Origin: an uncultured Nitrososphaerota archaeon
GTDB taxonomy: Archaea > Thermoproteota > Nitrososphaeria > Nitrososphaerales > Nitrosopumilaceae
Direction of reading: 5' to 3'
DNA length: 64,000 nucleotides
Assembly (NCBI GenBank): GCA_963701075.1
Contig: OY969559.1
Coordinates: 640,001 to 704,000 of the forward strand
In this document: positions 1-64,000 of the stretch, one piece after another
Position numbering within the stretch: the stretch's first letter is position 1
How the letters are laid out: each line of letters begins with the position of its first letter
Translations under genes and position numbers: made by a program
Notes under the pieces: model-generated
The model's input: the letters and a program-made list of their open reading frames with translations, nothing else
What the model was told of the DNA's origin: nothing
The model's database searches: none

Positions 1-31
1 ACTTTCTAATGTAGTGATATGCAATAATCTG

Positions 32-1123
32 TTAATTTATTGATACTTCTTTGATTATATCGCAGACTCTCTCTTGATCTTCTATGGTCAAGTTCTTGTG
101 TAATGGAAGTGTAAGGGCATTTTTGAAAAGCAATTCAGAATTTTCCAATGAACCAACAGATCTCAAATTCTTGTAGGCCGGTTCTAAGTGTAACGCATAT
201 GTTCCTATCTGACTTTGTATGTTGTTATCGCTAAGAGCTTTTCTTATTTTATCTCGATAATTCTGTTTTTTCACATAACAAGTATATGATTGAAAGGTTT
301 GTCTAGTACCTTTTCCTGTATATGCTGGAATTATTCCGTTTATCTTTGTTAGCAATTCCTGATAGATTTTTGCTTTTGCAATTCTATCTTTAACGATGTC
401 TTCAATTTTTTTCATTTGTATTAAACCTATGGCACTGAGAATATTTGATAATTTGTAATTAGTTCCAATAGATTCAAAAACAGAACCTTTCATGCCAAAG
501 TGTTTGAAGGAATAACATTTTTCAGCAATCGCGTCATCATCTGTAGTTATCATGCCACCTTCTCCAGTTGTAATCACCTTTCTAGGATGAAAACTAAAAC
601 ATGAATAATCAGCTAACTTTCCTACAAACTCAGAACCTATCTTTGCACCAAGGCTACATGCTGCGTCCTCAAGACATTTCAATCCTATCTCTTTGGATTT
701 TTTATAAATTTCTGGTTCTAAAGGTACTCCTGCCCAAGAAACGGGGATAAAAACATTCATCGATTCATCATATGCTTCTTCTAAGATCTCTCTTGTCATG
801 TTCATGTTTTCCAAGTCGACATCTACCAGAACAGGTTTTCCACCAGCCAATATGACAGCCTCTGCAGTTGCAGGATAGGTGTAATCAGGAATGATGACCT
901 CTTGACCTCTTATATCTAAACACTCCAAAACCGTATGTAATGCAGTAGTGCATGATGTTACTGCTATGGCATGCTTAACTCCTACATACTCTGCAACAGC
1001 TTTTTCAAAATTTTGTGTGAAAATCCCCTCTGTAAGAAATCCTGTGGAGAAAACTTCTTTTATTGTATTTAGTTCGTCATTACCTACATCTGGTACCATC
1101 AATGGTATGACTTTTTTTTCCAA
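32..1123 (-). CDS. DegT/DnrJ/EryC1/StrS family PLP-dependent sugar aminotransferase
   Basis: Motifs SCTTALH, EDAACSLG and FSFHPRKVITTGEGG (PLP lysine); lies next to nucleotide-sugar genes. Confidence 0.93.
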   Translation of the reverse strand: MEKKVIPLMVPDVGNDELNTIKEVFSTGFLTEGIFTQNFEKAVAEYVGVKHAIAVTSCTTALHTVLECLDIRGQEVIIPDYTYPATAEAVILAGGKPVLVDVDLENMNMTREILEEAYDESMNVFIPVSWAGVPLEPEIYKKSKEIGLKCLEDAACSLGAKIGSEFVGKLADYSCFSFHPRKVITTGEGGMITTDDDAIAEKCYSFKHFGMKGSVFESIGTNYKLSNILSAIGLIQMKKIEDIVKDRIAKAKIYQELLTKINGIIPAYTGKGTRQTFQSYTCYVKKQNYRDKIRKALSDNNIQSQIGTYALHLEPAYKNLRSVGSLENSELLFKNALTLPLHKNLTIEDQERVCDIIKEVSIN

Positions 1124-1201
1124 TAAATGCGTAGATTCATGTGGGTTTATTAAACATATGAAAAAGTAAGATTTTTTATAGCTAGCGTAAAACTCTCAAT
1201 A

Positions 1202-2084
1202 ATGCGAGTTCTTATTCTTGGGTCTGAAGGTTTTGTGGGTCACAACTTAGTACAAGGTCTTAAAAACTTACATCACGTTTCAACTGCTGATCAGCTGGAA
1301 CAGGGACATGAAAAAAATTATTCTAAATTAAATATAATAGATTATGAAAACGTTGAAAGAATTGTAAAAGACGTCGACGTTGTGATCAATCTAGTCGCTC
1401 ATACGTTAGTTTCTTCTTTAAGTGATTTTACACAGAATGCTCAAGTCAACATTATTGGCTTGTTAAATGTATTAGAGGCATGCAGAAAAAACAACATCAA
1501 GAAAATAATATTCACTTCTGCTTCATCAATTGTTGGAGAACCACTAGAATTCAAAGTTTCAGAAAAACACTCTGTTACTCCAAAAACAGACTTACGGAAT
1601 CACAAAAATGGCATCGGAGCATTACTTGAGACTCTATAATGAGATGTATGGTATGGATTATGTTGTCTTTAGATTCTTTAACATCTATGGACCTTATCAG
1701 AAAAATGGCCTAATACCATCATTATATTCAAGGATTATGACAGAGCAGCCAGTTACTATATTTGGTCACGGAGATCAAATACGTGATTATGTGTACATTG
1801 AAGACATAATTCCATTCTTTGAAAAAGCCATATCTACTAAAATATCTAATAATTTGATCCTAAATATGGGTGGGGGTAATGGAAGTACTATCATAGAAGT
1901 TCTCAACCATATCTCGAAAATTCTAAGTATAAAACCAAAAATAGATTTTAAGCCAGCTAGACCGGGAGAGATTGGCAACTTTGTTGCTGATACCACCTTA
2001 CTAAATTCCATCTTCGGTATGGTTCCTAACACGCCTATTGAAGAAGGTTTGAAGAAAACCGTAACGTGGCTAAAAAATAATTAA
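1202..2084 (+). CDS. NAD-dependent nucleotide-sugar epimerase/dehydratase (apparent +1 frameshift at 1588-1592, probably a sequencing error)
   Basis: GSEGFVG Rossmann motif in ORF 1202-1639 and RFFNIYGP in ORF 1608-2084. Changing AGaCT to AGCT restores PKTAYGITKMASE, the YxxxK catalytic motif. Confidence 0.9.
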
Positions 2085-2159
2085 TTATCATAAATCTATC
2101 TAATAATTCATCCAAATCACTAAATTAAATTAGAAGTATATGGGCATCAAAATTGTTAC

Positions 2160-3503
2160 TTGTCTAGAAATCATAATTTAAAATCATTAATACTGAATCG
2201 CAAAGTTCTAGCAATTTATGGTTTAGGTAATGTGGGTGGACCGATAGCAGCAGCATGGCTTCGAAAAGGAGTTAAAGTAATAGGTGTAGATATTTCTCAA
2301 GAATTACTTTCACAAATAAAATCAGGGGTTTCACACAAAAAAGAGCCATTGGTTTCTGAAACTTTCACTAAATCTTTACGTGATGGTAATCTATCATTAA
2401 CCATAAACGGTACTAAAGCCTCCCAGAATTCAGATATCAAAATTGCTGCCGTTCCAGTAGGCCTAAGGCATAACGGAATAGATCTCAGGGCATTAACGTC
2501 CGTAGCTAAGAATATTGGTTCTGGATTGAAAAAAGGCGATGCTGTTGTGATATCTCCATCCTTACCTCCTGGAACATGTGAAAAATTAATCCTACCTATT
2601 TTAGAAAAACATAGTAAACTTAAAGGAGAACGAGATTTTTACTTCATTTATAATCCTGAAAGAATCTTCGAGGGAAGAGCTCTGCAGGATATAGAAGAAA
2701 ATTATCCTGCAATAATCTCTGGTCTTGGACAAAAAAGTTTATCTTTTGCTAAAGAAATGTTAGAAATAATTTCAAAAAAAGGTGTAATTAGTATGTCTTC
2801 TCTTGCTAACGCAGAAGCCGAAAAATTATTTGAAGGAGTTTATAGAGATGTTAACATAGCACTTGCAAATGAACTTGCAGATTTTTGTGAAAAAGTAGGG
2901 GTTAATTACTGGGAAGCAAGAAAAGGTGCAAACTCACAACCGTTTTGTCATTTGCATTATCCGGGAACTGGTGTTGGAGGTTTGTGCATACCGGTATATC
3001 CAAGATTTGTAATCAATGCAGCTAAGAATATAGGAACACATTTGAAAATGGTTGAATTTGCCAGAAAAACCAATGATTCTATGCCAAAAAAATGTGTTAA
3101 TGATGCACTTGCTTTATTTAGAAAACATCGAATAGATCCAAAAGGAAAAAAGATCGCTGTTTTAGGTCTAGGGTTTCGTGGCGAAGTTACAGATACCCGA
3201 CTTTCTCCCACATATGATGTTGTCAACGAATTCATTGCAAAGGGCTGTGTAGTAGCAATACATGATCCATACATATTTGAAGATACGAATTTACCTGCAT
3301 CAATAAGACTTAGTTCTGATTTAAAGGAAGTAACTAAGAACGCATCTCTTGTTTTTATATCGTCAGACCATAAATCATACTCTAAATTGAATTCAAAATC
3401 ATTTTCAAACACCAAAAAACCACTTTTAGTTTTTGATGGTAGGCATATACTGGATAGAAATAATTTTAAAAATTCATCAATCCTGACAATTGGTTTACGT
3501 TAG
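2160..3503 (+). CDS. Nucleotide-sugar (UDP-glucose/GDP-mannose/UDP-ManNAc family) dehydrogenase
   Basis: GLGNVG, NPERIFEG, YRDVNIALANE and GVGGLCIP (catalytic Cys). Confidence 0.92.
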   Translation: MSRNHNLKSLILNRKVLAIYGLGNVGGPIAAAWLRKGVKVIGVDISQELLSQIKSGVSHKKEPLVSETFTKSLRDGNLSLTINGTKASQNSDIKIAAVPVGLRHNGIDLRALTSVAKNIGSGLKKGDAVVISPSLPPGTCEKLILPILEKHSKLKGERDFYFIYNPERIFEGRALQDIEENYPAIISGLGQKSLSFAKEMLEIISKKGVISMSSLANAEAEKLFEGVYRDVNIALANELADFCEKVGVNYWEARKGANSQPFCHLHYPGTGVGGLCIPVYPRFVINAAKNIGTHLKMVEFARKTNDSMPKKCVNDALALFRKHRIDPKGKKIAVLGLGFRGEVTDTRLSPTYDVVNEFIAKGCVVAIHDPYIFEDTNLPASIRLSSDLKEVTKNASLVFISSDHKSYSKLNSKSFSNTKKPLLVFDGRHILDRNNFKNSSILTIGLR

Positions 3504-3676
3504 TTCGCTTACAGATCTCTTCATCCATTTTCACTACAATGATAATAGTATAGTATGCTACGAATAGATCTATTTGCAGTTTACGTTAGGCCAAATTTAG
3601 AAAGGTTAGAGAGAGCATGTTTGAACGTAACATATCATTTGAATCATATATAATATAGTATTATGAAATTCGACGT

Positions 3677-4732
3677 ATGGACACTAGAATTCATTCCAGT
3701 CTTAGAACCGTAGAATGGAAAGATAACATGGTTGTAATGATTGATCAAACTAGGCTACCAAATGAATTGGTCTACGTAAAATATACAGATTACAAAGATG
3801 TTGCTGATGCCATAAGAAATCTCATAGTGCGAGGCGCTCCGGCCATTGGAGTTTCAGGTGCTTTTGGGCTGGCTTTGGCTGCATTGCAAAGTAAGGCAAC
3901 AGACAAAGACGGTCTTATCAAAGATCTAGAACAAGCAAAAAAAATTCTTTTCGAAACAAGACCCACTGCAATTAACTTGTCATGGGGACTAGAAAGAATA
4001 ATGGGTGTTGCAAGATCAGGAAGTAATGCCGACGAAATCAGAAATAATATTATCGAAGAAGCGAAAAAAATGGCAGAAGAAGATATTGAAACAAATATGC
4101 GTATGGGAAAACACGGTTCACTGTTATTTCATGACAATGATACTATAATGACTCACTGTAATGCTGGTGCTCTAGCTACAGTTGCATATGGAACAGCACT
4201 TGGAGTGATAAGAGCCACAAAAGAAAGTGGAAAGAAGATCAAAGTGATTGCAACAGAAACTAGACCTGTAATGCAAGGCTCAAGACTTACCGCATTTGAG
4301 CTAAAGCATGATGGAATAGATGTCAGCTTGATTCCTGATACCGCAGTAGGTTATTCAATGGCAAATGGTCTTGTCTCAAAAGTAATTGTAGGAGCTGATC
4401 GAGTACTACGTACTGGGCATGTATACAATAAGATTGGGACATATCAAGTAGCCTTGATGGCAAAGCAACACCACATACCGTTCTATGTTGCAGCACCTCT
4501 TTCCACATTTGATATGAAAAGTGCTCCAAGTGATGTGGTCATAGAACAACGAAAAGCAAGCGAGGTCACTGGAATAGCAGGCAAAAAGACCGCACCTGAC
4601 GACATTAATGTAATAAATCCCGCCTTTGACATGACGCCGCCAGAACTCATAACCGGAATAATAACCGAAGCCGGTGTAGCAAAACCTCCTTTTGAAGAGT
4701 CAATCAAAAAATTGTTTGAATCAAAGCTGTAA
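3677..4732 (+). CDS. mtnA: S-methyl-5-thioribose-1-phosphate isomerase (eIF-2B alpha-like family)
   Basis: DQTRLP, VRGAPAIG, RPTAINL, THCNAGALAT, ETRP-QGSRLT and NKIGTY. Confidence 0.9.
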   Translation: MDTRIHSSLRTVEWKDNMVVMIDQTRLPNELVYVKYTDYKDVADAIRNLIVRGAPAIGVSGAFGLALAALQSKATDKDGLIKDLEQAKKILFETRPTAINLSWGLERIMGVARSGSNADEIRNNIIEEAKKMAEEDIETNMRMGKHGSLLFHDNDTIMTHCNAGALATVAYGTALGVIRATKESGKKIKVIATETRPVMQGSRLTAFELKHDGIDVSLIPDTAVGYSMANGLVSKVIVGADRVLRTGHVYNKIGTYQVALMAKQHHIPFYVAAPLSTFDMKSAPSDVVIEQRKASEVTGIAGKKTAPDDINVINPAFDMTPPELITGIITEAGVAKPPFEESIKKLFESKL

Positions 4733-4765
4733 GGTATTTATTTCAAGGCTTATTCATGTCATTTC

Positions 4766-5395
4766 ATGATATCTGTTACTGCCCAACAAGTCCTAGAATC
4801 ATTAAAACAATGTATGGATCCAGAAATTCCAATCAATGTCGTGGACATGGGACTCATTTATGGAGTAAATGTATCTGATGACAACAAAGTAGATGTCAAA
4901 ATGACAATGACTACACGTGGTTGCCCCTTGCATGATACGCTTGTAAATGATGTAAAAAGATACGTAAACAAAGTTTCAGGAGTATCTTCTGTTAATGTAG
5001 AAATAGTCTGGGATCCACCTTGGACGCCAGAGAAAATGTCAGAGGAGGGCAAGAAACTGATCAATTATGGCAAACAGAAGACAATAACTCCAATAAACTA
5101 TGAAACAGCCATGCCACAAGGAATAGGGTCAATTGTAAAGCAAGAAGATGGCTCATTACTCTTAATGGACGAGAACCAACAAGGATTCATGGTTAATCAG
5201 GCAATAGTTGAATTCTGGCAAATGTGTAACGGTAAAAGGAAAATAACAGAGTTGGTAGACATGTTTTCTGAAAAAATTGGTTTACAAAGAAATCAAGTAG
5301 AAAAAGAGGTACTCCAACTAGTGCAACAACTACGAGACGGTGGCTTGTTAATAATACCAGAACCTGAAGTCTCAAACGTTCAATTCAGAAAGTAG
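4766..5395 (+). CDS. DUF59 (SufT/MIP18-like Fe-S maturation) domain fused to a C-terminal PqqD/RRE-like domain
   Basis: N-terminal DPEIPINVVDMGLIY...TTRGCP...WDPPWTPE; C-terminal VNQAIVEFWQMCNGKRKITELVDM...VLQLVQQLRDGGLL matches the PqqD pattern. Confidence 0.8.
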   Translation: MISVTAQQVLESLKQCMDPEIPINVVDMGLIYGVNVSDDNKVDVKMTMTTRGCPLHDTLVNDVKRYVNKVSGVSSVNVEIVWDPPWTPEKMSEEGKKLINYGKQKTITPINYETAMPQGIGSIVKQEDGSLLLMDENQQGFMVNQAIVEFWQMCNGKRKITELVDMFSEKIGLQRNQVEKEVLQLVQQLRDGGLLIIPEPEVSNVQFRK

Positions 5396-5398
5396 ATA

Positions 5399-5638
5399 TT
5401 AAATTTCTTTAATCTCTGTTATTGTACCTTGGACAGAATCCATCTTTACAATAGCTCTTTTTTCGCCAAATCCTAACGCAACATACCAATCTCCACCATC
5501 ATCGTCATATTTGGTTTCAAGAGTTTTTACAGAATCTGCATTTACACCATATTTTTGAATTATTCCAGATATTGCTAACGGTATTGCCTCTTTCTCAGTA
5601 GGTAGTCTTCTTTTCATCAAGCCAATTCCGGGACTCAT
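5399..5638 (-). CDS. Small hypothetical protein (PepSY-like alpha/beta pattern); start uncertain (5638 or 5617)
   Basis: Protein-like ORF ending WYVALG...VKMDSVQGTITEIKEI; convergent with the DUF59 gene. Confidence 0.6.
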   Translation of the reverse strand: MSPGIGLMKRRLPTEKEAIPLAISGIIQKYGVNADSVKTLETKYDDDGGDWYVALGFGEKRAIVKMDSVQGTITEIKEI

Positions 5639-6391
5639 GAGTTGACTAGATTGTAGAAGTATAATAATTGTTAGTCTCATAGAAATCCTATTTTCAATAA
5701 CAGGCCAAGAATTTTGCAAGATCTATGAAGAGTTTAGCTTGTCTGTCTAATACAAGCCCCAAAGTCATTGAAAACACATAATCTGGTATTTATGAGAATA
5801 AAAGATGTTACTCCAACCAAAAACCAAAAGCTAAAGGTTAGCAAACAAAATTCTATATACCACAATTAAAGGTATTTTTCAACATGTACCCATCAAACAG
5901 GTTCCGTGTGTTATCTCTATCAAGAGTGAGAAAGATCACACAAATGTCCGCTTTTCTAGCTACATGCGGTACAATAATAGTACTACTAGGTGGAATCTGG
6001 GATTCAGCATCACATGAACTCAAAATTCCAGAGACATTCTGGACGGTTCAACACGCAACCATCTATTCTGGTGCATCCTTGATAGCTTGTTCTGCTATTG
6101 CAGCAATGCTAGTTTTGAATCATTGTGAAGATAAATTCATGAAAAAAGGGATAATAATGATCTTATTGGGTGCTATGTTACAAGTAATAGGTGGTTATGC
6201 TGATTACAATTTTCATGAAATTTATGGAATAGATGGCCTTGTCACCCCATCGCATCTTACCGTGGAAACTGGCTTGTTGCTTAGTGCAATTGGAGGTTTC
6301 ATTACACTATCCAAGTCTAGGAATCATATTCTTCTAAAAATATCTTCAATATCAATAATGGCAATACTCTTGTCAGCAGCATGGATAGGAT

Positions 6392-6409
6392 TAGGAGTTA
6401 CGCAGTTGA
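6392..6409. repeat. IS terminal inverted repeat (left)
   Basis: Exact reverse complement of 7459-7476. Confidence 0.9.
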
Positions 6410-7393
6410 GCCCAAATGACAGAACGGACGGGATAGATAGTTCCGTATCGCATACCGGATTATGGCACTCTTTGCCTCATACCAGCTCGTCCCTGTCTCT
6501 ATCCGGTATGCCTCAAGACGCAGAAAAGCCCTGACAGACAAGAGTATGTGACTGATTATCGATCTTGCCTTTCTGACATGCGACCTTTCAATACCACAGC
6601 ACTGCTTGATTCCACGGTGATACACCTCTACTGACCATCCATGTTTTTCAAGCTCCTCCCTTCTTACCGCATTCATTGACAGATTGTTTGTTGCCCAGTA
6701 CTCAGCGTCTCCGTTTTTGGAAACTGTCCTGAATACCTTTATGGTTCCGTACTCTTTGAGGTAGACTGTTCTTCCATGCTTTGGTATTTCCATGCTACTC
6801 ACTGACACGTTCTTACCATCTTTCAGACTGACAGTCCTGTTGCTTTTCAGCCTTGTCAGAAAATACCATCCAAGCTTTGCGACAAGATGGAGGTTTCCAA
6901 TGCTGCAGTACCAACTGTCAAAGAGCACATACAGCGGATTCATGCCTCTCTGCCTGGCCTTTACCAGCATCTCCTGGAAGCGGTCGTTCTTTGTAAGACC
7001 TGTGACAGGTGCGTCGTAGATCCTGCAATCACACGGTACGCGCTTTTTTCCATCTGTCCACAGAAGCGTGATGAGGTTTATTCCCTTGACCACACATCTG
7101 TGCTTGCCACTCCAGTGCCATGTTACAAGGTCCATCTTTGAGGCATACGGCTTGTCAAGAGTGGTATCGTCGACTACAATAACACCCCCGCTTCCTATCA
7201 TTGCCTTTGCTTCCTTCCAAACCGTCTCAGTGTCTTGAGTCTGTCGTTGTAGAAGGCGCGTAAAGGAGTCATGGGATGGGATTTTGTACAGCTCCACGGG
7301 CTGGCATCTTGCAGCCTCTGTACATGTAAAGGTCTTCTGGGATGCTATGAGGAACTGTATGTAGTCTAGTACATCACATCTTGATTGGTTCAT
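6398..7393 (-). CDS. IS701-family DDE transposase
   Basis: SHDSFTRLL, VVDDTTLDKPY, LFDSWY and WSVEVYHRGIKQCCGIE; the stop codon lies inside the TIR (STA*). Confidence 0.92.
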   Translation of the reverse strand: MNQSRCDVLDYIQFLIASQKTFTCTEAARCQPVELYKIPSHDSFTRLLQRQTQDTETVWKEAKAMIGSGGVIVVDDTTLDKPYASKMDLVTWHWSGKHRCVVKGINLITLLWTDGKKRVPCDCRIYDAPVTGLTKNDRFQEMLVKARQRGMNPLYVLFDSWYCSIGNLHLVAKLGWYFLTRLKSNRTVSLKDGKNVSVSSMEIPKHGRTVYLKEYGTIKVFRTVSKNGDAEYWATNNLSMNAVRREELEKHGWSVEVYHRGIKQCCGIERSHVRKARSIISHILLSVRAFLRLEAYRIETGTSWYEAKSAIIRYAIRNYLSRPFCHLGSTA

Positions 7394-7458
7394 TGCAAAG
7401 AGGGGATCGTCTTGGATCTAAGATTTATGGAATGAATCCTTAGGCTATCTTGTGAAGG

Positions 7459-7476
7459 TCAACTGCGTAACTCCTA
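7459..7476. repeat. IS terminal inverted repeat (right)
   Basis: TCAACTGCGTAACTCCTA followed by the TSD AGGAT. Confidence 0.9.
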
Positions 7477-7539
7477 AGGATTTAACCTAATTCTGTTATT
7501 TAGCGCTGTTATACTATGCGTCCCAGTGTTTCAATTATT

Positions 7540-8022
7540 TTATTCAGGCTGTGCAGTTATGTAGCTTCTTAATCTTCTGTATCCTACAAACATCAACAAA
7601 CAGGCTCCAACGAAAATCATCAAAGATGGGATAGGAAATTCTTGGTATTTAGTATCGCCAAATTCAACTGTTAATTGTACCGGATTCGAAGAAAGATTCG
7701 TCAATTCAAGAGTAAATTCACCCGTATGCTCAAAGACAAAGTAATTGACCGTTTCTTTGTTGGTTATGGTTTTCAGATCGAGATAATTACCATTTGAATC
7801 CAGTATCTTTACAAGAATAGAATTATTGTATTGATTGGAAGATATCTCATAGAAACCTATTCCATCTCCATAAAGTAAAAGTGGCATACTAACTGAATCC
7901 GCCTTGTCTATGTTGAAATTTTTCGAGTCCTTTACAGTAGATGAGAAAACTATACCTATCCAAACTGAACCAATTGCTACAGCAATCAAAGCCATCCTGA
8001 ATATGGTTAATCCTTTATACAC
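7540..8022 (-). CDS. Hypothetical membrane protein (two terminal TM helices flanking a beta-rich domain)
   Basis: Hydrophobic N- and C-terminal segments; resembles the 51457-51990 protein. Confidence 0.75.
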   Translation of the reverse strand: MYKGLTIFRMALIAVAIGSVWIGIVFSSTVKDSKNFNIDKADSVSMPLLLYGDGIGFYEISSNQYNNSILVKILDSNGNYLDLKTITNKETVNYFVFEHTGEFTLELTNLSSNPVQLTVEFGDTKYQEFPIPSLMIFVGACLLMFVGYRRLRSYITAQPE

Positions 8023-8059
8023 AATTACTGCCAGTATGCAACATTATCTATCTATTTCC

Positions 8060-8134
8060 AGGGCCCGGAGGGATTCGAACCCTCGACCTGGTGGTCCGAA
8101 GCCACCCGCACTATCCTGGCTATGCAACGGGTCC
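8060..8134 (-). tRNA. tRNA-Arg(TCG)
   Basis: GGACCCG...GGTGG-CTTCGGA-CCACC...GAGGGTTCGAATCCCTC-CGGGCCC cloverleaf; one A:C mismatch in the acceptor stem. Confidence 0.93.
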
Positions 8135-8177
8135 AATCAATTAAGAATTTAACGGGGCTAAATATCTGTCTAGGTAA

Positions 8178-9350
8178 TTGAAAATATCACAAAGAGTAGC
8201 AGGTATTGAGTATGCCATTAGAGATATTGCACTTGAAGCACGAAAGCTGCAAAAACAGGGTAAACAGATTACATATCTTAACATTGGAGATCCACTGCAG
8301 CATGGTTTTCAGCCACCAGAAAACGTCAAGGAAGCGCTGATAAAGGCAGTAAAAGATGGGCAAAATTATTATGCTGTTTCAGAAGGATTACCAGAATTAC
8401 GTGAAGAGATAGCAAAAAAAGAGAGAAAAAAAGGTCTTGGAGTTTCTGAAGATGACATTCTTGTAACAAATGGTGTTTCAGAAGGTCTTGAAATGATTAC
8501 TGCATCAATAGTAGAATCAGGGGACGAAGTCCTCATACCAGGACCATATTATCCTCCATATGCTTCCTATGTGAGATTATTTGGGGGAAAACCAATTGAA
8601 TTTGCTGTTGATTTACACAACTCCACGCCAGACTTGGATGATATCCGAAAAAAAATTTCCTCAAAGACAGTTGCCATATGTCTGATAAGCCCAAACAATC
8701 CTACAGGCGCAGTATTCAGCGAAAAATCACTAAAAGATTTGATTGATATTGCTAACGAACACAATCTCTACATCATATGTGATGAGATATACGATCAGAT
8801 AGTATTTGATGAAAATTTTGTTGGAATAGGAAAAGTTAGTGGCGATTCTCCGGTAATACTACTGAATGGATTTTCTAAAGTTCATCTCATGTCAGGCTGG
8901 AGGGCTGGTTACATTGCTTTTAATCAATCAAAAAAATTAGAATCTCTGCGAGAGAACGTACCTAAACTTGCTCGAGTCAGAATTGCTACAAACTTGCCTG
9001 TTCAATACGCTGCTTTAGAATCTCTCAAAGGGCCACAAAACTATATCCAAAAATTTGTCTTAGAACTGAAAAAAAGAAGAGATTATACAATTAAGAGATT
9101 GAACGGAATGAATAATCTTAGCTGTTCAAATCCAAAAGGTGCCTTCTATGTATTCCCAAAGATTGAGAATAACAAGTATGGCTCAGATAAGGAATTTGTT
9201 CTAGATCTTCTTAAATCAAAAGGAGTTCTTACAGTACATGGTTCAGGCTTTGGGACTCAATATGGCAGTGGACATTTTAGGATGGTATTTCTTCCAGAGA
9301 TTCCTGTTCTAGAGCAAGCGCTTGACAAAATAGAAGAATTTGTTGGTTAA
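8178..9350 (+). CDS. Class I/II PLP-dependent aminotransferase (alanine/aspartate aminotransferase-like)
   Basis: LNIGDP, PNNPTG, DEIY and NGFSKVHLMSGWRAG. Confidence 0.92.
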   Translation: MKISQRVAGIEYAIRDIALEARKLQKQGKQITYLNIGDPLQHGFQPPENVKEALIKAVKDGQNYYAVSEGLPELREEIAKKERKKGLGVSEDDILVTNGVSEGLEMITASIVESGDEVLIPGPYYPPYASYVRLFGGKPIEFAVDLHNSTPDLDDIRKKISSKTVAICLISPNNPTGAVFSEKSLKDLIDIANEHNLYIICDEIYDQIVFDENFVGIGKVSGDSPVILLNGFSKVHLMSGWRAGYIAFNQSKKLESLRENVPKLARVRIATNLPVQYAALESLKGPQNYIQKFVLELKKRRDYTIKRLNGMNNLSCSNPKGAFYVFPKIENNKYGSDKEFVLDLLKSKGVLTVHGSGFGTQYGSGHFRMVFLPEIPVLEQALDKIEEFVG

Positions 9351-9745
9351 AATTTCCAAGTCACAATCTTTTTTGGCATTATTTCTATAATGCAATCAGT
9401 ATCTTTCAAGAGCTTCTGGGCAGATTTGTTTTTCAAGCTTTTGAAATATCTCAAGAGAATTTTTTTGGCAATTGTCTTTACATAACTATCTTCTAAAATC
9501 AACCTTGCTTTTCCTATTCCCATTGCCCCAAAAATCTCAGGAGAATTGATTCCCATATCTATACAGAATGAAACTTTTGGATTTTGTTTTACATTTTTTG
9601 CCTTTATTGTTCTGGTATTAGTGCCAATGTAGAACTTATCGTTTTCATAATTATACCAAACAGGAACTATGTGTGGATTACCTCTTGCATCTATTGTAGC
9701 AATTCTCAAAATTTTCTGCGTTCTTATGAAATTCTTAGCCTTCAT
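9347..9745 (-). CDS. Pyridoxamine 5'-phosphate oxidase-like (split barrel, probably F420/FMN-binding) protein
   Basis: RIATIDARGNPHIVPVWY...KAKNVKQNPKVS pattern; downstream of npdG. Confidence 0.82.
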   Translation of the reverse strand: MKAKNFIRTQKILRIATIDARGNPHIVPVWYNYENDKFYIGTNTRTIKAKNVKQNPKVSFCIDMGINSPEIFGAMGIGKARLILEDSYVKTIAKKILLRYFKSLKNKSAQKLLKDTDCIIEIMPKKIVTWKF

Positions 9746-9959
9746 AATTTTCGCCTCTAAGACCTAGAATGATCAAAAATCCCCCAATTCCAAACACCGC
9801 TATGCACACTTTCTCACTTGTTAGATCCGGGGAAGTGAAAAAATCCGATACAAAGTCAGGACCCCAGATCAGTAAATCTCTGATAATGGGAATTACTGCA
9901 ACAACTATGAATAAAATACCCATAGCAGTAAACCAATTTTTCTTTGGACTATCTCCCAT
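9735..9959 (-). CDS. Small two-TM membrane protein
   Basis: Two hydrophobic helices; lies between npdG and the PNPOx-like gene and overlaps the latter. Confidence 0.65.
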   Translation of the reverse strand: MGDSPKKNWFTAMGILFIVVAVIPIIRDLLIWGPDFVSDFFTSPDLTSEKVCIAVFGIGGFLIILGLRGENYEG

Positions 9960-9981
9960 CTTTTATTTCTGTAAATACTGA

Positions 9982-10653
9982 TTAAATTATCTTTATGCCT
10001 GGATTTTTCATTTTGTTCTTTATCATTGCGTTAATAAGAATTGGTGTTGCGGCTTCGGCAAGATATGAGAGAGACCCAGGTCCTAGTAAAATGGGTCTTA
10101 GGTTAGTTATCTCTTTGATTAAACCATTTACAACATTTATCGTATCATTATCATCTCCGCATACAAATATGTCTGAATCTAAGACAAGTTTTGTATCGAT
10201 AAGCTTCTTTTCCGAAATGGTGTGAAATGCGGCCACTAGGCGCGACTTGTTTTTCATATATTTCTGCACCAACTCAAAAGCAGAGGGCTTGTTTTCCCTA
10301 AACGAAATTAATTCAAAGCCTGCATCGGTTTTAGTGAGAGGCACTATCGGAGATATAACAATACAATCATCCTTGACATTTGGAAGAATCTGAGAACATA
10401 TCGCATCTATATTCTCATATGGGATGGAAAGTACTAACACGTCGCTCTCTTTTGCAGCAGAGATATTGTCCGTCCCTATTATCTTGCCCTTTGGAGATCC
10501 ATGCTCTTTAACTGCGCTGGCAAAATATTCACGAGCTACTTCATCCGCCTTTGAAGAATCTCTTGAACCTATCAGGATATCATGATTAATACACCATCGC
10601 AAAGCGAATCCTTTTCCCATTCCGCCTGTACCGCCAATTATTCCGATCTTCAT
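9982..10653 (-). CDS. npdG: NADPH-dependent F420 reductase (F420H2:NADP+ oxidoreductase)
   Basis: IGIIGGTGGMGKG, IGSR, VAAFHTIS and DIFVCGD. Confidence 0.88.
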   Translation of the reverse strand: MKIGIIGGTGGMGKGFALRWCINHDILIGSRDSSKADEVAREYFASAVKEHGSPKGKIIGTDNISAAKESDVLVLSIPYENIDAICSQILPNVKDDCIVISPIVPLTKTDAGFELISFRENKPSAFELVQKYMKNKSRLVAAFHTISEKKLIDTKLVLDSDIFVCGDDNDTINVVNGLIKEITNLRPILLGPGSLSYLAEAATPILINAMIKNKMKNPGIKII

Positions 10654-10715
10654 TACACGGTGTCTCTAACAATCTTATTATTATCTCTATTCGACAAGTC
10701 GTCTCAGAATAAACA

Positions 10716-11331
10716 TTGTTTCTTTTTCTACGTCACGGACAGGCCAAAAATAATGTAGAACAAATTCTTGCAGGACGAGCGACAGGATATCCTCTAACAG
10801 ATCAAGGCATTAAACAAGCCGAAAAGATAGTCTGATTTTCTCAAACCATTTAACATATCTGCCATCTATTCAAGTCCAATAGAAAGAGCAGAACAAACTA
10901 CAAGTATTGTGGCAAAAAAACTGGGACTAGGTTATAGCATAGACGAAAGACTGACAGAAATCGACATGGGAACTCTATCTGGAATGACTTTTGATGACAT
11001 GTTTTCAAAACATGGAAATATTTTTCTCAAGTTTTATGAAGGACATCCAATAATAGAGAAAAATGGAATCGAACCCTTTGCCAGTATTAAAAAAAGAGTT
11101 CTTGACTTGGTCGAACATTGTTCTAAAAAACATCATGATGAAGATATATTATTTGTAACTCACATGGATCCAATCAAATCCATGCTTTCTACTGTCATGC
11201 AATTAAAGCCTGAATCTTTATACGAATTAATAATTAGAAATGCATCTTTGACCATGTTCAAAAAAGAACAATCTACTCTTTCTATAATATCAATTAACTC
11301 CATGTCTCCAGAACGTTACCAGAAAGAATGA
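10716..11331 (+). CDS. Histidine phosphatase (phosphoglycerate mutase-like) family protein; apparent +1 frameshift at 10829-10833
   Basis: The N-terminus, missed by the ORF track, reads LFLFLRHGQAKNN...PLTDQGIKQAEKI. Changing AGtCT to AGCT joins it to SSPIERAEQT...LTEIDMG...FVTH. Confidence 0.87.
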
Positions 11332-11423
11332 ATGCAAAATAGAGAATTATTTTTCAATACTGATCATATCTAAGATGTTTTAACAAACTAACATATTCTT
11401 TCTAACAGAACCAATATCTATGG

Positions 11424-12443
11424 GTGGACGTCATCATGAATAGATTGAAACTACTGATGGCAGGACTCTTGCTTTTTGTTATCATGAGCAGCTTTCTGAC
11501 CCAAGCTTATGCTGCATTAGAACCATTAGAACTATACACTGATTCTCAAGTATATTCAGAAGGTCAACCTCTTCTTGTATATGGTAAGGCTTTGTCAAAC
11601 GAGACTGTAATTCTTAGACTGTTTGCTCCAGATGGAACAATAAAACAATTCGATCAGATTACAGCTGACAGCAACGGAGACTTTAACCAAGTATTGATGC
11701 AATGGCCTAATGCAACAACGAATTATCCATATGGAACATATTCTGTAGAAGCAATTGCTACCAAAGAACAGGGATTCTCGCAAAACGTTGATGTAGCATT
11801 TGCATCATCTTCATCACTGATACATACTCAAATAAAGAGAACTGTATTAGTATCGGTTTATGCTCCCCAAACTGCAGCTGTTAACCAAACATTTCGAGTT
11901 TTTGTTCAGGTAACTAGCGATGGTCTGCTGGTAGCAGGCGATCCCACAAAACTACTTGCTAATTCTCACGTTCATCTTCCAAATGGAGACGTAACTGATC
12001 TCACCAATTCCTTTACCACTCTCCACCAAGGACTTTACTATGTTGACTTTACACCTACTCAAGAAGGCACCTATGTCTTTCATATTATTGCTCTCAGTCA
12101 AGGTACTGAATCTAATGGAGTAGCTGCTACACTAGTACTCAAGCAAAGCATAGAAGGAATTTCGAACCAAATCATAAGATTAAACTCTGTACTAAATACT
12201 ACATCAAGTGAACTTGATAAGATAAAAACAGAAGTTAAAGGTTTTGGATATGTATTGAACACAAGTCAGAATTCAATATCACAAGCAAATGAAAACATGA
12301 ACAAGAGTGTAACTTCAATGTCACAAACTGTACAAAACATTGAGGCGGCTTCGGGTCAATTTAATTCGCTTTTTCTACCAGTCGTTGCTTTGATTGCTGT
12401 AATCATTGCATTACAAATAACTATTCTTGCTAGGCGAAGATAA
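11424..12443 (+). CDS. Secreted, C-terminally membrane-anchored protein with beta-sandwich domains and a coiled-coil stalk
   Basis: Signal peptide ending AYA, Ig-like segments, heptad-like region, then a TM helix followed by RRR. Confidence 0.75.
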   Translation: MDVIMNRLKLLMAGLLLFVIMSSFLTQAYAALEPLELYTDSQVYSEGQPLLVYGKALSNETVILRLFAPDGTIKQFDQITADSNGDFNQVLMQWPNATTNYPYGTYSVEAIATKEQGFSQNVDVAFASSSSLIHTQIKRTVLVSVYAPQTAAVNQTFRVFVQVTSDGLLVAGDPTKLLANSHVHLPNGDVTDLTNSFTTLHQGLYYVDFTPTQEGTYVFHIIALSQGTESNGVAATLVLKQSIEGISNQIIRLNSVLNTTSSELDKIKTEVKGFGYVLNTSQNSISQANENMNKSVTSMSQTVQNIEAASGQFNSLFLPVVALIAVIIALQITILARRR

Positions 12444-12448
12444 CAGTA

Positions 12449-15400
12449 ATGGTAAATAACAAATCACGTAGGGTAATGTCAAAAGTAGCATTTTTTTTGA
12501 TATGTATTCTTCTAATATCTATAATTCCAAAACAGATTAACGCATATTATGATGTGGACATTCCAAACCAAATGCAAACTTCTGCTCCGGAACAAACATC
12601 TGGTCTAATAACTTTTCAGCCTGTTTCAGTCGAAAATTCTGAAAAGAGATACATAATTTTTGGTTCAGGACCAATTTCGGATATAGCACAAAGTGCCGAT
12701 AATCTAATTTATGGATTAAACTCTGGTCATGGATCATTTGCAGTAGGTATTTTCAATCCAGACGAAATCTCAAATCTAAAACTTGATGGTTATAACGTAA
12801 TTGAGGATCTTCCATTGGAATTCGATTCTGCGCAAATCAATTCTCCTGTGTCCAGTGATGTCTCTAGGGTAGGAGATATACTTGGTTCCAATAAGGTAAT
12901 TCAACAATATAATTACACAGGCAATGGTATCAAGGTGGGAATAGTTGATACTGGAACAGACTTTTCAAACCTTGATATGAAATCTTCTCTTGCCAGAGAT
13001 GAAAACAATATTCCTATCATGATTGATGCAGATGGTCAAGGACTAGTGTTAACAAATGCAACATTCATTGCAAATATTGGTAATAATGGTGTTATTCAAA
13101 ACTACACACAGCCAATTCCAAAAAATATAACCTCTTCTGTCTATGTAAATTCAAACGGAGTTTTTCTTGATCTAAATAGGGAAGGAAAAGGGACGAACAT
13201 CCCGGTATATAATTCACAATATCCTAAAGGTGGTACACCTGTAGTAAACGGGACAGTTTCTGATGATTACAAAATAGGCAAAGACGCAAGGCATTTTATT
13301 GTGTCAAAAAGCGGGATGTATCATTTTGGGATGATGTATGAAAGTGTTTCACAGGGCCAACTTTCAATACTACAATTAGTCCCTGTCCTCGTGGTTGACT
13401 CAAAGACACCAGGTGTATACGATACCATTATTCCAGACATGTATGATTCATACGAGGATTTTTTGAGACTTGAGAACGTTTTATCTCCAAAATATGATTT
13501 TGATTTCACTACACAAACACCAATTACATTAGGAAATGGAAACGAATTTTTAGTATATGATAAAAACCACGATGGAAATCCGATATACAGTGCGGGTACA
13601 GTTGGTGCACGAGTTCTTGATTTATACGGTGTAATTGCAAAATCAGCTAAAATCGATAAAAAAATTGGGGCAATAAACGGGACACTACTTCCTCCTCTTG
13701 ATCCACACGGTAATTTTTTTGGTGTAATGTATGATTATGGTGGACATGGAACTGCTACTGCAGCATCTATCACATCTCAAGGAAAACAGCAGTATGATAT
13801 CTATGGAAATTCCACAAAATATGTAATTCAAGGTATTGCCCCTGGAGCTAAGATAGTTCCAATAAAGGCATTATGGATTGGTGATGCGATATATGGATGG
13901 TTATGGGCAGCAGGATTTGATCAGAATGACAACCATTGGAAATTCTCAGGAAATACTCGAGTAGATATTTTATCTAACAGCTGGGGGATTTCCACTTTTC
14001 CTGCACTAGGGTCAGTGCCAGGTCTTGATATCCAGTCACTTTTACTTAGCGCACTTAATGTCCCAGGTTCACTGGATAAAAAATATCCTGGAATATTGAC
14101 TGTAAGTAGTTCAGGTAATGCTGGACCTGGATACGGAACAATAGGAAGTCCTGACGCTGCACCCTTTGGTCTTACGGTGGGGGCTGCAACTGATAATGTC
14201 TTTGTTGGTTATGGTCCTTTTAAGGGCCAACCAAGATTTGGAAATAATACTATTTACTATGGTGACATATCAGGTTTCTCAAGTAAGGGACCATCATTAA
14301 TAGGAGATCCAAAACCTGACATAATGGCAGTAGGAGAATACAGCTTTACACCAACCTCTGTTACAAAATACAGCAAAAATTCAACAGGATCGTTTTCTCT
14401 ATTTGGCGGAACAAGTCTTGCAGCTCCTCTTGTAGCCGGTTCAGCTGCAATCGTAATGCAAGCCTTACGCGACAAGGGAATTTCCTACAACCCATTTATG
14501 GTGCAAAACATACTAATGTCTACTGCAACAGATCTGGGAAATGATCCTTTTGCACAAGGATCTGGGCTAGTTAATGTAACAAGCGCAGTTAACTATGTAC
14601 TGGGAAATGATGATACGTTTGCAGTTTACAACAACGCGACATATTCTAATGTGCAGAAAATACTGGAACCAGCTATTCAGCTCAATGAACTCTTCTGCGT
14701 TTGGATTGAAGATGTTTCAGCTGAGGAAATACATCATTTCCAGAAACACCTTGGTTTGCTGGAAGACTATATCCAGGGGACAGAGCTACTGCAACCTTTA
14801 CCATTGAAAATCCAACCGATAATAATATCGAAATAACAATAGAGCCTCAAAAACTCGATCTGATGAAAATTTCTCAATATAATGGAACAACAGAACCTCG
14901 CTTACAGGATTCTCTAATTAAAAAACAAGGGGTTTACAGGCCTGATTATGTGCCACTTGCTCAAATAACAAACCATACAAACCTGCTGTCCTTTTTCCAA
15001 AAACAAAGTCCAATTCCGTATGATGCATCTTTGATGGTACTTGACCTTACATTCCCATTCTCCGAGTTCATGAATTCTTCTGCCAAAACCTACGCTGATG
15101 ACATGAAAATATCATCTCTCTATGTATATGACTGGAACAATAAGCACAATGATACTCAACCAACATACCAAGAACTCTCGCTTGTCAACAGGGGAGGTTC
15201 TTGGGGAACAGTTCAAGAGGTAAGAATTTCTGATCCGAATTCAAAATTTGGGCATATACCGCTAGTTGGCGTATACCCTGTACCTACAAGGTACTCATAT
15301 TGGTCTGGAGATACCAAGAAAAATTCTACTTCGATTGATTATACTATTACCGCTAGCTATTACAAAAAAACACAATGGAATGAGGTATGGCTTGATTCAA

Positions 15401-16710
15401 ACAACATGGAAGTAAAACCTCATAGCCAAGCCATCATGTCTGCCACTCTTGTTGTTCCATCTGATAAAAAAGCAGGAGTATACCAAGGATTTATCTCATT
15501 TCAAGATGGATCCCACACAGTTAACGTACCTGTATCATATGTTGTGTTAAAAAAATTACAACCAAAAGATCTACCAACTGTTATCCAGGGTTCAAATGGA
15601 AATCCTCTTTTTGGAAACGGCTATGTGGGAGGGGGATTTGACATGTCTAACCGTTATAATGCAGGTGATTGGAGGGAATATTATTTTAATATTGCTGACA
15701 AAACCATAAACACAGCTACAATGATTTTTTCTTGGAAAGATCCTGACACTAATTTATCAGTATTTGTCATTGATCCACAAGGAAGAATAATTCAAACAAA
15801 TGTTCCAGCTGGAGTATTGGGGCAATTTCAGGGATGGCCAAGTGGAGACTGGCTAGGTCCAAGCACGCCGTTTAGCGAAGGAGGAGGATTTTATCCAGTA
15901 AAAAATAAAGATGCGACATCAACCGAAGTTTATGCGCCAATTAATCAAACAGGGGTATATTCTGTCCTGATTCATACTACACTGTTTGGAGGAGAATCGG
16001 TTGTAGAACCAATAACAATGGCATCCAAGTTTTCAACCATTTTACCAAGCGAGAATTCACCACAGATAAATCTGGAAATTCCACAATTCATCAACAATAC
16101 CTACAAGATCACGCCAACAATAATTGGCCAAAATATACAAGATGAGAAATATTATCTAGATTCATCGGAACCAAAGATACTTAATGAAACTGCATTTTCA
16201 ACAATAGTTGAAAATCTCTCAGAGGGATCACACGATCTTAAAATTGTTGTATCAGATACAGTAGGGCATGTTGTTTCAAAGGATTTCAAATTTGTAGTAG
16301 ATAATACGCCACCAATAATTATTTTCGAGTCGCCAGTAAATGGTTCTACCGTTTCAGGGATAATCAATGTTAATCTAAGTATCAATGAAACCAATCCATT
16401 GGAAAAGGACTGGCTTGCAGTAAATCTTCCGGGCCAGACAGTTTTTGATAATGACACAATACAATATGACACTAGAACACTTCAGAATGGACCGTACTAT
16501 ATCACGGCTGTTGCTAAAGATAAAGCCGGAAACGTTGCTAGCGAAAAGATCGCAATTAACGTAAATAATTCTATTCCAAGTACTGGCTCTGTACAAGGCA
16601 AAAGCGATCAGAATTTTACAACTTTGATCGAAATATTGGTTGGAATTACAATAGCGTCTTTGATATCCTTTATTACTTTTAAAAAATTCAGATTTTTAAG
16701 AAGAACCTAG
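12449..16710 (+). CDS. Large membrane-anchored S8 (subtilisin-like) serine peptidase; two apparent +1 frameshifts (about 14678 and 14723)
   Basis: Triad VDTG / GHGT / GGTSLAAP and oxyanion SSGN. Frames join as ..ILEPAISSMNSSAFGLKMFQLGNTSFPETPWFAG..; C-terminal Ig-like domains and TM anchor. Confidence 0.88.
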
Positions 16711-16711
16711 A

Positions 16712-16723
16712 CAAGATTTATAT
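16712..16723 (+). promoter_or_regulatory. Putative BRE/TATA box of the Rieske-cytochrome b operon
   Basis: CAAGATTTATAT about 28 bp upstream of the ATG at 16750 (leaderless spacing). Confidence 0.5.
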
Positions 16724-16749
16724 GCAATTTTTTAATCACGAAGCTTTGG

Positions 16750-17355
16750 ATGGCTGAACAAGATACTAGGGGTACAGTCACTAGGCGAGACTTTCTTAAA
16801 CTTCTAGGCGCTGCGGGTGTTGCAACTACTTTTGCACCCTTTGTTCCATGGGGCCAATTCATGCCAAACCCTTCAAACATAGTGCCATCAAGAGTTCAGG
16901 TAATATTGCCAGACGGAACAGTGGCCAACGTTAAGACTTTTCCAAAGAATAGTTCTGAAGTTATAACATATCCGAAAAGTGGAGATCCAGTTCTTGATCA
17001 AGAGGCATTTAAACAGTGGCAGTTTGTTCGACTACCTTCCGAGTTAGGCGGTGACGCAGAGGATGTCAGTGCTTTTCGTGTTTATAGTATGGTATGTTTA
17101 CATTTGTGGTGTTTGTGGAAATACTGGCCTCAGGATGGTAGGAAAAGAGGAGAATGTCCCTGTCACGGAAGCATGTATAATATGATAAATGGAAAAGCAT
17201 TTGCAGGTCCTGCATCTCTTCAAGCTCCTCCATCAAATGTACTAGCAACACTTTATCTTGAAGCTGATGACACTGGAGATCTATGGATATTGCCAGCAGT
17301 GTGGAATGTCAACGAAAATGGAATAGTGGGATATGGTCGTTTCCTTAAAACGTAG
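16750..17355 (+). CDS. petC: Rieske iron-sulfur subunit of complex III (Tat-exported)
   Basis: TRRDFLK Tat signal; CLHLWC and CPCHGS cluster motifs. Confidence 0.93.
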   Translation: MAEQDTRGTVTRRDFLKLLGAAGVATTFAPFVPWGQFMPNPSNIVPSRVQVILPDGTVANVKTFPKNSSEVITYPKSGDPVLDQEAFKQWQFVRLPSELGGDAEDVSAFRVYSMVCLHLWCLWKYWPQDGRKRGECPCHGSMYNMINGKAFAGPASLQAPPSNVLATLYLEADDTGDLWILPAVWNVNENGIVGYGRFLKT

Positions 17356-18898
17356 AAGCGGGTTTGCAGATTTCTGCTACTGGATATGGGACGGGTTAGA
17401 GAGAACTGTATTCATTGGTACAAAGTTCTCATTTCCAGCTAGATTTGTGAGTCCATTTGGATTCCTTGGAATGTTGACATTTGTCATGTTCATAATACTG
17501 GGAGTTACTGGTGCATTGCTGATGTTCTATTATGAACCGATATTGGATAGGGCGTGGGACAGTGTAGTGAAAATCAATAATACTGTTCCATATGGGTTCA
17601 TGATCAGAAATATTCATTATCATGCATCAAACGCAATGGTTCTTCTCGCAGTTCTTCACATGTATTATCAGTATTTTAGTGGAAGATACAAGATAAGAAA
17701 TGAGATTATCTGGGTAACAGGAGTTGTACTGGGAACAGTAACAATTCTAGAGGCCTTTACTGGTTATGACATCATCTTCAGTGAACGTGCAGAGCTTGCA
17801 ATTAGCATTGCAGCTTCGCTTACTAATTCTATGCCTGTAGTTGGGCCCACCATACGCGATGCAATGTTTGGTTCTGGCTTTGCAGACTTCATATTGAGAT
17901 TCTATACGTTACATGTCTTCATTTTACCAGTAGTAATGCTTGGATTGATGGCAGTACACCTGCCTAGATTCATGGTATTTGACGTACCAATGGTGATGGC
18001 AATTTCTGGTGCAGTGTTAATAACAGGTGGAGTGTTTCCAGTTGACCTGGGCTCAAAGTTCCAGCCCACTGTACCGCCAGGTATCACTGTACCTGAATGG
18101 TATCTTACGGGAATCTACGCTTTCCTTAGAACTGAATATGATAAATTTGTAACTGGAGTTTTGTGGCCAGGTGTATTCATTGTAGCGCTAGCTATGACAC
18201 CATTCATTGACCGGTACAAGAAATTCTCTTGGAAAGAAAGACCACTAGTTACAGCCTTTGGAATAACTGGTATAACCCAAGTCATGGTAACCACTTATTG
18301 GGGATTTTACATCTCGCCAGATGTTACAAAACCACTAGTTGCCAGGCTTGTGATAGATCCAATATTCTTCTACTCTATAATGTTACTTCTTATACCGATT
18401 GGCTTTGGATTTTCATACATGATGATATCACTTGCCAAGGAAGCAGAAAGAAAGGCAAAATTAGCAGCTTCAAAAGGACCTCATAAAACAGCCCAGATAA
18501 ATTTCTCAGGTAAATGGATAAACTGGCTTATCGTTGCCCTCCTGATATTTCAAGTGTACATAAACATCGCTGCCTACAACGCCGTATTGGCAGGTATGAA
18601 AAACTTTTCGTTATTCTTGGTAGGACTAGGTCTCATGGTGTTTGCTGGTATGTTCCATCTCTACAGATATGGTCTAAGCGAGGCAAAGAAGGCACCTGCG
18701 CCTCCTCCACAACCACAAGCCGAATCTCCAAAGTCATTAGAAGGACCTGAACTAGCAGGAAAAGTACCACCGCCAAAGGAAGATTCTATAAAACCGCCAC
18801 CATCTCAACCGTCTGCGATCGCACCTGAAATAAAAGTCGCGAACCTAGAGAATTTGAAAGATTCCGTAATAGGCAAGTCTGACCTCAAAAATCCCTAG
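17333..18898 (+). CDS. petB: Cytochrome b subunit of complex III with extra C-terminal TM helices and a Pro-rich tail
   Basis: RNIHYHASN, heme His residues and PEWY motif; overlaps the Rieske gene. Confidence 0.93.
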   Translation: MVVSLKRRSGFADFCYWIWDGLERTVFIGTKFSFPARFVSPFGFLGMLTFVMFIILGVTGALLMFYYEPILDRAWDSVVKINNTVPYGFMIRNIHYHASNAMVLLAVLHMYYQYFSGRYKIRNEIIWVTGVVLGTVTILEAFTGYDIIFSERAELAISIAASLTNSMPVVGPTIRDAMFGSGFADFILRFYTLHVFILPVVMLGLMAVHLPRFMVFDVPMVMAISGAVLITGGVFPVDLGSKFQPTVPPGITVPEWYLTGIYAFLRTEYDKFVTGVLWPGVFIVALAMTPFIDRYKKFSWKERPLVTAFGITGITQVMVTTYWGFYISPDVTKPLVARLVIDPIFFYSIMLLLIPIGFGFSYMMISLAKEAERKAKLAASKGPHKTAQINFSGKWINWLIVALLIFQVYINIAAYNAVLAGMKNFSLFLVGLGLMVFAGMFHLYRYGLSEAKKAPAPPPQPQAESPKSLEGPELAGKVPPPKEDSIKPPPSQPSAIAPEIKVANLENLKDSVIGKSDLKNP

Positions 18899-18951
18899 CA
18901 TACGGTATGGCATATAACTTTATAAGACTATTAAAAAAGATCAACGACTAG

Positions 18952-19419
18952 TTGAGCGTTCCAACATCAAGCCACGCATATGGAATAGCATTGATTGCAG
19001 TTATAGTGGGAGCAGCAGTTGGCATTTCATACTATCAACAATATTATATTCCAGAATTTAATGCCAAACCAATTATTCCAGAGAAAATTCTAAAACCTGG
19101 TCAAACCATGCAAATATCAATTGTTACTGGTTCCTCAAACCAAGACCAGCAACAAAACTTTGTTCCAAAGAAGCAAGACGCTCAGCTTGGTGTAAATAAT
19201 CTTGTAGTATGGACAAATCAGGATTCTGTCGCACATTATGTTACTCCTGATAAACCATTCAAGGATGCATATAGTGGCGATTTTGGTTCCGATGCAATAT
19301 TGCCTGGAAAACAGTACACCTTCTTGTTTACGCAACAAACCACTCTTCCATATTATTGTGAGGTTCACCCATGGATGAAAGGAGAAATTGACATAGTTCC
19401 AGGGGCACTAACATCTTAG
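18952..19419 (+). CDS. Membrane-anchored type-1 blue copper (plastocyanin/cupredoxin) protein
   Basis: N-terminal TM helix; WTNQDSVAHYVT and YYCEVHPWM copper ligands. Confidence 0.9.
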   Translation: MSVPTSSHAYGIALIAVIVGAAVGISYYQQYYIPEFNAKPIIPEKILKPGQTMQISIVTGSSNQDQQQNFVPKKQDAQLGVNNLVVWTNQDSVAHYVTPDKPFKDAYSGDFGSDAILPGKQYTFLFTQQTTLPYYCEVHPWMKGEIDIVPGALTS

Positions 19420-19447
19420 TAAAATTGTAAAAAACTAGATCTATCGT

Positions 19448-19798
19448 TTAGAGAATTAATTTTGCAAACAAAATATCGCTTTCTATTTCCTTATGTTCCT
19501 GTATTATTGAAGCTCTAAACTTCACCTCATGAGGCTCCTTTGGTTCAAACTCAACTGAAGCTGTAAATTCAACAGAATTTTGTGGCATATCATTTCTATT
19601 GATAAATAGTCGTGAGACATTCTGCGATATTGCCTTGTTATTGTATGATTTGTATACTATGAGTTGATTAGAATTTAATATCTGCGTATTTACGACTATG
19701 CCATCGTATCTGCCGGGATAATTTACCTGTACTCTGCCTTTGATTATTTCGTGAGACTTTATGTTCAAATTTTCCAATTTTAGCTCTATGTCTTTCAT
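19448..19798 (-). CDS. Hypothetical protein (beta-rich)
   Basis: 116-aa ORF with host-like composition and no recognisable motif. Confidence 0.65.
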   Translation of the reverse strand: MKDIELKLENLNIKSHEIIKGRVQVNYPGRYDGIVVNTQILNSNQLIVYKSYNNKAISQNVSRLFINRNDMPQNSVEFTASVEFEPKEPHEVKFRASIIQEHKEIESDILFAKLIL

Positions 19799-19877
19799 AA
19801 TGTGATTCCAAAGTTGAAGATAATAAATTGTAGTAATGTTGTATTTTTTTAAAAAATAATATTCAAGACTCTAAAAG

Positions 19878-19952
19878 CGGGCCCGAAGGGCTTCGATCCC
19901 TTGACCACTGGATTAGAAGTCCAGCACTCTGTCCAAGCTGAGCTACAGGCCC
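19878..19952 (-). tRNA. tRNA-Arg(TCT)
   Basis: GGGCCTG...CTGGA-CTTCTAA-TCCAG...AAGGG-ATCGAAG-CCCTT-CGGGCCC-G cloverleaf. Confidence 0.93.
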
Positions 19953-19987
19953 AAATATCGGGCAATTAGTAGCCATATTAAGGGTTT

Positions 19988-20833
19988 TTACAACCATTTC
20001 TTTTTGTTGAGATCTCTTTCCATTTTGAAAAGAAATTGTTGTGAATACCCTGCATAGGGTCCAAAATGTTCTACAATTTTTTCATGTAGACTATTGTGTT
20101 TTTTTTCTGTTAGAGATTTTCCATGTATCCCGTCAAATACATTTGGATAATATTTTTGTAAAATTCTCTGTGTCCATCTATCTATAGGAAAAGATTCCAA
20201 CTTGTCAAGTGAAAACAAAAGTATACAGTCTGCAATTTTGTTGCCAATACCTCGTACTGTCTTCAGGGTCTCTAACGCCGATTTGTAGTCTGTTTTCCTT
20301 AGTGACTCAAACTCTATTTTTCCCAAGTTTACAGCCTTGATTGCCTCTCTTACGTATTTTGCTCTGAATCCAAGGCCGCATGAGAGTAAATCTTTGGTAG
20401 TAGCATTTGCTAGCATTTCTGCACTAGGGAAAGTAGAAAATTGCTGGTTTTCGAATTCTATTTTATTGCCAAATTTTTGGCAGAGTTTTATTAACATATT
20501 TTTGATGTTTTGTATGGATGAGTTGGATGAACATATGAATGAAATATAGCACTGAAAAGGATCTTGTCTTATCAATCTCAAACCCGGAAACTGTTTTACT
20601 GTAGTGCCCACAAGACTATCTCTGCTAATCTCTGATAGTATATTATTCAGATTATCATCCTGTCTAAAAAAGAAGCGAACGCTTTTTGAAGACGAACCTA
20701 TTTGGAAGGGCTCTGTTATAACCAAAAGCTCGTCACCGTTAATACCAAACCATCTATCCTCAATCTTATTCCAGAGAAATACCTGACCACTATTGATTGT
20801 AAAATTTAGATCTACTGTGGGATTATTCCGCAT
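19988..20833 (-). CDS. 8-oxoguanine DNA glycosylase/AP lyase (Ogg1 type, HhH-GPD)
   Basis: SGQVFLW, GLRLIRQDPFQC, GLGFRAKY, RGIGNKIADC, FPIDRW and AGYSQQFLF. Confidence 0.9.
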   Translation of the reverse strand: MRNNPTVDLNFTINSGQVFLWNKIEDRWFGINGDELLVITEPFQIGSSSKSVRFFFRQDDNLNNILSEISRDSLVGTTVKQFPGLRLIRQDPFQCYISFICSSNSSIQNIKNMLIKLCQKFGNKIEFENQQFSTFPSAEMLANATTKDLLSCGLGFRAKYVREAIKAVNLGKIEFESLRKTDYKSALETLKTVRGIGNKIADCILLFSLDKLESFPIDRWTQRILQKYYPNVFDGIHGKSLTEKKHNSLHEKIVEHFGPYAGYSQQFLFKMERDLNKKKWL

Positions 20834-20834
20834 T

Positions 20835-22093
20835 TTATATAGTGATTATTTCTCCTGCGTCAGGTGCATGGGCATCAAAGCCAAATTTTTGATGTATTTC
20901 TTCAGCAAATTTTGTACATGATTCGTTATCACCATGAATGGTGAGAACCTTTGGATTTCCTTTGATTTTTTTTATAAAGTCAAAAAGAGCTGTTCTGTCA
21001 GCGTGACCAGAAAATTCAAACTGTCTTACCTCTGACTCTGCCTTGAAATCCTTACCTCTAATGTTCACACGACCTGTTTCCAAAAGTTTTCTTCCAGGAG
21101 TTCTTTCTCCCTGGTAAGAGACTAATGCTATACCGTTTTTCTTGTCAAGAGCTGAGATTTTGTAAATAAAACACGGCAGAACCTCCAACTAACATGCCAG
21201 CAGGAGAGATTATTACTGCTGGTTCATCTAACATACTTTTTCTTTCCCTTTCTCCTCTTACCCAAACTGCATGATTCACAGAATCAGCAAAAACCTTTGC
21301 ATCGCGTAGATACTCTGGATATCTTAACATTATTTCATTTACCTTTACAGCCATGCCATCCATGATTACTTTATGTTTGAATTTAGCATTTTTTAATACC
21401 ACTGCTATTTCTTGTGATCTTTCAACAGAAAAGGCAGGTACAAAGAGTATCCCCTTTCTATCCAAAACTTCATACGCAAATTCAATGAATTTTTCTTCTG
21501 CTTCAAGACGTGGCATCTGATCTGTCTGTGAGTAAGTGCTTTCAGTGATTAACAAATCAATCTCCCCTAGATCAAGATCTGCCTCCCTTAACATACGCGA
21601 CCCTTTGGGGTTGATGTCTCCTGTATAGAATAATCTCTTGTTCTGCGACTCTACAAGAACAGAAGCTCCGCCTAGCACGTGACCAGATTCTAATCAGCTC
21701 AAAGGAGGCATTTCCACGAGTCACCTTTTCTCTATATCCAATTTCCTTTGAATGCATCATCATTTTGGACACATCAGACAGGTCAAAAGGAAGCTTACTT
21801 TTTTCAAGTCTTACCATGTCCTCTATCAACAATCTTGAAAGGTCAAAAGTTGGGGGTGTTGCATAGACATCCGTGCTACCCTGCACAAAAAGTGAAGGCA
21901 TGTTGCCTGAGTGATCCAGGTGGGCATGGGTTATGATGGCAGCGTTAATTTCATGTGGGCTTATTTGCAGAGGGTAAGACGATTCCTTTCCTAACTCTAC
22001 CCCGTAATCTAACAAGAAACTTACTCCATCACAATTAACTTGAAAGGCGGATCTGCCTACTTCTTTTGCTGCACCTAGGACTTTAACCTGCAA
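20835..22093 (-). CDS. Beta-CASP metallo-beta-lactamase ribonuclease (aCPSF-like); split by two apparent frameshifts (about 21695 and 21154)
   Basis: GAAKEVGRS, THAHLDHSG, (S)GHVLG, YTGD, ESTY and FSGHAD lie across three consecutive ORFs; both breaks are at AGCT. Confidence 0.88.
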
Positions 22094-22212
22094 GAATTGA
22101 AAATCTTTTCAGAGTACCTTTAAACGTTTAGCGTTTGGAAAAACCAAACGTCGTTATATTGCTTGTATAATTTACAAAAGACTTAATTATATGAATCCAA
22201 ATTGATCTGAAT

Positions 22213-22434
22213 ATGGGTAGAACCTTTGAACAATGGTGGAGTACCATCCCAAAAGATCTTCGAGACAAAGTTCGAAGAGGCGATGAGGGTAACAAACCAT
22301 TATTAAACCAGATAAATTGGATTTGGGTTCATAACATGATGAATCAAAAAGGCGATCTAAATCCTACATCTGCAGAATTGCTCGACTGGGTAACATCAGG
22401 CCAGATTGAGGCAATGCGCCAAATAAAGAAGTAA
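22213..22434 (+). CDS. Small Trp-rich hypothetical protein
   Basis: 73-aa ORF with an AT-rich TATA-like element upstream and a T-rich tract downstream. Confidence 0.75.
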   Translation: MGRTFEQWWSTIPKDLRDKVRRGDEGNKPLLNQINWIWVHNMMNQKGDLNPTSAELLDWVTSGQIEAMRQIKK

Positions 22435-22447
22435 AAATTTCAATTAT

Positions 22448-22472
22448 ACTTTCTTTTTGTTTTTATTTATTC
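22448..22472 (+). terminator. Putative oligo-T archaeal terminator
   Basis: CTTTCTTTTTGTTTTTATTTATT shortly after the stop at 22434. Confidence 0.4.
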
Positions 22473-22554
22473 TGCAATCGTGAAATGATTCTATAACTCC
22501 GTTATGAATTTTGCAGATAGTTTAAATAGCAAACGATAGATGATCAAAATCAGA

Positions 22555-22857
22555 ATGCCAATAGCAATCATTCCAGACATCGATGAACAGAGATGTATAG
22601 GCTGTGCGCTTTGCGTAGAGATCTGTACTTCTCTCGGCCCGGACGTTCTTCGTGTAAAGCCTGTTGAAGGCTGGAAGAGAGGTAAAGCATTTGTGTTCTA
22701 TCCAGAGAGATGTATCTCAGACGGTGCATGCATAGGTGTATGCCCAACAAAAGCAATCTTCTGGATGAGACCAATGACTTACACACCTGGTCAACCAGTC
22801 CCTCTCCACAAGAATGGTATCTTCGTAAAAGGCTGGGCAGAAGACGCTGCACTATAA
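22555..22857 (+). CDS. 2x[4Fe-4S] ferredoxin (one Cys replaced by Asp in the second motif)
   Basis: CIGCALCVEIC and CISDGACIGVCP; TTTAAATA box at 22521-22528. Confidence 0.9.
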   Translation: MPIAIIPDIDEQRCIGCALCVEICTSLGPDVLRVKPVEGWKRGKAFVFYPERCISDGACIGVCPTKAIFWMRPMTYTPGQPVPLHKNGIFVKGWAEDAAL

Positions 22858-22881
22858 ACGAAACCGTTCTTCCATTTTTTC

Positions 22882-24396
22882 TTATTTTTTAAAATTGAAA
22901 AATCTGATCTTCTTTTTTGTTAGTTTTGCATGATACTTTAGAAAGTCATCATTTGCAGCGTAGATTGTTTTGAATTTGTTTTGTTTAAGAAATATGTTCC
23001 AAGTCTTAGCAAATTCAGAAAACTCATCTTTGCTGTCTTGAGAATCAGACATTACATAATGTGCCGCAGGATAAACGTCTGAAAGTTCTAGAGGTATTAT
23101 TCCTAGATATGGGTTGTACTGACAGAACTGAGTGTGTTCTGCAATACTTGCAAATCTCTTTTTTAATTTGTTATATTCTCTTGATAGGTAAAATGGCCTC
23201 ATGGTACCATCTGGAATAATTACAAGATTTTTCTTACTAGTCTTAAATTTCCTCACCATGCTATGAAATCTAGATACCTCTGGTCTAAACTGGTCCTCCC
23301 TTGAAAACAAGAATATCGCATTTTCTTTGAATCTGGGTGTGCTTCCGATGAGAAACGGGGTGTTTGAAGTGAGGACTGATATGATTTCAAAGAGTTTTGG
23401 ATGTGCACGTGCTTTCTTTAGTACGTATTCCCATAATCGCCCTTCATGGATGCATTCCTTAACCCTGTCAACCTCGGCCTTTATGGAATAAAGATTGTGT
23501 AAAGCAACACTGTTTATTTTTTCGTCTCTAGGAAGTAACTGGAGCTCCTTTGGTTTGTATTTACCACATATTTCACAAGTACAAGAAAAATACGATATCT
23601 CGTTAAGATGAGCAGTACCATCTTCCATGATATATCTATCATGTTTTGCATAGAGCATGTAGGAGGCAGAATCAAAGGTATCACAGCCAAGAGCCACGGC
23701 TAGCGGGATTGTAAGGGGGTGACCTGCGCCAAAGAGATGAAGCGGAATGGAATCAGGTATCTCTTTTTTTGCAGTAATTATCATTCTTGCCAAAAGTTTG
23801 TATTCGTATGATTCCATGAATTCGACTGGACTTCCTAGTGCCAGCATTTGAAAACCATATTTTACCAAAGCCCTAGTTGATTCTTTAACTAGATCCGAAT
23901 ACTCGCTTCCTTGTATTGGTCCTATCCATATCTGTCCATTGTCATCTCTTGTCTCAAGAGTCTCTTTTGATACCTTTAGTGTGTGATTGACATATTCTCT
24001 TGCTTTCTTCTTTGATAAACCAAAACCTGTTGGTTTGTCTAGTGGAATGGCAAAATCTGTTGCAATTCCTTTTTCAAATGAAGCCATAATTTTGTAATTT
24101 GTATCTATGTCGCCATATTCTAGAACTTGGTATCCTCCTGAATCTGTCATCACTGCACCATCATAGTCAATTATTTTGTGGATTCCTTTTCTTATGGCAT
24201 CATCACCATGTTGTTTTAGTGTGATAAACGCATTTGTTATAACAAGATCAAAACCCATCTCTCGTATTTTTTTTGTAGGTATTGATTGTCGTACTGGGTG
24301 AATTACTGGCACGTATGCTGGAGTCTCAATCTTGCCGTGATTAGTGTGCAGTATTCCTATTCTTCCTGCTAGATCAGATTTTTTTATCTCAAACAT
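22882..24396 (-). CDS. tgtA: Archaeosine tRNA-guanine(15) transglycosylase
   Basis: IETPAYVPV, MTDSGGYQ, PIQG, HLFGAGHP, DTFDSASY and Zn site CTCEIC...HN. Confidence 0.93.
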   Translation of the reverse strand: MFEIKKSDLAGRIGILHTNHGKIETPAYVPVIHPVRQSIPTKKIREMGFDLVITNAFITLKQHGDDAIRKGIHKIIDYDGAVMTDSGGYQVLEYGDIDTNYKIMASFEKGIATDFAIPLDKPTGFGLSKKKAREYVNHTLKVSKETLETRDDNGQIWIGPIQGSEYSDLVKESTRALVKYGFQMLALGSPVEFMESYEYKLLARMIITAKKEIPDSIPLHLFGAGHPLTIPLAVALGCDTFDSASYMLYAKHDRYIMEDGTAHLNEISYFSCTCEICGKYKPKELQLLPRDEKINSVALHNLYSIKAEVDRVKECIHEGRLWEYVLKKARAHPKLFEIISVLTSNTPFLIGSTPRFKENAIFLFSREDQFRPEVSRFHSMVRKFKTSKKNLVIIPDGTMRPFYLSREYNKLKKRFASIAEHTQFCQYNPYLGIIPLELSDVYPAAHYVMSDSQDSKDEFSEFAKTWNIFLKQNKFKTIYAANDDFLKYHAKLTKKKIRFFNFKK

Positions 24397-24430
24397 TTCA
24401 TATCTTAATTTAACACAACGTAATTTGAAT

Positions 24431-24985
24431 CTAGTACGGAAAAAATCTCTTCAGGTCTCTCTTTTCTGAAACCATTTTTAACCAATCAACACTGTCTTCC
24501 TTTGCTTTGCCTTTTACAAAAAGAGATTCAATTTTCTTTACTGTGCTGGATACCGATTTGTTAGTAGTATCAAATTGGAAAGTTTTCTTGCGTCCTACAT
24601 TTTTTATTGTGTCATAGTATGTAATTCCTATTATCTCACTACCCAAATTTTCAAGCATTTTTTTCTTGTCATAACCTCTTTTCTTGTAAACTCCCTCCAA
24701 GTTGTATGGATTACGCCTTAATACGACCGCAATCTCTATCTTATTTTTTGAAACAATGTAGGGAGCTAAATGCCCAACAAGCAATGCATTCTTTGGTATT
24801 TTCTTGTCTAAAACCTTCTTTAGTTTTCGAACATCTACATCTAATACATGGCCATTATTTTCAGCCATGCCTTCATTTACTGCCATTTTATTTACATCAA
24901 TTAGTTCCAACTCTAGCTTTCTTGCAAGTATTCTTGCCACCGTGTGTTTTCCTGTTCCAGGATTTCCTGTTATTATTTTCAACAA
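24431..24985 (-). CDS. Adenylate kinase AK6/Fap7-like P-loop protein
   Basis: ITGNPGTGK, GHL, RGYDKKKMLENLGSE and FDTT; Walker motifs are atypical. Confidence 0.78.
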   Translation of the reverse strand: MLKIITGNPGTGKHTVARILARKLELELIDVNKMAVNEGMAENNGHVLDVDVRKLKKVLDKKIPKNALLVGHLAPYIVSKNKIEIAVVLRRNPYNLEGVYKKRGYDKKKMLENLGSEIIGITYYDTIKNVGRKKTFQFDTTNKSVSSTVKKIESLFVKGKAKEDSVDWLKMVSEKRDLKRFFPY

Positions 24986-25055
24986 ACATGTTGAAGGATG
25001 AATTCAATTAAACACTTCTGCAATACTAATAAGAGTAGACCTTGAACTGATTTTC

Positions 25056-26246
25056 ATGCAGATCGGGTTATTGGGAAAAACTAATGTCGGAAAATCAACA
25101 TTCTTCTCAGCTGCAACTCAAACCACCGCACAGATTGGAAATTACCCCTTTACTACAATTGAGCCTAATGTCGGTATTGCTTATGTTAAAACTGAATGTG
25201 CGTGCAAACATTTTGGGATAAATCATGTTCATCAATTATGTGTAAAAGGAACTAGATTTATCCCTGTGAAACTAATCGATGTGGCAGGTCTTGTTCCTGG
25301 CGCTCATGAGGGAAAAGGGCTAGGAAATAAATTTCTAGATGATGCAAGACAGGCAGAAGTACTGATCCATGTAGTAGATGCATCAGGGTCAACAGACATT
25401 CAAGGCCAACCTGTTCCATCTGGAACTCATGATCCACTCGAAGATGTGCAGTTTGTAGAAGAAGAATTTGATCAATGGATGAAGCAAATACTTCAGAGGG
25501 AATGGCACAAGTTGACACGAGAGCTAGAAAGCAAGAGTGGAAAAGTCATTCATGCTATTACTCAAAGATTCAGCGGCCTTGGAATTGTAGAGTATGATGT
25601 GGAAGTTGTCTTACATCATTTGAATTTACAAATAAAAAAGCCGCTAGATTGGGATGAAAATGATATTCTTTCATTTGTAAAGGAATTGAGGAAGAGGACC
25701 AAACCGATTATAATCGCTGCCAACAAATCTGATCTCTGCCATGATCTTGGCATATTGGATGAATTAAAAAAAATACATAATACAATAGCGTGTAGTGCAG
25801 AGACTGAACTATTGTTAAGAAAAGCTGCAAAAGGTGGTCTTGTGGATTATCTTCCAGGAGAAAAAGACTTTAAAATAAAAGGAACGAATCTAAGCCCACA
25901 ACAACAAAAAGCATTAGACTTGGCTCAAAAGGTGTTGTCTAAGATTGGAGGTACTGGCATTCAACAAATACTGGATTCTGCTTGTTTTGATCTTTTAAAA
26001 TTGATTACAGTCTTTCCAGTAGAAGATGAATCAAAACTGTCAAACAAGAATGGGGAGATCTTACCAGATGCACGATTACTTCCGGCAGGATCCACTGCAA
26101 GAGATCTTGCTAGGATTGTTCATGAAGATCTGGCAAAAGGATTCCTTTATGCAGTAGACGCCAAGACAAAACAACGAGTAGGCGCAGAGCATCAATTAAA
26201 AAATGGAGACGTGTTGAAAATAATGTCAACTCTAAGTCGAGGATAA
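25056..26246 (+). CDS. ychF: YchF/Obg-family translation-associated NTPase with TGS domain
   Basis: GKTNVGKST, YPFTTIEPN, DVAGLVPGA..GLGNKFL and ANKSD. Confidence 0.9.
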   Translation: MQIGLLGKTNVGKSTFFSAATQTTAQIGNYPFTTIEPNVGIAYVKTECACKHFGINHVHQLCVKGTRFIPVKLIDVAGLVPGAHEGKGLGNKFLDDARQAEVLIHVVDASGSTDIQGQPVPSGTHDPLEDVQFVEEEFDQWMKQILQREWHKLTRELESKSGKVIHAITQRFSGLGIVEYDVEVVLHHLNLQIKKPLDWDENDILSFVKELRKRTKPIIIAANKSDLCHDLGILDELKKIHNTIACSAETELLLRKAAKGGLVDYLPGEKDFKIKGTNLSPQQQKALDLAQKVLSKIGGTGIQQILDSACFDLLKLITVFPVEDESKLSNKNGEILPDARLLPAGSTARDLARIVHEDLAKGFLYAVDAKTKQRVGAEHQLKNGDVLKIMSTLSRG

Positions 26247-26247
26247 T

Positions 26248-27231
26248 ATGCTCTGTCTGGGAATCGAAAGTACCGCTCACACCTTTTCGTGTGCCATTAT
26301 TGAGAAAAGAAGCAAAAATGGAAGGATTCTATCAGATGTCAGAAAAATATACAGACCGCCTGAAGGTGAAGGAATACACCCACGAGAAGCATCTCGTCAT
26401 CATGCTGAAAACTCTCCTCAGGTACTCTCAGAATGTCTGGAAAAAGCTGGTGTAAAAATAACTGAACTTGATCTAGTCTCATATGCTGCAGGTCCAGGTC
26501 TTGGTCCCTGTCTTAGAATTGGTGCCGTCGTAGCAAGATCTCTTTCTTCATACTATGATATACCGGTATATCCTGTAAATCACGCACTTGGCCATATTGA
26601 ATTAGGCAAGATGCTTACTGGTGCAAAAGATCCTCTGGTTTTACTTGTATCAGGGGGTCATACTATGATTCTTGCATTTCTAGGTAAGAAATGGCGGGTA
26701 TTTGGTGAAACGCTAGACATAACGTTGGGGCAATTGTTAGATCAAATTGGAAGACATGCTGGATTTGCATCACCTTGCGGTACAAAAATCGAGGAACTTG
26801 CATCCAAGTCGTCTAATTACGAACCTCTGCCATATGTAGTCAAAGGAAACGACGTATCTTTTTCAGGTCTTCTTTCTGCCACAAAAAGAATAATTCCAAA
26901 AGGGCTCGAGACTGCATGTTTTTCATTGCAAGAAACAGCATTTTCAATGATAGGAGAGGCTGTAGAGAGAGCTTTATCATTTACAGGAAAGAAAGAATTT
27001 CTAGTAGTGGGCGGCGTAGCAGCCAACAAAAGGTTATCAGAAATTCTTCAAAGCATATGTAAGAGACATGATTGTAAATTCTTTGTATCTCCAAAAGAAT
27101 ATTCTGGAGACTGCGGCTCTCAGATCTCTTGGGTCGGATTATTAGAATCATCAAAAAAGGCTGGTGCAAAGTTAGAAAATACATTTGTAAGACAATCGTG
27201 GAGATTAGATACTGTAGAGATACTTTATTGA
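26248..27231 (+). CDS. kae1: KEOPS complex tRNA t6A threonylcarbamoyltransferase Kae1
   Basis: LGIESTAHT, GPGLGPCL, VNHALGHIE, LLVSGGHT and GGVAAN. Confidence 0.95.
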   Translation: MLCLGIESTAHTFSCAIIEKRSKNGRILSDVRKIYRPPEGEGIHPREASRHHAENSPQVLSECLEKAGVKITELDLVSYAAGPGLGPCLRIGAVVARSLSSYYDIPVYPVNHALGHIELGKMLTGAKDPLVLLVSGGHTMILAFLGKKWRVFGETLDITLGQLLDQIGRHAGFASPCGTKIEELASKSSNYEPLPYVVKGNDVSFSGLLSATKRIIPKGLETACFSLQETAFSMIGEAVERALSFTGKKEFLVVGGVAANKRLSEILQSICKRHDCKFFVSPKEYSGDCGSQISWVGLLESSKKAGAKLENTFVRQSWRLDTVEILY

Positions 27232-27551
27232 TCTTTGTAATTAGAAATAGCCTCTTGCATTGTCTTTTCCCATTTTCCATTGTTGAAGACACCAAATTTG
27301 TACGTTTTCTCCCCTTCATTAGTTTTGATTTTAATTCGAAGTTTTTTGATAAGTCTTCCTTCTTTTGCCACTTCAACTATGTCGTTGAGTCTAGCTTCTA
27401 TCACGGTCTCACCAAACTTTTTAGAAAAATCCATAATTCGACCTTCTGTTTTGTCAAAAGCTATTCTCATGTTAGTAAGAGTAAGAATGCCTATGCCTAC
27501 TGTATCCTCTGAACAGTCTTCTTGCATGATTTTTTTTTCGTTTGGTTCCAT
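27225..27551 (-). CDS. Hypothetical protein (PH-domain-like pattern)
   Basis: GILTLTNMRIAF followed by beta strands and a C-terminal helix containing Trp. Confidence 0.6.
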   Translation of the reverse strand: MEPNEKKIMQEDCSEDTVGIGILTLTNMRIAFDKTEGRIMDFSKKFGETVIEARLNDIVEVAKEGRLIKKLRIKIKTNEGEKTYKFGVFNNGKWEKTMQEAISNYKDQ

Positions 27552-27718
27552 GAAATCTTTTTTTTATTGTATGTTATAACTGTATATAACATAGTCATTA
27601 ATTCAGAGTCATTGATTTCAAGTTTGTATTTATTACCAGTGTTGTTGTATGAGTAAAATATTGGTAATGTAAGTAACTCTTCTAACATAATTGTAACTTA
27701 AATTATGTGATATAACAC

Positions 27719-28348
27719 TTGGTAATATTGAGATTAATGAAAAAGGGCGCAGAGGCTGATATTTACATAACAACATGGAATGGCAGAAAATCCATTCTCA
27801 AAATTAGAAAAAGAAAAGAATATCGAAATGAAATTCTTGATAATAGAATTCGTACACTGAGAACTATTAGGGAAGCAAAGATGATTTCAGAAGTAAAATC
27901 ATTCGGAGTCACTACCCCGCTTGTCTATTTTGTGGATCAAAATAAATTCGAAATATACTTGCAGTTTGTACTAGGAAAATTAGTGAGAGATTTGCCAAAT
28001 AAAATTATGATAAAAACATGTGAAAAAATTGGAAAAATAATAGGAATTTTGCACAAGAATGGTATAATGCATGGAGATGTTACCACATCGAATTTCATAC
28101 TAACATCTGACGAATTGGTAGTCTTAGATTTTGGGCTTGCCCAGAGAACTGAAAAAATAGAGGATCACGCCATTGATCTTAGGTTGTTCAAAGAGGTACT
28201 AAACAGCGCACATGTTGCAATCGTAAATCCTGCATGGTCATCATTTTTGAGGGGATATGGCAAAATTGTAGGCAGTTCGAGGAAGGAAAAAGTCATCTCG
28301 CAGGTACTGAACATCGAGAAAAGGGGCAGGTATGCAAATGTCGTCTAG
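27719..28348 (+). CDS. bud32: KEOPS complex kinase/ATPase Bud32
   Basis: KKGAEA, RTIREA, HGDVTTSN, LDFGL and DHAIDL. Confidence 0.93.
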   Translation: MVILRLMKKGAEADIYITTWNGRKSILKIRKRKEYRNEILDNRIRTLRTIREAKMISEVKSFGVTTPLVYFVDQNKFEIYLQFVLGKLVRDLPNKIMIKTCEKIGKIIGILHKNGIMHGDVTTSNFILTSDELVVLDFGLAQRTEKIEDHAIDLRLFKEVLNSAHVAIVNPAWSSFLRGYGKIVGSSRKEKVISQVLNIEKRGRYANVV

Positions 28349-28901
28349 TATCTTTTTTGCCTCATCCAACGAAAACAAGTTTAAGGAAGCCCGTGCCATT
28401 TTGTCAGGATTTGGTATATCGCTAGAATTTTTCAAGTGTAACCTTCAGGAAATACAAACAAATAGTCTAGAAGAAGTGGCACAACACAAAGCTAGACAGG
28501 CATTTTCATTCTGCTCAAAACCAGTAATAATAGAAGATGATGGATTGTTTATTTCATCGCTGAAAGGCTTTCCTGGATTATATTCATCCTTCGCATTTGA
28601 TACTATTGGAAATGAGGGAATTCTAAGATTATTGTCAAAACAAAGAAGCGCGGCATTTAGATCTATTATCGCATACTGTGAAAAGGAAGAAGATGTTGTG
28701 TTATTTGGTGCCAACGTGCGTGGAAAAATATCTAAAAAAATACAAGGTAGCAAATGGGGGTTTGATCCAATATTTGTTCCAGAGGGACAAACTTTGACAT
28801 ATTCACAACTAAAGAATAAAAATATTATTTCGCATAGGTATTTGGCATTAAAAAAATTTGCTAATTGGTATCTACATAAGAAGAAATCCAGCGGTCAATA
28901 A
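28332..28901 (+). CDS. rdgB: Non-canonical purine NTP pyrophosphatase (ITPase, Ham1/RdgB)
   Basis: SSNENKFKE, IEDDGLFI..LKGFPG, GFDPIF and KNIISHR. Confidence 0.93.
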   Translation: MQMSSSIFFASSNENKFKEARAILSGFGISLEFFKCNLQEIQTNSLEEVAQHKARQAFSFCSKPVIIEDDGLFISSLKGFPGLYSSFAFDTIGNEGILRLLSKQRSAAFRSIIAYCEKEEDVVLFGANVRGKISKKIQGSKWGFDPIFVPEGQTLTYSQLKNKNIISHRYLALKKFANWYLHKKKSSGQ

Positions 28902-29889
28902 ACCGCTTCTGATTCTGTAGTACTACAATTCTTGAAATTTCGCTTTCATCCATCACTGAATACGTCTCACCTTGTCTTATCAACGCATTAGCAAAGTGTC
29001 TTACTTCCGACATGTCCAACATATCGGAACGTTCTAGTCTGTTGGTTGAACGACCTATGTGCATGTAAGACTTTATCTCTATAAAGTGGGCATTTCCATG
29101 ATTGAATATCTTGGAATACTCTGGAATTAATTGGTCACTATCATTGTAGCCTCTGATCAAAGTAACACGAAGTACAGTTCTGGTATCCATCCTTGAGAGT
29201 ATCTCAATGCTGTCATTCCATCTTTCCCAAGCATCTTTGTATTTTGGTCTATTGACAAGTTGGAAAACCTCTTCATTAGGAGCATTTGTAGATAGATACA
29301 ACTGGGTTGGCAACGCATCCTCATCTTGCAATCTTTCAAGCATTTCAGGTTCTTGTCCATTTGTAACCAAAAACACAGATTTTGTTGCAGGAATCTGTTT
29401 GAGATATTTTATCAATTCAGGCAGTTGAGGGTACATTGTAGGTTCCCCTGAAAGTGATATTGCATAATGACTTGGAAGGAGTGATTCGTCAATTTTTTTC
29501 TTATCGCTTAGAACATCACCATAATGTCCCATTATCAGCCTCTCTCGCTCTTCCATCAAGTTTGAAAGTATGGTCTCAGGTGGAGCAACTTTCTCAGGCT
29601 GCATTTTCATTGCACTATAAAATTCCATTGGGCGCCAACAATATACACACCTATTCTCACAAAACATTCCGGCAGGTGAGAATTCCATACACCTGTGGGT
29701 TGAGATACCATAAAACTTGTGTTTGTAACAATCGCCTTCATTTCTAAACGACTTTTTTGTCCAATGGCACAGCTCTACTGTGCTATGATCAGACACTCCA
29801 TATTTTGCCTTTTTGAGTTGATTTAAAATCATAGGCTTTATCTGGATGAATTCGTTGTTTACCTCCACGGTTTCGCCAGAGCAGCTCAT
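28861..29889 (-). CDS. taw1: 4-demethylwyosine synthase (radical SAM, TYW1/Taw1)
   Basis: CHWTK, CYKHKFYGISTHRC, CENRCVYCWRP and AISLSGEPT. Confidence 0.93.
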   Translation of the reverse strand: MSCSGETVEVNNEFIQIKPMILNQLKKAKYGVSDHSTVELCHWTKKSFRNEGDCYKHKFYGISTHRCMEFSPAGMFCENRCVYCWRPMEFYSAMKMQPEKVAPPETILSNLMEERERLIMGHYGDVLSDKKKIDESLLPSHYAISLSGEPTMYPQLPELIKYLKQIPATKSVFLVTNGQEPEMLERLQDEDALPTQLYLSTNAPNEEVFQLVNRPKYKDAWERWNDSIEILSRMDTRTVLRVTLIRGYNDSDQLIPEYSKIFNHGNAHFIEIKSYMHIGRSTNRLERSDMLDMSEVRHFANALIRQGETYSVMDESEISRIVVLQNQKRFIDRWISSYVDTN

Positions 29890-29919
29890 GTCAAATATCT
29901 TACTTGGTTTTAATTAAAT

Positions 29920-30054
29920 CTACGTAGAGTTCAGCATTGAAACACATGGTGCGTTTTCCATAGGAGCACAAAGTATCTGTCCCAAATAGAGCATGCTATA
30001 GAAGATCACCGCTGCGGTGATTCCCATTGCGACATACCACATTCTAAACTTCAT
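29920..30054 (-). CDS. 44-aa small membrane protein (not in the ORF track)
   Basis: Read manually as MKFRMWYVAMGITAAVIFYSMLYLGQILCAPMENAPCVSMLNST*; one TM helix and a Cys pair; co-oriented upstream of taw1. Confidence 0.5.
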   Translation of the reverse strand: MKFRMWYVAMGITAAVIFYSMLYLGQILCAPMENAPCVSMLNST

Positions 30055-30262
30055 ATTTGCGAATATTTTTTCTGTTAGTAATAAACTTACGGTTGATTGT
30101 CAGGCCAGATGAAGGCTAGGAGTTTTAAAAGGGTCAGTTGGAATCTCCAAGTTCTTTTTCAACTATGAAATGAATTGAAAATTTTAGCCATGTTTGGCAA
30201 TATTGGATGTAGGCATAAGAATCACAAAAACTATCTTATATGACATATTGGTAAACCGAATC

Positions 30263-31315
30263 ATGCAGGCGGCAAGAATTGTCAAAATAAAAGAACCACT
30301 TGAAATTCAAAATCTTGAATCTCCAAAACCTAAGGGATCTCAAGTGTTGATTAAAGTAGAATCTGCCGGAGTATGTCACAGTGATATTCACCTTTGGGAC
30401 GGGGGTTATGAAGGCCCAGGAGGTCAAATCTTGAAGACTACTGATCGAGGTGTAAAATATCCTCTAACCCCAGGTCATGAAGTTGCTGGTGTGGTAGAAA
30501 GTATGGGAGAAGACGTAGAAGGATTTGCAAAAAATGAAAAGGTTCTTGTGTTTCCGTGGATTGGTGAAGGACTATGTCCAGCTTGTAGAGTAGGCGAAGA
30601 AAATTTATGTGACAAACCTAGATCTTTGGGAGTTTACAACGATGGTGGATACGCGGAATATGTTTTGGTTCCAAGTTACAAATATCTTGCAAAAATTCCT
30701 GACTTGGATACTGACATTAGCGCCCCATTATCGTGTTCGGCTCTAACTGCATATGGTGCAGTTAAGAACGCACAGTTGAAACCTAACGATAACGTTGTGA
30801 TAGTAGGGGCGGGAGGACTTGGATTGATGGGAATACAGTTGGCAAAGGCGATTTCTGGTGCAAGAATAATAGCGATGGATCTTGATGATAATAAATTGAA
30901 GGTAGCAAAAGAAAATGGTGCAGATGCTGTTATCAATTCTAAAAATGAAGATCCTGTAAAAGCTATAATGGAGTTAACGGGAAATCTGGGAGCTGACGCA
31001 GTGATAGATTTTGTTAACGCAAGCAAGACTGTGGAAACAGATATGCAAATACTCAGACGAAGAGCACGTGTAGTTCTTGTTGGATTGTTTGGAGGAGCAT
31101 TACAACTAAATCTAGTATCTATGCCTACAAGGGCGTACAAGTTAATTGGCTCATACACTGGTTCTATGCCTGACATGTTGGAACTAGTGTCTCTGGCGCA
31201 ACGAAATATCATAAAACCCGTAATCTCAAACAAATTCAAACTAAATCAAGCAACAGAGGCGCTTACAATGTTAAAACAAGGAAAGATAATTGGGAGAGGA
31301 ATCATAAACCCATAA
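30263..31315 (+). CDS. Zn-dependent medium-chain alcohol dehydrogenase
   Basis: GVCHSD, GHEVAG, structural Zn site E/C-C-C (GEGLCPAC...NLC) and GAGGLG. Confidence 0.92.
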   Translation: MQAARIVKIKEPLEIQNLESPKPKGSQVLIKVESAGVCHSDIHLWDGGYEGPGGQILKTTDRGVKYPLTPGHEVAGVVESMGEDVEGFAKNEKVLVFPWIGEGLCPACRVGEENLCDKPRSLGVYNDGGYAEYVLVPSYKYLAKIPDLDTDISAPLSCSALTAYGAVKNAQLKPNDNVVIVGAGGLGLMGIQLAKAISGARIIAMDLDDNKLKVAKENGADAVINSKNEDPVKAIMELTGNLGADAVIDFVNASKTVETDMQILRRRARVVLVGLFGGALQLNLVSMPTRAYKLIGSYTGSMPDMLELVSLAQRNIIKPVISNKFKLNQATEALTMLKQGKIIGRGIINP

Positions 31316-31419
31316 TTTCTTCATGTTGTCAACTATGATCAAATCATCTAAAACAATCTACTACCAAGAACAACATCAGTTAAGATTAATACTGGATTGA
31401 AAAGGACTTCATTTTATGT

Positions 31420-31492
31420 GGCCCTTGTAGTACAGTGGCGAGTATAGGGGACTGTGGATCCCCGGACAGGGGTTCGATTCCCCTCAAGGGCC
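31420..31492 (+). tRNA. tRNA-His(GTG) with genomically encoded G-1
   Basis: G-GCCCTTG...GGGGA-CTGTGGA-TCCCC...AGGGG-TTCGATT-CCCCT-CAAGGGC-C. Confidence 0.93.
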
Positions 31493-31557
31493 TTTATCTT
31501 AATTTTATGACTAGTATGTGTGAATAAAATTAAAGATATCAAAAAAACTTTTACATG

Positions 31558-31917
31558 TCAAAATATGCCGTACTTGCTAGATTCCATCTCTTCTTTTATA
31601 GCAAGTTTCACCTTTGCATTTTTTTGAATAACTTTCTGTTCGAGCCATTTCAAAAATTTATGTTCCAGGGTCTTTCCCTTTATTTTTTCAAAATCTGGGC
31701 CTAATTGATCAGATAATTTTCTTACAAGTGACTTGTTAATGCATACCACATAAAAATGCCATCCAAAGGCAAATTCTGAATCAGTTATGATAAAGTCTTT
31801 TTCTCCATGAACCATTTGTTCAAGATTACTCAGTGTAGATATGATTGCCTTGCTAGTAGATTCATAGTCAGTTGCAGAAACATTGATGTTTATTCTTTCT
31901 TCCATCACATTACTCAT
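31558..31917 (-). CDS. Hypothetical protein
   Basis: 119-aa ORF in a co-oriented minus-strand gene run. Confidence 0.7.
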   Translation of the reverse strand: MSNVMEERININVSATDYESTSKAIISTLSNLEQMVHGEKDFIITDSEFAFGWHFYVVCINKSLVRKLSDQLGPDFEKIKGKTLEHKFLKWLEQKVIQKNAKVKLAIKEEMESSKYGIF

Positions 31918-31946
31918 ACAAGGTTTACAAATAAAAACATGACTGC

Positions 31947-32723
31947 CTACGAGGCATTTTGATTCAGCAAATGTTCTACTTCGATATTAAAATATGTCTT
32001 TAGTATATCCATATAGCTCTTTATCGGTGGTGGGATCTCATCCCCACATGCTATTCCCAAATTCTTTGCATTTATCCAAATCACAAGAGTCTGAAGGATT
32101 GTTAGAAATCTGGCATTTTCTATATCTTTGGATGATGATATTGTCTTTGAATATCGTTCTGCAAATTCCCACGCGGTAACAAAATCTATGCAATCAGTTC
32201 CAAATATTGCAATAACTTGTTCTTTTAGCTCATCTGATTTTTTGAATGGAGTTACATTGAGAATGTAAGGAAATTCTACCTTATCAGGTAGACAACCAGG
32301 CAATGGACCCCATATGGTTATGATTCTGCAATCTTTTTTTAATGTGGAAAATTTTTGCGTCATTTTTTCTACAATGGTCTCATCTGAAAACCAAAATAGG
32401 ATTACAGTTGCCTCGCTGATATCGGACTCTAAAACATCCTCACACTTTAAAACCCAATTAGAAAGATTTTTGCCTTCAAGTGTTTTCTTGGCAGATGAGA
32501 TTTTCTCACTGTTGTTATCCACACCAATTGCTTTTTTTACTCCAAATTCTTCTAATGCAATGGCTAAACCATGTCCGTTGCCACATCCTAAATGATAAAA
32601 AATATCATTTTTGCTCAAGGAGACAAACTCGAAAATCTCCCTGAGTATATCATCTCGCAATTCAACATTTTCGCCTGTCATAATTGATGCAGGAAGTGTG
32701 CTTAGATATTCCTCTATTTTCAT
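31947..32723 (-). CDS. Class I SAM-dependent methyltransferase
   Basis: FYHLGCGNG motif I, AIGVD and DISEATVI. Confidence 0.82.
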   Translation of the reverse strand: MKIEEYLSTLPASIMTGENVELRDDILREIFEFVSLSKNDIFYHLGCGNGHGLAIALEEFGVKKAIGVDNNSEKISSAKKTLEGKNLSNWVLKCEDVLESDISEATVILFWFSDETIVEKMTQKFSTLKKDCRIITIWGPLPGCLPDKVEFPYILNVTPFKKSDELKEQVIAIFGTDCIDFVTAWEFAERYSKTISSSKDIENARFLTILQTLVIWINAKNLGIACGDEIPPPIKSYMDILKTYFNIEVEHLLNQNAS

Positions 32724-32748
32724 ACTAAAAGAAGTCTCTAGACTAAAT

Positions 32749-33022
32749 TTATTCCCTTATTCTCTCTAGGGTGGATACAGCCTGCCATAGCGTTACTCTC
32801 ACGTATGATGGCATGTTTGGGTCTTGTGTTATTTCGTCAAGTACGCTTATGGCATTCGAAGACTCTTACGGAAACAGAATATTCCTGTTTTTTTAGTTCA
32901 ATTACTAGATCCGAGAGATTTTTCTTTATATTTTTTGGAGTTGAAGGATTTGTAGTTATATCTTCAAGCGTAATGATTGCAGCATTGAGAGTTTCATCAT
33001 TTGGATTTTTCTTTTCTGTCAT
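32749..33022 (-). CDS. UPF0147 family protein; apparent frameshift at 32860-32864
   Basis: Restored reading ...TPKNIKK...SVRASNAISVLDEITQDPNMPSYVRVTLWQAVSTLERIRE*. Confidence 0.85.
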
Positions 33023-33068
33023 ACATGGATCACGCTAAACTAATTGTACTTATTTTATAAAGTTTGCA

Positions 33069-33377
33069 TCATGCTTCTAAAAAGATGTTTCCTGATTCTA
33101 CTATTACTTTGTATGACTGTAAATCCTTTATTTTGGCCGGAAAAGCTGAAAGATTTCCTGTTTTACAATCAAATTTTGCTCCATGCCAACCGCATGTCAA
33201 CATCTGTCCCTCTAAACTTCCTTCAGAAAGACTAGCCCCTGCATGTGTACAAGTATCATTCATTGCATAAAAATTGCCATCTATATTGACCACTAGTATC
33301 TCCTTTCCGTCAGCTGCCACCTTTTGCATTTTGCCTGGTGGAATATCTGCGGCCTTACAAACAATTATTTTTCCCAT
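33069..33377 (-). CDS. Rieske-type [2Fe-2S] ferredoxin
   Basis: CTHAG...CGWHGAKFD. Confidence 0.9.
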   Translation of the reverse strand: MGKIIVCKAADIPPGKMQKVAADGKEILVVNIDGNFYAMNDTCTHAGASLSEGSLEGQMLTCGWHGAKFDCKTGNLSAFPAKIKDLQSYKVIVESGNIFLEA

Positions 33378-33438
33378 GACTAATCTTCTCTTTGCAACTC
33401 AATAATTTTAATGTTCTATGTGTATTGGCATGAAAACT

Positions 33439-34308
33439 CTAGACAAACTTTATTGTATTTTCTAATTTCCCAAGACTTTCTATTTCCATCTCTATTTTAT
33501 CGCCATTTTTCAAAAACACAGCATCAGGTTTGTTTAGCATGACTCCTGCAGGAGTACCAGTTGATATGATATCACCTTTTTCCAATGTCATTACCTTGCT
33601 TAGGATTGAAACTATTGAAGCTACTTTGAGATGCATGTTTGAGGTAGATGAATTTTGTCTGATGATACCATTTACTTTAGTTATCATCTTGAGATTCTGT
33701 GGATCGGATATTTCGTCAGAAGTAGTTATCCAAGGTCCACATGGAGCAAATGTATCAAATCCCTTTGCACGAGTGAATTGTTTATCTTTAGCTTGTATAT
33801 CCCGGGCTGAAGCATCGTTTAATATCATATAGCCAAATATGATTTTTTTTGCCTCTTCCTCTGAAATATTTTTGCAGTCTTTTCCTATTATCAACGCAAG
33901 TTCTATTTCATAATCAAGCTTTGACACAAATGATGGACAAATTATGTCGGAAGTTGCTCCATTGAGTGTTGATCTTGGTTTTATTATTATGGCAGGTTCA
34001 TCTGGCGGGATTAAGTTTTGTTCTTTTGCATGATCCTTATAGTTAAATGCTAGACAAATTATTTTTGATGGATTTGGAATGGGAGGCAGAAGTTTAAAAT
34101 CTGATATTTTATTATCATAGTTAAGCTGAGAAGCTTTTTGTTTTATTTCATCATACCAACCGTCGAACAAAAAGTCCTTGATGCTCTGTGGTATTGGAAT
34201 TCCTGTTTGTGTAGCAATGCTTTCTCTTGTAAGAACTTTGCCCTCATTAACAAATCCATATGTTTCCATGTTTTCTTTTACTAATCTAGCAATCTTCATT
34301 TTATTCAC
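33439..34308 (-). CDS. Fumarylacetoacetate hydrolase family protein
   Basis: KIICLAFNYKDH, DYEIEL, NDASARD, AKGFDTF and STGTPAGV. Confidence 0.92.
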   Translation of the reverse strand: MNKMKIARLVKENMETYGFVNEGKVLTRESIATQTGIPIPQSIKDFLFDGWYDEIKQKASQLNYDNKISDFKLLPPIPNPSKIICLAFNYKDHAKEQNLIPPDEPAIIIKPRSTLNGATSDIICPSFVSKLDYEIELALIIGKDCKNISEEEAKKIIFGYMILNDASARDIQAKDKQFTRAKGFDTFAPCGPWITTSDEISDPQNLKMITKVNGIIRQNSSTSNMHLKVASIVSILSKVMTLEKGDIISTGTPAGVMLNKPDAVFLKNGDKIEMEIESLGKLENTIKFV

Positions 34309-36011
34309 TTGTGCGTGTATATCACTTGATTTGCAGAATCTTTTCTACAATATCCGTATCTTACGAACTGAATTTCTGTACCCACATTTAATTCTAAGTA
34401 GTGCGGTTCAGTAAACGCTTGTTTGATTTCCAAGCTGTTTTCATTGAATTGTTCATTTACAAAAAGAATTTTTGGAATTAAAACCTCGATTTTTACAACA
34501 TTTTGTCTAGGAATCCACTGAATCTTTGGAATTTGAGGCTTGAAATTATTGTCTGTCATCTCTGCCTCTATATCTATTCCAACTTTGGTTATTCTGATAT
34601 TGTACAACTCCAACAGTCTTATTTCATCTCCAACTTTCAGAGATTTTACATCATCACCTGATATGTAAAAAGATCCATCCACCAGGACTTTCCTTTTGCC
34701 CATGTCTTTCTGTGGATGATTTGGTATGTCTATCTCTGTCAGGTTGTTGTTTTTTACTGTTAATTTTACAGGATCCATGACAATGAATAATCTGATGCTT
34801 GTTGGGTCAACTATTTTTCTATTAAATGACTCTAAAGTTTCAAAAGGTGCAAGGGTGTCAGATTTTGTGAAACTCAATGAAAGCACAAACTTTCTAATTG
34901 CCTCAGGAACAATTCCACGTCTTCGCATTGCTTCAAGAGTTGGCAATCTTGGATCATCATAGCCCGAAACTTTCCCATCTTCTACAAGCGGCTTCAATAC
35001 TCTCTTAGATACGGGCATTCCATCAAACTCTAACCTTGCAAATTCAAGAACTGTCGGTTTTCTCATTTTGAGCTTATCTAGAATTGCATAATAAAGCTCA
35101 TTTCGGAGCTCATATTCTTTCGTTCTAAACGCATGTGTTATGCCATCAACACTATCTTCTATAGCTACTGCAAAATCATAATTTGGCCATACCCTGTACT
35201 TATCTTTGTGAATTGGATGAGGTTCATCTATTATTCTTAGTAATGTGGGATCGCGCATAACTGTGTTTTCAGAATGCATATCTCCGCGAAATCTTACAAT
35301 TGCCTCTCCAGGTTTATACTTTTTAAACATGTCATTCCAACGTTTTGTGTTTTGTGAAAGATCTCCTGAACTACATTTACACGATAACATTTCACGTCTG
35401 TTTTTACTTATTGTTTCCTTGTTGCAAGTGCATACATATGCACTTCCGGATTGAATTATTTCTTCCGCCTTCTTGTACATTAATTCCATGTCATCTGAAG
35501 TATTCTTTACATGATCATACTTTACGCCCAACCAATCTAACCCTACTTTTATTGCGGCATAATACTCTAATCGTTCCTTCTCTGGATTTGTATCATCAAA
35601 TCTAAAGATTAGTTTGCCTCCATACATTCGTGCATATTCTTCGTCTATTATTGCAGCTTTTGCATGACCTATGTGTGGATATCCATTAGGTTCTGGAGGA
35701 AATCTAGTGACTATTTTTCCTTGTTCCGCTCCATCGAGAGGTGGTAGGCCGTCTCTGGCCTGTTTTGGTTTAGCTACAAGCAATTCTGGAAATTTATTTT
35801 CAAGCTCTGATTTCTGTATCGGTAGTGAAAGTGTGTTTACTTCATTTACTATCTCAGAAATGATAGGTATTACCTCTTTTGTTTTCCCTCTAAGTTCGGG
35901 TCTAGACCCCATAACTTTTGAAATTACTGCATCGTTTCTAGTTTTTCCATCGTGTTCAGAGGCATTTAACAGAGCAATTCCACGTATTATTTTCCTTATC
36001 TCGTCATCCAA
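34305..36011 (-). CDS. gltX: Glutamate--tRNA ligase
   Basis: TRFPPEPNGYPHIGH, RFDDTNP, VSKR and DDPRLPT. Confidence 0.95.
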   Translation of the reverse strand: MDDEIRKIIRGIALLNASEHDGKTRNDAVISKVMGSRPELRGKTKEVIPIISEIVNEVNTLSLPIQKSELENKFPELLVAKPKQARDGLPPLDGAEQGKIVTRFPPEPNGYPHIGHAKAAIIDEEYARMYGGKLIFRFDDTNPEKERLEYYAAIKVGLDWLGVKYDHVKNTSDDMELMYKKAEEIIQSGSAYVCTCNKETISKNRREMLSCKCSSGDLSQNTKRWNDMFKKYKPGEAIVRFRGDMHSENTVMRDPTLLRIIDEPHPIHKDKYRVWPNYDFAVAIEDSVDGITHAFRTKEYELRNELYYAILDKLKMRKPTVLEFARLEFDGMPVSKRVLKPLVEDGKVSGYDDPRLPTLEAMRRRGIVPEAIRKFVLSLSFTKSDTLAPFETLESFNRKIVDPTSIRLFIVMDPVKLTVKNNNLTEIDIPNHPQKDMGKRKVLVDGSFYISGDDVKSLKVGDEIRLLELYNIRITKVGIDIEAEMTDNNFKPQIPKIQWIPRQNVVKIEVLIPKILFVNEQFNENSLEIKQAFTEPHYLELNVGTEIQFVRYGYCRKDSANQVIYTHK

Positions 36012-36989
36012 TTATAGAGTCCTCTCTACTACAAAATCTAACAAGGAAAGCAGATCTTTCCTTGCGGGATTATCATACCTAGAAATGGATTTCTTTGCAG
36101 TATCCAAGTGGTAAGAAGCTTTTTTTCGTATTGTTTTTTCAATTCCAAGAGATGATATTACTTCCACGGCCTTTTCCACTTCGGTCTTTGATATTGATAT
36201 ATTCCCAAAGGCATTGAGAATGATTCTTTTCTCTTTTCCCTCTGCAAGTTTTATGGCTAAAAGAATAGGTAAGGACTTTTTCCCTTCTCTTATGTCATTT
36301 CCTACGGGCTTTTTTGTAATTCTGGGGTTTCCTATGACCCCAATCAGATCATCAATTATTTGGAAAGCTATGCCTAGATTTTTGCCGTAAATGGCAAGTC
36401 TTCCCACATCTGATTTTGTAGTATTTGCAGAGAGAGCACCCATTGCACAAGCCGCTACAAATAGAGATGAAGTCTTTTTTTCTATCATCTTTATGTATTG
36501 TGGTTCTGTGGGAATAATCTTTGACTGGGCCATACTTATGTCTAATACTTGTCCCTCGCACACATCACTACATGCTCTTGAAAGTGTAGATATGAGAGAA
36601 AGACTTACTTCTTTTGGAATATGCATGGCAGAATCTGAAATAATTTCAAATGCTTTTGAAAAAAGCAGATCGCCAGCTAGAATTCCAACTGGAATGCCAA
36701 ATTTCATATGTACTGTAGGAACTCCATGTCTTACTTCGTCTTTATCCATAATGTCATCATGAACTAATGTGAAGTTATGTATCATCTCAACTGCAGCAGC
36801 TGCGGGAATTGCTTGTTTTATGGATCCTCCTAAAAGCTCACAGCTCTTTAGGACCAAATATGGTCTTAGACGTTTTCCTCCGTGCTCAATTAGATAACTT
36901 GCAGCCCTGTATAGATCCGAGGGTTCACCTTTTAGCCTAGACAAGAGAAATGAATCAATTCTTGTTGCTATCTTAACAACATTATTCAA
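36012..36989 (-). CDS. Geranylgeranyl diphosphate synthase (polyprenyl synthetase); start probably the TTG overlapping the idi stop
   Basis: GGKRLRP, HNFTLVHDDIMD, GQVLD, FQIIDD and GNDIREGKKS. Confidence 0.92.
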   Translation of the reverse strand: MNNVVKIATRIDSFLLSRLKGEPSDLYRAASYLIEHGGKRLRPYLVLKSCELLGGSIKQAIPAAAAVEMIHNFTLVHDDIMDKDEVRHGVPTVHMKFGIPVGILAGDLLFSKAFEIISDSAMHIPKEVSLSLISTLSRACSDVCEGQVLDISMAQSKIIPTEPQYIKMIEKKTSSLFVAACAMGALSANTTKSDVGRLAIYGKNLGIAFQIIDDLIGVIGNPRITKKPVGNDIREGKKSLPILLAIKLAEGKEKRIILNAFGNISISKTEVEKAVEVISSLGIEKTIRKKASYHLDTAKKSISRYDNPARKDLLSLLDFVVERTL

Positions 36990-37630
36990 TTGCGTTCCTC
37001 TTTCAACTCCCACCGATGATCTGGAAAATGATATTTCAAAGATGCTTCTAAACGATTTTTGAGGTCGTCTCTGTTCCACATTTTAAGAATTTTCTTGTGA
37101 TCTTCTGTCACATTATTCTTTGACTCGGAAAGAAAATACAACGCAACTAGCATCCAAGGACAGAAGATCTGTGGGGATTTCTCAATTTCAGATAAAAGCT
37201 CATCAAATGTTACCAATTTGATTGCAGAGATTTCGTCTTCTACGAGTTTTATTTTCTTAGAATCTTTTACTATGCCTATGAGAGTGCCACAAACCTCATT
37301 TTCAGAACCTATATTTTTGTATGGAACATGGTATTCAAACTTGAACAAGTAATCCAATTTGCAAGTTATTCCAAGCTCTTCTGGGAGTCTTCTTTCCGCT
37401 GAAGGCACATATGTTTCAGATTGTCTGGGATGACTTGCAACGGTTCCATCCCAATCTCCAGGCCAAAGCATCTTGCTCATACTTCTCTGTGTTAACAAAA
37501 GTTTTCCATCATTACTGAATAACAAAATTGTAAATGCCCTGTGTAATTTTCCATTAAGCAGGTGGCATTTTGTTTTCTCTTCAGTTCCTACCTGATTATC
37601 GTTACTGTCTACCAGAATTAAATACTCCAT
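36986..37630 (-). CDS. idi: Type 1 (Nudix-fold) isopentenyl-diphosphate delta-isomerase
   Basis: GKLHRAF, LLTQRS..K..WPG.W, SHP, RRLPEELGI, ENEVC and PW. Confidence 0.88.
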   Translation of the reverse strand: MEYLILVDSNDNQVGTEEKTKCHLLNGKLHRAFTILLFSNDGKLLLTQRSMSKMLWPGDWDGTVASHPRQSETYVPSAERRLPEELGITCKLDYLFKFEYHVPYKNIGSENEVCGTLIGIVKDSKKIKLVEDEISAIKLVTFDELLSEIEKSPQIFCPWMLVALYFLSESKNNVTEDHKKILKMWNRDDLKNRLEASLKYHFPDHRWELKEERN

Positions 37631-37636
37631 CTTTGT

Positions 37637-38377
37637 TTATCCTCTAAATATAGTCCCTTCAAATTCTTTGTCATTTATTGCATTCACTATTCTTTGAGGT
37701 ATCTTTCCATTCACAAAGAAGACGTTAGTTCCACTCTTCGACATATCAATAGCCTCTTTTATTTTACGATTCATTCCTCCAGTAACATCCATTTTTACAT
37801 CTGAAATTGTAGGTCTCTCTGTAGTTATTTCATGAATTAATTTTTTAGTCTTGATGTTGGAGTATACCCCATCTACATTTGTTACAAAAATTGCAAGACG
37901 AGGTTTCAAGATTCTAGTCAACATTCCCATTATTTTGTCTCCAGACAATATGTAGAACTTATTTTTGCCAAACCACATGACATCCCCATAAGAGATAGGA
38001 ATCAGTCCAGTATTGGAAATTTTTGGAATCTCTTTAACTTTTTTTATTATTGGCTTGTTTCCAAAAATAAAATCAGTTGGAGGTAAGCAGTATGGATTAA
38101 GACGTGATCTAAGAAATGATTGAAGAACCAGTTTATTTAATTCTACCATGGAATTCTTGACAACTGAAACACCTTTGACACTATATCTGTCAGGTTTTGT
38201 GTGCATGTTATATTTTACAGACCAGTAATGTCCAAAAGAACCTCCCCCATGAACTATCATATATGGCTCCTTTACCTTTCTCAAGTGAGAAGCAATTTGT
38301 TTAATCGCAGGTACATTGGCTGTTAGTGGTTTTTGTTTGTTTGTAATTATTGATCCGCCCAGTTTGATCAAAATCAT
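37637..38377 (-). CDS. ipk: Isopentenyl phosphate kinase
   Basis: ILIKLGGSIITNK, VHGGGSFGH, SGD and DVTGGM; within the mevalonate cluster. Confidence 0.9.
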   Translation of the reverse strand: MILIKLGGSIITNKQKPLTANVPAIKQIASHLRKVKEPYMIVHGGGSFGHYWSVKYNMHTKPDRYSVKGVSVVKNSMVELNKLVLQSFLRSRLNPYCLPPTDFIFGNKPIIKKVKEIPKISNTGLIPISYGDVMWFGKNKFYILSGDKIMGMLTRILKPRLAIFVTNVDGVYSNIKTKKLIHEITTERPTISDVKMDVTGGMNRKIKEAIDMSKSGTNVFFVNGKIPQRIVNAINDKEFEGTIFRG

Positions 38378-38451
38378 GATTTTTAACAATGATATGGTCG
38401 GTTTTAAAAAGTATCTCTCATGTTTCTGCCTATAATCATTACGAAGGAGTT

Positions 38452-39412
38452 TTAACTTGTATTGCAATAGATTAATCCATCAAAGTCTATCTTTGCAATA
38501 AAACAGTCACTGATTTTTTTTAAATTCTCTAATGTGATGGTTGCATTAGACTCATCTACTAGGGAAATTATACAACCGCCTCCTCCTGCTCCTGTTATTT
38601 TAGCTCCATACGACGTCTTGGATGCTTCTTTTATGAGAAGATCAAGCTTATCTGTTGACACATTTATTTTCTCTAATAATTCTTGATTTTCTGATATTAG
38701 AGAACCTAGTTCGTTTAGATTGTTTTCTTTCAATTTCAACAATGCCTCTCTTATCAATTTCTCCTCCTGTTTGCACATTTCCGCAAACATCTTTTCATTC
38801 TTGTTTTTAAATTCCCTTACCTTCAAAACAATTTCTCTTGTACTGTGAACCTGATTTGAGTTTGCTATTATCAAACTAAGATTATTTTTAAAATCAATTT
38901 TCTCAAATCCATTTTTGTCATATGACACAAGTCCACCAAAAGTAGAGACGGATGAATCTGCACCTGACACATCTTCAAATATTACACGTTCAGATTCGAT
39001 AGATCTCTTTAGAATCTGTTCCTTTGACTTTTTATCAAATAGTCCAGCAACTGATGCTGTTACGGCAACGCATGCAGCTCGAGGATGATCCAAGACCTAT
39101 TCCTGCAGGAATATCTGATTTTAGAACTATCTCTACGCCTTTGTTTTCATTGAATTCTTTCAAGGTTTCTTTTGTAATGTAAAAAAAAGGCTTCATAAAT
39201 CTAGTTGATATTGAATTCATGTCTGACGATGCATCCAAAGCAATCTCGGCATTTCCCAGTTCTGACTTTATGCGTATCTTTGGTTCATCTAAAAACTGAG
39301 AAGTTGCTGTAATCCTCTTATCTATGGCACAAAGTATTGCCTTGACACCATATACTACAAAATGCTCTCCAAAAAGAATTACCTTACCTGGAGCTGATGC
39401 TGTTGATTTCAT
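38452..39412 (-). CDS. mvk: Mevalonate kinase; apparent frameshift at about 39080
   Basis: APGKVILFGEHFVVYG, restored PAGIGLGSSSAAC, SGAD and KITGAGGGG. Confidence 0.92.
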
Positions 39413-40245
39413 GAAAAAATGATCGATGCATATCCTACCACTGAATTTTTTTCACCTGTGACATCTCCACTGGTAGCATACTTTGCTAAGGTACCTCTAG
39501 TAGCGCCCAATTCTTTGCAGGCTATCATGGTAGAAGCTATCGCTCCATATCCGCATGCACTAACTTGATTCTTCTGTAAAATGTTATAGAGTTCATCGAT
39601 ATCCATTTTCAATATGGGTTCGATCAAAGATTTGTCTTGCTTATGTGCAAATTCATTTTCTTCATAATGTGTAAAGTCGGAAGAACCAATTATCACAGTT
39701 TTTTTATTTTTTACTATCTTTGATACTGACATGCCTATTTCTGTAGCAGCATTGTAGCTCTGATCTATCAAAATTATGGGTAATATCTTAAATTTATGAG
39801 AATAGATTTCTTGTAGCATTGGTATTTGTACTTCAAGACTATGATCTCTTGTATGTGAAAAAAAATCCAATTCTACATTCTTTGATACCTTGTTAATCTC
39901 AAGTGCTGCATCTGTATCAACCTCAACATCTCCAAGTGGTGTCCTCCACACCGCGTCTTTCATTGCAGCTATGTTACAGCCAATTCCCCAATGATTTGGC
40001 CCTATGATTATTACAAGATCTGGTTTTAATGAAGAAATTGCATAATAAGAGTATGCGGCAATTGGGCCAGAGTACATGTATCCGGCATGAGGACAAATGA
40101 CTCCGATTGTGTTTTTGCCATCTGGAAAGGGAGGTAATTTTCCAGGGCCGAAACTATGTAGGAAACAATCTCTAATAGTTGATCTTAACTCTTGTTGAGT
40201 TTTTGGATAGAACATTCCAGTCACAGCTGGTGTTCTTACCTGCAT
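39409..40245 (-). CDS. MEMO1 family protein (AmmeMemoRadiSam protein B)
   Basis: RTPAVTGMFYP, PHAGYMYSG, HSLEVQIP, SSDFTHY and CGYG. Confidence 0.92.
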   Translation of the reverse strand: MQVRTPAVTGMFYPKTQQELRSTIRDCFLHSFGPGKLPPFPDGKNTIGVICPHAGYMYSGPIAAYSYYAISSLKPDLVIIIGPNHWGIGCNIAAMKDAVWRTPLGDVEVDTDAALEINKVSKNVELDFFSHTRDHSLEVQIPMLQEIYSHKFKILPIILIDQSYNAATEIGMSVSKIVKNKKTVIIGSSDFTHYEENEFAHKQDKSLIEPILKMDIDELYNILQKNQVSACGYGAIASTMIACKELGATRGTLAKYATSGDVTGEKNSVVGYASIIFS

Positions 40246-40249
40246 TGTG

Positions 40250-40921
40250 TTATTGCCTCTGATTTCTTGTTCTCAGTGGTGGCATTCTTTCAGATTCTTC
40301 TTCTAATTCTTCTTCTGTTATTTTAGTTTCAAAGTCTTCTATTTCGTATTTCATTGACTCGTCAGCCTTGATATTTCCTTTTTGTAATAATATTTCTCTA
40401 GCTAATAGCCAATAGATTGCAGCAAGAGATTTCCTACCTCTGTTATTCGCAGGTATGACTAGATCAACTTTGGACGTCACATTGTCTGTATTTGCAATTG
40501 CAATGACGGGTATTCCAGCATTCGTAGCTTCCAAAATTGCTTGTTCGTCTACCTGAGGATCTGCTACTAGAACTAATTCTGGTTCTATGTAATAAGGCAA
40601 AAGCGGATTGGTGAGAGTGCCTGGCATAAATCTCCCAAGCATAGGGGTTGCACCTATAAGTTCACAAAATTTTTCAATTGGAGTACTTGCATATTCTCTT
40701 CCTGAACAAATGAATACCTTTGAGATAGTTGCCCTATTGATGAATTTAGCAGCTGTCTGAATACGGGACAATGTTTTCTTGCTATCTATAATGTAAAGAC
40801 CCTCGTTTGTTGCCTTTGTAATGAACGGTATCATGAATTTTGTCTTAACTTGAGTACCTACTCTTATCCCTGTAGACAACACATACTTTTCCATATGTTC
40901 AAATTCTTCTTGCTTAATCAT
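40250..40921 (-). CDS. rps2: 30S ribosomal protein S2
   Basis: GRFMPGTLTNP, NTDN and PANNRGRKS. Confidence 0.95.
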   Translation of the reverse strand: MIKQEEFEHMEKYVLSTGIRVGTQVKTKFMIPFITKATNEGLYIIDSKKTLSRIQTAAKFINRATISKVFICSGREYASTPIEKFCELIGATPMLGRFMPGTLTNPLLPYYIEPELVLVADPQVDEQAILEATNAGIPVIAIANTDNVTSKVDLVIPANNRGRKSLAAIYWLLAREILLQKGNIKADESMKYEIEDFETKITEEELEEESERMPPLRTRNQRQ

Positions 40922-40930
40922 GACGTGTTC

Positions 40931-42168
40931 TTAAATCTCGACCATTCCACGTATTAAATCATACTCTGAGATACGCAGTAACTCATTTAGTTTAGTATTC
41001 TTTCTCCGCCCATAACACCCGCCTTTAACATCTTGGATTTCGTAGCAATTCCAATATGTGATATGTGTGAATCAGATGATTCTCCAGATCTATGAGATGT
41101 GATCAATTTTATATTATTTTTGGACGCTTCCTTTGCAAATTCAATAGCATCGTAAAGACTTCCTGCTTGGTTTACCTTTAAAATGGCCGCATTACATGCT
41201 TTTTTCTTTGCAGCATTCTTCAAAATTTCAGTATTAGTTACTAAAAGGTCATCTCCAGTTATCAAGACGTTCGGAAACTTTTTTGTTAAGATGGCCATAT
41301 CTTCAAAGGCCTCCTCATGAACTGCATCTTCAGCATACGCTAATTTGTATTTCTTTATTATTTCAGAAGCAAAATCAATTTGCTCTTCTGTCGTATTCTC
41401 AAAACCTGCCCTGTCATAGACATATTTCTTTTTATTCTCGTTCCATTGTGTAGTTGAGGCAAAATCCACTCCTAGCGAAACCTCTTTTCCTAATGTAAAT
41501 CCTAATTGTTCGCATGCTCTTGCAGATACTTCCAATGCTTCCTCATTGTTGAGTTTTGGGGCCCAACCACCCTCGTCCCCCCTCCCATTTGTGAATCCGG
41601 GGTCTTTTTTTGCTAGTATCTTCCCAAGTTCTTTGTGCACTGAAAAATTAACTTCGATGGAATCTCTTATGGTTTTTGAACCAGTAGCACAAACTAGTAT
41701 TTCTTGAATATCTGGAGTTCCATGACCAGCATGAGCCCCGCCGCCTAAAATATTTCCCAAGGGAAATGGAAATCTAAGATCAGAATCTTTGGTTAATAAT
41801 TTGAACATTGGAATTCCGTCTGATTTTGCTGCAGACTCTATTGCTGCTATAGTGAGAGAAAATGCAACCGAACCACCAATTTGCGAATAATTAGAAGTTG
41901 AATCTATTTCTCTTAGTGTTTCATGAATAGATTTTAAATCAGAAGGATCAAGTCCGATGAATTTTTTTTCGTTTGCTTTTAAGATCTCAAGACCTTTCTC
42001 AGGCGCATTGTCTGGAAAACCTATTGCCTCATATTTTCCTACACTTGCACCAGATGGTGCACAAACTCTTCCCATGTATCCATTGTTTGTGATTACATCA
42101 ACTTCGATTGTTTTACATCCTCTGCTGTTGTAGAGTAATCTCCCCTTTATTGACGCAACCCGTGCCAT
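40931..42168 (-). CDS. eno: Enolase; apparent 1-base deletion at 40994-40996 truncates the C-terminus
   Basis: NSRG, PSGASVG, GDEGG, GDDL, KVNQAG and SHRSGE; restored end GERIAKLNELLRISEYDLIRGMVEI*. Confidence 0.93.
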
Positions 42169-42169
42169 T

Positions 42170-42406
42170 CTACTCTAGCTCGGATTGAACTTCTTGCTCC
42201 CTTCTCCTTATTGCTTCATAAAATGGAATAACTTGGTGAATCGTTTCCACTGCTGTTAACATCATAGTTCTACAACAATATCGTTTTAATCCTAAGGAAT
42301 TTAGGACCTTTGCTGGATCCTCACCGCTTTTTACACGATTTTGGTACTCTTTGAATTTATCTGCAATTAAATTTCCACAAGTAAAACACCTGACAGGAAT
42401 TAGCAC
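42170..42406 (-). CDS. rpoN: DNA-directed RNA polymerase subunit N (Rpo10)
   Basis: IPVRCFTCG...RYCCR. Confidence 0.95.
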   Translation of the reverse strand: MLIPVRCFTCGNLIADKFKEYQNRVKSGEDPAKVLNSLGLKRYCCRTMMLTAVETIHQVIPFYEAIRRREQEVQSELE

Positions 42407-42458
42407 ATTTTAAAAAAGTAATCAAGGCTTATAAAAACCATACATGGGTATTGCATCT

Positions 42459-42543
42459 GCGGGAGTCGCCCAGCCTGGTCAAAGGCGCTAGCTTGAGGGG
42501 CTAGTATCTTAGGATTTCGAGGGTTCAAATCCCTTCTCCCGCA
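42459..42543 (+). tRNA. tRNA-Leu(GAG)
   Basis: GCGGGAG...CTAGC-TTGAGGG-GCTAG, long variable arm, GAGGGTTCAAATCCCTT-CTCCCGC-A. Confidence 0.93.
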
Positions 42544-42599
42544 CTTGACAATTGCGTTATGACAAAATCATCTTATTTGATAAAATTATTCAATTGTAC

Positions 42600-42642
42600 T
42601 GTGATTTGGTATCTATTGTGTGAAATAGATTGTGATTTGGTA
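42600..42642. repeat. 12-bp direct repeat TGTGATTTGGTA (x2) enclosing a 7-bp inverted repeat
   Basis: Copies at 42600-42611 and 42631-42642; ATCTATT/AATAGAT between them. Confidence 0.6.
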
Positions 42643-42675
42643 AAGCCCTTATTTGACATAAATTTTTGAAACTAC

Positions 42676-43326
42676 ATGGAAATCACAGTCAAACAAATGA
42701 TGCAAATTGAGGAAAATGGTCATCAGATGGGATTTCTTCGAAAACTGATGATGGAAAATGCTGGGGCATCAACAGCAAGATACCTACTTGAGAAATACAA
42801 GAACTTGCAGGAAAAGAAAATCATGGTATTTGCAGGATTAGGTAACAATGGGGGGGACTCGTTTGTGGTAGCAAGACATCTGGCAGGATTTGGATGCAAA
42901 CCCGATGTTGTTTTACTTGGAAACCCAGATAAAATAAAAACTGAGGAATCTATCTCAAATTGGAAAATTCTAGAAAAAATGAATTCAGTAAATCTTATGG
43001 TTACCTCTGATCCGACTTCAATTCTCCTTAATGCGGACATAATTGTTGATGGTATTTTTGGGACTGGAATTTCAGGTAAAATAAGAGAACCTCATGCTAC
43101 TGCAATAGATTTGATAAATAAATCTCAAGCCTTCAAGCTAGCGGTTGATGTGCCCTCTGGATTGGATCCTGATTCCGGTTCTGTGATAGATAAATGTGTA
43201 AAAGCAGATGTGACAATTACATACCATAAAATGAAGATTGGAATGCCAAAAAGATTGGACATGTGTGGAAAAATATTAGTTGAAAAAATAGGAATTCCGC
43301 CAGAGGCCGAAGTGGGAGTATTATGA
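42676..43326 (+). CDS. nnrE: NAD(P)H-hydrate epimerase (stand-alone YjeF N-terminal domain)
   Basis: LMMENAG, GLGNNGGD, VDGIFGTG and AVDVPSG. Confidence 0.92.
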   Translation: MEITVKQMMQIEENGHQMGFLRKLMMENAGASTARYLLEKYKNLQEKKIMVFAGLGNNGGDSFVVARHLAGFGCKPDVVLLGNPDKIKTEESISNWKILEKMNSVNLMVTSDPTSILLNADIIVDGIFGTGISGKIREPHATAIDLINKSQAFKLAVDVPSGLDPDSGSVIDKCVKADVTITYHKMKIGMPKRLDMCGKILVEKIGIPPEAEVGVL

Positions 43327-43936
43327 AAGTTTACCAGCTTGAAGTGGGAAGTATGCAAAATTTTACTTACATAGTTGAGGATGAACAAACAAGTGAAGCT
43401 GTAATTCTTGATCCTTCATGGGATCTTGATCTGATAGTGGAGATAATCGAGAAGAACAGTCTACAGGTAAAATATATCATAAACACTCATCATCATTTTG
43501 ACCATACTATAGGCAATGATGCCATGGTAAGAAAGACTGGAGTAAGATCTTACAGTATGCATCTTCAACCCTAAAAAACGATGTAACAGTATCTGAAGGT
43601 GACAAAATTATATTTGGAAATTCAGAACTTACTGTTATTCATACCCCGGGACATTCAAAAGACAGTATGTGTCTTGTTGGAGATGGCAAGATCTTCTCAG
43701 GTGACACATTATTTGTGGGAAACTGTGGCAGAATTGATCTTCCAGGAGGTAGTGCTAAAGAGCTTTATCACAGCTTATTTGATCTCATTTCAAAGATGGA
43801 TGAGAACCTGACTCTTTATCCTGGTCATAACTATGGTAATTCGCCAACGTCTACAATAGGAAGAGAAAAGAAAACCAATTTTGTACTTCAACCTAGAACA
43901 GAAAAAGAATTTTTAGAATTTATGAGTAGTGATTAA
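43323..43936 (+). CDS. MBL-fold metallo-hydrolase (glyoxalase II/ETHE1-like); apparent 1-base deletion at 43541-43543
   Basis: NTHHHFDH, restored KTGAKILQ, HTPGHS, SGDTLF..CGR.D and YPGHNY. Confidence 0.88.
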
Positions 43937-43939
43937 TTT

Positions 43940-44995
43940 TTGCAAGATATAGAGATACTAGGAAACAAGAAAGAAGGCTTGGATTTTATCGATAAGACAA
44001 AGCAAAAGAGATTTGCTTTTTCCCTAGTAATATCATATACTGCAACCTCAGAAATTCAAGGCATTACAATTGCTGGCGAACATCCTGACCTAATAAAATA
44101 TACTGGACCTGCAGATGCTGAGTTTATCCACTATGGATATTGTAAAAGCATATCTGTCATACCTATGACTCCTGACGGCAAACCCACGCCAGCTCTTCTG
44201 ACAAAAACAGCTTTAGAAGCAGCAAGCATACCAAGCATAGTGATTAATGCTGGAAGTAAAATTCCTCCAAAACTTCCATTTATAGATATGAATTTAGAAT
44301 ACGGAAAAAATATCTCAAGTGAAGCTGCATCAAGTCAAGAAGAGATAAGAAAAGCAGTAGAATATGGTAGAATAATTGGTAGATTTCTTGGTGCTTCAAC
44401 TGATTGTTTAGTAATTGGAGAAAGTATTCCGGGAGGAACCACAACAGCACTTGGAGTACTTGAAGGACTTGGTCTAAAGGCACTGGTAAGCAGCAGTATG
44501 CCTGATAATCCAACACGTCTCAAGAATGAAGTTGTAAAAAATGCACTAAAGAGAGTGCAATCAAATGATCCTTTTGACATTGTTGCAGAGATTGGTGATC
44601 CAATGATACCTACAGTTGCTGGAATACTTAGTACCTCGTCTGAAATCACAAAAGTATTACTAGCAGGTGGAACACAGATGGCAGCAGTCTTATGCTTTGC
44701 AAAAAGTATGGATTTCAACGGTAAAAACACTGCTATAGGCACTACCTCCTATGTTGCAGATGACAAGTCAGCAAATTTAGCTGAAACGGTTGGCCAAATA
44801 TTTGATATCCCGATACTAGTTGCCAAACTTAGACTTGGCCAATCCAGTATTCCTGGTCTTCGTTCCTATGCTGAAGGATTTGTCAAAGAAGGGGCAGGTG
44901 CAGGAGGAGCTTCTATAGCATGTATGTTAAAAACTGGAATGAACGCGGAAAAATTACTTGCCCTCACAGAAAAAGAATACCAAAAAATCACTTGA
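43940..44995 (+). CDS. cobT: Archaeal-type nicotinate mononucleotide-dependent phosphoribosyltransferase (cobamide lower ligand activation)
   Basis: GESIPGGTTTA, GDPM, LAGGTQM and GFVKEGAGAGG. Confidence 0.87.
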   Translation: MQDIEILGNKKEGLDFIDKTKQKRFAFSLVISYTATSEIQGITIAGEHPDLIKYTGPADAEFIHYGYCKSISVIPMTPDGKPTPALLTKTALEAASIPSIVINAGSKIPPKLPFIDMNLEYGKNISSEAASSQEEIRKAVEYGRIIGRFLGASTDCLVIGESIPGGTTTALGVLEGLGLKALVSSSMPDNPTRLKNEVVKNALKRVQSNDPFDIVAEIGDPMIPTVAGILSTSSEITKVLLAGGTQMAAVLCFAKSMDFNGKNTAIGTTSYVADDKSANLAETVGQIFDIPILVAKLRLGQSSIPGLRSYAEGFVKEGAGAGGASIACMLKTGMNAEKLLALTEKEYQKIT

Positions 44996-46748
44996 CTGTC
45001 ACAGATTTTGCCAAGTTTCTGGGATAGTCAGGATCCGTGTTCTTTTCAACAGCTGCATAATAAGCCAAAAGTTGGACAGGTACTATTTCCACTAACGGAT
45101 ACATGGATTCATCCATCTGTGGTATCTCTACCCAGTAATCATAAACATCGCTAGGCTTGTCTGAAATCCCGATGACCTTTGCACCCCTGGCCTTTATTTC
45201 ACGTGCACTAGTTAACGTATCAGAGTAGGTAGAATCACTTGGATTTATCATAATGACATATGTATTAGAATCCATTAATGCAAGCGGCCCATGTTTTAGC
45301 TCTCCTCCGGGAAGACCCTCTGCATGTATATACGTGAGTTCCTTTAGTTTTAGTGAAGCTTCTAACGCTATAGGGTAATGGATTCCCCTTCCAAGTATGT
45401 ATATGTCAGATACATCTTTGATCTTCTTTGCTATTTCCTTAATCTTAGAATCGTCAGAAAGAATCTTTTTGATTGCTTCTGATACTTTGGTAAAATCCAT
45501 GCCAGCACTACCATTGCATATCTTATCGGTCATTTTGTATAATATAGCAAGTTGCGCAGTGAAACTCTTTGTCGCAGCTACTCCTATTTCAGGACCGCAA
45601 CCTAGTCCTATGGATATAGATGATAAATGAACTAGAGATGATGTCATTATATTTACAATTGAAATAATTTTGGTACCTGCTTTTTTTGCAATATTTACAG
45701 CCTCCAATACATCTGCACTTTCACCACTTTGAGACAATGCTATCAAAATGGATTGTTGCTCAAAAATATCAGGGGAAAAATGTGCCTCGCTTGAGATTAT
45801 TGGCTCTATCTTGATCTTTGCATATTTTGAAAAAAGGAATTTGGCTACAAGCGCAGCATTATAGCTTGTTCCACTGCCAGTTATGTAAAGTGTTTTTGCA
45901 TGTCGGACAAAATCAGTTGCTAGATCAAGTTCAAGTTTTGTGTTATTTCCTGCATTTGATATCGTAGTAGGCTGCTCTGATATTTCCTTGAGAGTAAAAT
46001 GTGCATATTCTCCCTTGTATACATCGGCAAATTCTTTTGATACTTTGGTGATTTGATGTTGTACCGGATTTGTGTCAAAATCAAAAATCTGAATTCCAGA
46101 TGCGTTGATAATTACAAATTCTCTATTATCCAAATAAATAACTTCGTCTGTGTGTTCCACAAATCCTAAAACATCACTAGAGATGAAGTATCCTTCTTTT
46201 CCAATTCCTATTATAAGAGGTTCATGAAATCTTGCTGCAGACAATGTCCCGTCTTCAAAAACAGCTACAAAAGCATAACTTCCTTTAAGATCAGAAACAG
46301 TATGAGTCATTGACTGCTTTATGTCTCTAGTTTTATCGTAATGATATTGAAGAAGATTTGCAATTACTTCACTGTCTGTCTGACTTTTGAATGCATAACC
46401 TTTCTGTTGAAGTTCTCTCTTTAATTCCTCGTGATTTTCTATTATTCCATTGTGAACAATAGCTATCTCTCCAGTGCTAGATGGATGAGGATGAGCATTT
46501 GTATCAGTAACCATGCCATGTGTGGCCCATCTTGTATGTCCTATTCCGACAGTTCCTGAAAGTTCGTCAAGTCTTACTGCCTTATTTACTTCCATTACTT
46601 TTCCTACTCCTTTTCTTACTAGAATGTGATTATTAGAAAATGTAGCAACCCCGACGCTGTCATAACCGCGATATTCCATTCTCTTTAGGCCCTTAACTAT
46701 TATCGGTGCAGCTTGGTTGATGCCTAGATATCCTATGATTGAACACAT
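44988..46748 (-). CDS. glmS: Glutamine--fructose-6-phosphate transaminase
   Basis: N-terminal MCSI, EYRGYDS, GHTRWATHG, SQSGE and PRNLAKSVTV. Confidence 0.96.
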   Translation of the reverse strand: MCSIIGYLGINQAAPIIVKGLKRMEYRGYDSVGVATFSNNHILVRKGVGKVMEVNKAVRLDELSGTVGIGHTRWATHGMVTDTNAHPHPSSTGEIAIVHNGIIENHEELKRELQQKGYAFKSQTDSEVIANLLQYHYDKTRDIKQSMTHTVSDLKGSYAFVAVFEDGTLSAARFHEPLIIGIGKEGYFISSDVLGFVEHTDEVIYLDNREFVIINASGIQIFDFDTNPVQHQITKVSKEFADVYKGEYAHFTLKEISEQPTTISNAGNNTKLELDLATDFVRHAKTLYITGSGTSYNAALVAKFLFSKYAKIKIEPIISSEAHFSPDIFEQQSILIALSQSGESADVLEAVNIAKKAGTKIISIVNIMTSSLVHLSSISIGLGCGPEIGVAATKSFTAQLAILYKMTDKICNGSAGMDFTKVSEAIKKILSDDSKIKEIAKKIKDVSDIYILGRGIHYPIALEASLKLKELTYIHAEGLPGGELKHGPLALMDSNTYVIMINPSDSTYSDTLTSAREIKARGAKVIGISDKPSDVYDYWVEIPQMDESMYPLVEIVPVQLLAYYAAVEKNTDPDYPRNLAKSVTVK

Positions 46749-46794
46749 ATCGCTATTTTATGTCATTTCTGTATAAATAATAATTGTGTATGTT

Positions 46795-47334
46795 TTACTC
46801 GGTTGGCTGTTCAGTTTTTACTTCTTCAGCGGGTTTTTGCTTGGCTTTACCCAAGTCTACCTCAGGTGACAAACCCACTTGGTTTTCTTCTTCTACAGTT
46901 ACAGTATAAGATGGAATGTTTATTGTCCTCTCTCCTATCATGACATGTCCATGTACAACGGCTTGTCTTGCAAGGTAAGGACTTTTGATATTGGCTTTTT
47001 TCTGAATCACTGTTTGTAATCTGCGCGATAGTAAATCAGTTACTTTCAGATTTAAAACATCATCTAAGGTGGAATCTTCTTTTACTAATCCTATTCGCGT
47101 CAACGATCTCATGAGAATTGGCTCTTTATTGCTTCTTACCTCTTGCGTTAAAGCCAAAAGAGATCTTGCTTGATTTCTTATTCTGGAAAGTTCTGTATGT
47201 GCTTTCCAGAGTTCTCTCTTGTTCTTAAGTCCATAAGTGCCAAGAACATATAGTTCTTCACTCAATAGATCATAATTTAGAGGACGCTTTGGCTTTCTCC
47301 ACATTTTGCGAGAATTCTTTGGATGATCTCCCAT
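46795..47334 (-). CDS. rps4: 30S ribosomal protein S4
   Basis: YGLKNKRELWK, RRLQT and ARQAVVHGH. Confidence 0.95.
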   Translation of the reverse strand: MGDHPKNSRKMWRKPKRPLNYDLLSEELYVLGTYGLKNKRELWKAHTELSRIRNQARSLLALTQEVRSNKEPILMRSLTRIGLVKEDSTLDDVLNLKVTDLLSRRLQTVIQKKANIKSPYLARQAVVHGHVMIGERTINIPSYTVTVEEENQVGLSPEVDLGKAKQKPAEEVKTEQPTE

Positions 47335-47343
47335 CTATCTCAC

Positions 47344-47979
47344 CTATTTGGCCTTCTTTTCCGCGGCTGGCTTTGCAGTAGACTTCGTATCCTTTGCAGG
47401 AGCTGCCGCTCCTTTTGTAGCAGCTGCAGGAGCTGCCGCACCTTTCTCAGTTGAAGTAGCTGCAGGAGCTGCTGCGGCACCTGCTGCAGGAGCTGCCGCG
47501 CCTTCGACTGGTGCACCAGCTGGTAACACCTTTCCGCCCTTACGAACTCCTACTGCACCACCTTTTCTGCCAGTTGTGCGAGTTCTTTGTCCTCTTACCT
47601 TTAATCCATAAGTATGACGAAATCCTCTCCAACTATTCATTCCCTTTTCTCTTTCAACATCATTTCTCACATTGAAATCTATGTCAGAAGTAATCAAATG
47701 TAGATTGTTACCTGAATCCATGTCTTTTCTTCTGTTAAGGAACCATGGAGGAATATTGACTGATGATGGATTTCTCATTGCTTTTTCTATCTCTTCAACT
47801 TGAGACTCGGTGAGAAAACCTACGTTACTATTAGGATTTATTTTTAATATATCTAAGATAGATTTTGCAAAACTGTAACCCATTCCTTTTACTTGACTTA
47901 TGCCTATTATGGTCTTTTTAGCACCAGGTATATCTTTACCCGCAATCCTAACAATGTGTCTAAATTCTTGTGAAGACAA
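47344..47979 (-). CDS. rps13: 30S ribosomal protein S13 with an Ala/Pro/Lys-rich C-terminal extension
   Basis: [17 protein letters not shown] and [14 protein letters not shown]. Confidence 0.95.
47395..47496. repeat. Four copies of TGCAGGAGCTGC encoding AAPA units in the S13 tail
   Basis: Copies start at 47395, 47425, 47461 and 47485. Confidence 0.75.
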
Positions 47980-48063
47980 GTATTGAAAAATCCCCTCTAT
48001 CCCCGATAAAAACCATGCTAAAATAATAATACTTTAAATCAGAATTCTGCTGTACTTAGCATA

Positions 48064-49698
48064 TTGACACAGGATCTTGAAAATCTTATTAATCGAAGCT
48101 ACAATTCGGAGCCAAAATATACTGAAGTAATGGCAGGCGTTCCCGAGGATTACAAACAAGTCAAGACATTAGGAGATCTCTTGCAAATTAATTACAAGAT
48201 AGTAGGTGCTAAAGAACAACTACGAAGGAACTTGATTTCGAAGATCAAGACAAATAGTATCAAATATCCTGGCATAATAGGATTTGATAGTGACGTCATT
48301 CCATCTCTTGATCGTGCCATATTGTCATGTCATGATATAATACTAGTCGGTCAAATTGGTCAGGCCAAAACAAGGATTGCTCAAACAATTGCGGAAAACT
48401 TGCTTTCACCAATGCCGGTGATAAGAGGAAGCATCACAAATGATTGTCCGATGGATCTGCCATCTCATGAATTACTCCGCTTACTACAAGATGGGGAAAA
48501 TTCTATGTCAAGTCCTAGATTTTACGTGGATTCTAGCAGCATGGAAAAGATTCGTAATAATAAACTTGAAACGCCAATAGAATGGTTATGGGGAAAAGAC
48601 AGATTCAAATATGTTCTCGCAACACCTGACATTTCTGTAAAAGATCTAGTGGGACAGATTGATGCAATAAAAATAACAAAAAAAGGAACAGAAATGTATG
48701 AAATCGAATCTTATTCTCCTGGCCAACTAATGCAGGCAAAACACGGTTTATTCTGCATTGATGAACTTCCAGTACTTGATACACGCAAACAAGTTTCTCT
48801 TCTTTCAGTATTGCAAGAAGGAAGATTTACTACCGGAGCTTATCCAGTAATTTTTGAACCAAAAACTGCATTTTTTGCCACTGCAAATCCGATAGATTAT
48901 ACGCACGCCGGTAAAATAATCGAACCTCTCTACGACAGATTAAAAAGTCATATACGCACACATTATCCCAAAACATTGAATCATGAAATGCTCATTATTG
49001 CTCAAGAATCTAAAGTGCCAAAATCATTCATTCCTATTTTTATGCTCAAAGTGTTGGCAAGAATAACACAAAATGCACGTTCAAGTCATGAAATTAATCA
49101 GGATAAAGGCGTCAGTGTGAGAATGAGTATTCACAGTCTTGAGCTATTGGTTGGTGAAGCAGAAAGAACAAGATCCTTATCTCATAATATATTGCCAGTA
49201 CCTAGGCCAAGTGATATATTTTGTATAGAACAATGTGCTAAATTCGAACTTGCTGAATTGGATGATACTGCAGAAAATCGACAAAAAACATTGAAGCATC
49301 TGATCGATACTGCCATGAAGGATACTTCACTTGAATATCTCAATGATGTTGAACAGAGTATATTTGATATGATTAAAATGGAATTTACAGGCAAAACCTT
49401 TGTAGTTTCCCAATCAATTTTAGGCTCTAATAGTCTAGAAACTTCCTATGAAAATCAACTCCAGAATTTTAAATCTCTATCAGTCTTGGTGGATAAAATT
49501 TATCAAAAGACATTATCTGAACAAAGTGAATTTGTGAATCAAGCCAAAAAACATAACGTGTGCCAAGATCCTCTAATGTTTTCTGAAGTGATACGTCATG
49601 AGCTTAGGTCTGCAATATTAGAATTAACTCTAGATGGGCTTTGCTATGTGGAACCTAAGATTTTGGACAGGAAAGAAGGCACATACATTGCAGCATAA
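48064..49698 (+). CDS. AAA+ ATPase, Mg-chelatase ChlI/MoxR-like
   Basis: Walker A variant GQIGQAKT, Walker B CIDELP, ATANP, LYDRL and VSVR. Confidence 0.82.
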   Translation: MTQDLENLINRSYNSEPKYTEVMAGVPEDYKQVKTLGDLLQINYKIVGAKEQLRRNLISKIKTNSIKYPGIIGFDSDVIPSLDRAILSCHDIILVGQIGQAKTRIAQTIAENLLSPMPVIRGSITNDCPMDLPSHELLRLLQDGENSMSSPRFYVDSSSMEKIRNNKLETPIEWLWGKDRFKYVLATPDISVKDLVGQIDAIKITKKGTEMYEIESYSPGQLMQAKHGLFCIDELPVLDTRKQVSLLSVLQEGRFTTGAYPVIFEPKTAFFATANPIDYTHAGKIIEPLYDRLKSHIRTHYPKTLNHEMLIIAQESKVPKSFIPIFMLKVLARITQNARSSHEINQDKGVSVRMSIHSLELLVGEAERTRSLSHNILPVPRPSDIFCIEQCAKFELAELDDTAENRQKTLKHLIDTAMKDTSLEYLNDVEQSIFDMIKMEFTGKTFVVSQSILGSNSLETSYENQLQNFKSLSVLVDKIYQKTLSEQSEFVNQAKKHNVCQDPLMFSEVIRHELRSAILELTLDGLCYVEPKILDRKEGTYIAA

Positions 49699-49699
49699 C

Positions 49700-51028
49700 A
49701 TGGTAAACTTTCTCTATTTTCTAAATGAAAAGAAAAACTCGAAAGGTTCTGATTTAGATGTATCAAATGAACAACTCAGCAAAATTCTAAAAATGATGGC
49801 AAAACAGGTGATAAAAGAGAAGCCCCCTTCTGTACAGGATTTGGAGAGAATACTTCAGGGAATGACACAGGAACAGTCATCACAATCTGAAATGGATGAA
49901 GAACCTAAAAATGAACTGGATATTCATGGTAATAATGAGCCAATAACAAAATACCTACAGAAAAAAGGTTACCTAAAAGATGACAAAAGATGGCTTACTA
50001 ACAAAGGATTTTTTGAAATTGGTCAGAGGATGCTTGAGGATATAATAAAAGCAATAAACGAGGGAGGATTTGGACTTCATGAAACAAAAAACATGGGATC
50101 TGGTAGTACTATACTGGATACTACAAAAAAACTTGAGATAGGCGATGATATAAAAAATCTAGACATACCAAAGACAATACTGAATTCTGTACAAAGATCT
50201 AGGCGTAAGCAATTAACAATCGAACTACCGATTCAGTTGGAGTTAGAGGACTTTGAAAAATTTGAAACACTAGAAGAAGTAAAGGTTGCAGTTGTTTACT
50301 GCATTGATTTAAGCTCCACAATGAAATATTCTCTTGGTTCTGGTGAAGGAAGTAGGATAGAAGCTGCAAAGAAAGCTCTGTGGGCATTATATGTTTTAAA
50401 TAAGAAATTCTTTCCAAATGACTCTATCTACGTTGTAGGCTTTGGCTCTCTGGCGTCAGAAATTAAACAGCGTGACATACCATACCTTAAAACTTTTGAT
50501 GCAAATGATAATTTTTTACACTATACAAATTACCAAGCAGCATTTCGACTTGCTCTGAAGATTCTAAAAAAAGATGGTTCACACAATAAACGTATAGTTA
50601 TGATTACAGATGGTCAACCCTCTGCATGTTTTGTAGATGACGAATCTCAAAAAAATGCAATCTTGTCAGATAAACCATATTCGCATTTCTACAAACCTGA
50701 CAATGAAACTCTCGCCAAAATGAAAAATGAGAGGGAAGTAAAACTGGACATTGGGAATGAAATGGTATATCTTTGTTATAGGTACAAGCAAGTCGACTCT
50801 GCTATTGATACCAAAACATTACAGGAGGCAAAAAAATGCAAACGTGAGGGAATTGAGATTGATACAATCATGGTAAGCGAAGAGGAAGAGCTTCTAAGCT
50901 ATGTTGAAAATCTAGAAAAGCACCTAAAAGGAAGAGCTTATTACATTAATCCTGAAAAAATTGATAAAATTCTAATAAGCGATTTCATTTCAAACAAGAA
51001 AAGAATACTTGGCTCAAAACATGGTTAG
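49700..51028 (+). CDS. von Willebrand factor A domain protein (partner of the AAA+ ATPase)
   Basis: MIDAS DLSSTM, TNYQAA and MITDGQPS; starts 1 bp after the ATPase stop. Confidence 0.85.
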   Translation: MVNFLYFLNEKKNSKGSDLDVSNEQLSKILKMMAKQVIKEKPPSVQDLERILQGMTQEQSSQSEMDEEPKNELDIHGNNEPITKYLQKKGYLKDDKRWLTNKGFFEIGQRMLEDIIKAINEGGFGLHETKNMGSGSTILDTTKKLEIGDDIKNLDIPKTILNSVQRSRRKQLTIELPIQLELEDFEKFETLEEVKVAVVYCIDLSSTMKYSLGSGEGSRIEAAKKALWALYVLNKKFFPNDSIYVVGFGSLASEIKQRDIPYLKTFDANDNFLHYTNYQAAFRLALKILKKDGSHNKRIVMITDGQPSACFVDDESQKNAILSDKPYSHFYKPDNETLAKMKNEREVKLDIGNEMVYLCYRYKQVDSAIDTKTLQEAKKCKREGIEIDTIMVSEEEELLSYVENLEKHLKGRAYYINPEKIDKILISDFISNKKRILGSKHG

Positions 51029-51032
51029 TAAT

Positions 51033-51344
51033 ATGAACGAAGATTTTGATAAACGACAAATGATGGATATACTTGTAGATCCTAATGTTTCAGTAATTTT
51101 ATCTGAACTAGAGTATGGTGAAAAGGATTCTATCTATCTCACTGAGAAATTACAAATATCAGAAAATGAGATAAAATCACGACTATCATACGTTACTGAA
51201 CATGGATTTGTTATCATGCGACAAGATGGAAAAAACACAAGTTTTAGCGTAGATACGGGTAAACTCAATAAAATTATGGAAGCAGACGAAAACTTTGCTA
51301 GTGTGGTTGATGGATTGACCGAGCTAGACCAATTCCTCAATTAG
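51033..51344 (+). CDS. Winged-helix (ArsR-like) domain protein
   Basis: ILSEL..GEK...LTEKLQISENEIKSRLSYV..HGFV...FSV pattern. Confidence 0.65.
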   Translation: MNEDFDKRQMMDILVDPNVSVILSELEYGEKDSIYLTEKLQISENEIKSRLSYVTEHGFVIMRQDGKNTSFSVDTGKLNKIMEADENFASVVDGLTELDQFLN

Positions 51345-51456
51345 CATCATAGTTGGTTATTTCGCCTTGTATGGTAATCTATTAACAGCTAAAATCTCAT
51401 AATATCAGATGTTCTAGTATCATTCTTCATTGGTTCGTATTTCTCTTTTGTTCTTT

Positions 51457-51990
51457 TCATTCATTCTCGGCATGCCCTCTTTTGTCTTGATTGTAATTGC
51501 CTCGATTTTTTATAAAGTACATCATGCCTATGGCAAGGCCGCTTAGGCCCACTATTAAAACTATGATGCTTAATACATCAAACAAGGTTGCACCTTGTGG
51601 ATAATACCCAATAATTCCAAGCACTTGCATATCTGTCTGTGCTGTATTCTGTATTTTCAATTCATAGATGCCTGTAGAAGAGATTGTGAAATTTTCTTGA
51701 AATGGACTTGTTACTATTGATTTTGTAGTTATGGCGTTTCCGTTAGGATCAATAACACTGATACCAAGATTATCACCATCTTTAAAATCTGATATCTGAA
51801 TTGAATAAACTCCGTCCTTACTCTTTATCGGGTCTAAACTCTTACTAACATTCATCGATGAACCTGTTGTTAGACTTTGCTGTACACTGGCCAGACTATC
51901 CGTTTCAGATTCAGATTGGAGAAATGAAATCGCTATACCACTTATTACAAGAATTACACTAATTATCAGGATAGTCTTTGGTTTTGCCAT
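51457..51990 (-). CDS. Hypothetical membrane protein (two TM helices flanking a beta-sandwich)
   Basis: VIDPNGNAI...FTISSTGIYELKIQN; similar to the 7540-8022 protein. Confidence 0.72.
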   Translation of the reverse strand: MAKPKTILIISVILVISGIAISFLQSESETDSLASVQQSLTTGSSMNVSKSLDPIKSKDGVYSIQISDFKDGDNLGISVIDPNGNAITTKSIVTSPFQENFTISSTGIYELKIQNTAQTDMQVLGIIGYYPQGATLFDVLSIIVLIVGLSGLAIGMMYFIKNRGNYNQDKRGHAENE

Positions 51991-52063
51991 GTTTGGGCTC
52001 AGCAGGTCTTAGTTAAAACTTAGCTGTTTCTTGATTTCATGATTTATTTGAGGCTATTAGAAT

Positions 52064-55000
52064 ATGCATGAATTATTCGACAGGGTTAATTCCAAGAATG
52101 ATTTCACTATTATATTGTTGCACAAAACATGGACTATTGTCTTAGTTACACTGCTCGTCTTTCCATCCGTGTTATCATATAATGTAAAGGGATACTCAGA
52201 TCATCCAAATCTATTCGTATCTGCAGAAAATAGCGTTTTTCAAAATCACTTCTCTGGTGCAATGGTAGTTGAGGTAATAATCGAAGGGGATAATACTCAA
52301 CTGAATCAGGCTCAAGGTGAACCTAATGTCAATGTAAATGGAAGACAACTTAGTATGGTTCAAGGATCAGATGGCTATTGGTATGCATTTTTTGCTAATA
52401 CCGCTGCAGCTAAACAGGCAGATCAAATAGCATTGGGTGGTACGCCTGGCCAAAATCTAGACTTTGGAGTTTTCTGCTCAGGATCCACTCCTTCGTCTGT
52501 ACTGGGGGTTGACTTTTCGCAAACTGACGGTGTTGCAATTCCTGACTCTAGTGGTCTTTCAGGCACCACTCAAGGGCTTGCATCATTTAACTCATGTAGT
52601 GGTACTCCACAACCGCCATCTGTTAATCAGAATAATGTAGTTAAAAATCCTCCTTCTTTGAATACAAATCCAAATGTAAGTGCAGGCCAAATTGGAATTA
52701 ATCCAAATATATGGCCAACCATTCAACTTTTCTCACTGAGTAATGATGTTAATGTAGAATACAATGCCGCTACAGGAACACAAAGTGTTGATCTTACGTA
52801 CTCTGAAATTCCAAATATTTCCATAACCCTTGATAGGAATGCATATCCTGCAGGCTCTGACGTTTTTGCAACAATAAATGATATTCAATTAGATGAGGAT
52901 CCAACTGCAATAGATTCGTGGACATTTAATGTCAACAATCCTGAAGCAACTTTCTATCAAGCATTTTCAGAATCTGGCGGAAGTAATATCTCAGGGCTTG
53001 TAAATCTTGCACCCTATCTTAGTAGCTTAGGTTTTCAGGACAATGGAAAGGTGGAAATGAATCTTGGTAGTGTTGTTAATCTGAAGACAAACAACCTTCA
53101 AACAAGTTCATCAATAACAGCAAATGGGATAACTTACAACCAATTAGTAACATTTGTAGAAACTGGCCCAAACACTGGAGTTTTTGAGAGTGATTATGAT
53201 AGCATTTCCACAATTGGCATTTTGCAGAATGCTCCTAGAGGACAATCAGGTAGTATAGAATATGATCAACAATCAACATCCATTGTTGCTGGCACTGCAC
53301 CTACTGCTGGTCTTACTCTTGGTTCTGGTCAAGGTCAGTTTGGGCCAGGACAAAAACAAACCATTACGCTATCTGATAGTAATCAGGTTTTAAACTCGGG
53401 AATTATTGAGAGTCTAAATGACTATAGAAGCTCCGCTGTAGTTCCCACATTAAAGATTGGAAGCCCAATGACACTGACTGGCGCTTCTGATGTGAATTTT
53501 TATCCAAATCCAAACAGTCTTTCAAACCCGATCTCTGTTTCTTCTAGTGTTCCTGACGCAAACTCTGCCAGATTAATAGTAGATACCAGATCTACACCAT
53601 CTACTAATTTTTATGAGATTACATTGAATCTTGGAATCACTACTGCTACTCTAAAAGATCTATTCATAGATGCCAGTCAACCTAATTCTGACGGGACAAA
53701 CTGGGTTAATTATGATTTAAGATCGTTTCAACAACAGCTAGGAATTAATTCCTTCTCAGATACTAGTATGACTCTTCATTTTGGTAGTGCTTCTAGTAGT
53801 TCATCTGTTCAAATCATAGCCCCTGGTACCATTTCTTCTGGAAATGGTCTTGTTCAAATAAGCGATACTGCAGTTGCTTCGATAGAATCTCAATCTTCAT
53901 CATCTCCAGTGTATCTAGAAATTAATTTTGGTAGTCCAGGCGGTAGCATTTCGGATGAAACTGATGTGCAACCAATCGTTTTCGATCTATTTTCTTTTGG
54001 TATGCAAAATGGGCAAACAGTGAATAATGCTGTATATCGTGCTGAACTTCAAGAAACAGCTGCCGGCTCGGGTATTTTTACGGGTACAATTTCATATGTA
54101 GAAGCAAATCAATTAAATCAATTTGATCCAAATCTGATAAAAAGTCTACAGACATTTGGTAACAATATAGTATTTTTTGTAAATGGTCAAATGGTAGGCG
54201 AAAATGGAATCAACTTTTCTATTTCAGGTTTATCGGCTGGCCAACAAACTACTGTTACCTCGAAAAACAGTCTTCCAACAACAACAGCTACAGTAACGCT
54301 CAATTCTGCAAATTATAACATTGGCTCGCCAGTCACAATAACATTATACGATCCAGATCTTGTATCAGATGCTAATACTATCCAATCGTTTACAACTGTA
54401 AGTGATCCAAATTCTCCTGCGGTGGATACGGTAGGAGATGCTAGTGGAAATATACTCCTTGAGGTATGGATAAAGGGATTTAGATTTCATCAATGTACAA
54501 TAAATGGAGTATTTCATGGGGGACTCGCCGCTACAGGTTTCACACTTACTGAAACTGCACCAGGTTCAGGAACATTCCAAGGTATATTCAAGATGCCATC
54601 TTGGATATGTAACGAAGATGGTACTGCCTTGATATCACCTATTGGAGGATCAGTACAAGTTTGGTATCATGACTGGATGGACGCACTGGGAAGATATGTC
54701 ATAATAGGTTCAACAGTTGCTTCGTCTTCACAAACAAATTCATCATCCACTCAGACATCACAACCGTCACCTCAAATATATCCGCCTGGTGTTCCACAAG
54801 GAGCATATCTTTCAAATATTAGCCAAGCTGCACAAATTAGCGACATAAATGGACTTCCTCTGTTACAAAGTCCTAAGGTAGGTCAGACAATAACCTTCAA
54901 GGATGTTATTTCAAATGGCGATTATCAAAACGGTCAGAAAATTTCATACATTGTTCAGGTAAAAGACAGTCAAGGCGAAGTTGTATACTTGAAATGGGTT

Positions 55001-55162
55001 AATGATACAATAAACCCATCAAATGAAGTAAATGAGCAAATTCAATGGACTCCAACTATTCCAGGAAACTATTCTGCTGAAGTATATGTGTGGGATGGAA
55101 TGGATTCTCTAGTTCCCCTAACTGAGAAAGATGGGTACCAATTCCAGGTCTTGCCTCAATAA
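52064..55162 (+). CDS. Large secreted S-layer-related surface protein
   Basis: Signal peptide; S/T/N/G-rich; repeated ETGPNTGVF / ETAAGSGIF / ETAPGSGTF motifs; C-terminal WTPTIPGNYSAEVYVW domain. Confidence 0.75.
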   Translation: MHELFDRVNSKNDFTIILLHKTWTIVLVTLLVFPSVLSYNVKGYSDHPNLFVSAENSVFQNHFSGAMVVEVIIEGDNTQLNQAQGEPNVNVNGRQLSMVQGSDGYWYAFFANTAAAKQADQIALGGTPGQNLDFGVFCSGSTPSSVLGVDFSQTDGVAIPDSSGLSGTTQGLASFNSCSGTPQPPSVNQNNVVKNPPSLNTNPNVSAGQIGINPNIWPTIQLFSLSNDVNVEYNAATGTQSVDLTYSEIPNISITLDRNAYPAGSDVFATINDIQLDEDPTAIDSWTFNVNNPEATFYQAFSESGGSNISGLVNLAPYLSSLGFQDNGKVEMNLGSVVNLKTNNLQTSSSITANGITYNQLVTFVETGPNTGVFESDYDSISTIGILQNAPRGQSGSIEYDQQSTSIVAGTAPTAGLTLGSGQGQFGPGQKQTITLSDSNQVLNSGIIESLNDYRSSAVVPTLKIGSPMTLTGASDVNFYPNPNSLSNPISVSSSVPDANSARLIVDTRSTPSTNFYEITLNLGITTATLKDLFIDASQPNSDGTNWVNYDLRSFQQQLGINSFSDTSMTLHFGSASSSSSVQIIAPGTISSGNGLVQISDTAVASIESQSSSSPVYLEINFGSPGGSISDETDVQPIVFDLFSFGMQNGQTVNNAVYRAELQETAAGSGIFTGTISYVEANQLNQFDPNLIKSLQTFGNNIVFFVNGQMVGENGINFSISGLSAGQQTTVTSKNSLPTTTATVTLNSANYNIGSPVTITLYDPDLVSDANTIQSFTTVSDPNSPAVDTVGDASGNILLEVWIKGFRFHQCTINGVFHGGLAATGFTLTETAPGSGTFQGIFKMPSWICNEDGTALISPIGGSVQVWYHDWMDALGRYVIIGSTVASSSQTNSSSTQTSQPSPQIYPPGVPQGAYLSNISQAAQISDINGLPLLQSPKVGQTITFKDVISNGDYQNGQKISYIVQVKDSQGEVVYLKWVNDTINPSNEVNEQIQWTPTIPGNYSAEVYVWDGMDSLVPLTEKDGYQFQVLPQ

Positions 55163-55164
55163 AT

Positions 55165-56323
55165 CTAGAAATTGTACTTGTTCTTGTAGGGGGAAACAGC
55201 ACGGAGTCTCTTGTACTACTTTCTTTAGTACCCCTACAGTCTCATCTATCTCTTCTTCAGTATTAGTAATTCCCACGGTCAAACGTAGAGAACCGGTTAT
55301 CTGTTCATGTGAAAAGCCCATTGCCCTAAGTACATGTGATGCCTTCTGTACTCGTACAGAGCATGCTGAGCCTGTAGAAGCAGCAATTCTATTTTCATCA
55401 AGTTTAATGATAAGATCCTCACCATTTACGCCAAGAAATGTAAAGTGAGCATTATTAGGAATTCTCTTTTCAATATGTCCATTAAGACTAGTCCCTGGTA
55501 TTTCGGATAGAACCCGTGTGATCAGTTTAGAGGTGAGATTCCTGAAATAAGATGTGTTTTGACTCATGTTATCCTTTGCTAACTTGCAAGCCATGCCAAA
55601 GCCTGCTATGCTTGCAACATTTTCAGTTCCTGACCTTAATCCATTTTCTTGGCCTCCCCCTAGTATGAGAGGAGAAATTGTAATTCCTTTTCTAAGATAT
55701 AGTGCACCTACTCCCTTAGGACCGTTTATTTTATGTGAAGAGATAGAAAGCAAATCAACTCCTAGTTCTTTGACATCAATTGGAACTTTGCCTACTGCTT
55801 GAACAGCATCTGTGTGGAAAATTATGTTGTTGTCATGTGCTACCCCAGCAATTTCTTTTATTGGTTGAATGGTTCCAACTTCATTATTTGCAAACATTAT
55901 CGTAATAAGGCACGTATCTTGTGAGACTTCTTTTCTAACGTCATCCACATTTACAAGACCATATCTGTCAACTGGAAGATATGATACTCTGTATCCTTCT
56001 CTTTCAAGATGTTTACAGGGTTCTAGTATTGCATCATGTTCTATAGAAGATGTTATGATATGTCCGCCTTTGCTCTGGAAAGCTATGCCATAAATTGCGG
56101 TGTTGTTTGATTCAGTACCTCCTGACGTTAAAAGAATTTCTTTACTGTCGGCATTGATCAAATCAGCTATTCTCTTTCTAGCATTTTGGATGGCTGCATT
56201 GGCAGTCCTACCAAACTTATGTATGGAAGATGGATTTCCGTATTGTTCTTTAAAGTAGGGAATCATCTCATCTACTACTTTTTGATCAACAGGCGTAGAT
56301 GCAGCATTATCTAGATAGATCAA
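55165..56323 (-). CDS. iscS: Cysteine desulfurase (IscS/NifS group); apparent frameshift at 55205-55209 near the C-terminus
   Basis: YLDNAAST, TSGGTESNN, HTDAVQ, SSHKINGPKG and STGSACS; restored end QELRAVSPYKNKYNF*. Confidence 0.93.
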
Positions 56324-57120
56324 TCTGCTATCACATTGAGTTTGCCAGGTCTATATCCTTCTCTGTCTATCAATATGGATTCAAATCCTGCCTCTTTGAG
56401 ACATTCATTTAATATTGAAACCTTTTGCAAATCTGAAAGCAGATGAAGCTCATTCTGTCCCACTTCTATTCTTGCTTCTTTACCTAAATCTCGTACTCTT
56501 ACCTGTTTTACTCCAAAAAGTTGTTTGACCACGTTTTCACTTTTTTCAATTCTTGTTAATTTTTCTGCAGTAACTCTATGACCCCAGGGAATGCGAGATG
56601 CAAGACATGAATTTGAAGGCTTGTCATAAACTGAAAGTCCAGCTTCTCTTGAAAAATTTCTTATCTCTGTTTTTGTAAATCCTATTTCAACAAGTGGACT
56701 TTGAACCCCATTTTCTCGCAATGCGGCTATGCCAGGCCGATATTCTACAAGATCATCCAAGTTGGTGCCATCAACTATTACACCAGCTCCCTCATTCTTG
56801 GCTATTTTTGTCAAATATGTTGCTAATTGTGTCCTACAATGAAAACATCTATCCTTATCATTTTTAACAAAATCTGGATTATCAAGCTCATTGTATTCTA
56901 TTACGATGTGTCTTATTCCTATCTCCGAGCAAATCTTCTTTGCTGATTCTAATTCTTCCTGTGAGAGGGTTTTGTAATCTGCAGTAACAGCTACCGAGAG
57001 CTCTCCAAGTGATCTGTATGAAGCATAGGCTACAAGTGCACTGTCAACGCCGCCAGACAATGCTACCAAAATCTTCTCTTTCCCATCAAACCATTTGATT
57101 AACTGTTCTAATTTGTTCAT
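56320..57120 (-). CDS. larE: LarE sulfur insertase (NPN cofactor biosynthesis)
   Basis: ALSGGVDS PP-loop, DRCFHCR, DGTNLDD..YRPG, SCLASRIP and VRVR. Confidence 0.92.
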   Translation of the reverse strand: MNKLEQLIKWFDGKEKILVALSGGVDSALVAYASYRSLGELSVAVTADYKTLSQEELESAKKICSEIGIRHIVIEYNELDNPDFVKNDKDRCFHCRTQLATYLTKIAKNEGAGVIVDGTNLDDLVEYRPGIAALRENGVQSPLVEIGFTKTEIRNFSREAGLSVYDKPSNSCLASRIPWGHRVTAEKLTRIEKSENVVKQLFGVKQVRVRDLGKEARIEVGQNELHLLSDLQKVSILNECLKEAGFESILIDREGYRPGKLNVIAD

Positions 57121-58349
57121 TTTAGATGAAGAGTCTGTCTTACTTCGGTAGTAATCAACGCATTTGCCTCTCTAAAGGTAATGCCTAGAGCTTCAGAAAC
57201 TGACTTTATGTTGTTAGCCTCTACTTTGAAATGTTTTGTTACACCATCATTTTTTATTACCTTGCATTGCACTGTAAAGTTTCTCCCCCAAATTGTAATT
57301 GGAACTGAAACGATAATTCTCGGAATGATGCGACGATTTGAGGTCCTGATTCTAACTCCCAGCGTGCCAGTTTCGGAGGTAATGGTACTAATCACATCGT
57401 TTAGATTTGAGGGATCGCATATGACCGAAACAAGATTGGTTGGCCTGCTTTTTTTTGTAATAGCTGGTGCTACGGTAACATCTTTTGCTCCCATGGCAAT
57501 TAATTTGTCGATCATTTGTCCTATTATCTCTCCTGAAACATCGTCAATATTTGTTTCAATAACTTGAACCATGTCTTGTTCAAATTGGTGTGTTAATTCT
57601 CCTCTGACAATTTTTAAGACATTTGAAAATCCTTCAAAATCCTTGCTACCTGCACCATATCCAATTGATTTAATCTTCATAGATGGATAAAATTCAGCAC
57701 ATTGACTTGCAAGGTTTACTAGTAAACTTGCGCCCGTAGGAGTAGTAAGCTCTTCTCTTGCACCGCCTCCAGTCATTATTATGTCAGAACCGCAAAATAT
57801 CTCTAGAATTGCACTTGCAGGATTTGACGTAATTCCATGTGAGAAGCTCAGGGTTCCACCACCAACAGCAACTGGAGTAGAAATGATCTCGTCAGAAAAA
57901 ATTTTTAAATCATCAAGAGCTATTGCAGAACCAATAATATCAATAACAGTGTCGATACTTGACGCTTCATGAAAATGGACTGATTCTATTGGTTCTCCAT
58001 GGATCTTGGATTCTGCTCTGATTAAAGACTTGATACTCTCCTTTGCAAATACTTTGGCTCTCTCAGATAATTCTATTTTATCAGATGTTTGTAATATACA
58101 GTCTTGAATCTCGATCCCCTTTCTTTCATGAGGTTCTTCCTTTATGTCTAAAGCCAATCTAGTAGCCTCAGTTCCATGTTTTGTTGTCTTTTCGAAATTG
58201 ATATTCTGAATCTTTGAACCCGCAAGATAACTTTCAGATGTGTATATACCTTCAATTATTTTGGATTTATTGGCGCCTATGTTTACAAGAGCAGAAAGTA
58301 ACATGTCACCAGAAATACCTGCCACTTGAGCATCAATTACAAGAACCAT
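57117..58349 (-). CDS. larC: LarC nickel insertase (NPN cofactor biosynthesis)
   Basis: GISGDMLL, AESKIHG...VHFHE, ELTTPTGA, GYGAG, ETNIDD and ETGTLGVR. Confidence 0.9.
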   Translation of the reverse strand: MVLVIDAQVAGISGDMLLSALVNIGANKSKIIEGIYTSESYLAGSKIQNINFEKTTKHGTEATRLALDIKEEPHERKGIEIQDCILQTSDKIELSERAKVFAKESIKSLIRAESKIHGEPIESVHFHEASSIDTVIDIIGSAIALDDLKIFSDEIISTPVAVGGGTLSFSHGITSNPASAILEIFCGSDIIMTGGGAREELTTPTGASLLVNLASQCAEFYPSMKIKSIGYGAGSKDFEGFSNVLKIVRGELTHQFEQDMVQVIETNIDDVSGEIIGQMIDKLIAMGAKDVTVAPAITKKSRPTNLVSVICDPSNLNDVISTITSETGTLGVRIRTSNRRIIPRIIVSVPITIWGRNFTVQCKVIKNDGVTKHFKVEANNIKSVSEALGITFREANALITTEVRQTLHLK

Positions 58350-58476
58350 GATTCTGTAAGCAGATTTGAATGAATATAAATTATAATTCTGTACTAAGGA
58401 CAAGTTCTAATTTCGACACTGATTTTACCGGGAATAATAGTGAAGTTTAATTAGCGAATTAAATTGACGCCTGATT

Positions 58477-59390
58477 ATGATTACAATTATTGGCTCAGGT
58501 AAAGTGGGAGGAGCAGCAGCGCTTTTTACTGCATTAAGAAAAGTAACAGACGAAATTCTTCTACTAGATGTTGTACAGGGACTCCCACAAGGAGAAGCAA
58601 TGGATCTTAATCATATGTTATCTGAAAAGGGAATAGATGTAAACATTCGAGGTTCAAATGATTATTCTGAAATGAAAGGATCCGATATTGTAGTAGTTGT
58701 AGCTGGATCAGGACGAAAACCAGGTATGACACGAATGGATCTATTGAAAATTAACGCATCGATTGTAAAAGGAGTGGTAGAGAACATAAAGAAATTTGCA
58801 AAAGATGCAATGATAATTCCTGTGACTAATCCTCTAGATCCTATGGCATATCTTACCTACAAAGTTTCAGGGTTTCAAAAAAACAGAGTATTTGGTATGG
58901 GTAACATGCTTGATCTATCTAGATTTGTCCAATTTATTCACGAGTCAACAAACTATTCTCGTAATTCAATTCGTGCCTTGGTAATAGGAGAACATGGAGA
59001 AAATATGTTGCCACTTCCAAGATATTCTACAGTATCAGGTATTCCTCTGACTTCTATATTGCCAAAACAAAAAACTGATGAAATTGTGCAAAGTACAAGA
59101 CAAGTTGCAGCCAAAGTGATTGAACTCAAAGGTGCAACAGTTCATGCCCCCGGAAATGCCATCTCTGCCATTATTGAGGCTGTAATGAGAGATACAAGGC
59201 AAGTTATACCAGTAGTACGTATCTTGATGGTGAGTATGGCTATTCCGATGTTTCGATTGGAGTACCAGTAATATTAGGCAAGAATGGAGTGGAAAAAATC
59301 ATAGAATTAGATCTGGATTCAAATGAAAAGGAATGGTTCAAGAAAGGGGTAGAAAGTGTCAAGACTGCAATTTCTGGTCTTGAACTCTGA
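58477..59390 (+). CDS. mdh: Malate dehydrogenase (LDH-like); apparent 1-base deletion at 59214-59216
   Basis: [22 protein letters not shown] and GEHG; restored [24 protein letters not shown] to the stop at 59388-59390. Confidence 0.93.
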
Positions 59391-59424
59391 TTAAATTTTT
59401 TAACTCGTAACAGTTACGGAGATA

Positions 59425-60207
59425 TTGTTGGAGCTCATAGAAATACTGAGATCACTTGAATTGGGAAAGATTAATGCGGTCCAGGCCAAAAAATTGCTTT
59501 CTCTTTATTCTATAGAAAAAATAGAAGATTTTGCTAAACTTGATGTAGGGAGAAAAATCAGAAGAGGAGTTCCAGAGGTAATATTTGCTGAAAAAAAACA
59601 ACTACCAGATTTAAAAAAAATCATTCTGGCTGTAATGTCTAGATCAGACTGTGTCTTGGCCTCAAGGATTAACAAAGTTCACTACAAAACCATTGCTTCT
59701 TTTTCTAGGGCACATAAACTCAAGATCAAAACAGGAAGGCATACCACATCAATTTTGTTCTTTAAAAAATTGTTATCTTCAGGTGGTAAAGTAGGAATAT
59801 TGACTGCTGGCACATCTGATATTGGTGTTGCAGAAGAAGCTAGGTTAATGTGTGAAGCAATGGGTTGTACATGCATTACCAGCTATGATGTTGGTATAGC
59901 AGGATTACACAGGATTTTTCCAATAATTAAGAAAATGATCCATGAAGAAGTAGATGTAATCATTGTAGTGGCAGGAATGGAAGGAGCACTAGCATCTGTT
60001 GTCTCATCTTTAGTGGACATTCCAGTGATTGGTGTTCCTTCATCAGTAGGATATGGATATGGAGAGAAGGGCGTTGCTGCACTTGCTTCTATGTTGCAGA
60101 GTTGTACGCTAGGACTTTCAGTTGTGAATATAGATAATGGAATAGGTGCTGGAGCTTTTGCAGCAAATGTGGCAAACAGAGTTGCTATGAATAGGACTAG
60201 GCCTTGA
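59425..60207 (+). CDS. larB: LarB NaAD carboxylase/hydrolase (NPN cofactor biosynthesis)
   Basis: GVPEVIF, TAGTSD, DVGIAGLHR, AGMEGAL, PSSVGYG and VVNIDNG. Confidence 0.93.
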   Translation: MLELIEILRSLELGKINAVQAKKLLSLYSIEKIEDFAKLDVGRKIRRGVPEVIFAEKKQLPDLKKIILAVMSRSDCVLASRINKVHYKTIASFSRAHKLKIKTGRHTTSILFFKKLLSSGGKVGILTAGTSDIGVAEEARLMCEAMGCTCITSYDVGIAGLHRIFPIIKKMIHEEVDVIIVVAGMEGALASVVSSLVDIPVIGVPSSVGYGYGEKGVAALASMLQSCTLGLSVVNIDNGIGAGAFAANVANRVAMNRTRP

Positions 60208-60916
60208 TTATTCCGATATGACCTAATTCTGAACCAATACCATATCCTATTAACGCGATTCCAGTACCAAGGCCAGCCATTTCTAATCCGCCCCACACTA
60301 TGTTTAGGTCCGCCATCTTGGATTTGATTGCTCCAATGACAAATGATGCAGATAGACTCGTACCTACAGCTATTAACAGTGGTACATACCCACTTGCAAA
60401 GAAATATGGAATAATCGGTAAAATGCCCCCAACTAAAAATGCTCCAAACATACGGAAAGCACTCTTCAATGGACTTCCCACTATTTCTAAATTTAATTTT
60501 AATTCTTCTGTAAGCATTGTATCTAACCACACTTTTTTATCAGAAGTAATTTTGTTGACTATATTTTCAAGTTCGGTACCGGTAAATCCTTTTGCTTTGT
60601 AGATGCCTTCTATCTCACCTCTTTCAGCATCTGGAACATTTTCCATCTCCCATTTTTCTCGTTCAATTTCAGATTGTAAGATCTGTCTTTGTGATCTAAC
60701 TGCAAGATAATTCTGGACTGCCATTGCTTTTGCACCGGTAAACATTGCTACTATTGCAGCTAAGATGATTATGCTTGAGGTTTGATCAGCTCCGCCAACC
60801 CCAGCTACCAATCCCAATGATGTGTTTATTCCATCTCCAAAGCCAAATACGAAATCCCTTATCGAACTAGTCTCTTTTTGATGTCTTTCAATATGTCTTG
60901 GTTCTGATATATCCAC
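60197..60916 (-). CDS. VIT1/CCC1 family iron/manganese transporter
   Basis: RDFVFGFGDG, Glu-rich cytosolic domain and GGILPIIPY. Confidence 0.9.
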   Translation of the reverse strand: MDISEPRHIERHQKETSSIRDFVFGFGDGINTSLGLVAGVGGADQTSSIIILAAIVAMFTGAKAMAVQNYLAVRSQRQILQSEIEREKWEMENVPDAERGEIEGIYKAKGFTGTELENIVNKITSDKKVWLDTMLTEELKLNLEIVGSPLKSAFRMFGAFLVGGILPIIPYFFASGYVPLLIAVGTSLSASFVIGAIKSKMADLNIVWGGLEMAGLGTGIALIGYGIGSELGHIGIIKA

Positions 60917-60980
60917 AGTGTAGATTATACAATACCGGTTTATATGTCAAAAGAGAAATTTTTCATAGGGCAATAAGGTA

Positions 60981-60992
60981 AACGATTTATAT
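60981..60992 (+). promoter_or_regulatory. Putative BRE/TATA box of the radical SAM gene
   Basis: AACGATTTATAT about 25-30 bp upstream of the ATG at 61016. Confidence 0.45.
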
Positions 60993-61015
60993 CGTAGTAA
61001 AAAAGATTAAGGAGA

Positions 61016-62581
61016 ATGGCAGGCAAGAGGATAGTTCTTACCGCAGATCGTAGCTTGATGACTAATTATCGTGGTAATTTTCTTTATGGTTTCATTGCAT
61101 GTGGACCTTATGAGGTTATACCAGAATGGGTTTTTGATAAAGTGTTTTGCCCTCCTGTGGAAACCAATGTGGTAACTGGTGAAGCAAAAGTTGCTCAGGT
61201 CGGATTGCGTAGAGTAGAGGCAGCACTATTACAAGGTTACACACGAGACGAGATATTTATTGCAAATCCTGATTATCTTGAAAAATGTATAGGTCCTGAT
61301 ACTAAAGTTGTAGGGATAAATGTAATGGATCCACTTGGAATGGCTCCTGTTACTACTACCATGTCTCCTGAAAAACTATCGTATGTTGCAATGAAATTCA
61401 AAAGAATGTGTGCTAAGATCATTCAGCTCAAGAAAAAATACAATTTTCATGTAGCAGTTGGTGGAAACGGAGTCTGGGAGCTTGCAAAAACTGAAAGGAT
61501 GAAAATTCACGGTCTTGATACTGTAGTCGTGGGAGAAGCAGACGAACTTGCATTAGATCTATTTCACGATCTCGAAAAGGGTGATGCCCCAGAACTAATG
61601 CATTGCTTTGTAAAAAACATTCAAAACATTCCAATGATTCAAGGTCCCACTGTTAACTCGCTTATTGAAGCCATGCGGGGATGTGGAAGAGGTTGCGACT
61701 TTTGTGATGTAAACAAAAGATCAAAGAAGGATCTTCCACTTGAAAGACTACAACAAGAAGCAAAAATAAATCTAGATTATGGATTTGATTCAATTTGGTT
61801 ACATTCTGATGAAATGTTGCTTTATGGTTGTGACAATCGGGAGTTTAGACCGAACTATGATGCAATAACTGAATTATGGAAAGGGCTCAAATCTCTAGGA
61901 GTTAGATTTGTAGGGACCACCCACATGACATTTTCTGCTGTGTGTGCAGATCCTAAACTATTTCACGATATTTCAGCAATTAATGGCATGAGTAATGAAA
62001 AGTGGTTGGCAACAAATCTTGGTATAGAAACAGTAGCACCAAGAATGGTGAAGAAGCATCTTGGAGTCAAGACAAAACCGTTTTCTACAGATGAATGGGG
62101 ATGGGTTGTCAGAGAGGGTGCAAAGATAATGAATCAGAACCATTGGTTCCCAGCAGCGACTTTGATTATTGGATGGCCAGATGAAACACCAGATGAAACA
62201 CAGTATACTATCGATTTAATTGAAGACTTTAAACACACAAACATGAGAGGTATTGTCGCACCATTGCTTTATCAAGACTTTAACGAAAAGAATTCGATGC
62301 ACTTTGGCAATCTCAATGAGGCGCAATTTACATTATTCTGGAAGTGCTGGGAACACAACTTGAGAGTAATTAACGATATTATTCCTATAATTCTTAGAAA
62401 TAAGTCGTATGGTACTTTGATGAAGCCTGTGATGTATGGCATGATTAAAGCTGGAACTTGGGCAATAATGCGTTACTTGCGAGGTTTATCCAAGGAATTG
62501 TTCAATGGCAAGCTTCCTGAAGATATTATGGAAAAGTATGCCAGAAGCAGGTCAGTCAATGCTCCTGCTTACACTAAGTAG
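61016..62581 (+). CDS. Radical SAM protein with an N-terminal B12-binding-like domain
   Basis: RGCGRGCDFC (CxxxCxxC), VVVGEA, GIET and IIGWPDET. Confidence 0.85.
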   Translation: MAGKRIVLTADRSLMTNYRGNFLYGFIACGPYEVIPEWVFDKVFCPPVETNVVTGEAKVAQVGLRRVEAALLQGYTRDEIFIANPDYLEKCIGPDTKVVGINVMDPLGMAPVTTTMSPEKLSYVAMKFKRMCAKIIQLKKKYNFHVAVGGNGVWELAKTERMKIHGLDTVVVGEADELALDLFHDLEKGDAPELMHCFVKNIQNIPMIQGPTVNSLIEAMRGCGRGCDFCDVNKRSKKDLPLERLQQEAKINLDYGFDSIWLHSDEMLLYGCDNREFRPNYDAITELWKGLKSLGVRFVGTTHMTFSAVCADPKLFHDISAINGMSNEKWLATNLGIETVAPRMVKKHLGVKTKPFSTDEWGWVVREGAKIMNQNHWFPAATLIIGWPDETPDETQYTIDLIEDFKHTNMRGIVAPLLYQDFNEKNSMHFGNLNEAQFTLFWKCWEHNLRVINDIIPIILRNKSYGTLMKPVMYGMIKAGTWAIMRYLRGLSKELFNGKLPEDIMEKYARSRSVNAPAYTK

Positions 62582-62924
62582 ATTTCTCGAGTTCTTTAAT
62601 CGCTGCATCTGCAATTGTGTTTCTTTTTGGAGTTAGAACAACAAAATAGCTTTTATCCGCCCGTTCTGCTACATCGACTAGCCTATATTTTCTCAGATTC
62701 ATATCAAATTCCAACATCTTTCCATCAAGCTTGCCTTTTGTATAGATTATAAGGTAAGAATTGCCAGTTGCAGGGCTCAAGGGGATAATTGAAAAGATGT
62801 ATCCTTTGTAGGAACTTATTGGTAGCATGTTTTTCATCGGCGGTGCCATGGTAGCCATGTATACAAACATGTCTTCTAGAGAATTAAATTCTTCGAACTC
62901 AAAATTCATCATTCCATCTTTCAT
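62574..62924 (-). CDS. Hypothetical protein
   Basis: 116-aa ORF convergent with the radical SAM gene. Confidence 0.65.
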   Translation of the reverse strand: MKDGMMNFEFEEFNSLEDMFVYMATMAPPMKNMLPISSYKGYIFSIIPLSPATGNSYLIIYTKGKLDGKMLEFDMNLRKYRLVDVAERADKSYFVVLTPKRNTIADAAIKELEKST

Positions 62925-63058
62925 TTAGTCGTATAATAATCTAAGTACCTTGTCAATAATGTAGTAAATAAATTCAGAATATTAACACGTGACAAAAATC
63001 AACCTAGACAATAAAAATTTTGAAGATCAGAGTTTGCAGATAAGTCTAAAAGAAAATG

Positions 63059-64000
63059 TTAGTATTTTGGCATCAATCTTAGTCCAGTCTTTGCAGATAC
63101 TGCAATTATTGATGTGATCGCAATTGCAAGTACTAGAGCTGCTATTGGGCCAAACTCTGGAACTGAAACTGTGCCGACAACATCTATTGTCGTATCTCCC
63201 TTGTGGAAGGATATGCCTAGTGTTCTAGTGGTTGTGCTTTTCGTTTCAGTAAACTGTACGTTTTGTCCTCCGTCTTGAACAATGAATGATGAATCTGGCT
63301 CCTCTGCTGGGTTGACTGACGTGGTTGACGTCGAGTTTACCGCTGTTGATACAGGTGGCAATGCTTTGGCATCTATGAGTGCTCTTGGGAGGCTTATAGA
63401 CAACGAGCCATTTGATGATGTGTTAATGGTGATTGCAAGTGTAGTCTGCTGCCCGAGTATCTGCATGTTTTGTATAGTTCCACCCTCTATTGTATATGGT
63501 ATGTTGAAAGTTCCAGCGGGAGTTTGTAACGCATAAGTACCAGTTGTAGGTGCGGATATGACTTCTTGTCCGTTGCCGCCGTTATATGTGAAGCTAGTAG
63601 TAGTGTTTAGAGATGGGCCATATTGTGCAACTATTGTGTAATTGCCTGCTGTTGTCCATAATGGACCAGTAGCAAGAACTTTGGTAGAAAAACTACCATC
63701 TGAGGCGGGGACAAACTGTGCTATTGAAACCATGTTTTTTAATGAATTCATGATTCTTACAGTAACGGCAGTATCGTTTGATATGTTTTTGACTGCGCCA
63801 TTGATAACTATTGTGTCGCCTTGATTATAACTTGGAGAATTCGTCTGTACTGAGAGGGGTGGAAGACTTGATGCTGTCAGGCTACCGTTGTGTTCTTGCT
63901 GGAGATACTGGTATGCGTTCATGGTGCCAGCATTTGGATTTGCTACTGTGGCATTCAGCATATTAACATTAGCTCCTATAGTTCCTGTGGCTGTCACTGT
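63059..64000 (-). CDS. PEFG-CTERM sorting domain surface protein (5' end lies beyond the window)
   Basis: C-terminal VPEFGPIAALVLAIAITSIIAVSAK followed by a basic tail; T/S-rich Ig-like body. Confidence 0.9.
   Translation of the reverse strand, partial: TVTATGTIGANVNMLNATVANPNAGTMNAYQYLQQEHNGSLTASSLPPLSVQTNSPSYNQGDTIVINGAVKNISNDTAVTVRIMNSLKNMVSIAQFVPASDGSFSTKVLATGPLWTTAGNYTIVAQYGPSLNTTTSFTYNGGNGQEVISAPTTGTYALQTPAGTFNIPYTIEGGTIQNMQILGQQTTLAITINTSSNGSLSISLPRALIDAKALPPVSTAVNSTSTTSVNPAEEPDSSFIVQDGGQNVQFTETKSTTTRTLGISFHKGDTTIDVVGTVSVPEFGPIAALVLAIAITSIIAVSAKTGLRLMPKY

Follow-up and report, generated by a model that had tools for sequence, protein, structure and literature searches.

A stretch of 64,000 nucleotides from the genome of an archaeon whose homologue names place it in the genus Nitrosotalea (hereafter the window) carries 12 single-base indels and at least two dinucleotide substitutions that are very probably consensus errors of a long-read-only assembly at AGCT sites, likely caused by N4-methylcytosine (m4C) in AGCT, the affected genes being intact in the cell. 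The platform appears to have been long-read: the assembly is a single 1.9 Mb contig containing errors of a kind that short reads would have removed, which is consistent with a native-DNA nanopore assembly without short-read polishing but is no proof of it.

The 12 indels had been listed in an earlier note on this sequence, and all are present where that note had placed them, none within a homopolymer. They take the form of AGACT (at 1588 and 32860), AGTCT (at 10829 and 55205), AGCT with one additional base next to it (at 14679, 14719, 21150, 21696 and 39076) or AGT, i.e., AG-T (at 40994, 43541 and 59214); AGCT itself occurs 199 times in the window. Pfam matches bear out that the indels split or truncate the genes named in the note, and in alignments with relatives the frame of the relatives is regained at each correction.

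A genome with 92-96% identity (G006), which covers 60,051 of the 64,000 window bases, gives the same correction at 11 of the 12 sites, among them the extra bases A1590, A32862, C39080 and T55207 and the missing C at 40996 and 59216. It has AGCT at nine of the 11 covered sites; G006 has diverged at 14678 and 14723, where AGCT is nonetheless present in short reads of the organism itself. None of the 12 indels is present in the relatives aligned (G006, G013, G001 and G008). Further frameshifting indels within conserved coding regions were not found in the 60,051 bases compared with G006, so that the statement that every frameshift lies at AGCT holds; the other differences of one or two bases are intergenic or at gene ends. 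The lone exception is a two-base difference at 52109, 45 bases into the ORF 52064..55162, which is probably upstream of the true start of this ORF.

Contigs from four public runs (X1, X2, X3 and X5) were compared with positions 1700-21699 of the window (20 kb). The runs represent two studies, X5 being from another study than X1-X3; X1 and X2 may share the source sample of the assembly and would then be independent in method, not in material. Loose contig ends carry CTGTCTCTTATACACATCT, which we take to be the Nextera adapter, and the libraries would hence be Illumina libraries. The indels disappear in these accurate reads, as the earlier note had anticipated: the extra base is absent from the X1, X2 and X3 contigs at five of the five claimed sites (T10831, C14678, G14723, G21154 and C21695) and from the X5 contig at the one claimed site that it covers. 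All seven differences common to the runs in this stretch are at AGCT, and the sole other difference in the 20 kb is a C>A at 20746 seen in X5 only.

Regarding the individual sites within these 20 kb, the histidine phosphatase gene has the N-terminal part cut off by AGTCT at 10829..10833 (extra T at 10831, missing in the X1, X2 and X3 contigs; TAG-CTG in G006). The His_Phos_1 match lacks the first 63 profile positions and starts at 64, and the comparison with proteins puts the junction at 10829-10837. The subtilase (S8) gene has two +1 errors. The first is an extra C at 14678 in front of AGCT (14678..14682), missing in the X1, X2, X3 and X5 contigs (protein-scan junction 14680-14728), and the second is an extra G at 14723 behind AGCT (14719..14723), missing in the X1, X2 and X3 contigs. 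Removal of both joins the ORFs 12449..14836 and 14863..16710 into one gene of approximately 1,400 aa, and a single ORF of G014 spans the junction, with 749 aa and then 659 aa aligned. The beta-CASP/RMMBL nuclease gene, on the minus strand, is in three pieces in the window according to Pfam, the RMMBL and Beta-Casp domains lying in different ORFs. One break is AGCT followed by an extra G (21150..21154, G at 21154), which is missing in the X1, X2 and X3 contigs, in agreement with G006. The second is an extra C at 21695 in front of AGCT (21695..21699); its loss is shown by a loose contig end, the X1-X3 contigs having AGCTCAAAGG right after 21694, while G006 reads TAAT-AGCTC and the junction is at 21692-21693.

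Two dinucleotide substitution errors (TG for CT) at AGCT, absent from the earlier note, were also observed in this stretch, both in AGCTA context. The window reads AGTG at 5925..5928, inside the ORF 5884..6534, and at 17566..17569, inside the ORF 17333..18898, where the organism has AGCT: C and T are found at 5927-5928 and at 17568-17569 in all four runs, and G006 has AGCT at both places.

The remaining sites were assessed against relatives. Position 1588 is beyond the stretch compared with short reads; AGACT at 1588..1592 (extra A at 1590; CAG-CTTAC in G006) splits the NAD-dependent epimerase gene into the ORFs 1202..1639 and 1608..2084, which match the Pfam Epimerase profile at 1-130 and 148-238. 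The UPF0147 gene (minus strand) contains AGACT at 32860..32864 (extra A at 32862; GAAG-CTCT in G006), and PF03685 is matched in two frames, at profile positions 1-47 and 47-81 (junction 32862-32864). In the GHMP (mevalonate) kinase gene (minus strand), an extra C at 39080 follows AGCT (39076..39080); it is absent from four of four relatives (G006, G013, G001 and G008), and GHMP_kinases_N and GHMP_kinases_C lie in separate ORFs. The enolase gene (minus strand) is truncated near the C-terminus by AG-T at 40994..40996, with a missing C at 40996; G006, G013 and G008 read TTTAGCTA and G001 reads TTTGGCTA, one base more in all four, and the Enolase_C match ends at profile position 262 of 296. Cysteine desulfurase (class-V aminotransferase, matching Aminotran_5; minus strand) has its C-terminal end altered by AGTCT at 55205..55209 (extra T at 55207; GGAG-CTCT in G006). 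The malate/lactate dehydrogenase gene is truncated by AG-T at 59214..59216 (missing C at 59216; GTAGCTACG in G006; junction 59214-59226), with Ldh_1_C ending at profile position 111 of 174. The metallo-beta-lactamase-fold gene, broken by a base missing from AG-T at 43541..43543, lies outside both the G006 coverage and the stretch compared with short reads. The protein scan indicates a deletion-type frame change at 43538-43541, Lactamase_B is matched at profile positions 5-75 only, and G013 is one base longer there, its own sequence being GCTGCC and not AGCT. The original was probably AGCT, judging from the codons: an added C gives Ala (GCT), and G013 has Ala (GCC).

Could the indels be real, whether as pseudogenes, as strain variants or as mutations left at AGCT by a cutting-and-repair process? 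The assembly does carry them, and its CheckM-type completeness is 94.96%, versus 97-99% in several relatives. Nevertheless, this is scarcely credible: the same DNA appears without the extra bases in contigs of four short-read runs that belong to two studies, each corrected site falls back into the relatives' frame, enolase, mevalonate kinase, cysteine desulfurase and malate dehydrogenase are among the genes hit, and real indels would leave a 1.9 Mb genome with well above 100 disrupted conserved genes. True frameshifts in the sense of pseudogenes or programmed frameshifting are contradicted by the absence of the indel at five of five sites in short reads and of all 12 from the relatives.

The association extends to the whole genome, a point that the earlier note had proposed to check. 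Frame breaks were located by protein comparison. AGCT or AGNCT lay within 8 bases of 129 of the 163 frame breaks, whereas 200 shuffles of position gave 31.8 on average and 48 at most; for insertion-type breaks the count was 119 of 134 (22.9 expected). AGCTGA/TCAGCT occurred at 50 breaks (1.6 expected) and AGWCT at 56 (7.8 expected). Among the 16 palindromic 4-mers, AGCT alone was enriched (70 versus 15.3 expected), and GATC was not enriched at the 163 breaks (23 versus 19.9 expected). The same scan of a control genome (G014) yielded no significant enrichment (13 of 61 breaks, 7.9 expected, maximum 19). Of the 34 breaks without an AGCT-like motif, some are of the deletion type, in which the motif would be destroyed, and the others include noise of the scan, as shown by the 61 such junctions in the control genome. 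In other assemblies, examined at 71 Nitrosotalea-like loci around the methyltransferase gene described below, four of six well-supported frame breaks are at AGCT-type sequence, all four within three assemblies with 'contig_N'-style names.

Within the 20 kb checked with short reads, 7 of the 65 AGCT sites are miscalled, all of them flanked as AGCTA/TAGCT: among the 31 sites with this flank 7 are affected, among the 34 with another flank none (Fisher p = 0.004). AGCT becomes AGACT or AGTCT, and AGCTA becomes AGCTGA, AGCTTA, AGTGA or AG-TA. A sequence-specific failure of base-caller or polisher at AGCT(A), with no DNA modification involved, would look identical in its motif specificity and in its absence from short reads. 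It is nonetheless quite improbable. Off AGCT, the consensus equals the short-read contigs at all positions of the 20 kb apart from the X5-only variant, which makes a generally weak caller unlikely; PMC11610603 and PMC11610573 ascribe motif-confined errors to methylation, such modification-induced errors being gone in the amplified-DNA controls; and the genome has a fitting N4-type methyltransferase, and relatives methylate AGCT according to PMC6329791.

A methyltransferase that would fit the one expected by the earlier note elsewhere in the genome was found there: one orphan DNA methyltransferase of the PF01555 family (288 aa, SPPY motif, G000:C1:910512-911378). It is an open frame without stops that matches PF01555 (N6_N4_Mtase) over its full length (140 bits, profile 1-221 of 221). 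The genome also encodes one Dam-like enzyme (PF02086), and a profile search of it for a C5 methylase (PF00145) gave none. The translation has TSPPY at residues 28-32; across 23 homologues P30, P31 and Y32 do not vary, and conservation of S29 is 90% or higher. A motif IV of the form SPP(Y/F) is typical of N4-cytosine enzymes, as opposed to (D/N)PP(Y/F). PDB relatives include the 'DNA cytosine-N4 methyltransferase' entries 8s9m and 8s9n. Homologues have 76-97% identity in Nitrosotalea and approximately 50% in Nitrosopumilus, Nitrososphaerales and Nitrosomirales, the loci compared being 80 of 578 relatives, exclusive of the strains of M.Mma5219II, M.Nca01I and M.NspBD3I. By its full domain and its SPPY motif IV the protein is a putative enzyme of the M.Mma5219II / M.Nca01I / M.NspBD3I type, and it probably has AGCT specificity; the database name of one homologue, 'Modification methylase MjaI', would suggest a different motif. 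The gene has an Alba gene on one side and shikimate-pathway genes on the other, and no nuclease domain was found in the roughly 5 kb that flank it in each direction.

A methylome of ammonia-oxidising archaea with AGCT m4C and GATC m6A is, according to papers citing it, reportedly that of Ahlgren 2017. The earlier note had mentioned AGCT m4C in thaumarchaeal methylomes, and this is borne out by the literature: AGCT m4C together with GATC m6A is given for Thaumarchaeota in PMC6329791 (bin BD3 has the modification at 5974 of its 6224 AGCT sites) and in PMC8919816 (AGCT 82-91% modified in two MAGs), and a table in PMC11033074 gives M.NspBD3I, M.Nca01I and M.TarMY3I as AGCT m4C enzymes of thaumarchaeal genomes. 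These three papers describe, as here, one N4/N6-family and one Dam-like enzyme with no restriction partner, and the motif to which the present errors point, AGCT, is also theirs (PMC6329791, PMC8919816). The genomes concerned are those of Nitrosoarchaeum, Nitrosomarinus, marine MAGs and strain MY3, whereas the present one is Nitrosotalea, with methylation deduced from errors; a paper joining Nitrosotalea with a methyltransferase and a methylome was not found in the literature searched.

Base-calling errors at modified motifs in nanopore data, likewise invoked in the earlier note, are a known artefact (PMC6591954, PMC11610603). About 70% of nanopore consensus errors were in Dcm motifs (CCWGG) in the study of Wick et al. 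2019 (PMC6591954), which names a base-caller untrained on that modification as the cause. The two cases are alike in that errors cluster in one short methylated motif and the rest is accurate; here, too, they are confined to one short motif and absent from short reads (five of five in 1700-21699). The present case differs from Dcm in the motif, AGCT, in a mark presumed to be m4C and not 5mC, in the host, a soil-metagenome archaeon, in the predominance of indels over substitutions, and in a cause deduced without retrained models. Hammerhead (PMC11610603) and PMC11610573 similarly expose a methylation motif de novo by error position without raw signal, but use strand-specific read mismatches, whereas a finished consensus was used here, via frame breaks relative to relatives and short-read contigs. 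Errors at methylated motifs in the cited papers are mostly substitutions, those at AGCT here mostly indels.

The errors seen here, which affect 7 of 65 sites and consist largely of indels, are harsher than the substitution patterns in PMC11610603 and PMC11610573, and another mark in AGCT, or a derivative bulkier than plain N4-methylcytosine, would explain the excess of indels over substitutions. We consider this unlikely, given that the DNA methyltransferases found are only the PF01555 enzyme with SPPY and the Dam-like enzyme, with no C5 methylase, and that SMRT studies of related archaea class the AGCT mark as m4C (PMC6329791 and PMC8919816).

With plain m4C as the most likely cause, this Nitrosotalea archaeon would carry an N4-methyl group on the AGCT cytosine of each strand. 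The likely writer would be the orphan methyltransferase described above, a beta-class enzyme of the core genome, and the modified AGCT would shift the pore signal beyond the training of base-caller and polisher. GATC is presumably methylated by the Dam-like enzyme, yet it is error-free, which would fit base-callers trained on Dam-methylated DNA. The broken genes are not real, and the assembly therefore needs correction; errors at AGCT are a useful quality flag and not new biology.

The assembly under study (G000) is a single contig of 1,915,938 bases with a G+C content of 38.6%, which the names of its homologues place in the genus Nitrosotalea of the ammonia-oxidizing archaea. All twelve single-base indels listed in the earlier note are present in the window, in the form of AGACT (1588 and 32860), AGTCT (10829 and 55205), AGCT next to a single extra base (14679, 14719, 21150, 21696 and 39076) or AGT (40994, 43541 and 59214), and none of the twelve lies in a homopolymer. 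According to the open reading frames (ORFs) and their Pfam matches, a gene is split or truncated at each site, and the families are those named before: the epimerase is found in two halves, the beta-CASP nuclease in three pieces, and UPF0147 and the GHMP kinase in two pieces each; the histidine phosphatase lacks its N-terminus, enolase and malate/lactate dehydrogenase are truncated C-terminally, and the genes for the subtilase, the metallo-beta-lactamase-fold protein and the class-V aminotransferase are broken. Without the extra bases at 14678 and 14723, the subtilase ORF runs on into its neighbor, which has Ig-like domains, to give a single gene of about 1,400 aa (12449-16710); a single ORF of the complete relative G014 spans both (749 and 659 aa aligned).

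The window was compared with loci of the close relative G006 (92-96% identical), keeping matches of at least 400 bases and at least 88% identity, which covered 60,051 of the 64,000 bases. G006 carries the correction at 11 of the 12 sites: the extra base is absent at 1590, 10831, 14678, 14723, 21154, 21695, 32862, 39080 and 55207, and an additional C yields AGCT at 40996 and 59216. Position 43541 lies beyond the end of the G006 contig; here the further relative G013 is one base longer and the protein scan gave a deletion-type frame change (43538-43541), from which we infer an original AGCT. That every frameshift sits at AGCT also held, as the remaining differences of 1-2 bases from G006 lie between ORFs or at ORF ends, save for one at 52109. 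This 2-base difference, which is not at AGCT, falls 45 bases into ORF 52064..55162, near its 5' end, and is probably upstream of the true start codon. Two further junctions of the protein scan (9962-9983 and 33022-33033) were treated as scan noise, because one side was weak or short (43 and 12 aa) and G006 showed no indel there. Regarding substitutions at AGCT, only two AGTG sites stood out as candidate errors in the whole window against G006. The remaining AGCT differences were symmetric (43 vs 41) and were therefore read as natural divergence instead of error. The combination of AGCC in the window with AGCT in the relative (8 vs 2) was also rejected; over 1700-21699, the contigs from short reads bear out none of these differences.

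Among the public sequencing runs with window DNA, X1-X4 belong to one study and contained 96-98% of the sampled words, and X5, from a separate study, contained 67%; the assembly may itself derive from X1 and X2. Logan contigs of X1, X2, X3 and X5 were compared with positions 1700-21699 (20 kb). Loose ends of these contigs bear CTGTCTCTTATACACATCT, which we take to be the Nextera adapter, and the runs were hence treated as Illumina libraries. The X1-X3 contigs omit one base at 10831, 14678, 14723 and 21154; X5 omits the base at 14678, the only one of these four places that it covers (no cover at 10831, 14723 and 21154). After 21694, the loose end of the X1-X3 contigs reads AGCTCAAAGG, so that C21695 is absent from these runs. 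The proposal that accurate short reads would lack the indels was thereby borne out at all five sites within the 20 kb, and with it the view that the genes are intact and the frameshifts artefacts of assembly. In addition, all four runs have TG>CT at 5927-5928 and 17568-17569, both of which turn AGTG of the window into AGCT. A C>A difference at 20746 was confined to X5, and at the remaining positions of the 20 kb the contigs equal the window; every difference common to the runs is at AGCT. Relative to the read-supported sequence, 7 of the 65 AGCT sites in this region were miscalled, namely 7 of 31 flanked as TAGCT or AGCTA vs 0 of 34 with other flanks (Fisher p = 0.004). Since errors of the AGACT/AGTCT type elsewhere in the window also occur in other flanks (1590, 32862 and 55207), the fifth base apparently influences which form the error takes.

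Two other features of the window were recorded. An insertion sequence of 1,084 bases (6393-7476), whose DDE transposase gene is ORF 6398..7393 (PF01609), is present in four identical genome copies, does not occur at this place in G006, and has a short-read depth of 4-7 times that of its flanks in X1-X3. Thirty-one bases at 42600-42630, with the direct repeat TGTGATTTGG on their flanks, are missing from G006; they are intergenic and lie just past a conserved tRNA-like segment (about 42458-42546).

For a genome-wide scan, the 3,029 stop-to-stop ORFs of at least 100 aa of G014 (1,972,585 bases, 250 N) were translated and compared with G000 using tblastn. A junction was defined as a frame change between adjacent matches of one ORF; matches below 40% identity were dropped and neighboring junctions merged. 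The scan yielded 163 junctions (134 insertion-type and 29 deletion-type). Of the 12 indels known from the window, it recovered 8, which make up 7 junction records. For 129 of the 163 junctions, AGCT or AGNCT (AGCT with an inserted base) was present no more than 8 bases away, vs a mean of 31.8 for same-sized random intervals (200 trials, maximum 48), and the enrichment postulated in the earlier note is thus genome-wide. Among the insertion-type junctions, 119 of 134 had an AGCT-like sequence (22.9 expected, maximum 37); AGACT/AGTCT was observed 56 times (7.8 expected), AGCTGA/TCAGCT 50 times (1.6 expected) and AGCTTA/TAAGCT 10 times (0.9 expected). The association of deletion-type junctions with AGTA/TACT was borderline (14 of 29; 7.2 expected, maximum 14). 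Of the 16 palindromic 4-mers, AGCT alone was enriched (70 vs 15.3), and a stricter set with both flanking matches of at least 50 aa gave 93 of 108 AGCT-like junctions vs 19.0. A control scan in the opposite direction, with G000 ORFs as queries on G014, returned 61 junctions, 13 of them AGCT-like (7.9 expected, maximum 19), which indicates a noise level of about 60 junctions and shows that the method is not the source of the AGCT signal. From the 129 AGCT-type breaks, the recovery of 8 of 12 and the window density of 12 per 64 kb, the whole genome probably holds 200-400 artefactual frameshifts of this kind. A comparison of 5- and 6-mer frequencies between G000 and G014 for an excess of AGACT/AGTCT was dropped, as differences in G+C content dominate.

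The modifying enzyme had been supposed to be encoded elsewhere in the genome, and the search returned one DNA methyltransferase of PF01555 (140 bits), a 288-aa open frame at G000:C1:910512-911378 (loci L138 and L269), outside the window. A second PF01555 match was rejected, being a THUMP/UPF0020 RNA methyltransferase, and no C5 methylase (PF00145) was found in the genome. Residues 28-32 of the 288-aa enzyme are TSPPY, conserved over 23 homologues; SPPY is a mark of N4-cytosine enzymes, and two chains among the PDB relatives carry the name DNA cytosine-N4 methyltransferase. The gene is directly downstream of that for the chromatin protein Alba, inside a shikimate-pathway gene cluster, and no nuclease domain was detected in the 11 flanking ORFs scanned, two of which have no Pfam match. 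Homologues are 76-97% identical within Nitrosotalea and about 50% identical in Nitrosopumilus, Nitrososphaerales and Nitrosomirales genomes. For Nitrosotalea devanaterra, which is in culture, the identity is 81%. A search of named genomes found no strain with a characterized AGCT enzyme among the 80 loci kept of 578 relatives. The 288-aa gene is the likely writer of the proposed AGCT mark. The genome also encodes one Dam-like D12-class adenine methyltransferase (PF02086; G000:C1:14478-15212, outside the window; L188). Despite this enzyme, GATC shows no excess at the junctions (23 vs 19.9 expected).

The N4-methylcytosine (m4C) at AGCT that the earlier note attributed to thaumarchaeal methylomes is indeed reported by PMC6329791, PMC8919816 and PMC11033074. 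PMC6329791 gives, for bin BD3 (Nitrosoarchaeum), AGCT m4C at 5974 of 6224 sites as well as GATC m6A and two orphan methyltransferases, a pattern termed likely conserved in the group; PMC8919816 gives 82-91% of AGCT modified in both thaumarchaeal MAGs, and PMC11033074 tabulates AGCT m4C enzymes for strains BD3, SPOT01 and MY3. The two-enzyme set of G000 agrees with the published AGCT/GATC picture. Methylated motifs are also described, in PMC6591954, PMC11610603 and PMC11610573, as causing motif-confined nanopore errors that are gone in amplified DNA. Unlike in most published cases of motif errors, indels dominate over substitutions in G000.

Seventy-one Nitrosotalea-like loci around the methyltransferase gene were scanned with the ORFs of five loci as queries (matches below 45% identity or 25 aa dropped), and one or more junctions turned up in 17 of them. 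At least five query ORFs backed six of these junctions: two in L228 (832-834 and 4619-4622, at AGTCT and TAGCT), one in L235 (2677-2678, AGCTGA), one in L250 (4971-4972, TTTACTGG), and one each in L191 and L199, without AGCT-like sequence. All four AGCT-type breaks are in three assemblies with names of the form 'contig_N', which we guess from this naming to be long-read assemblies. The breaks of L228, L235 and L250 suggest that further public genomes contain this artefact too.

The indel pattern is real and far beyond chance, and a modification of AGCT that causes the errors is the best supported explanation. Long-read errors specific to a motif are already known in kind, and so is AGCT m4C in ammonia-oxidizing archaea. 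Because no paper was found that joins Nitrosotalea, methyltransferase and methylome, Nitrosotalea represents a new instance, with no new mechanism. A more tentative idea, which we regard as rather doubtful, is that N4-methylation of AGCT is a housekeeping mark throughout the lineage of ammonia-oxidizing archaea. It would be set by a core-genome orphan methyltransferase, encoded beside Alba without a restriction partner and conserved across Nitrosotalea, Nitrosopumilus, Nitrososphaerales and Nitrosomirales, and would serve a Dam/CcrM-like role in replication or gene control and not defense. If so, the AGCT mark could be charted in uncultured lineages without raw signal, from the error footprints of metagenome genomes that were assembled from long reads only.

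G000 serves as a species representative despite its artefactual frameshifts, and gene calls, pseudogene counts, completeness estimates and metabolic reconstructions are wrong at the AGCT sites concerned; the window genes so affected include those for enolase, mevalonate kinase, cysteine desulfurase and malate dehydrogenase. Since three further assemblies of the genus share the pattern, the problem is probably systematic in long-read-only genomes of these archaea. The footprint would add Nitrosotalea, a genus of acid soils, to the thaumarchaeal lineages for which AGCT methylation is reported (marine, freshwater and one other), and points to the gene that may be responsible.
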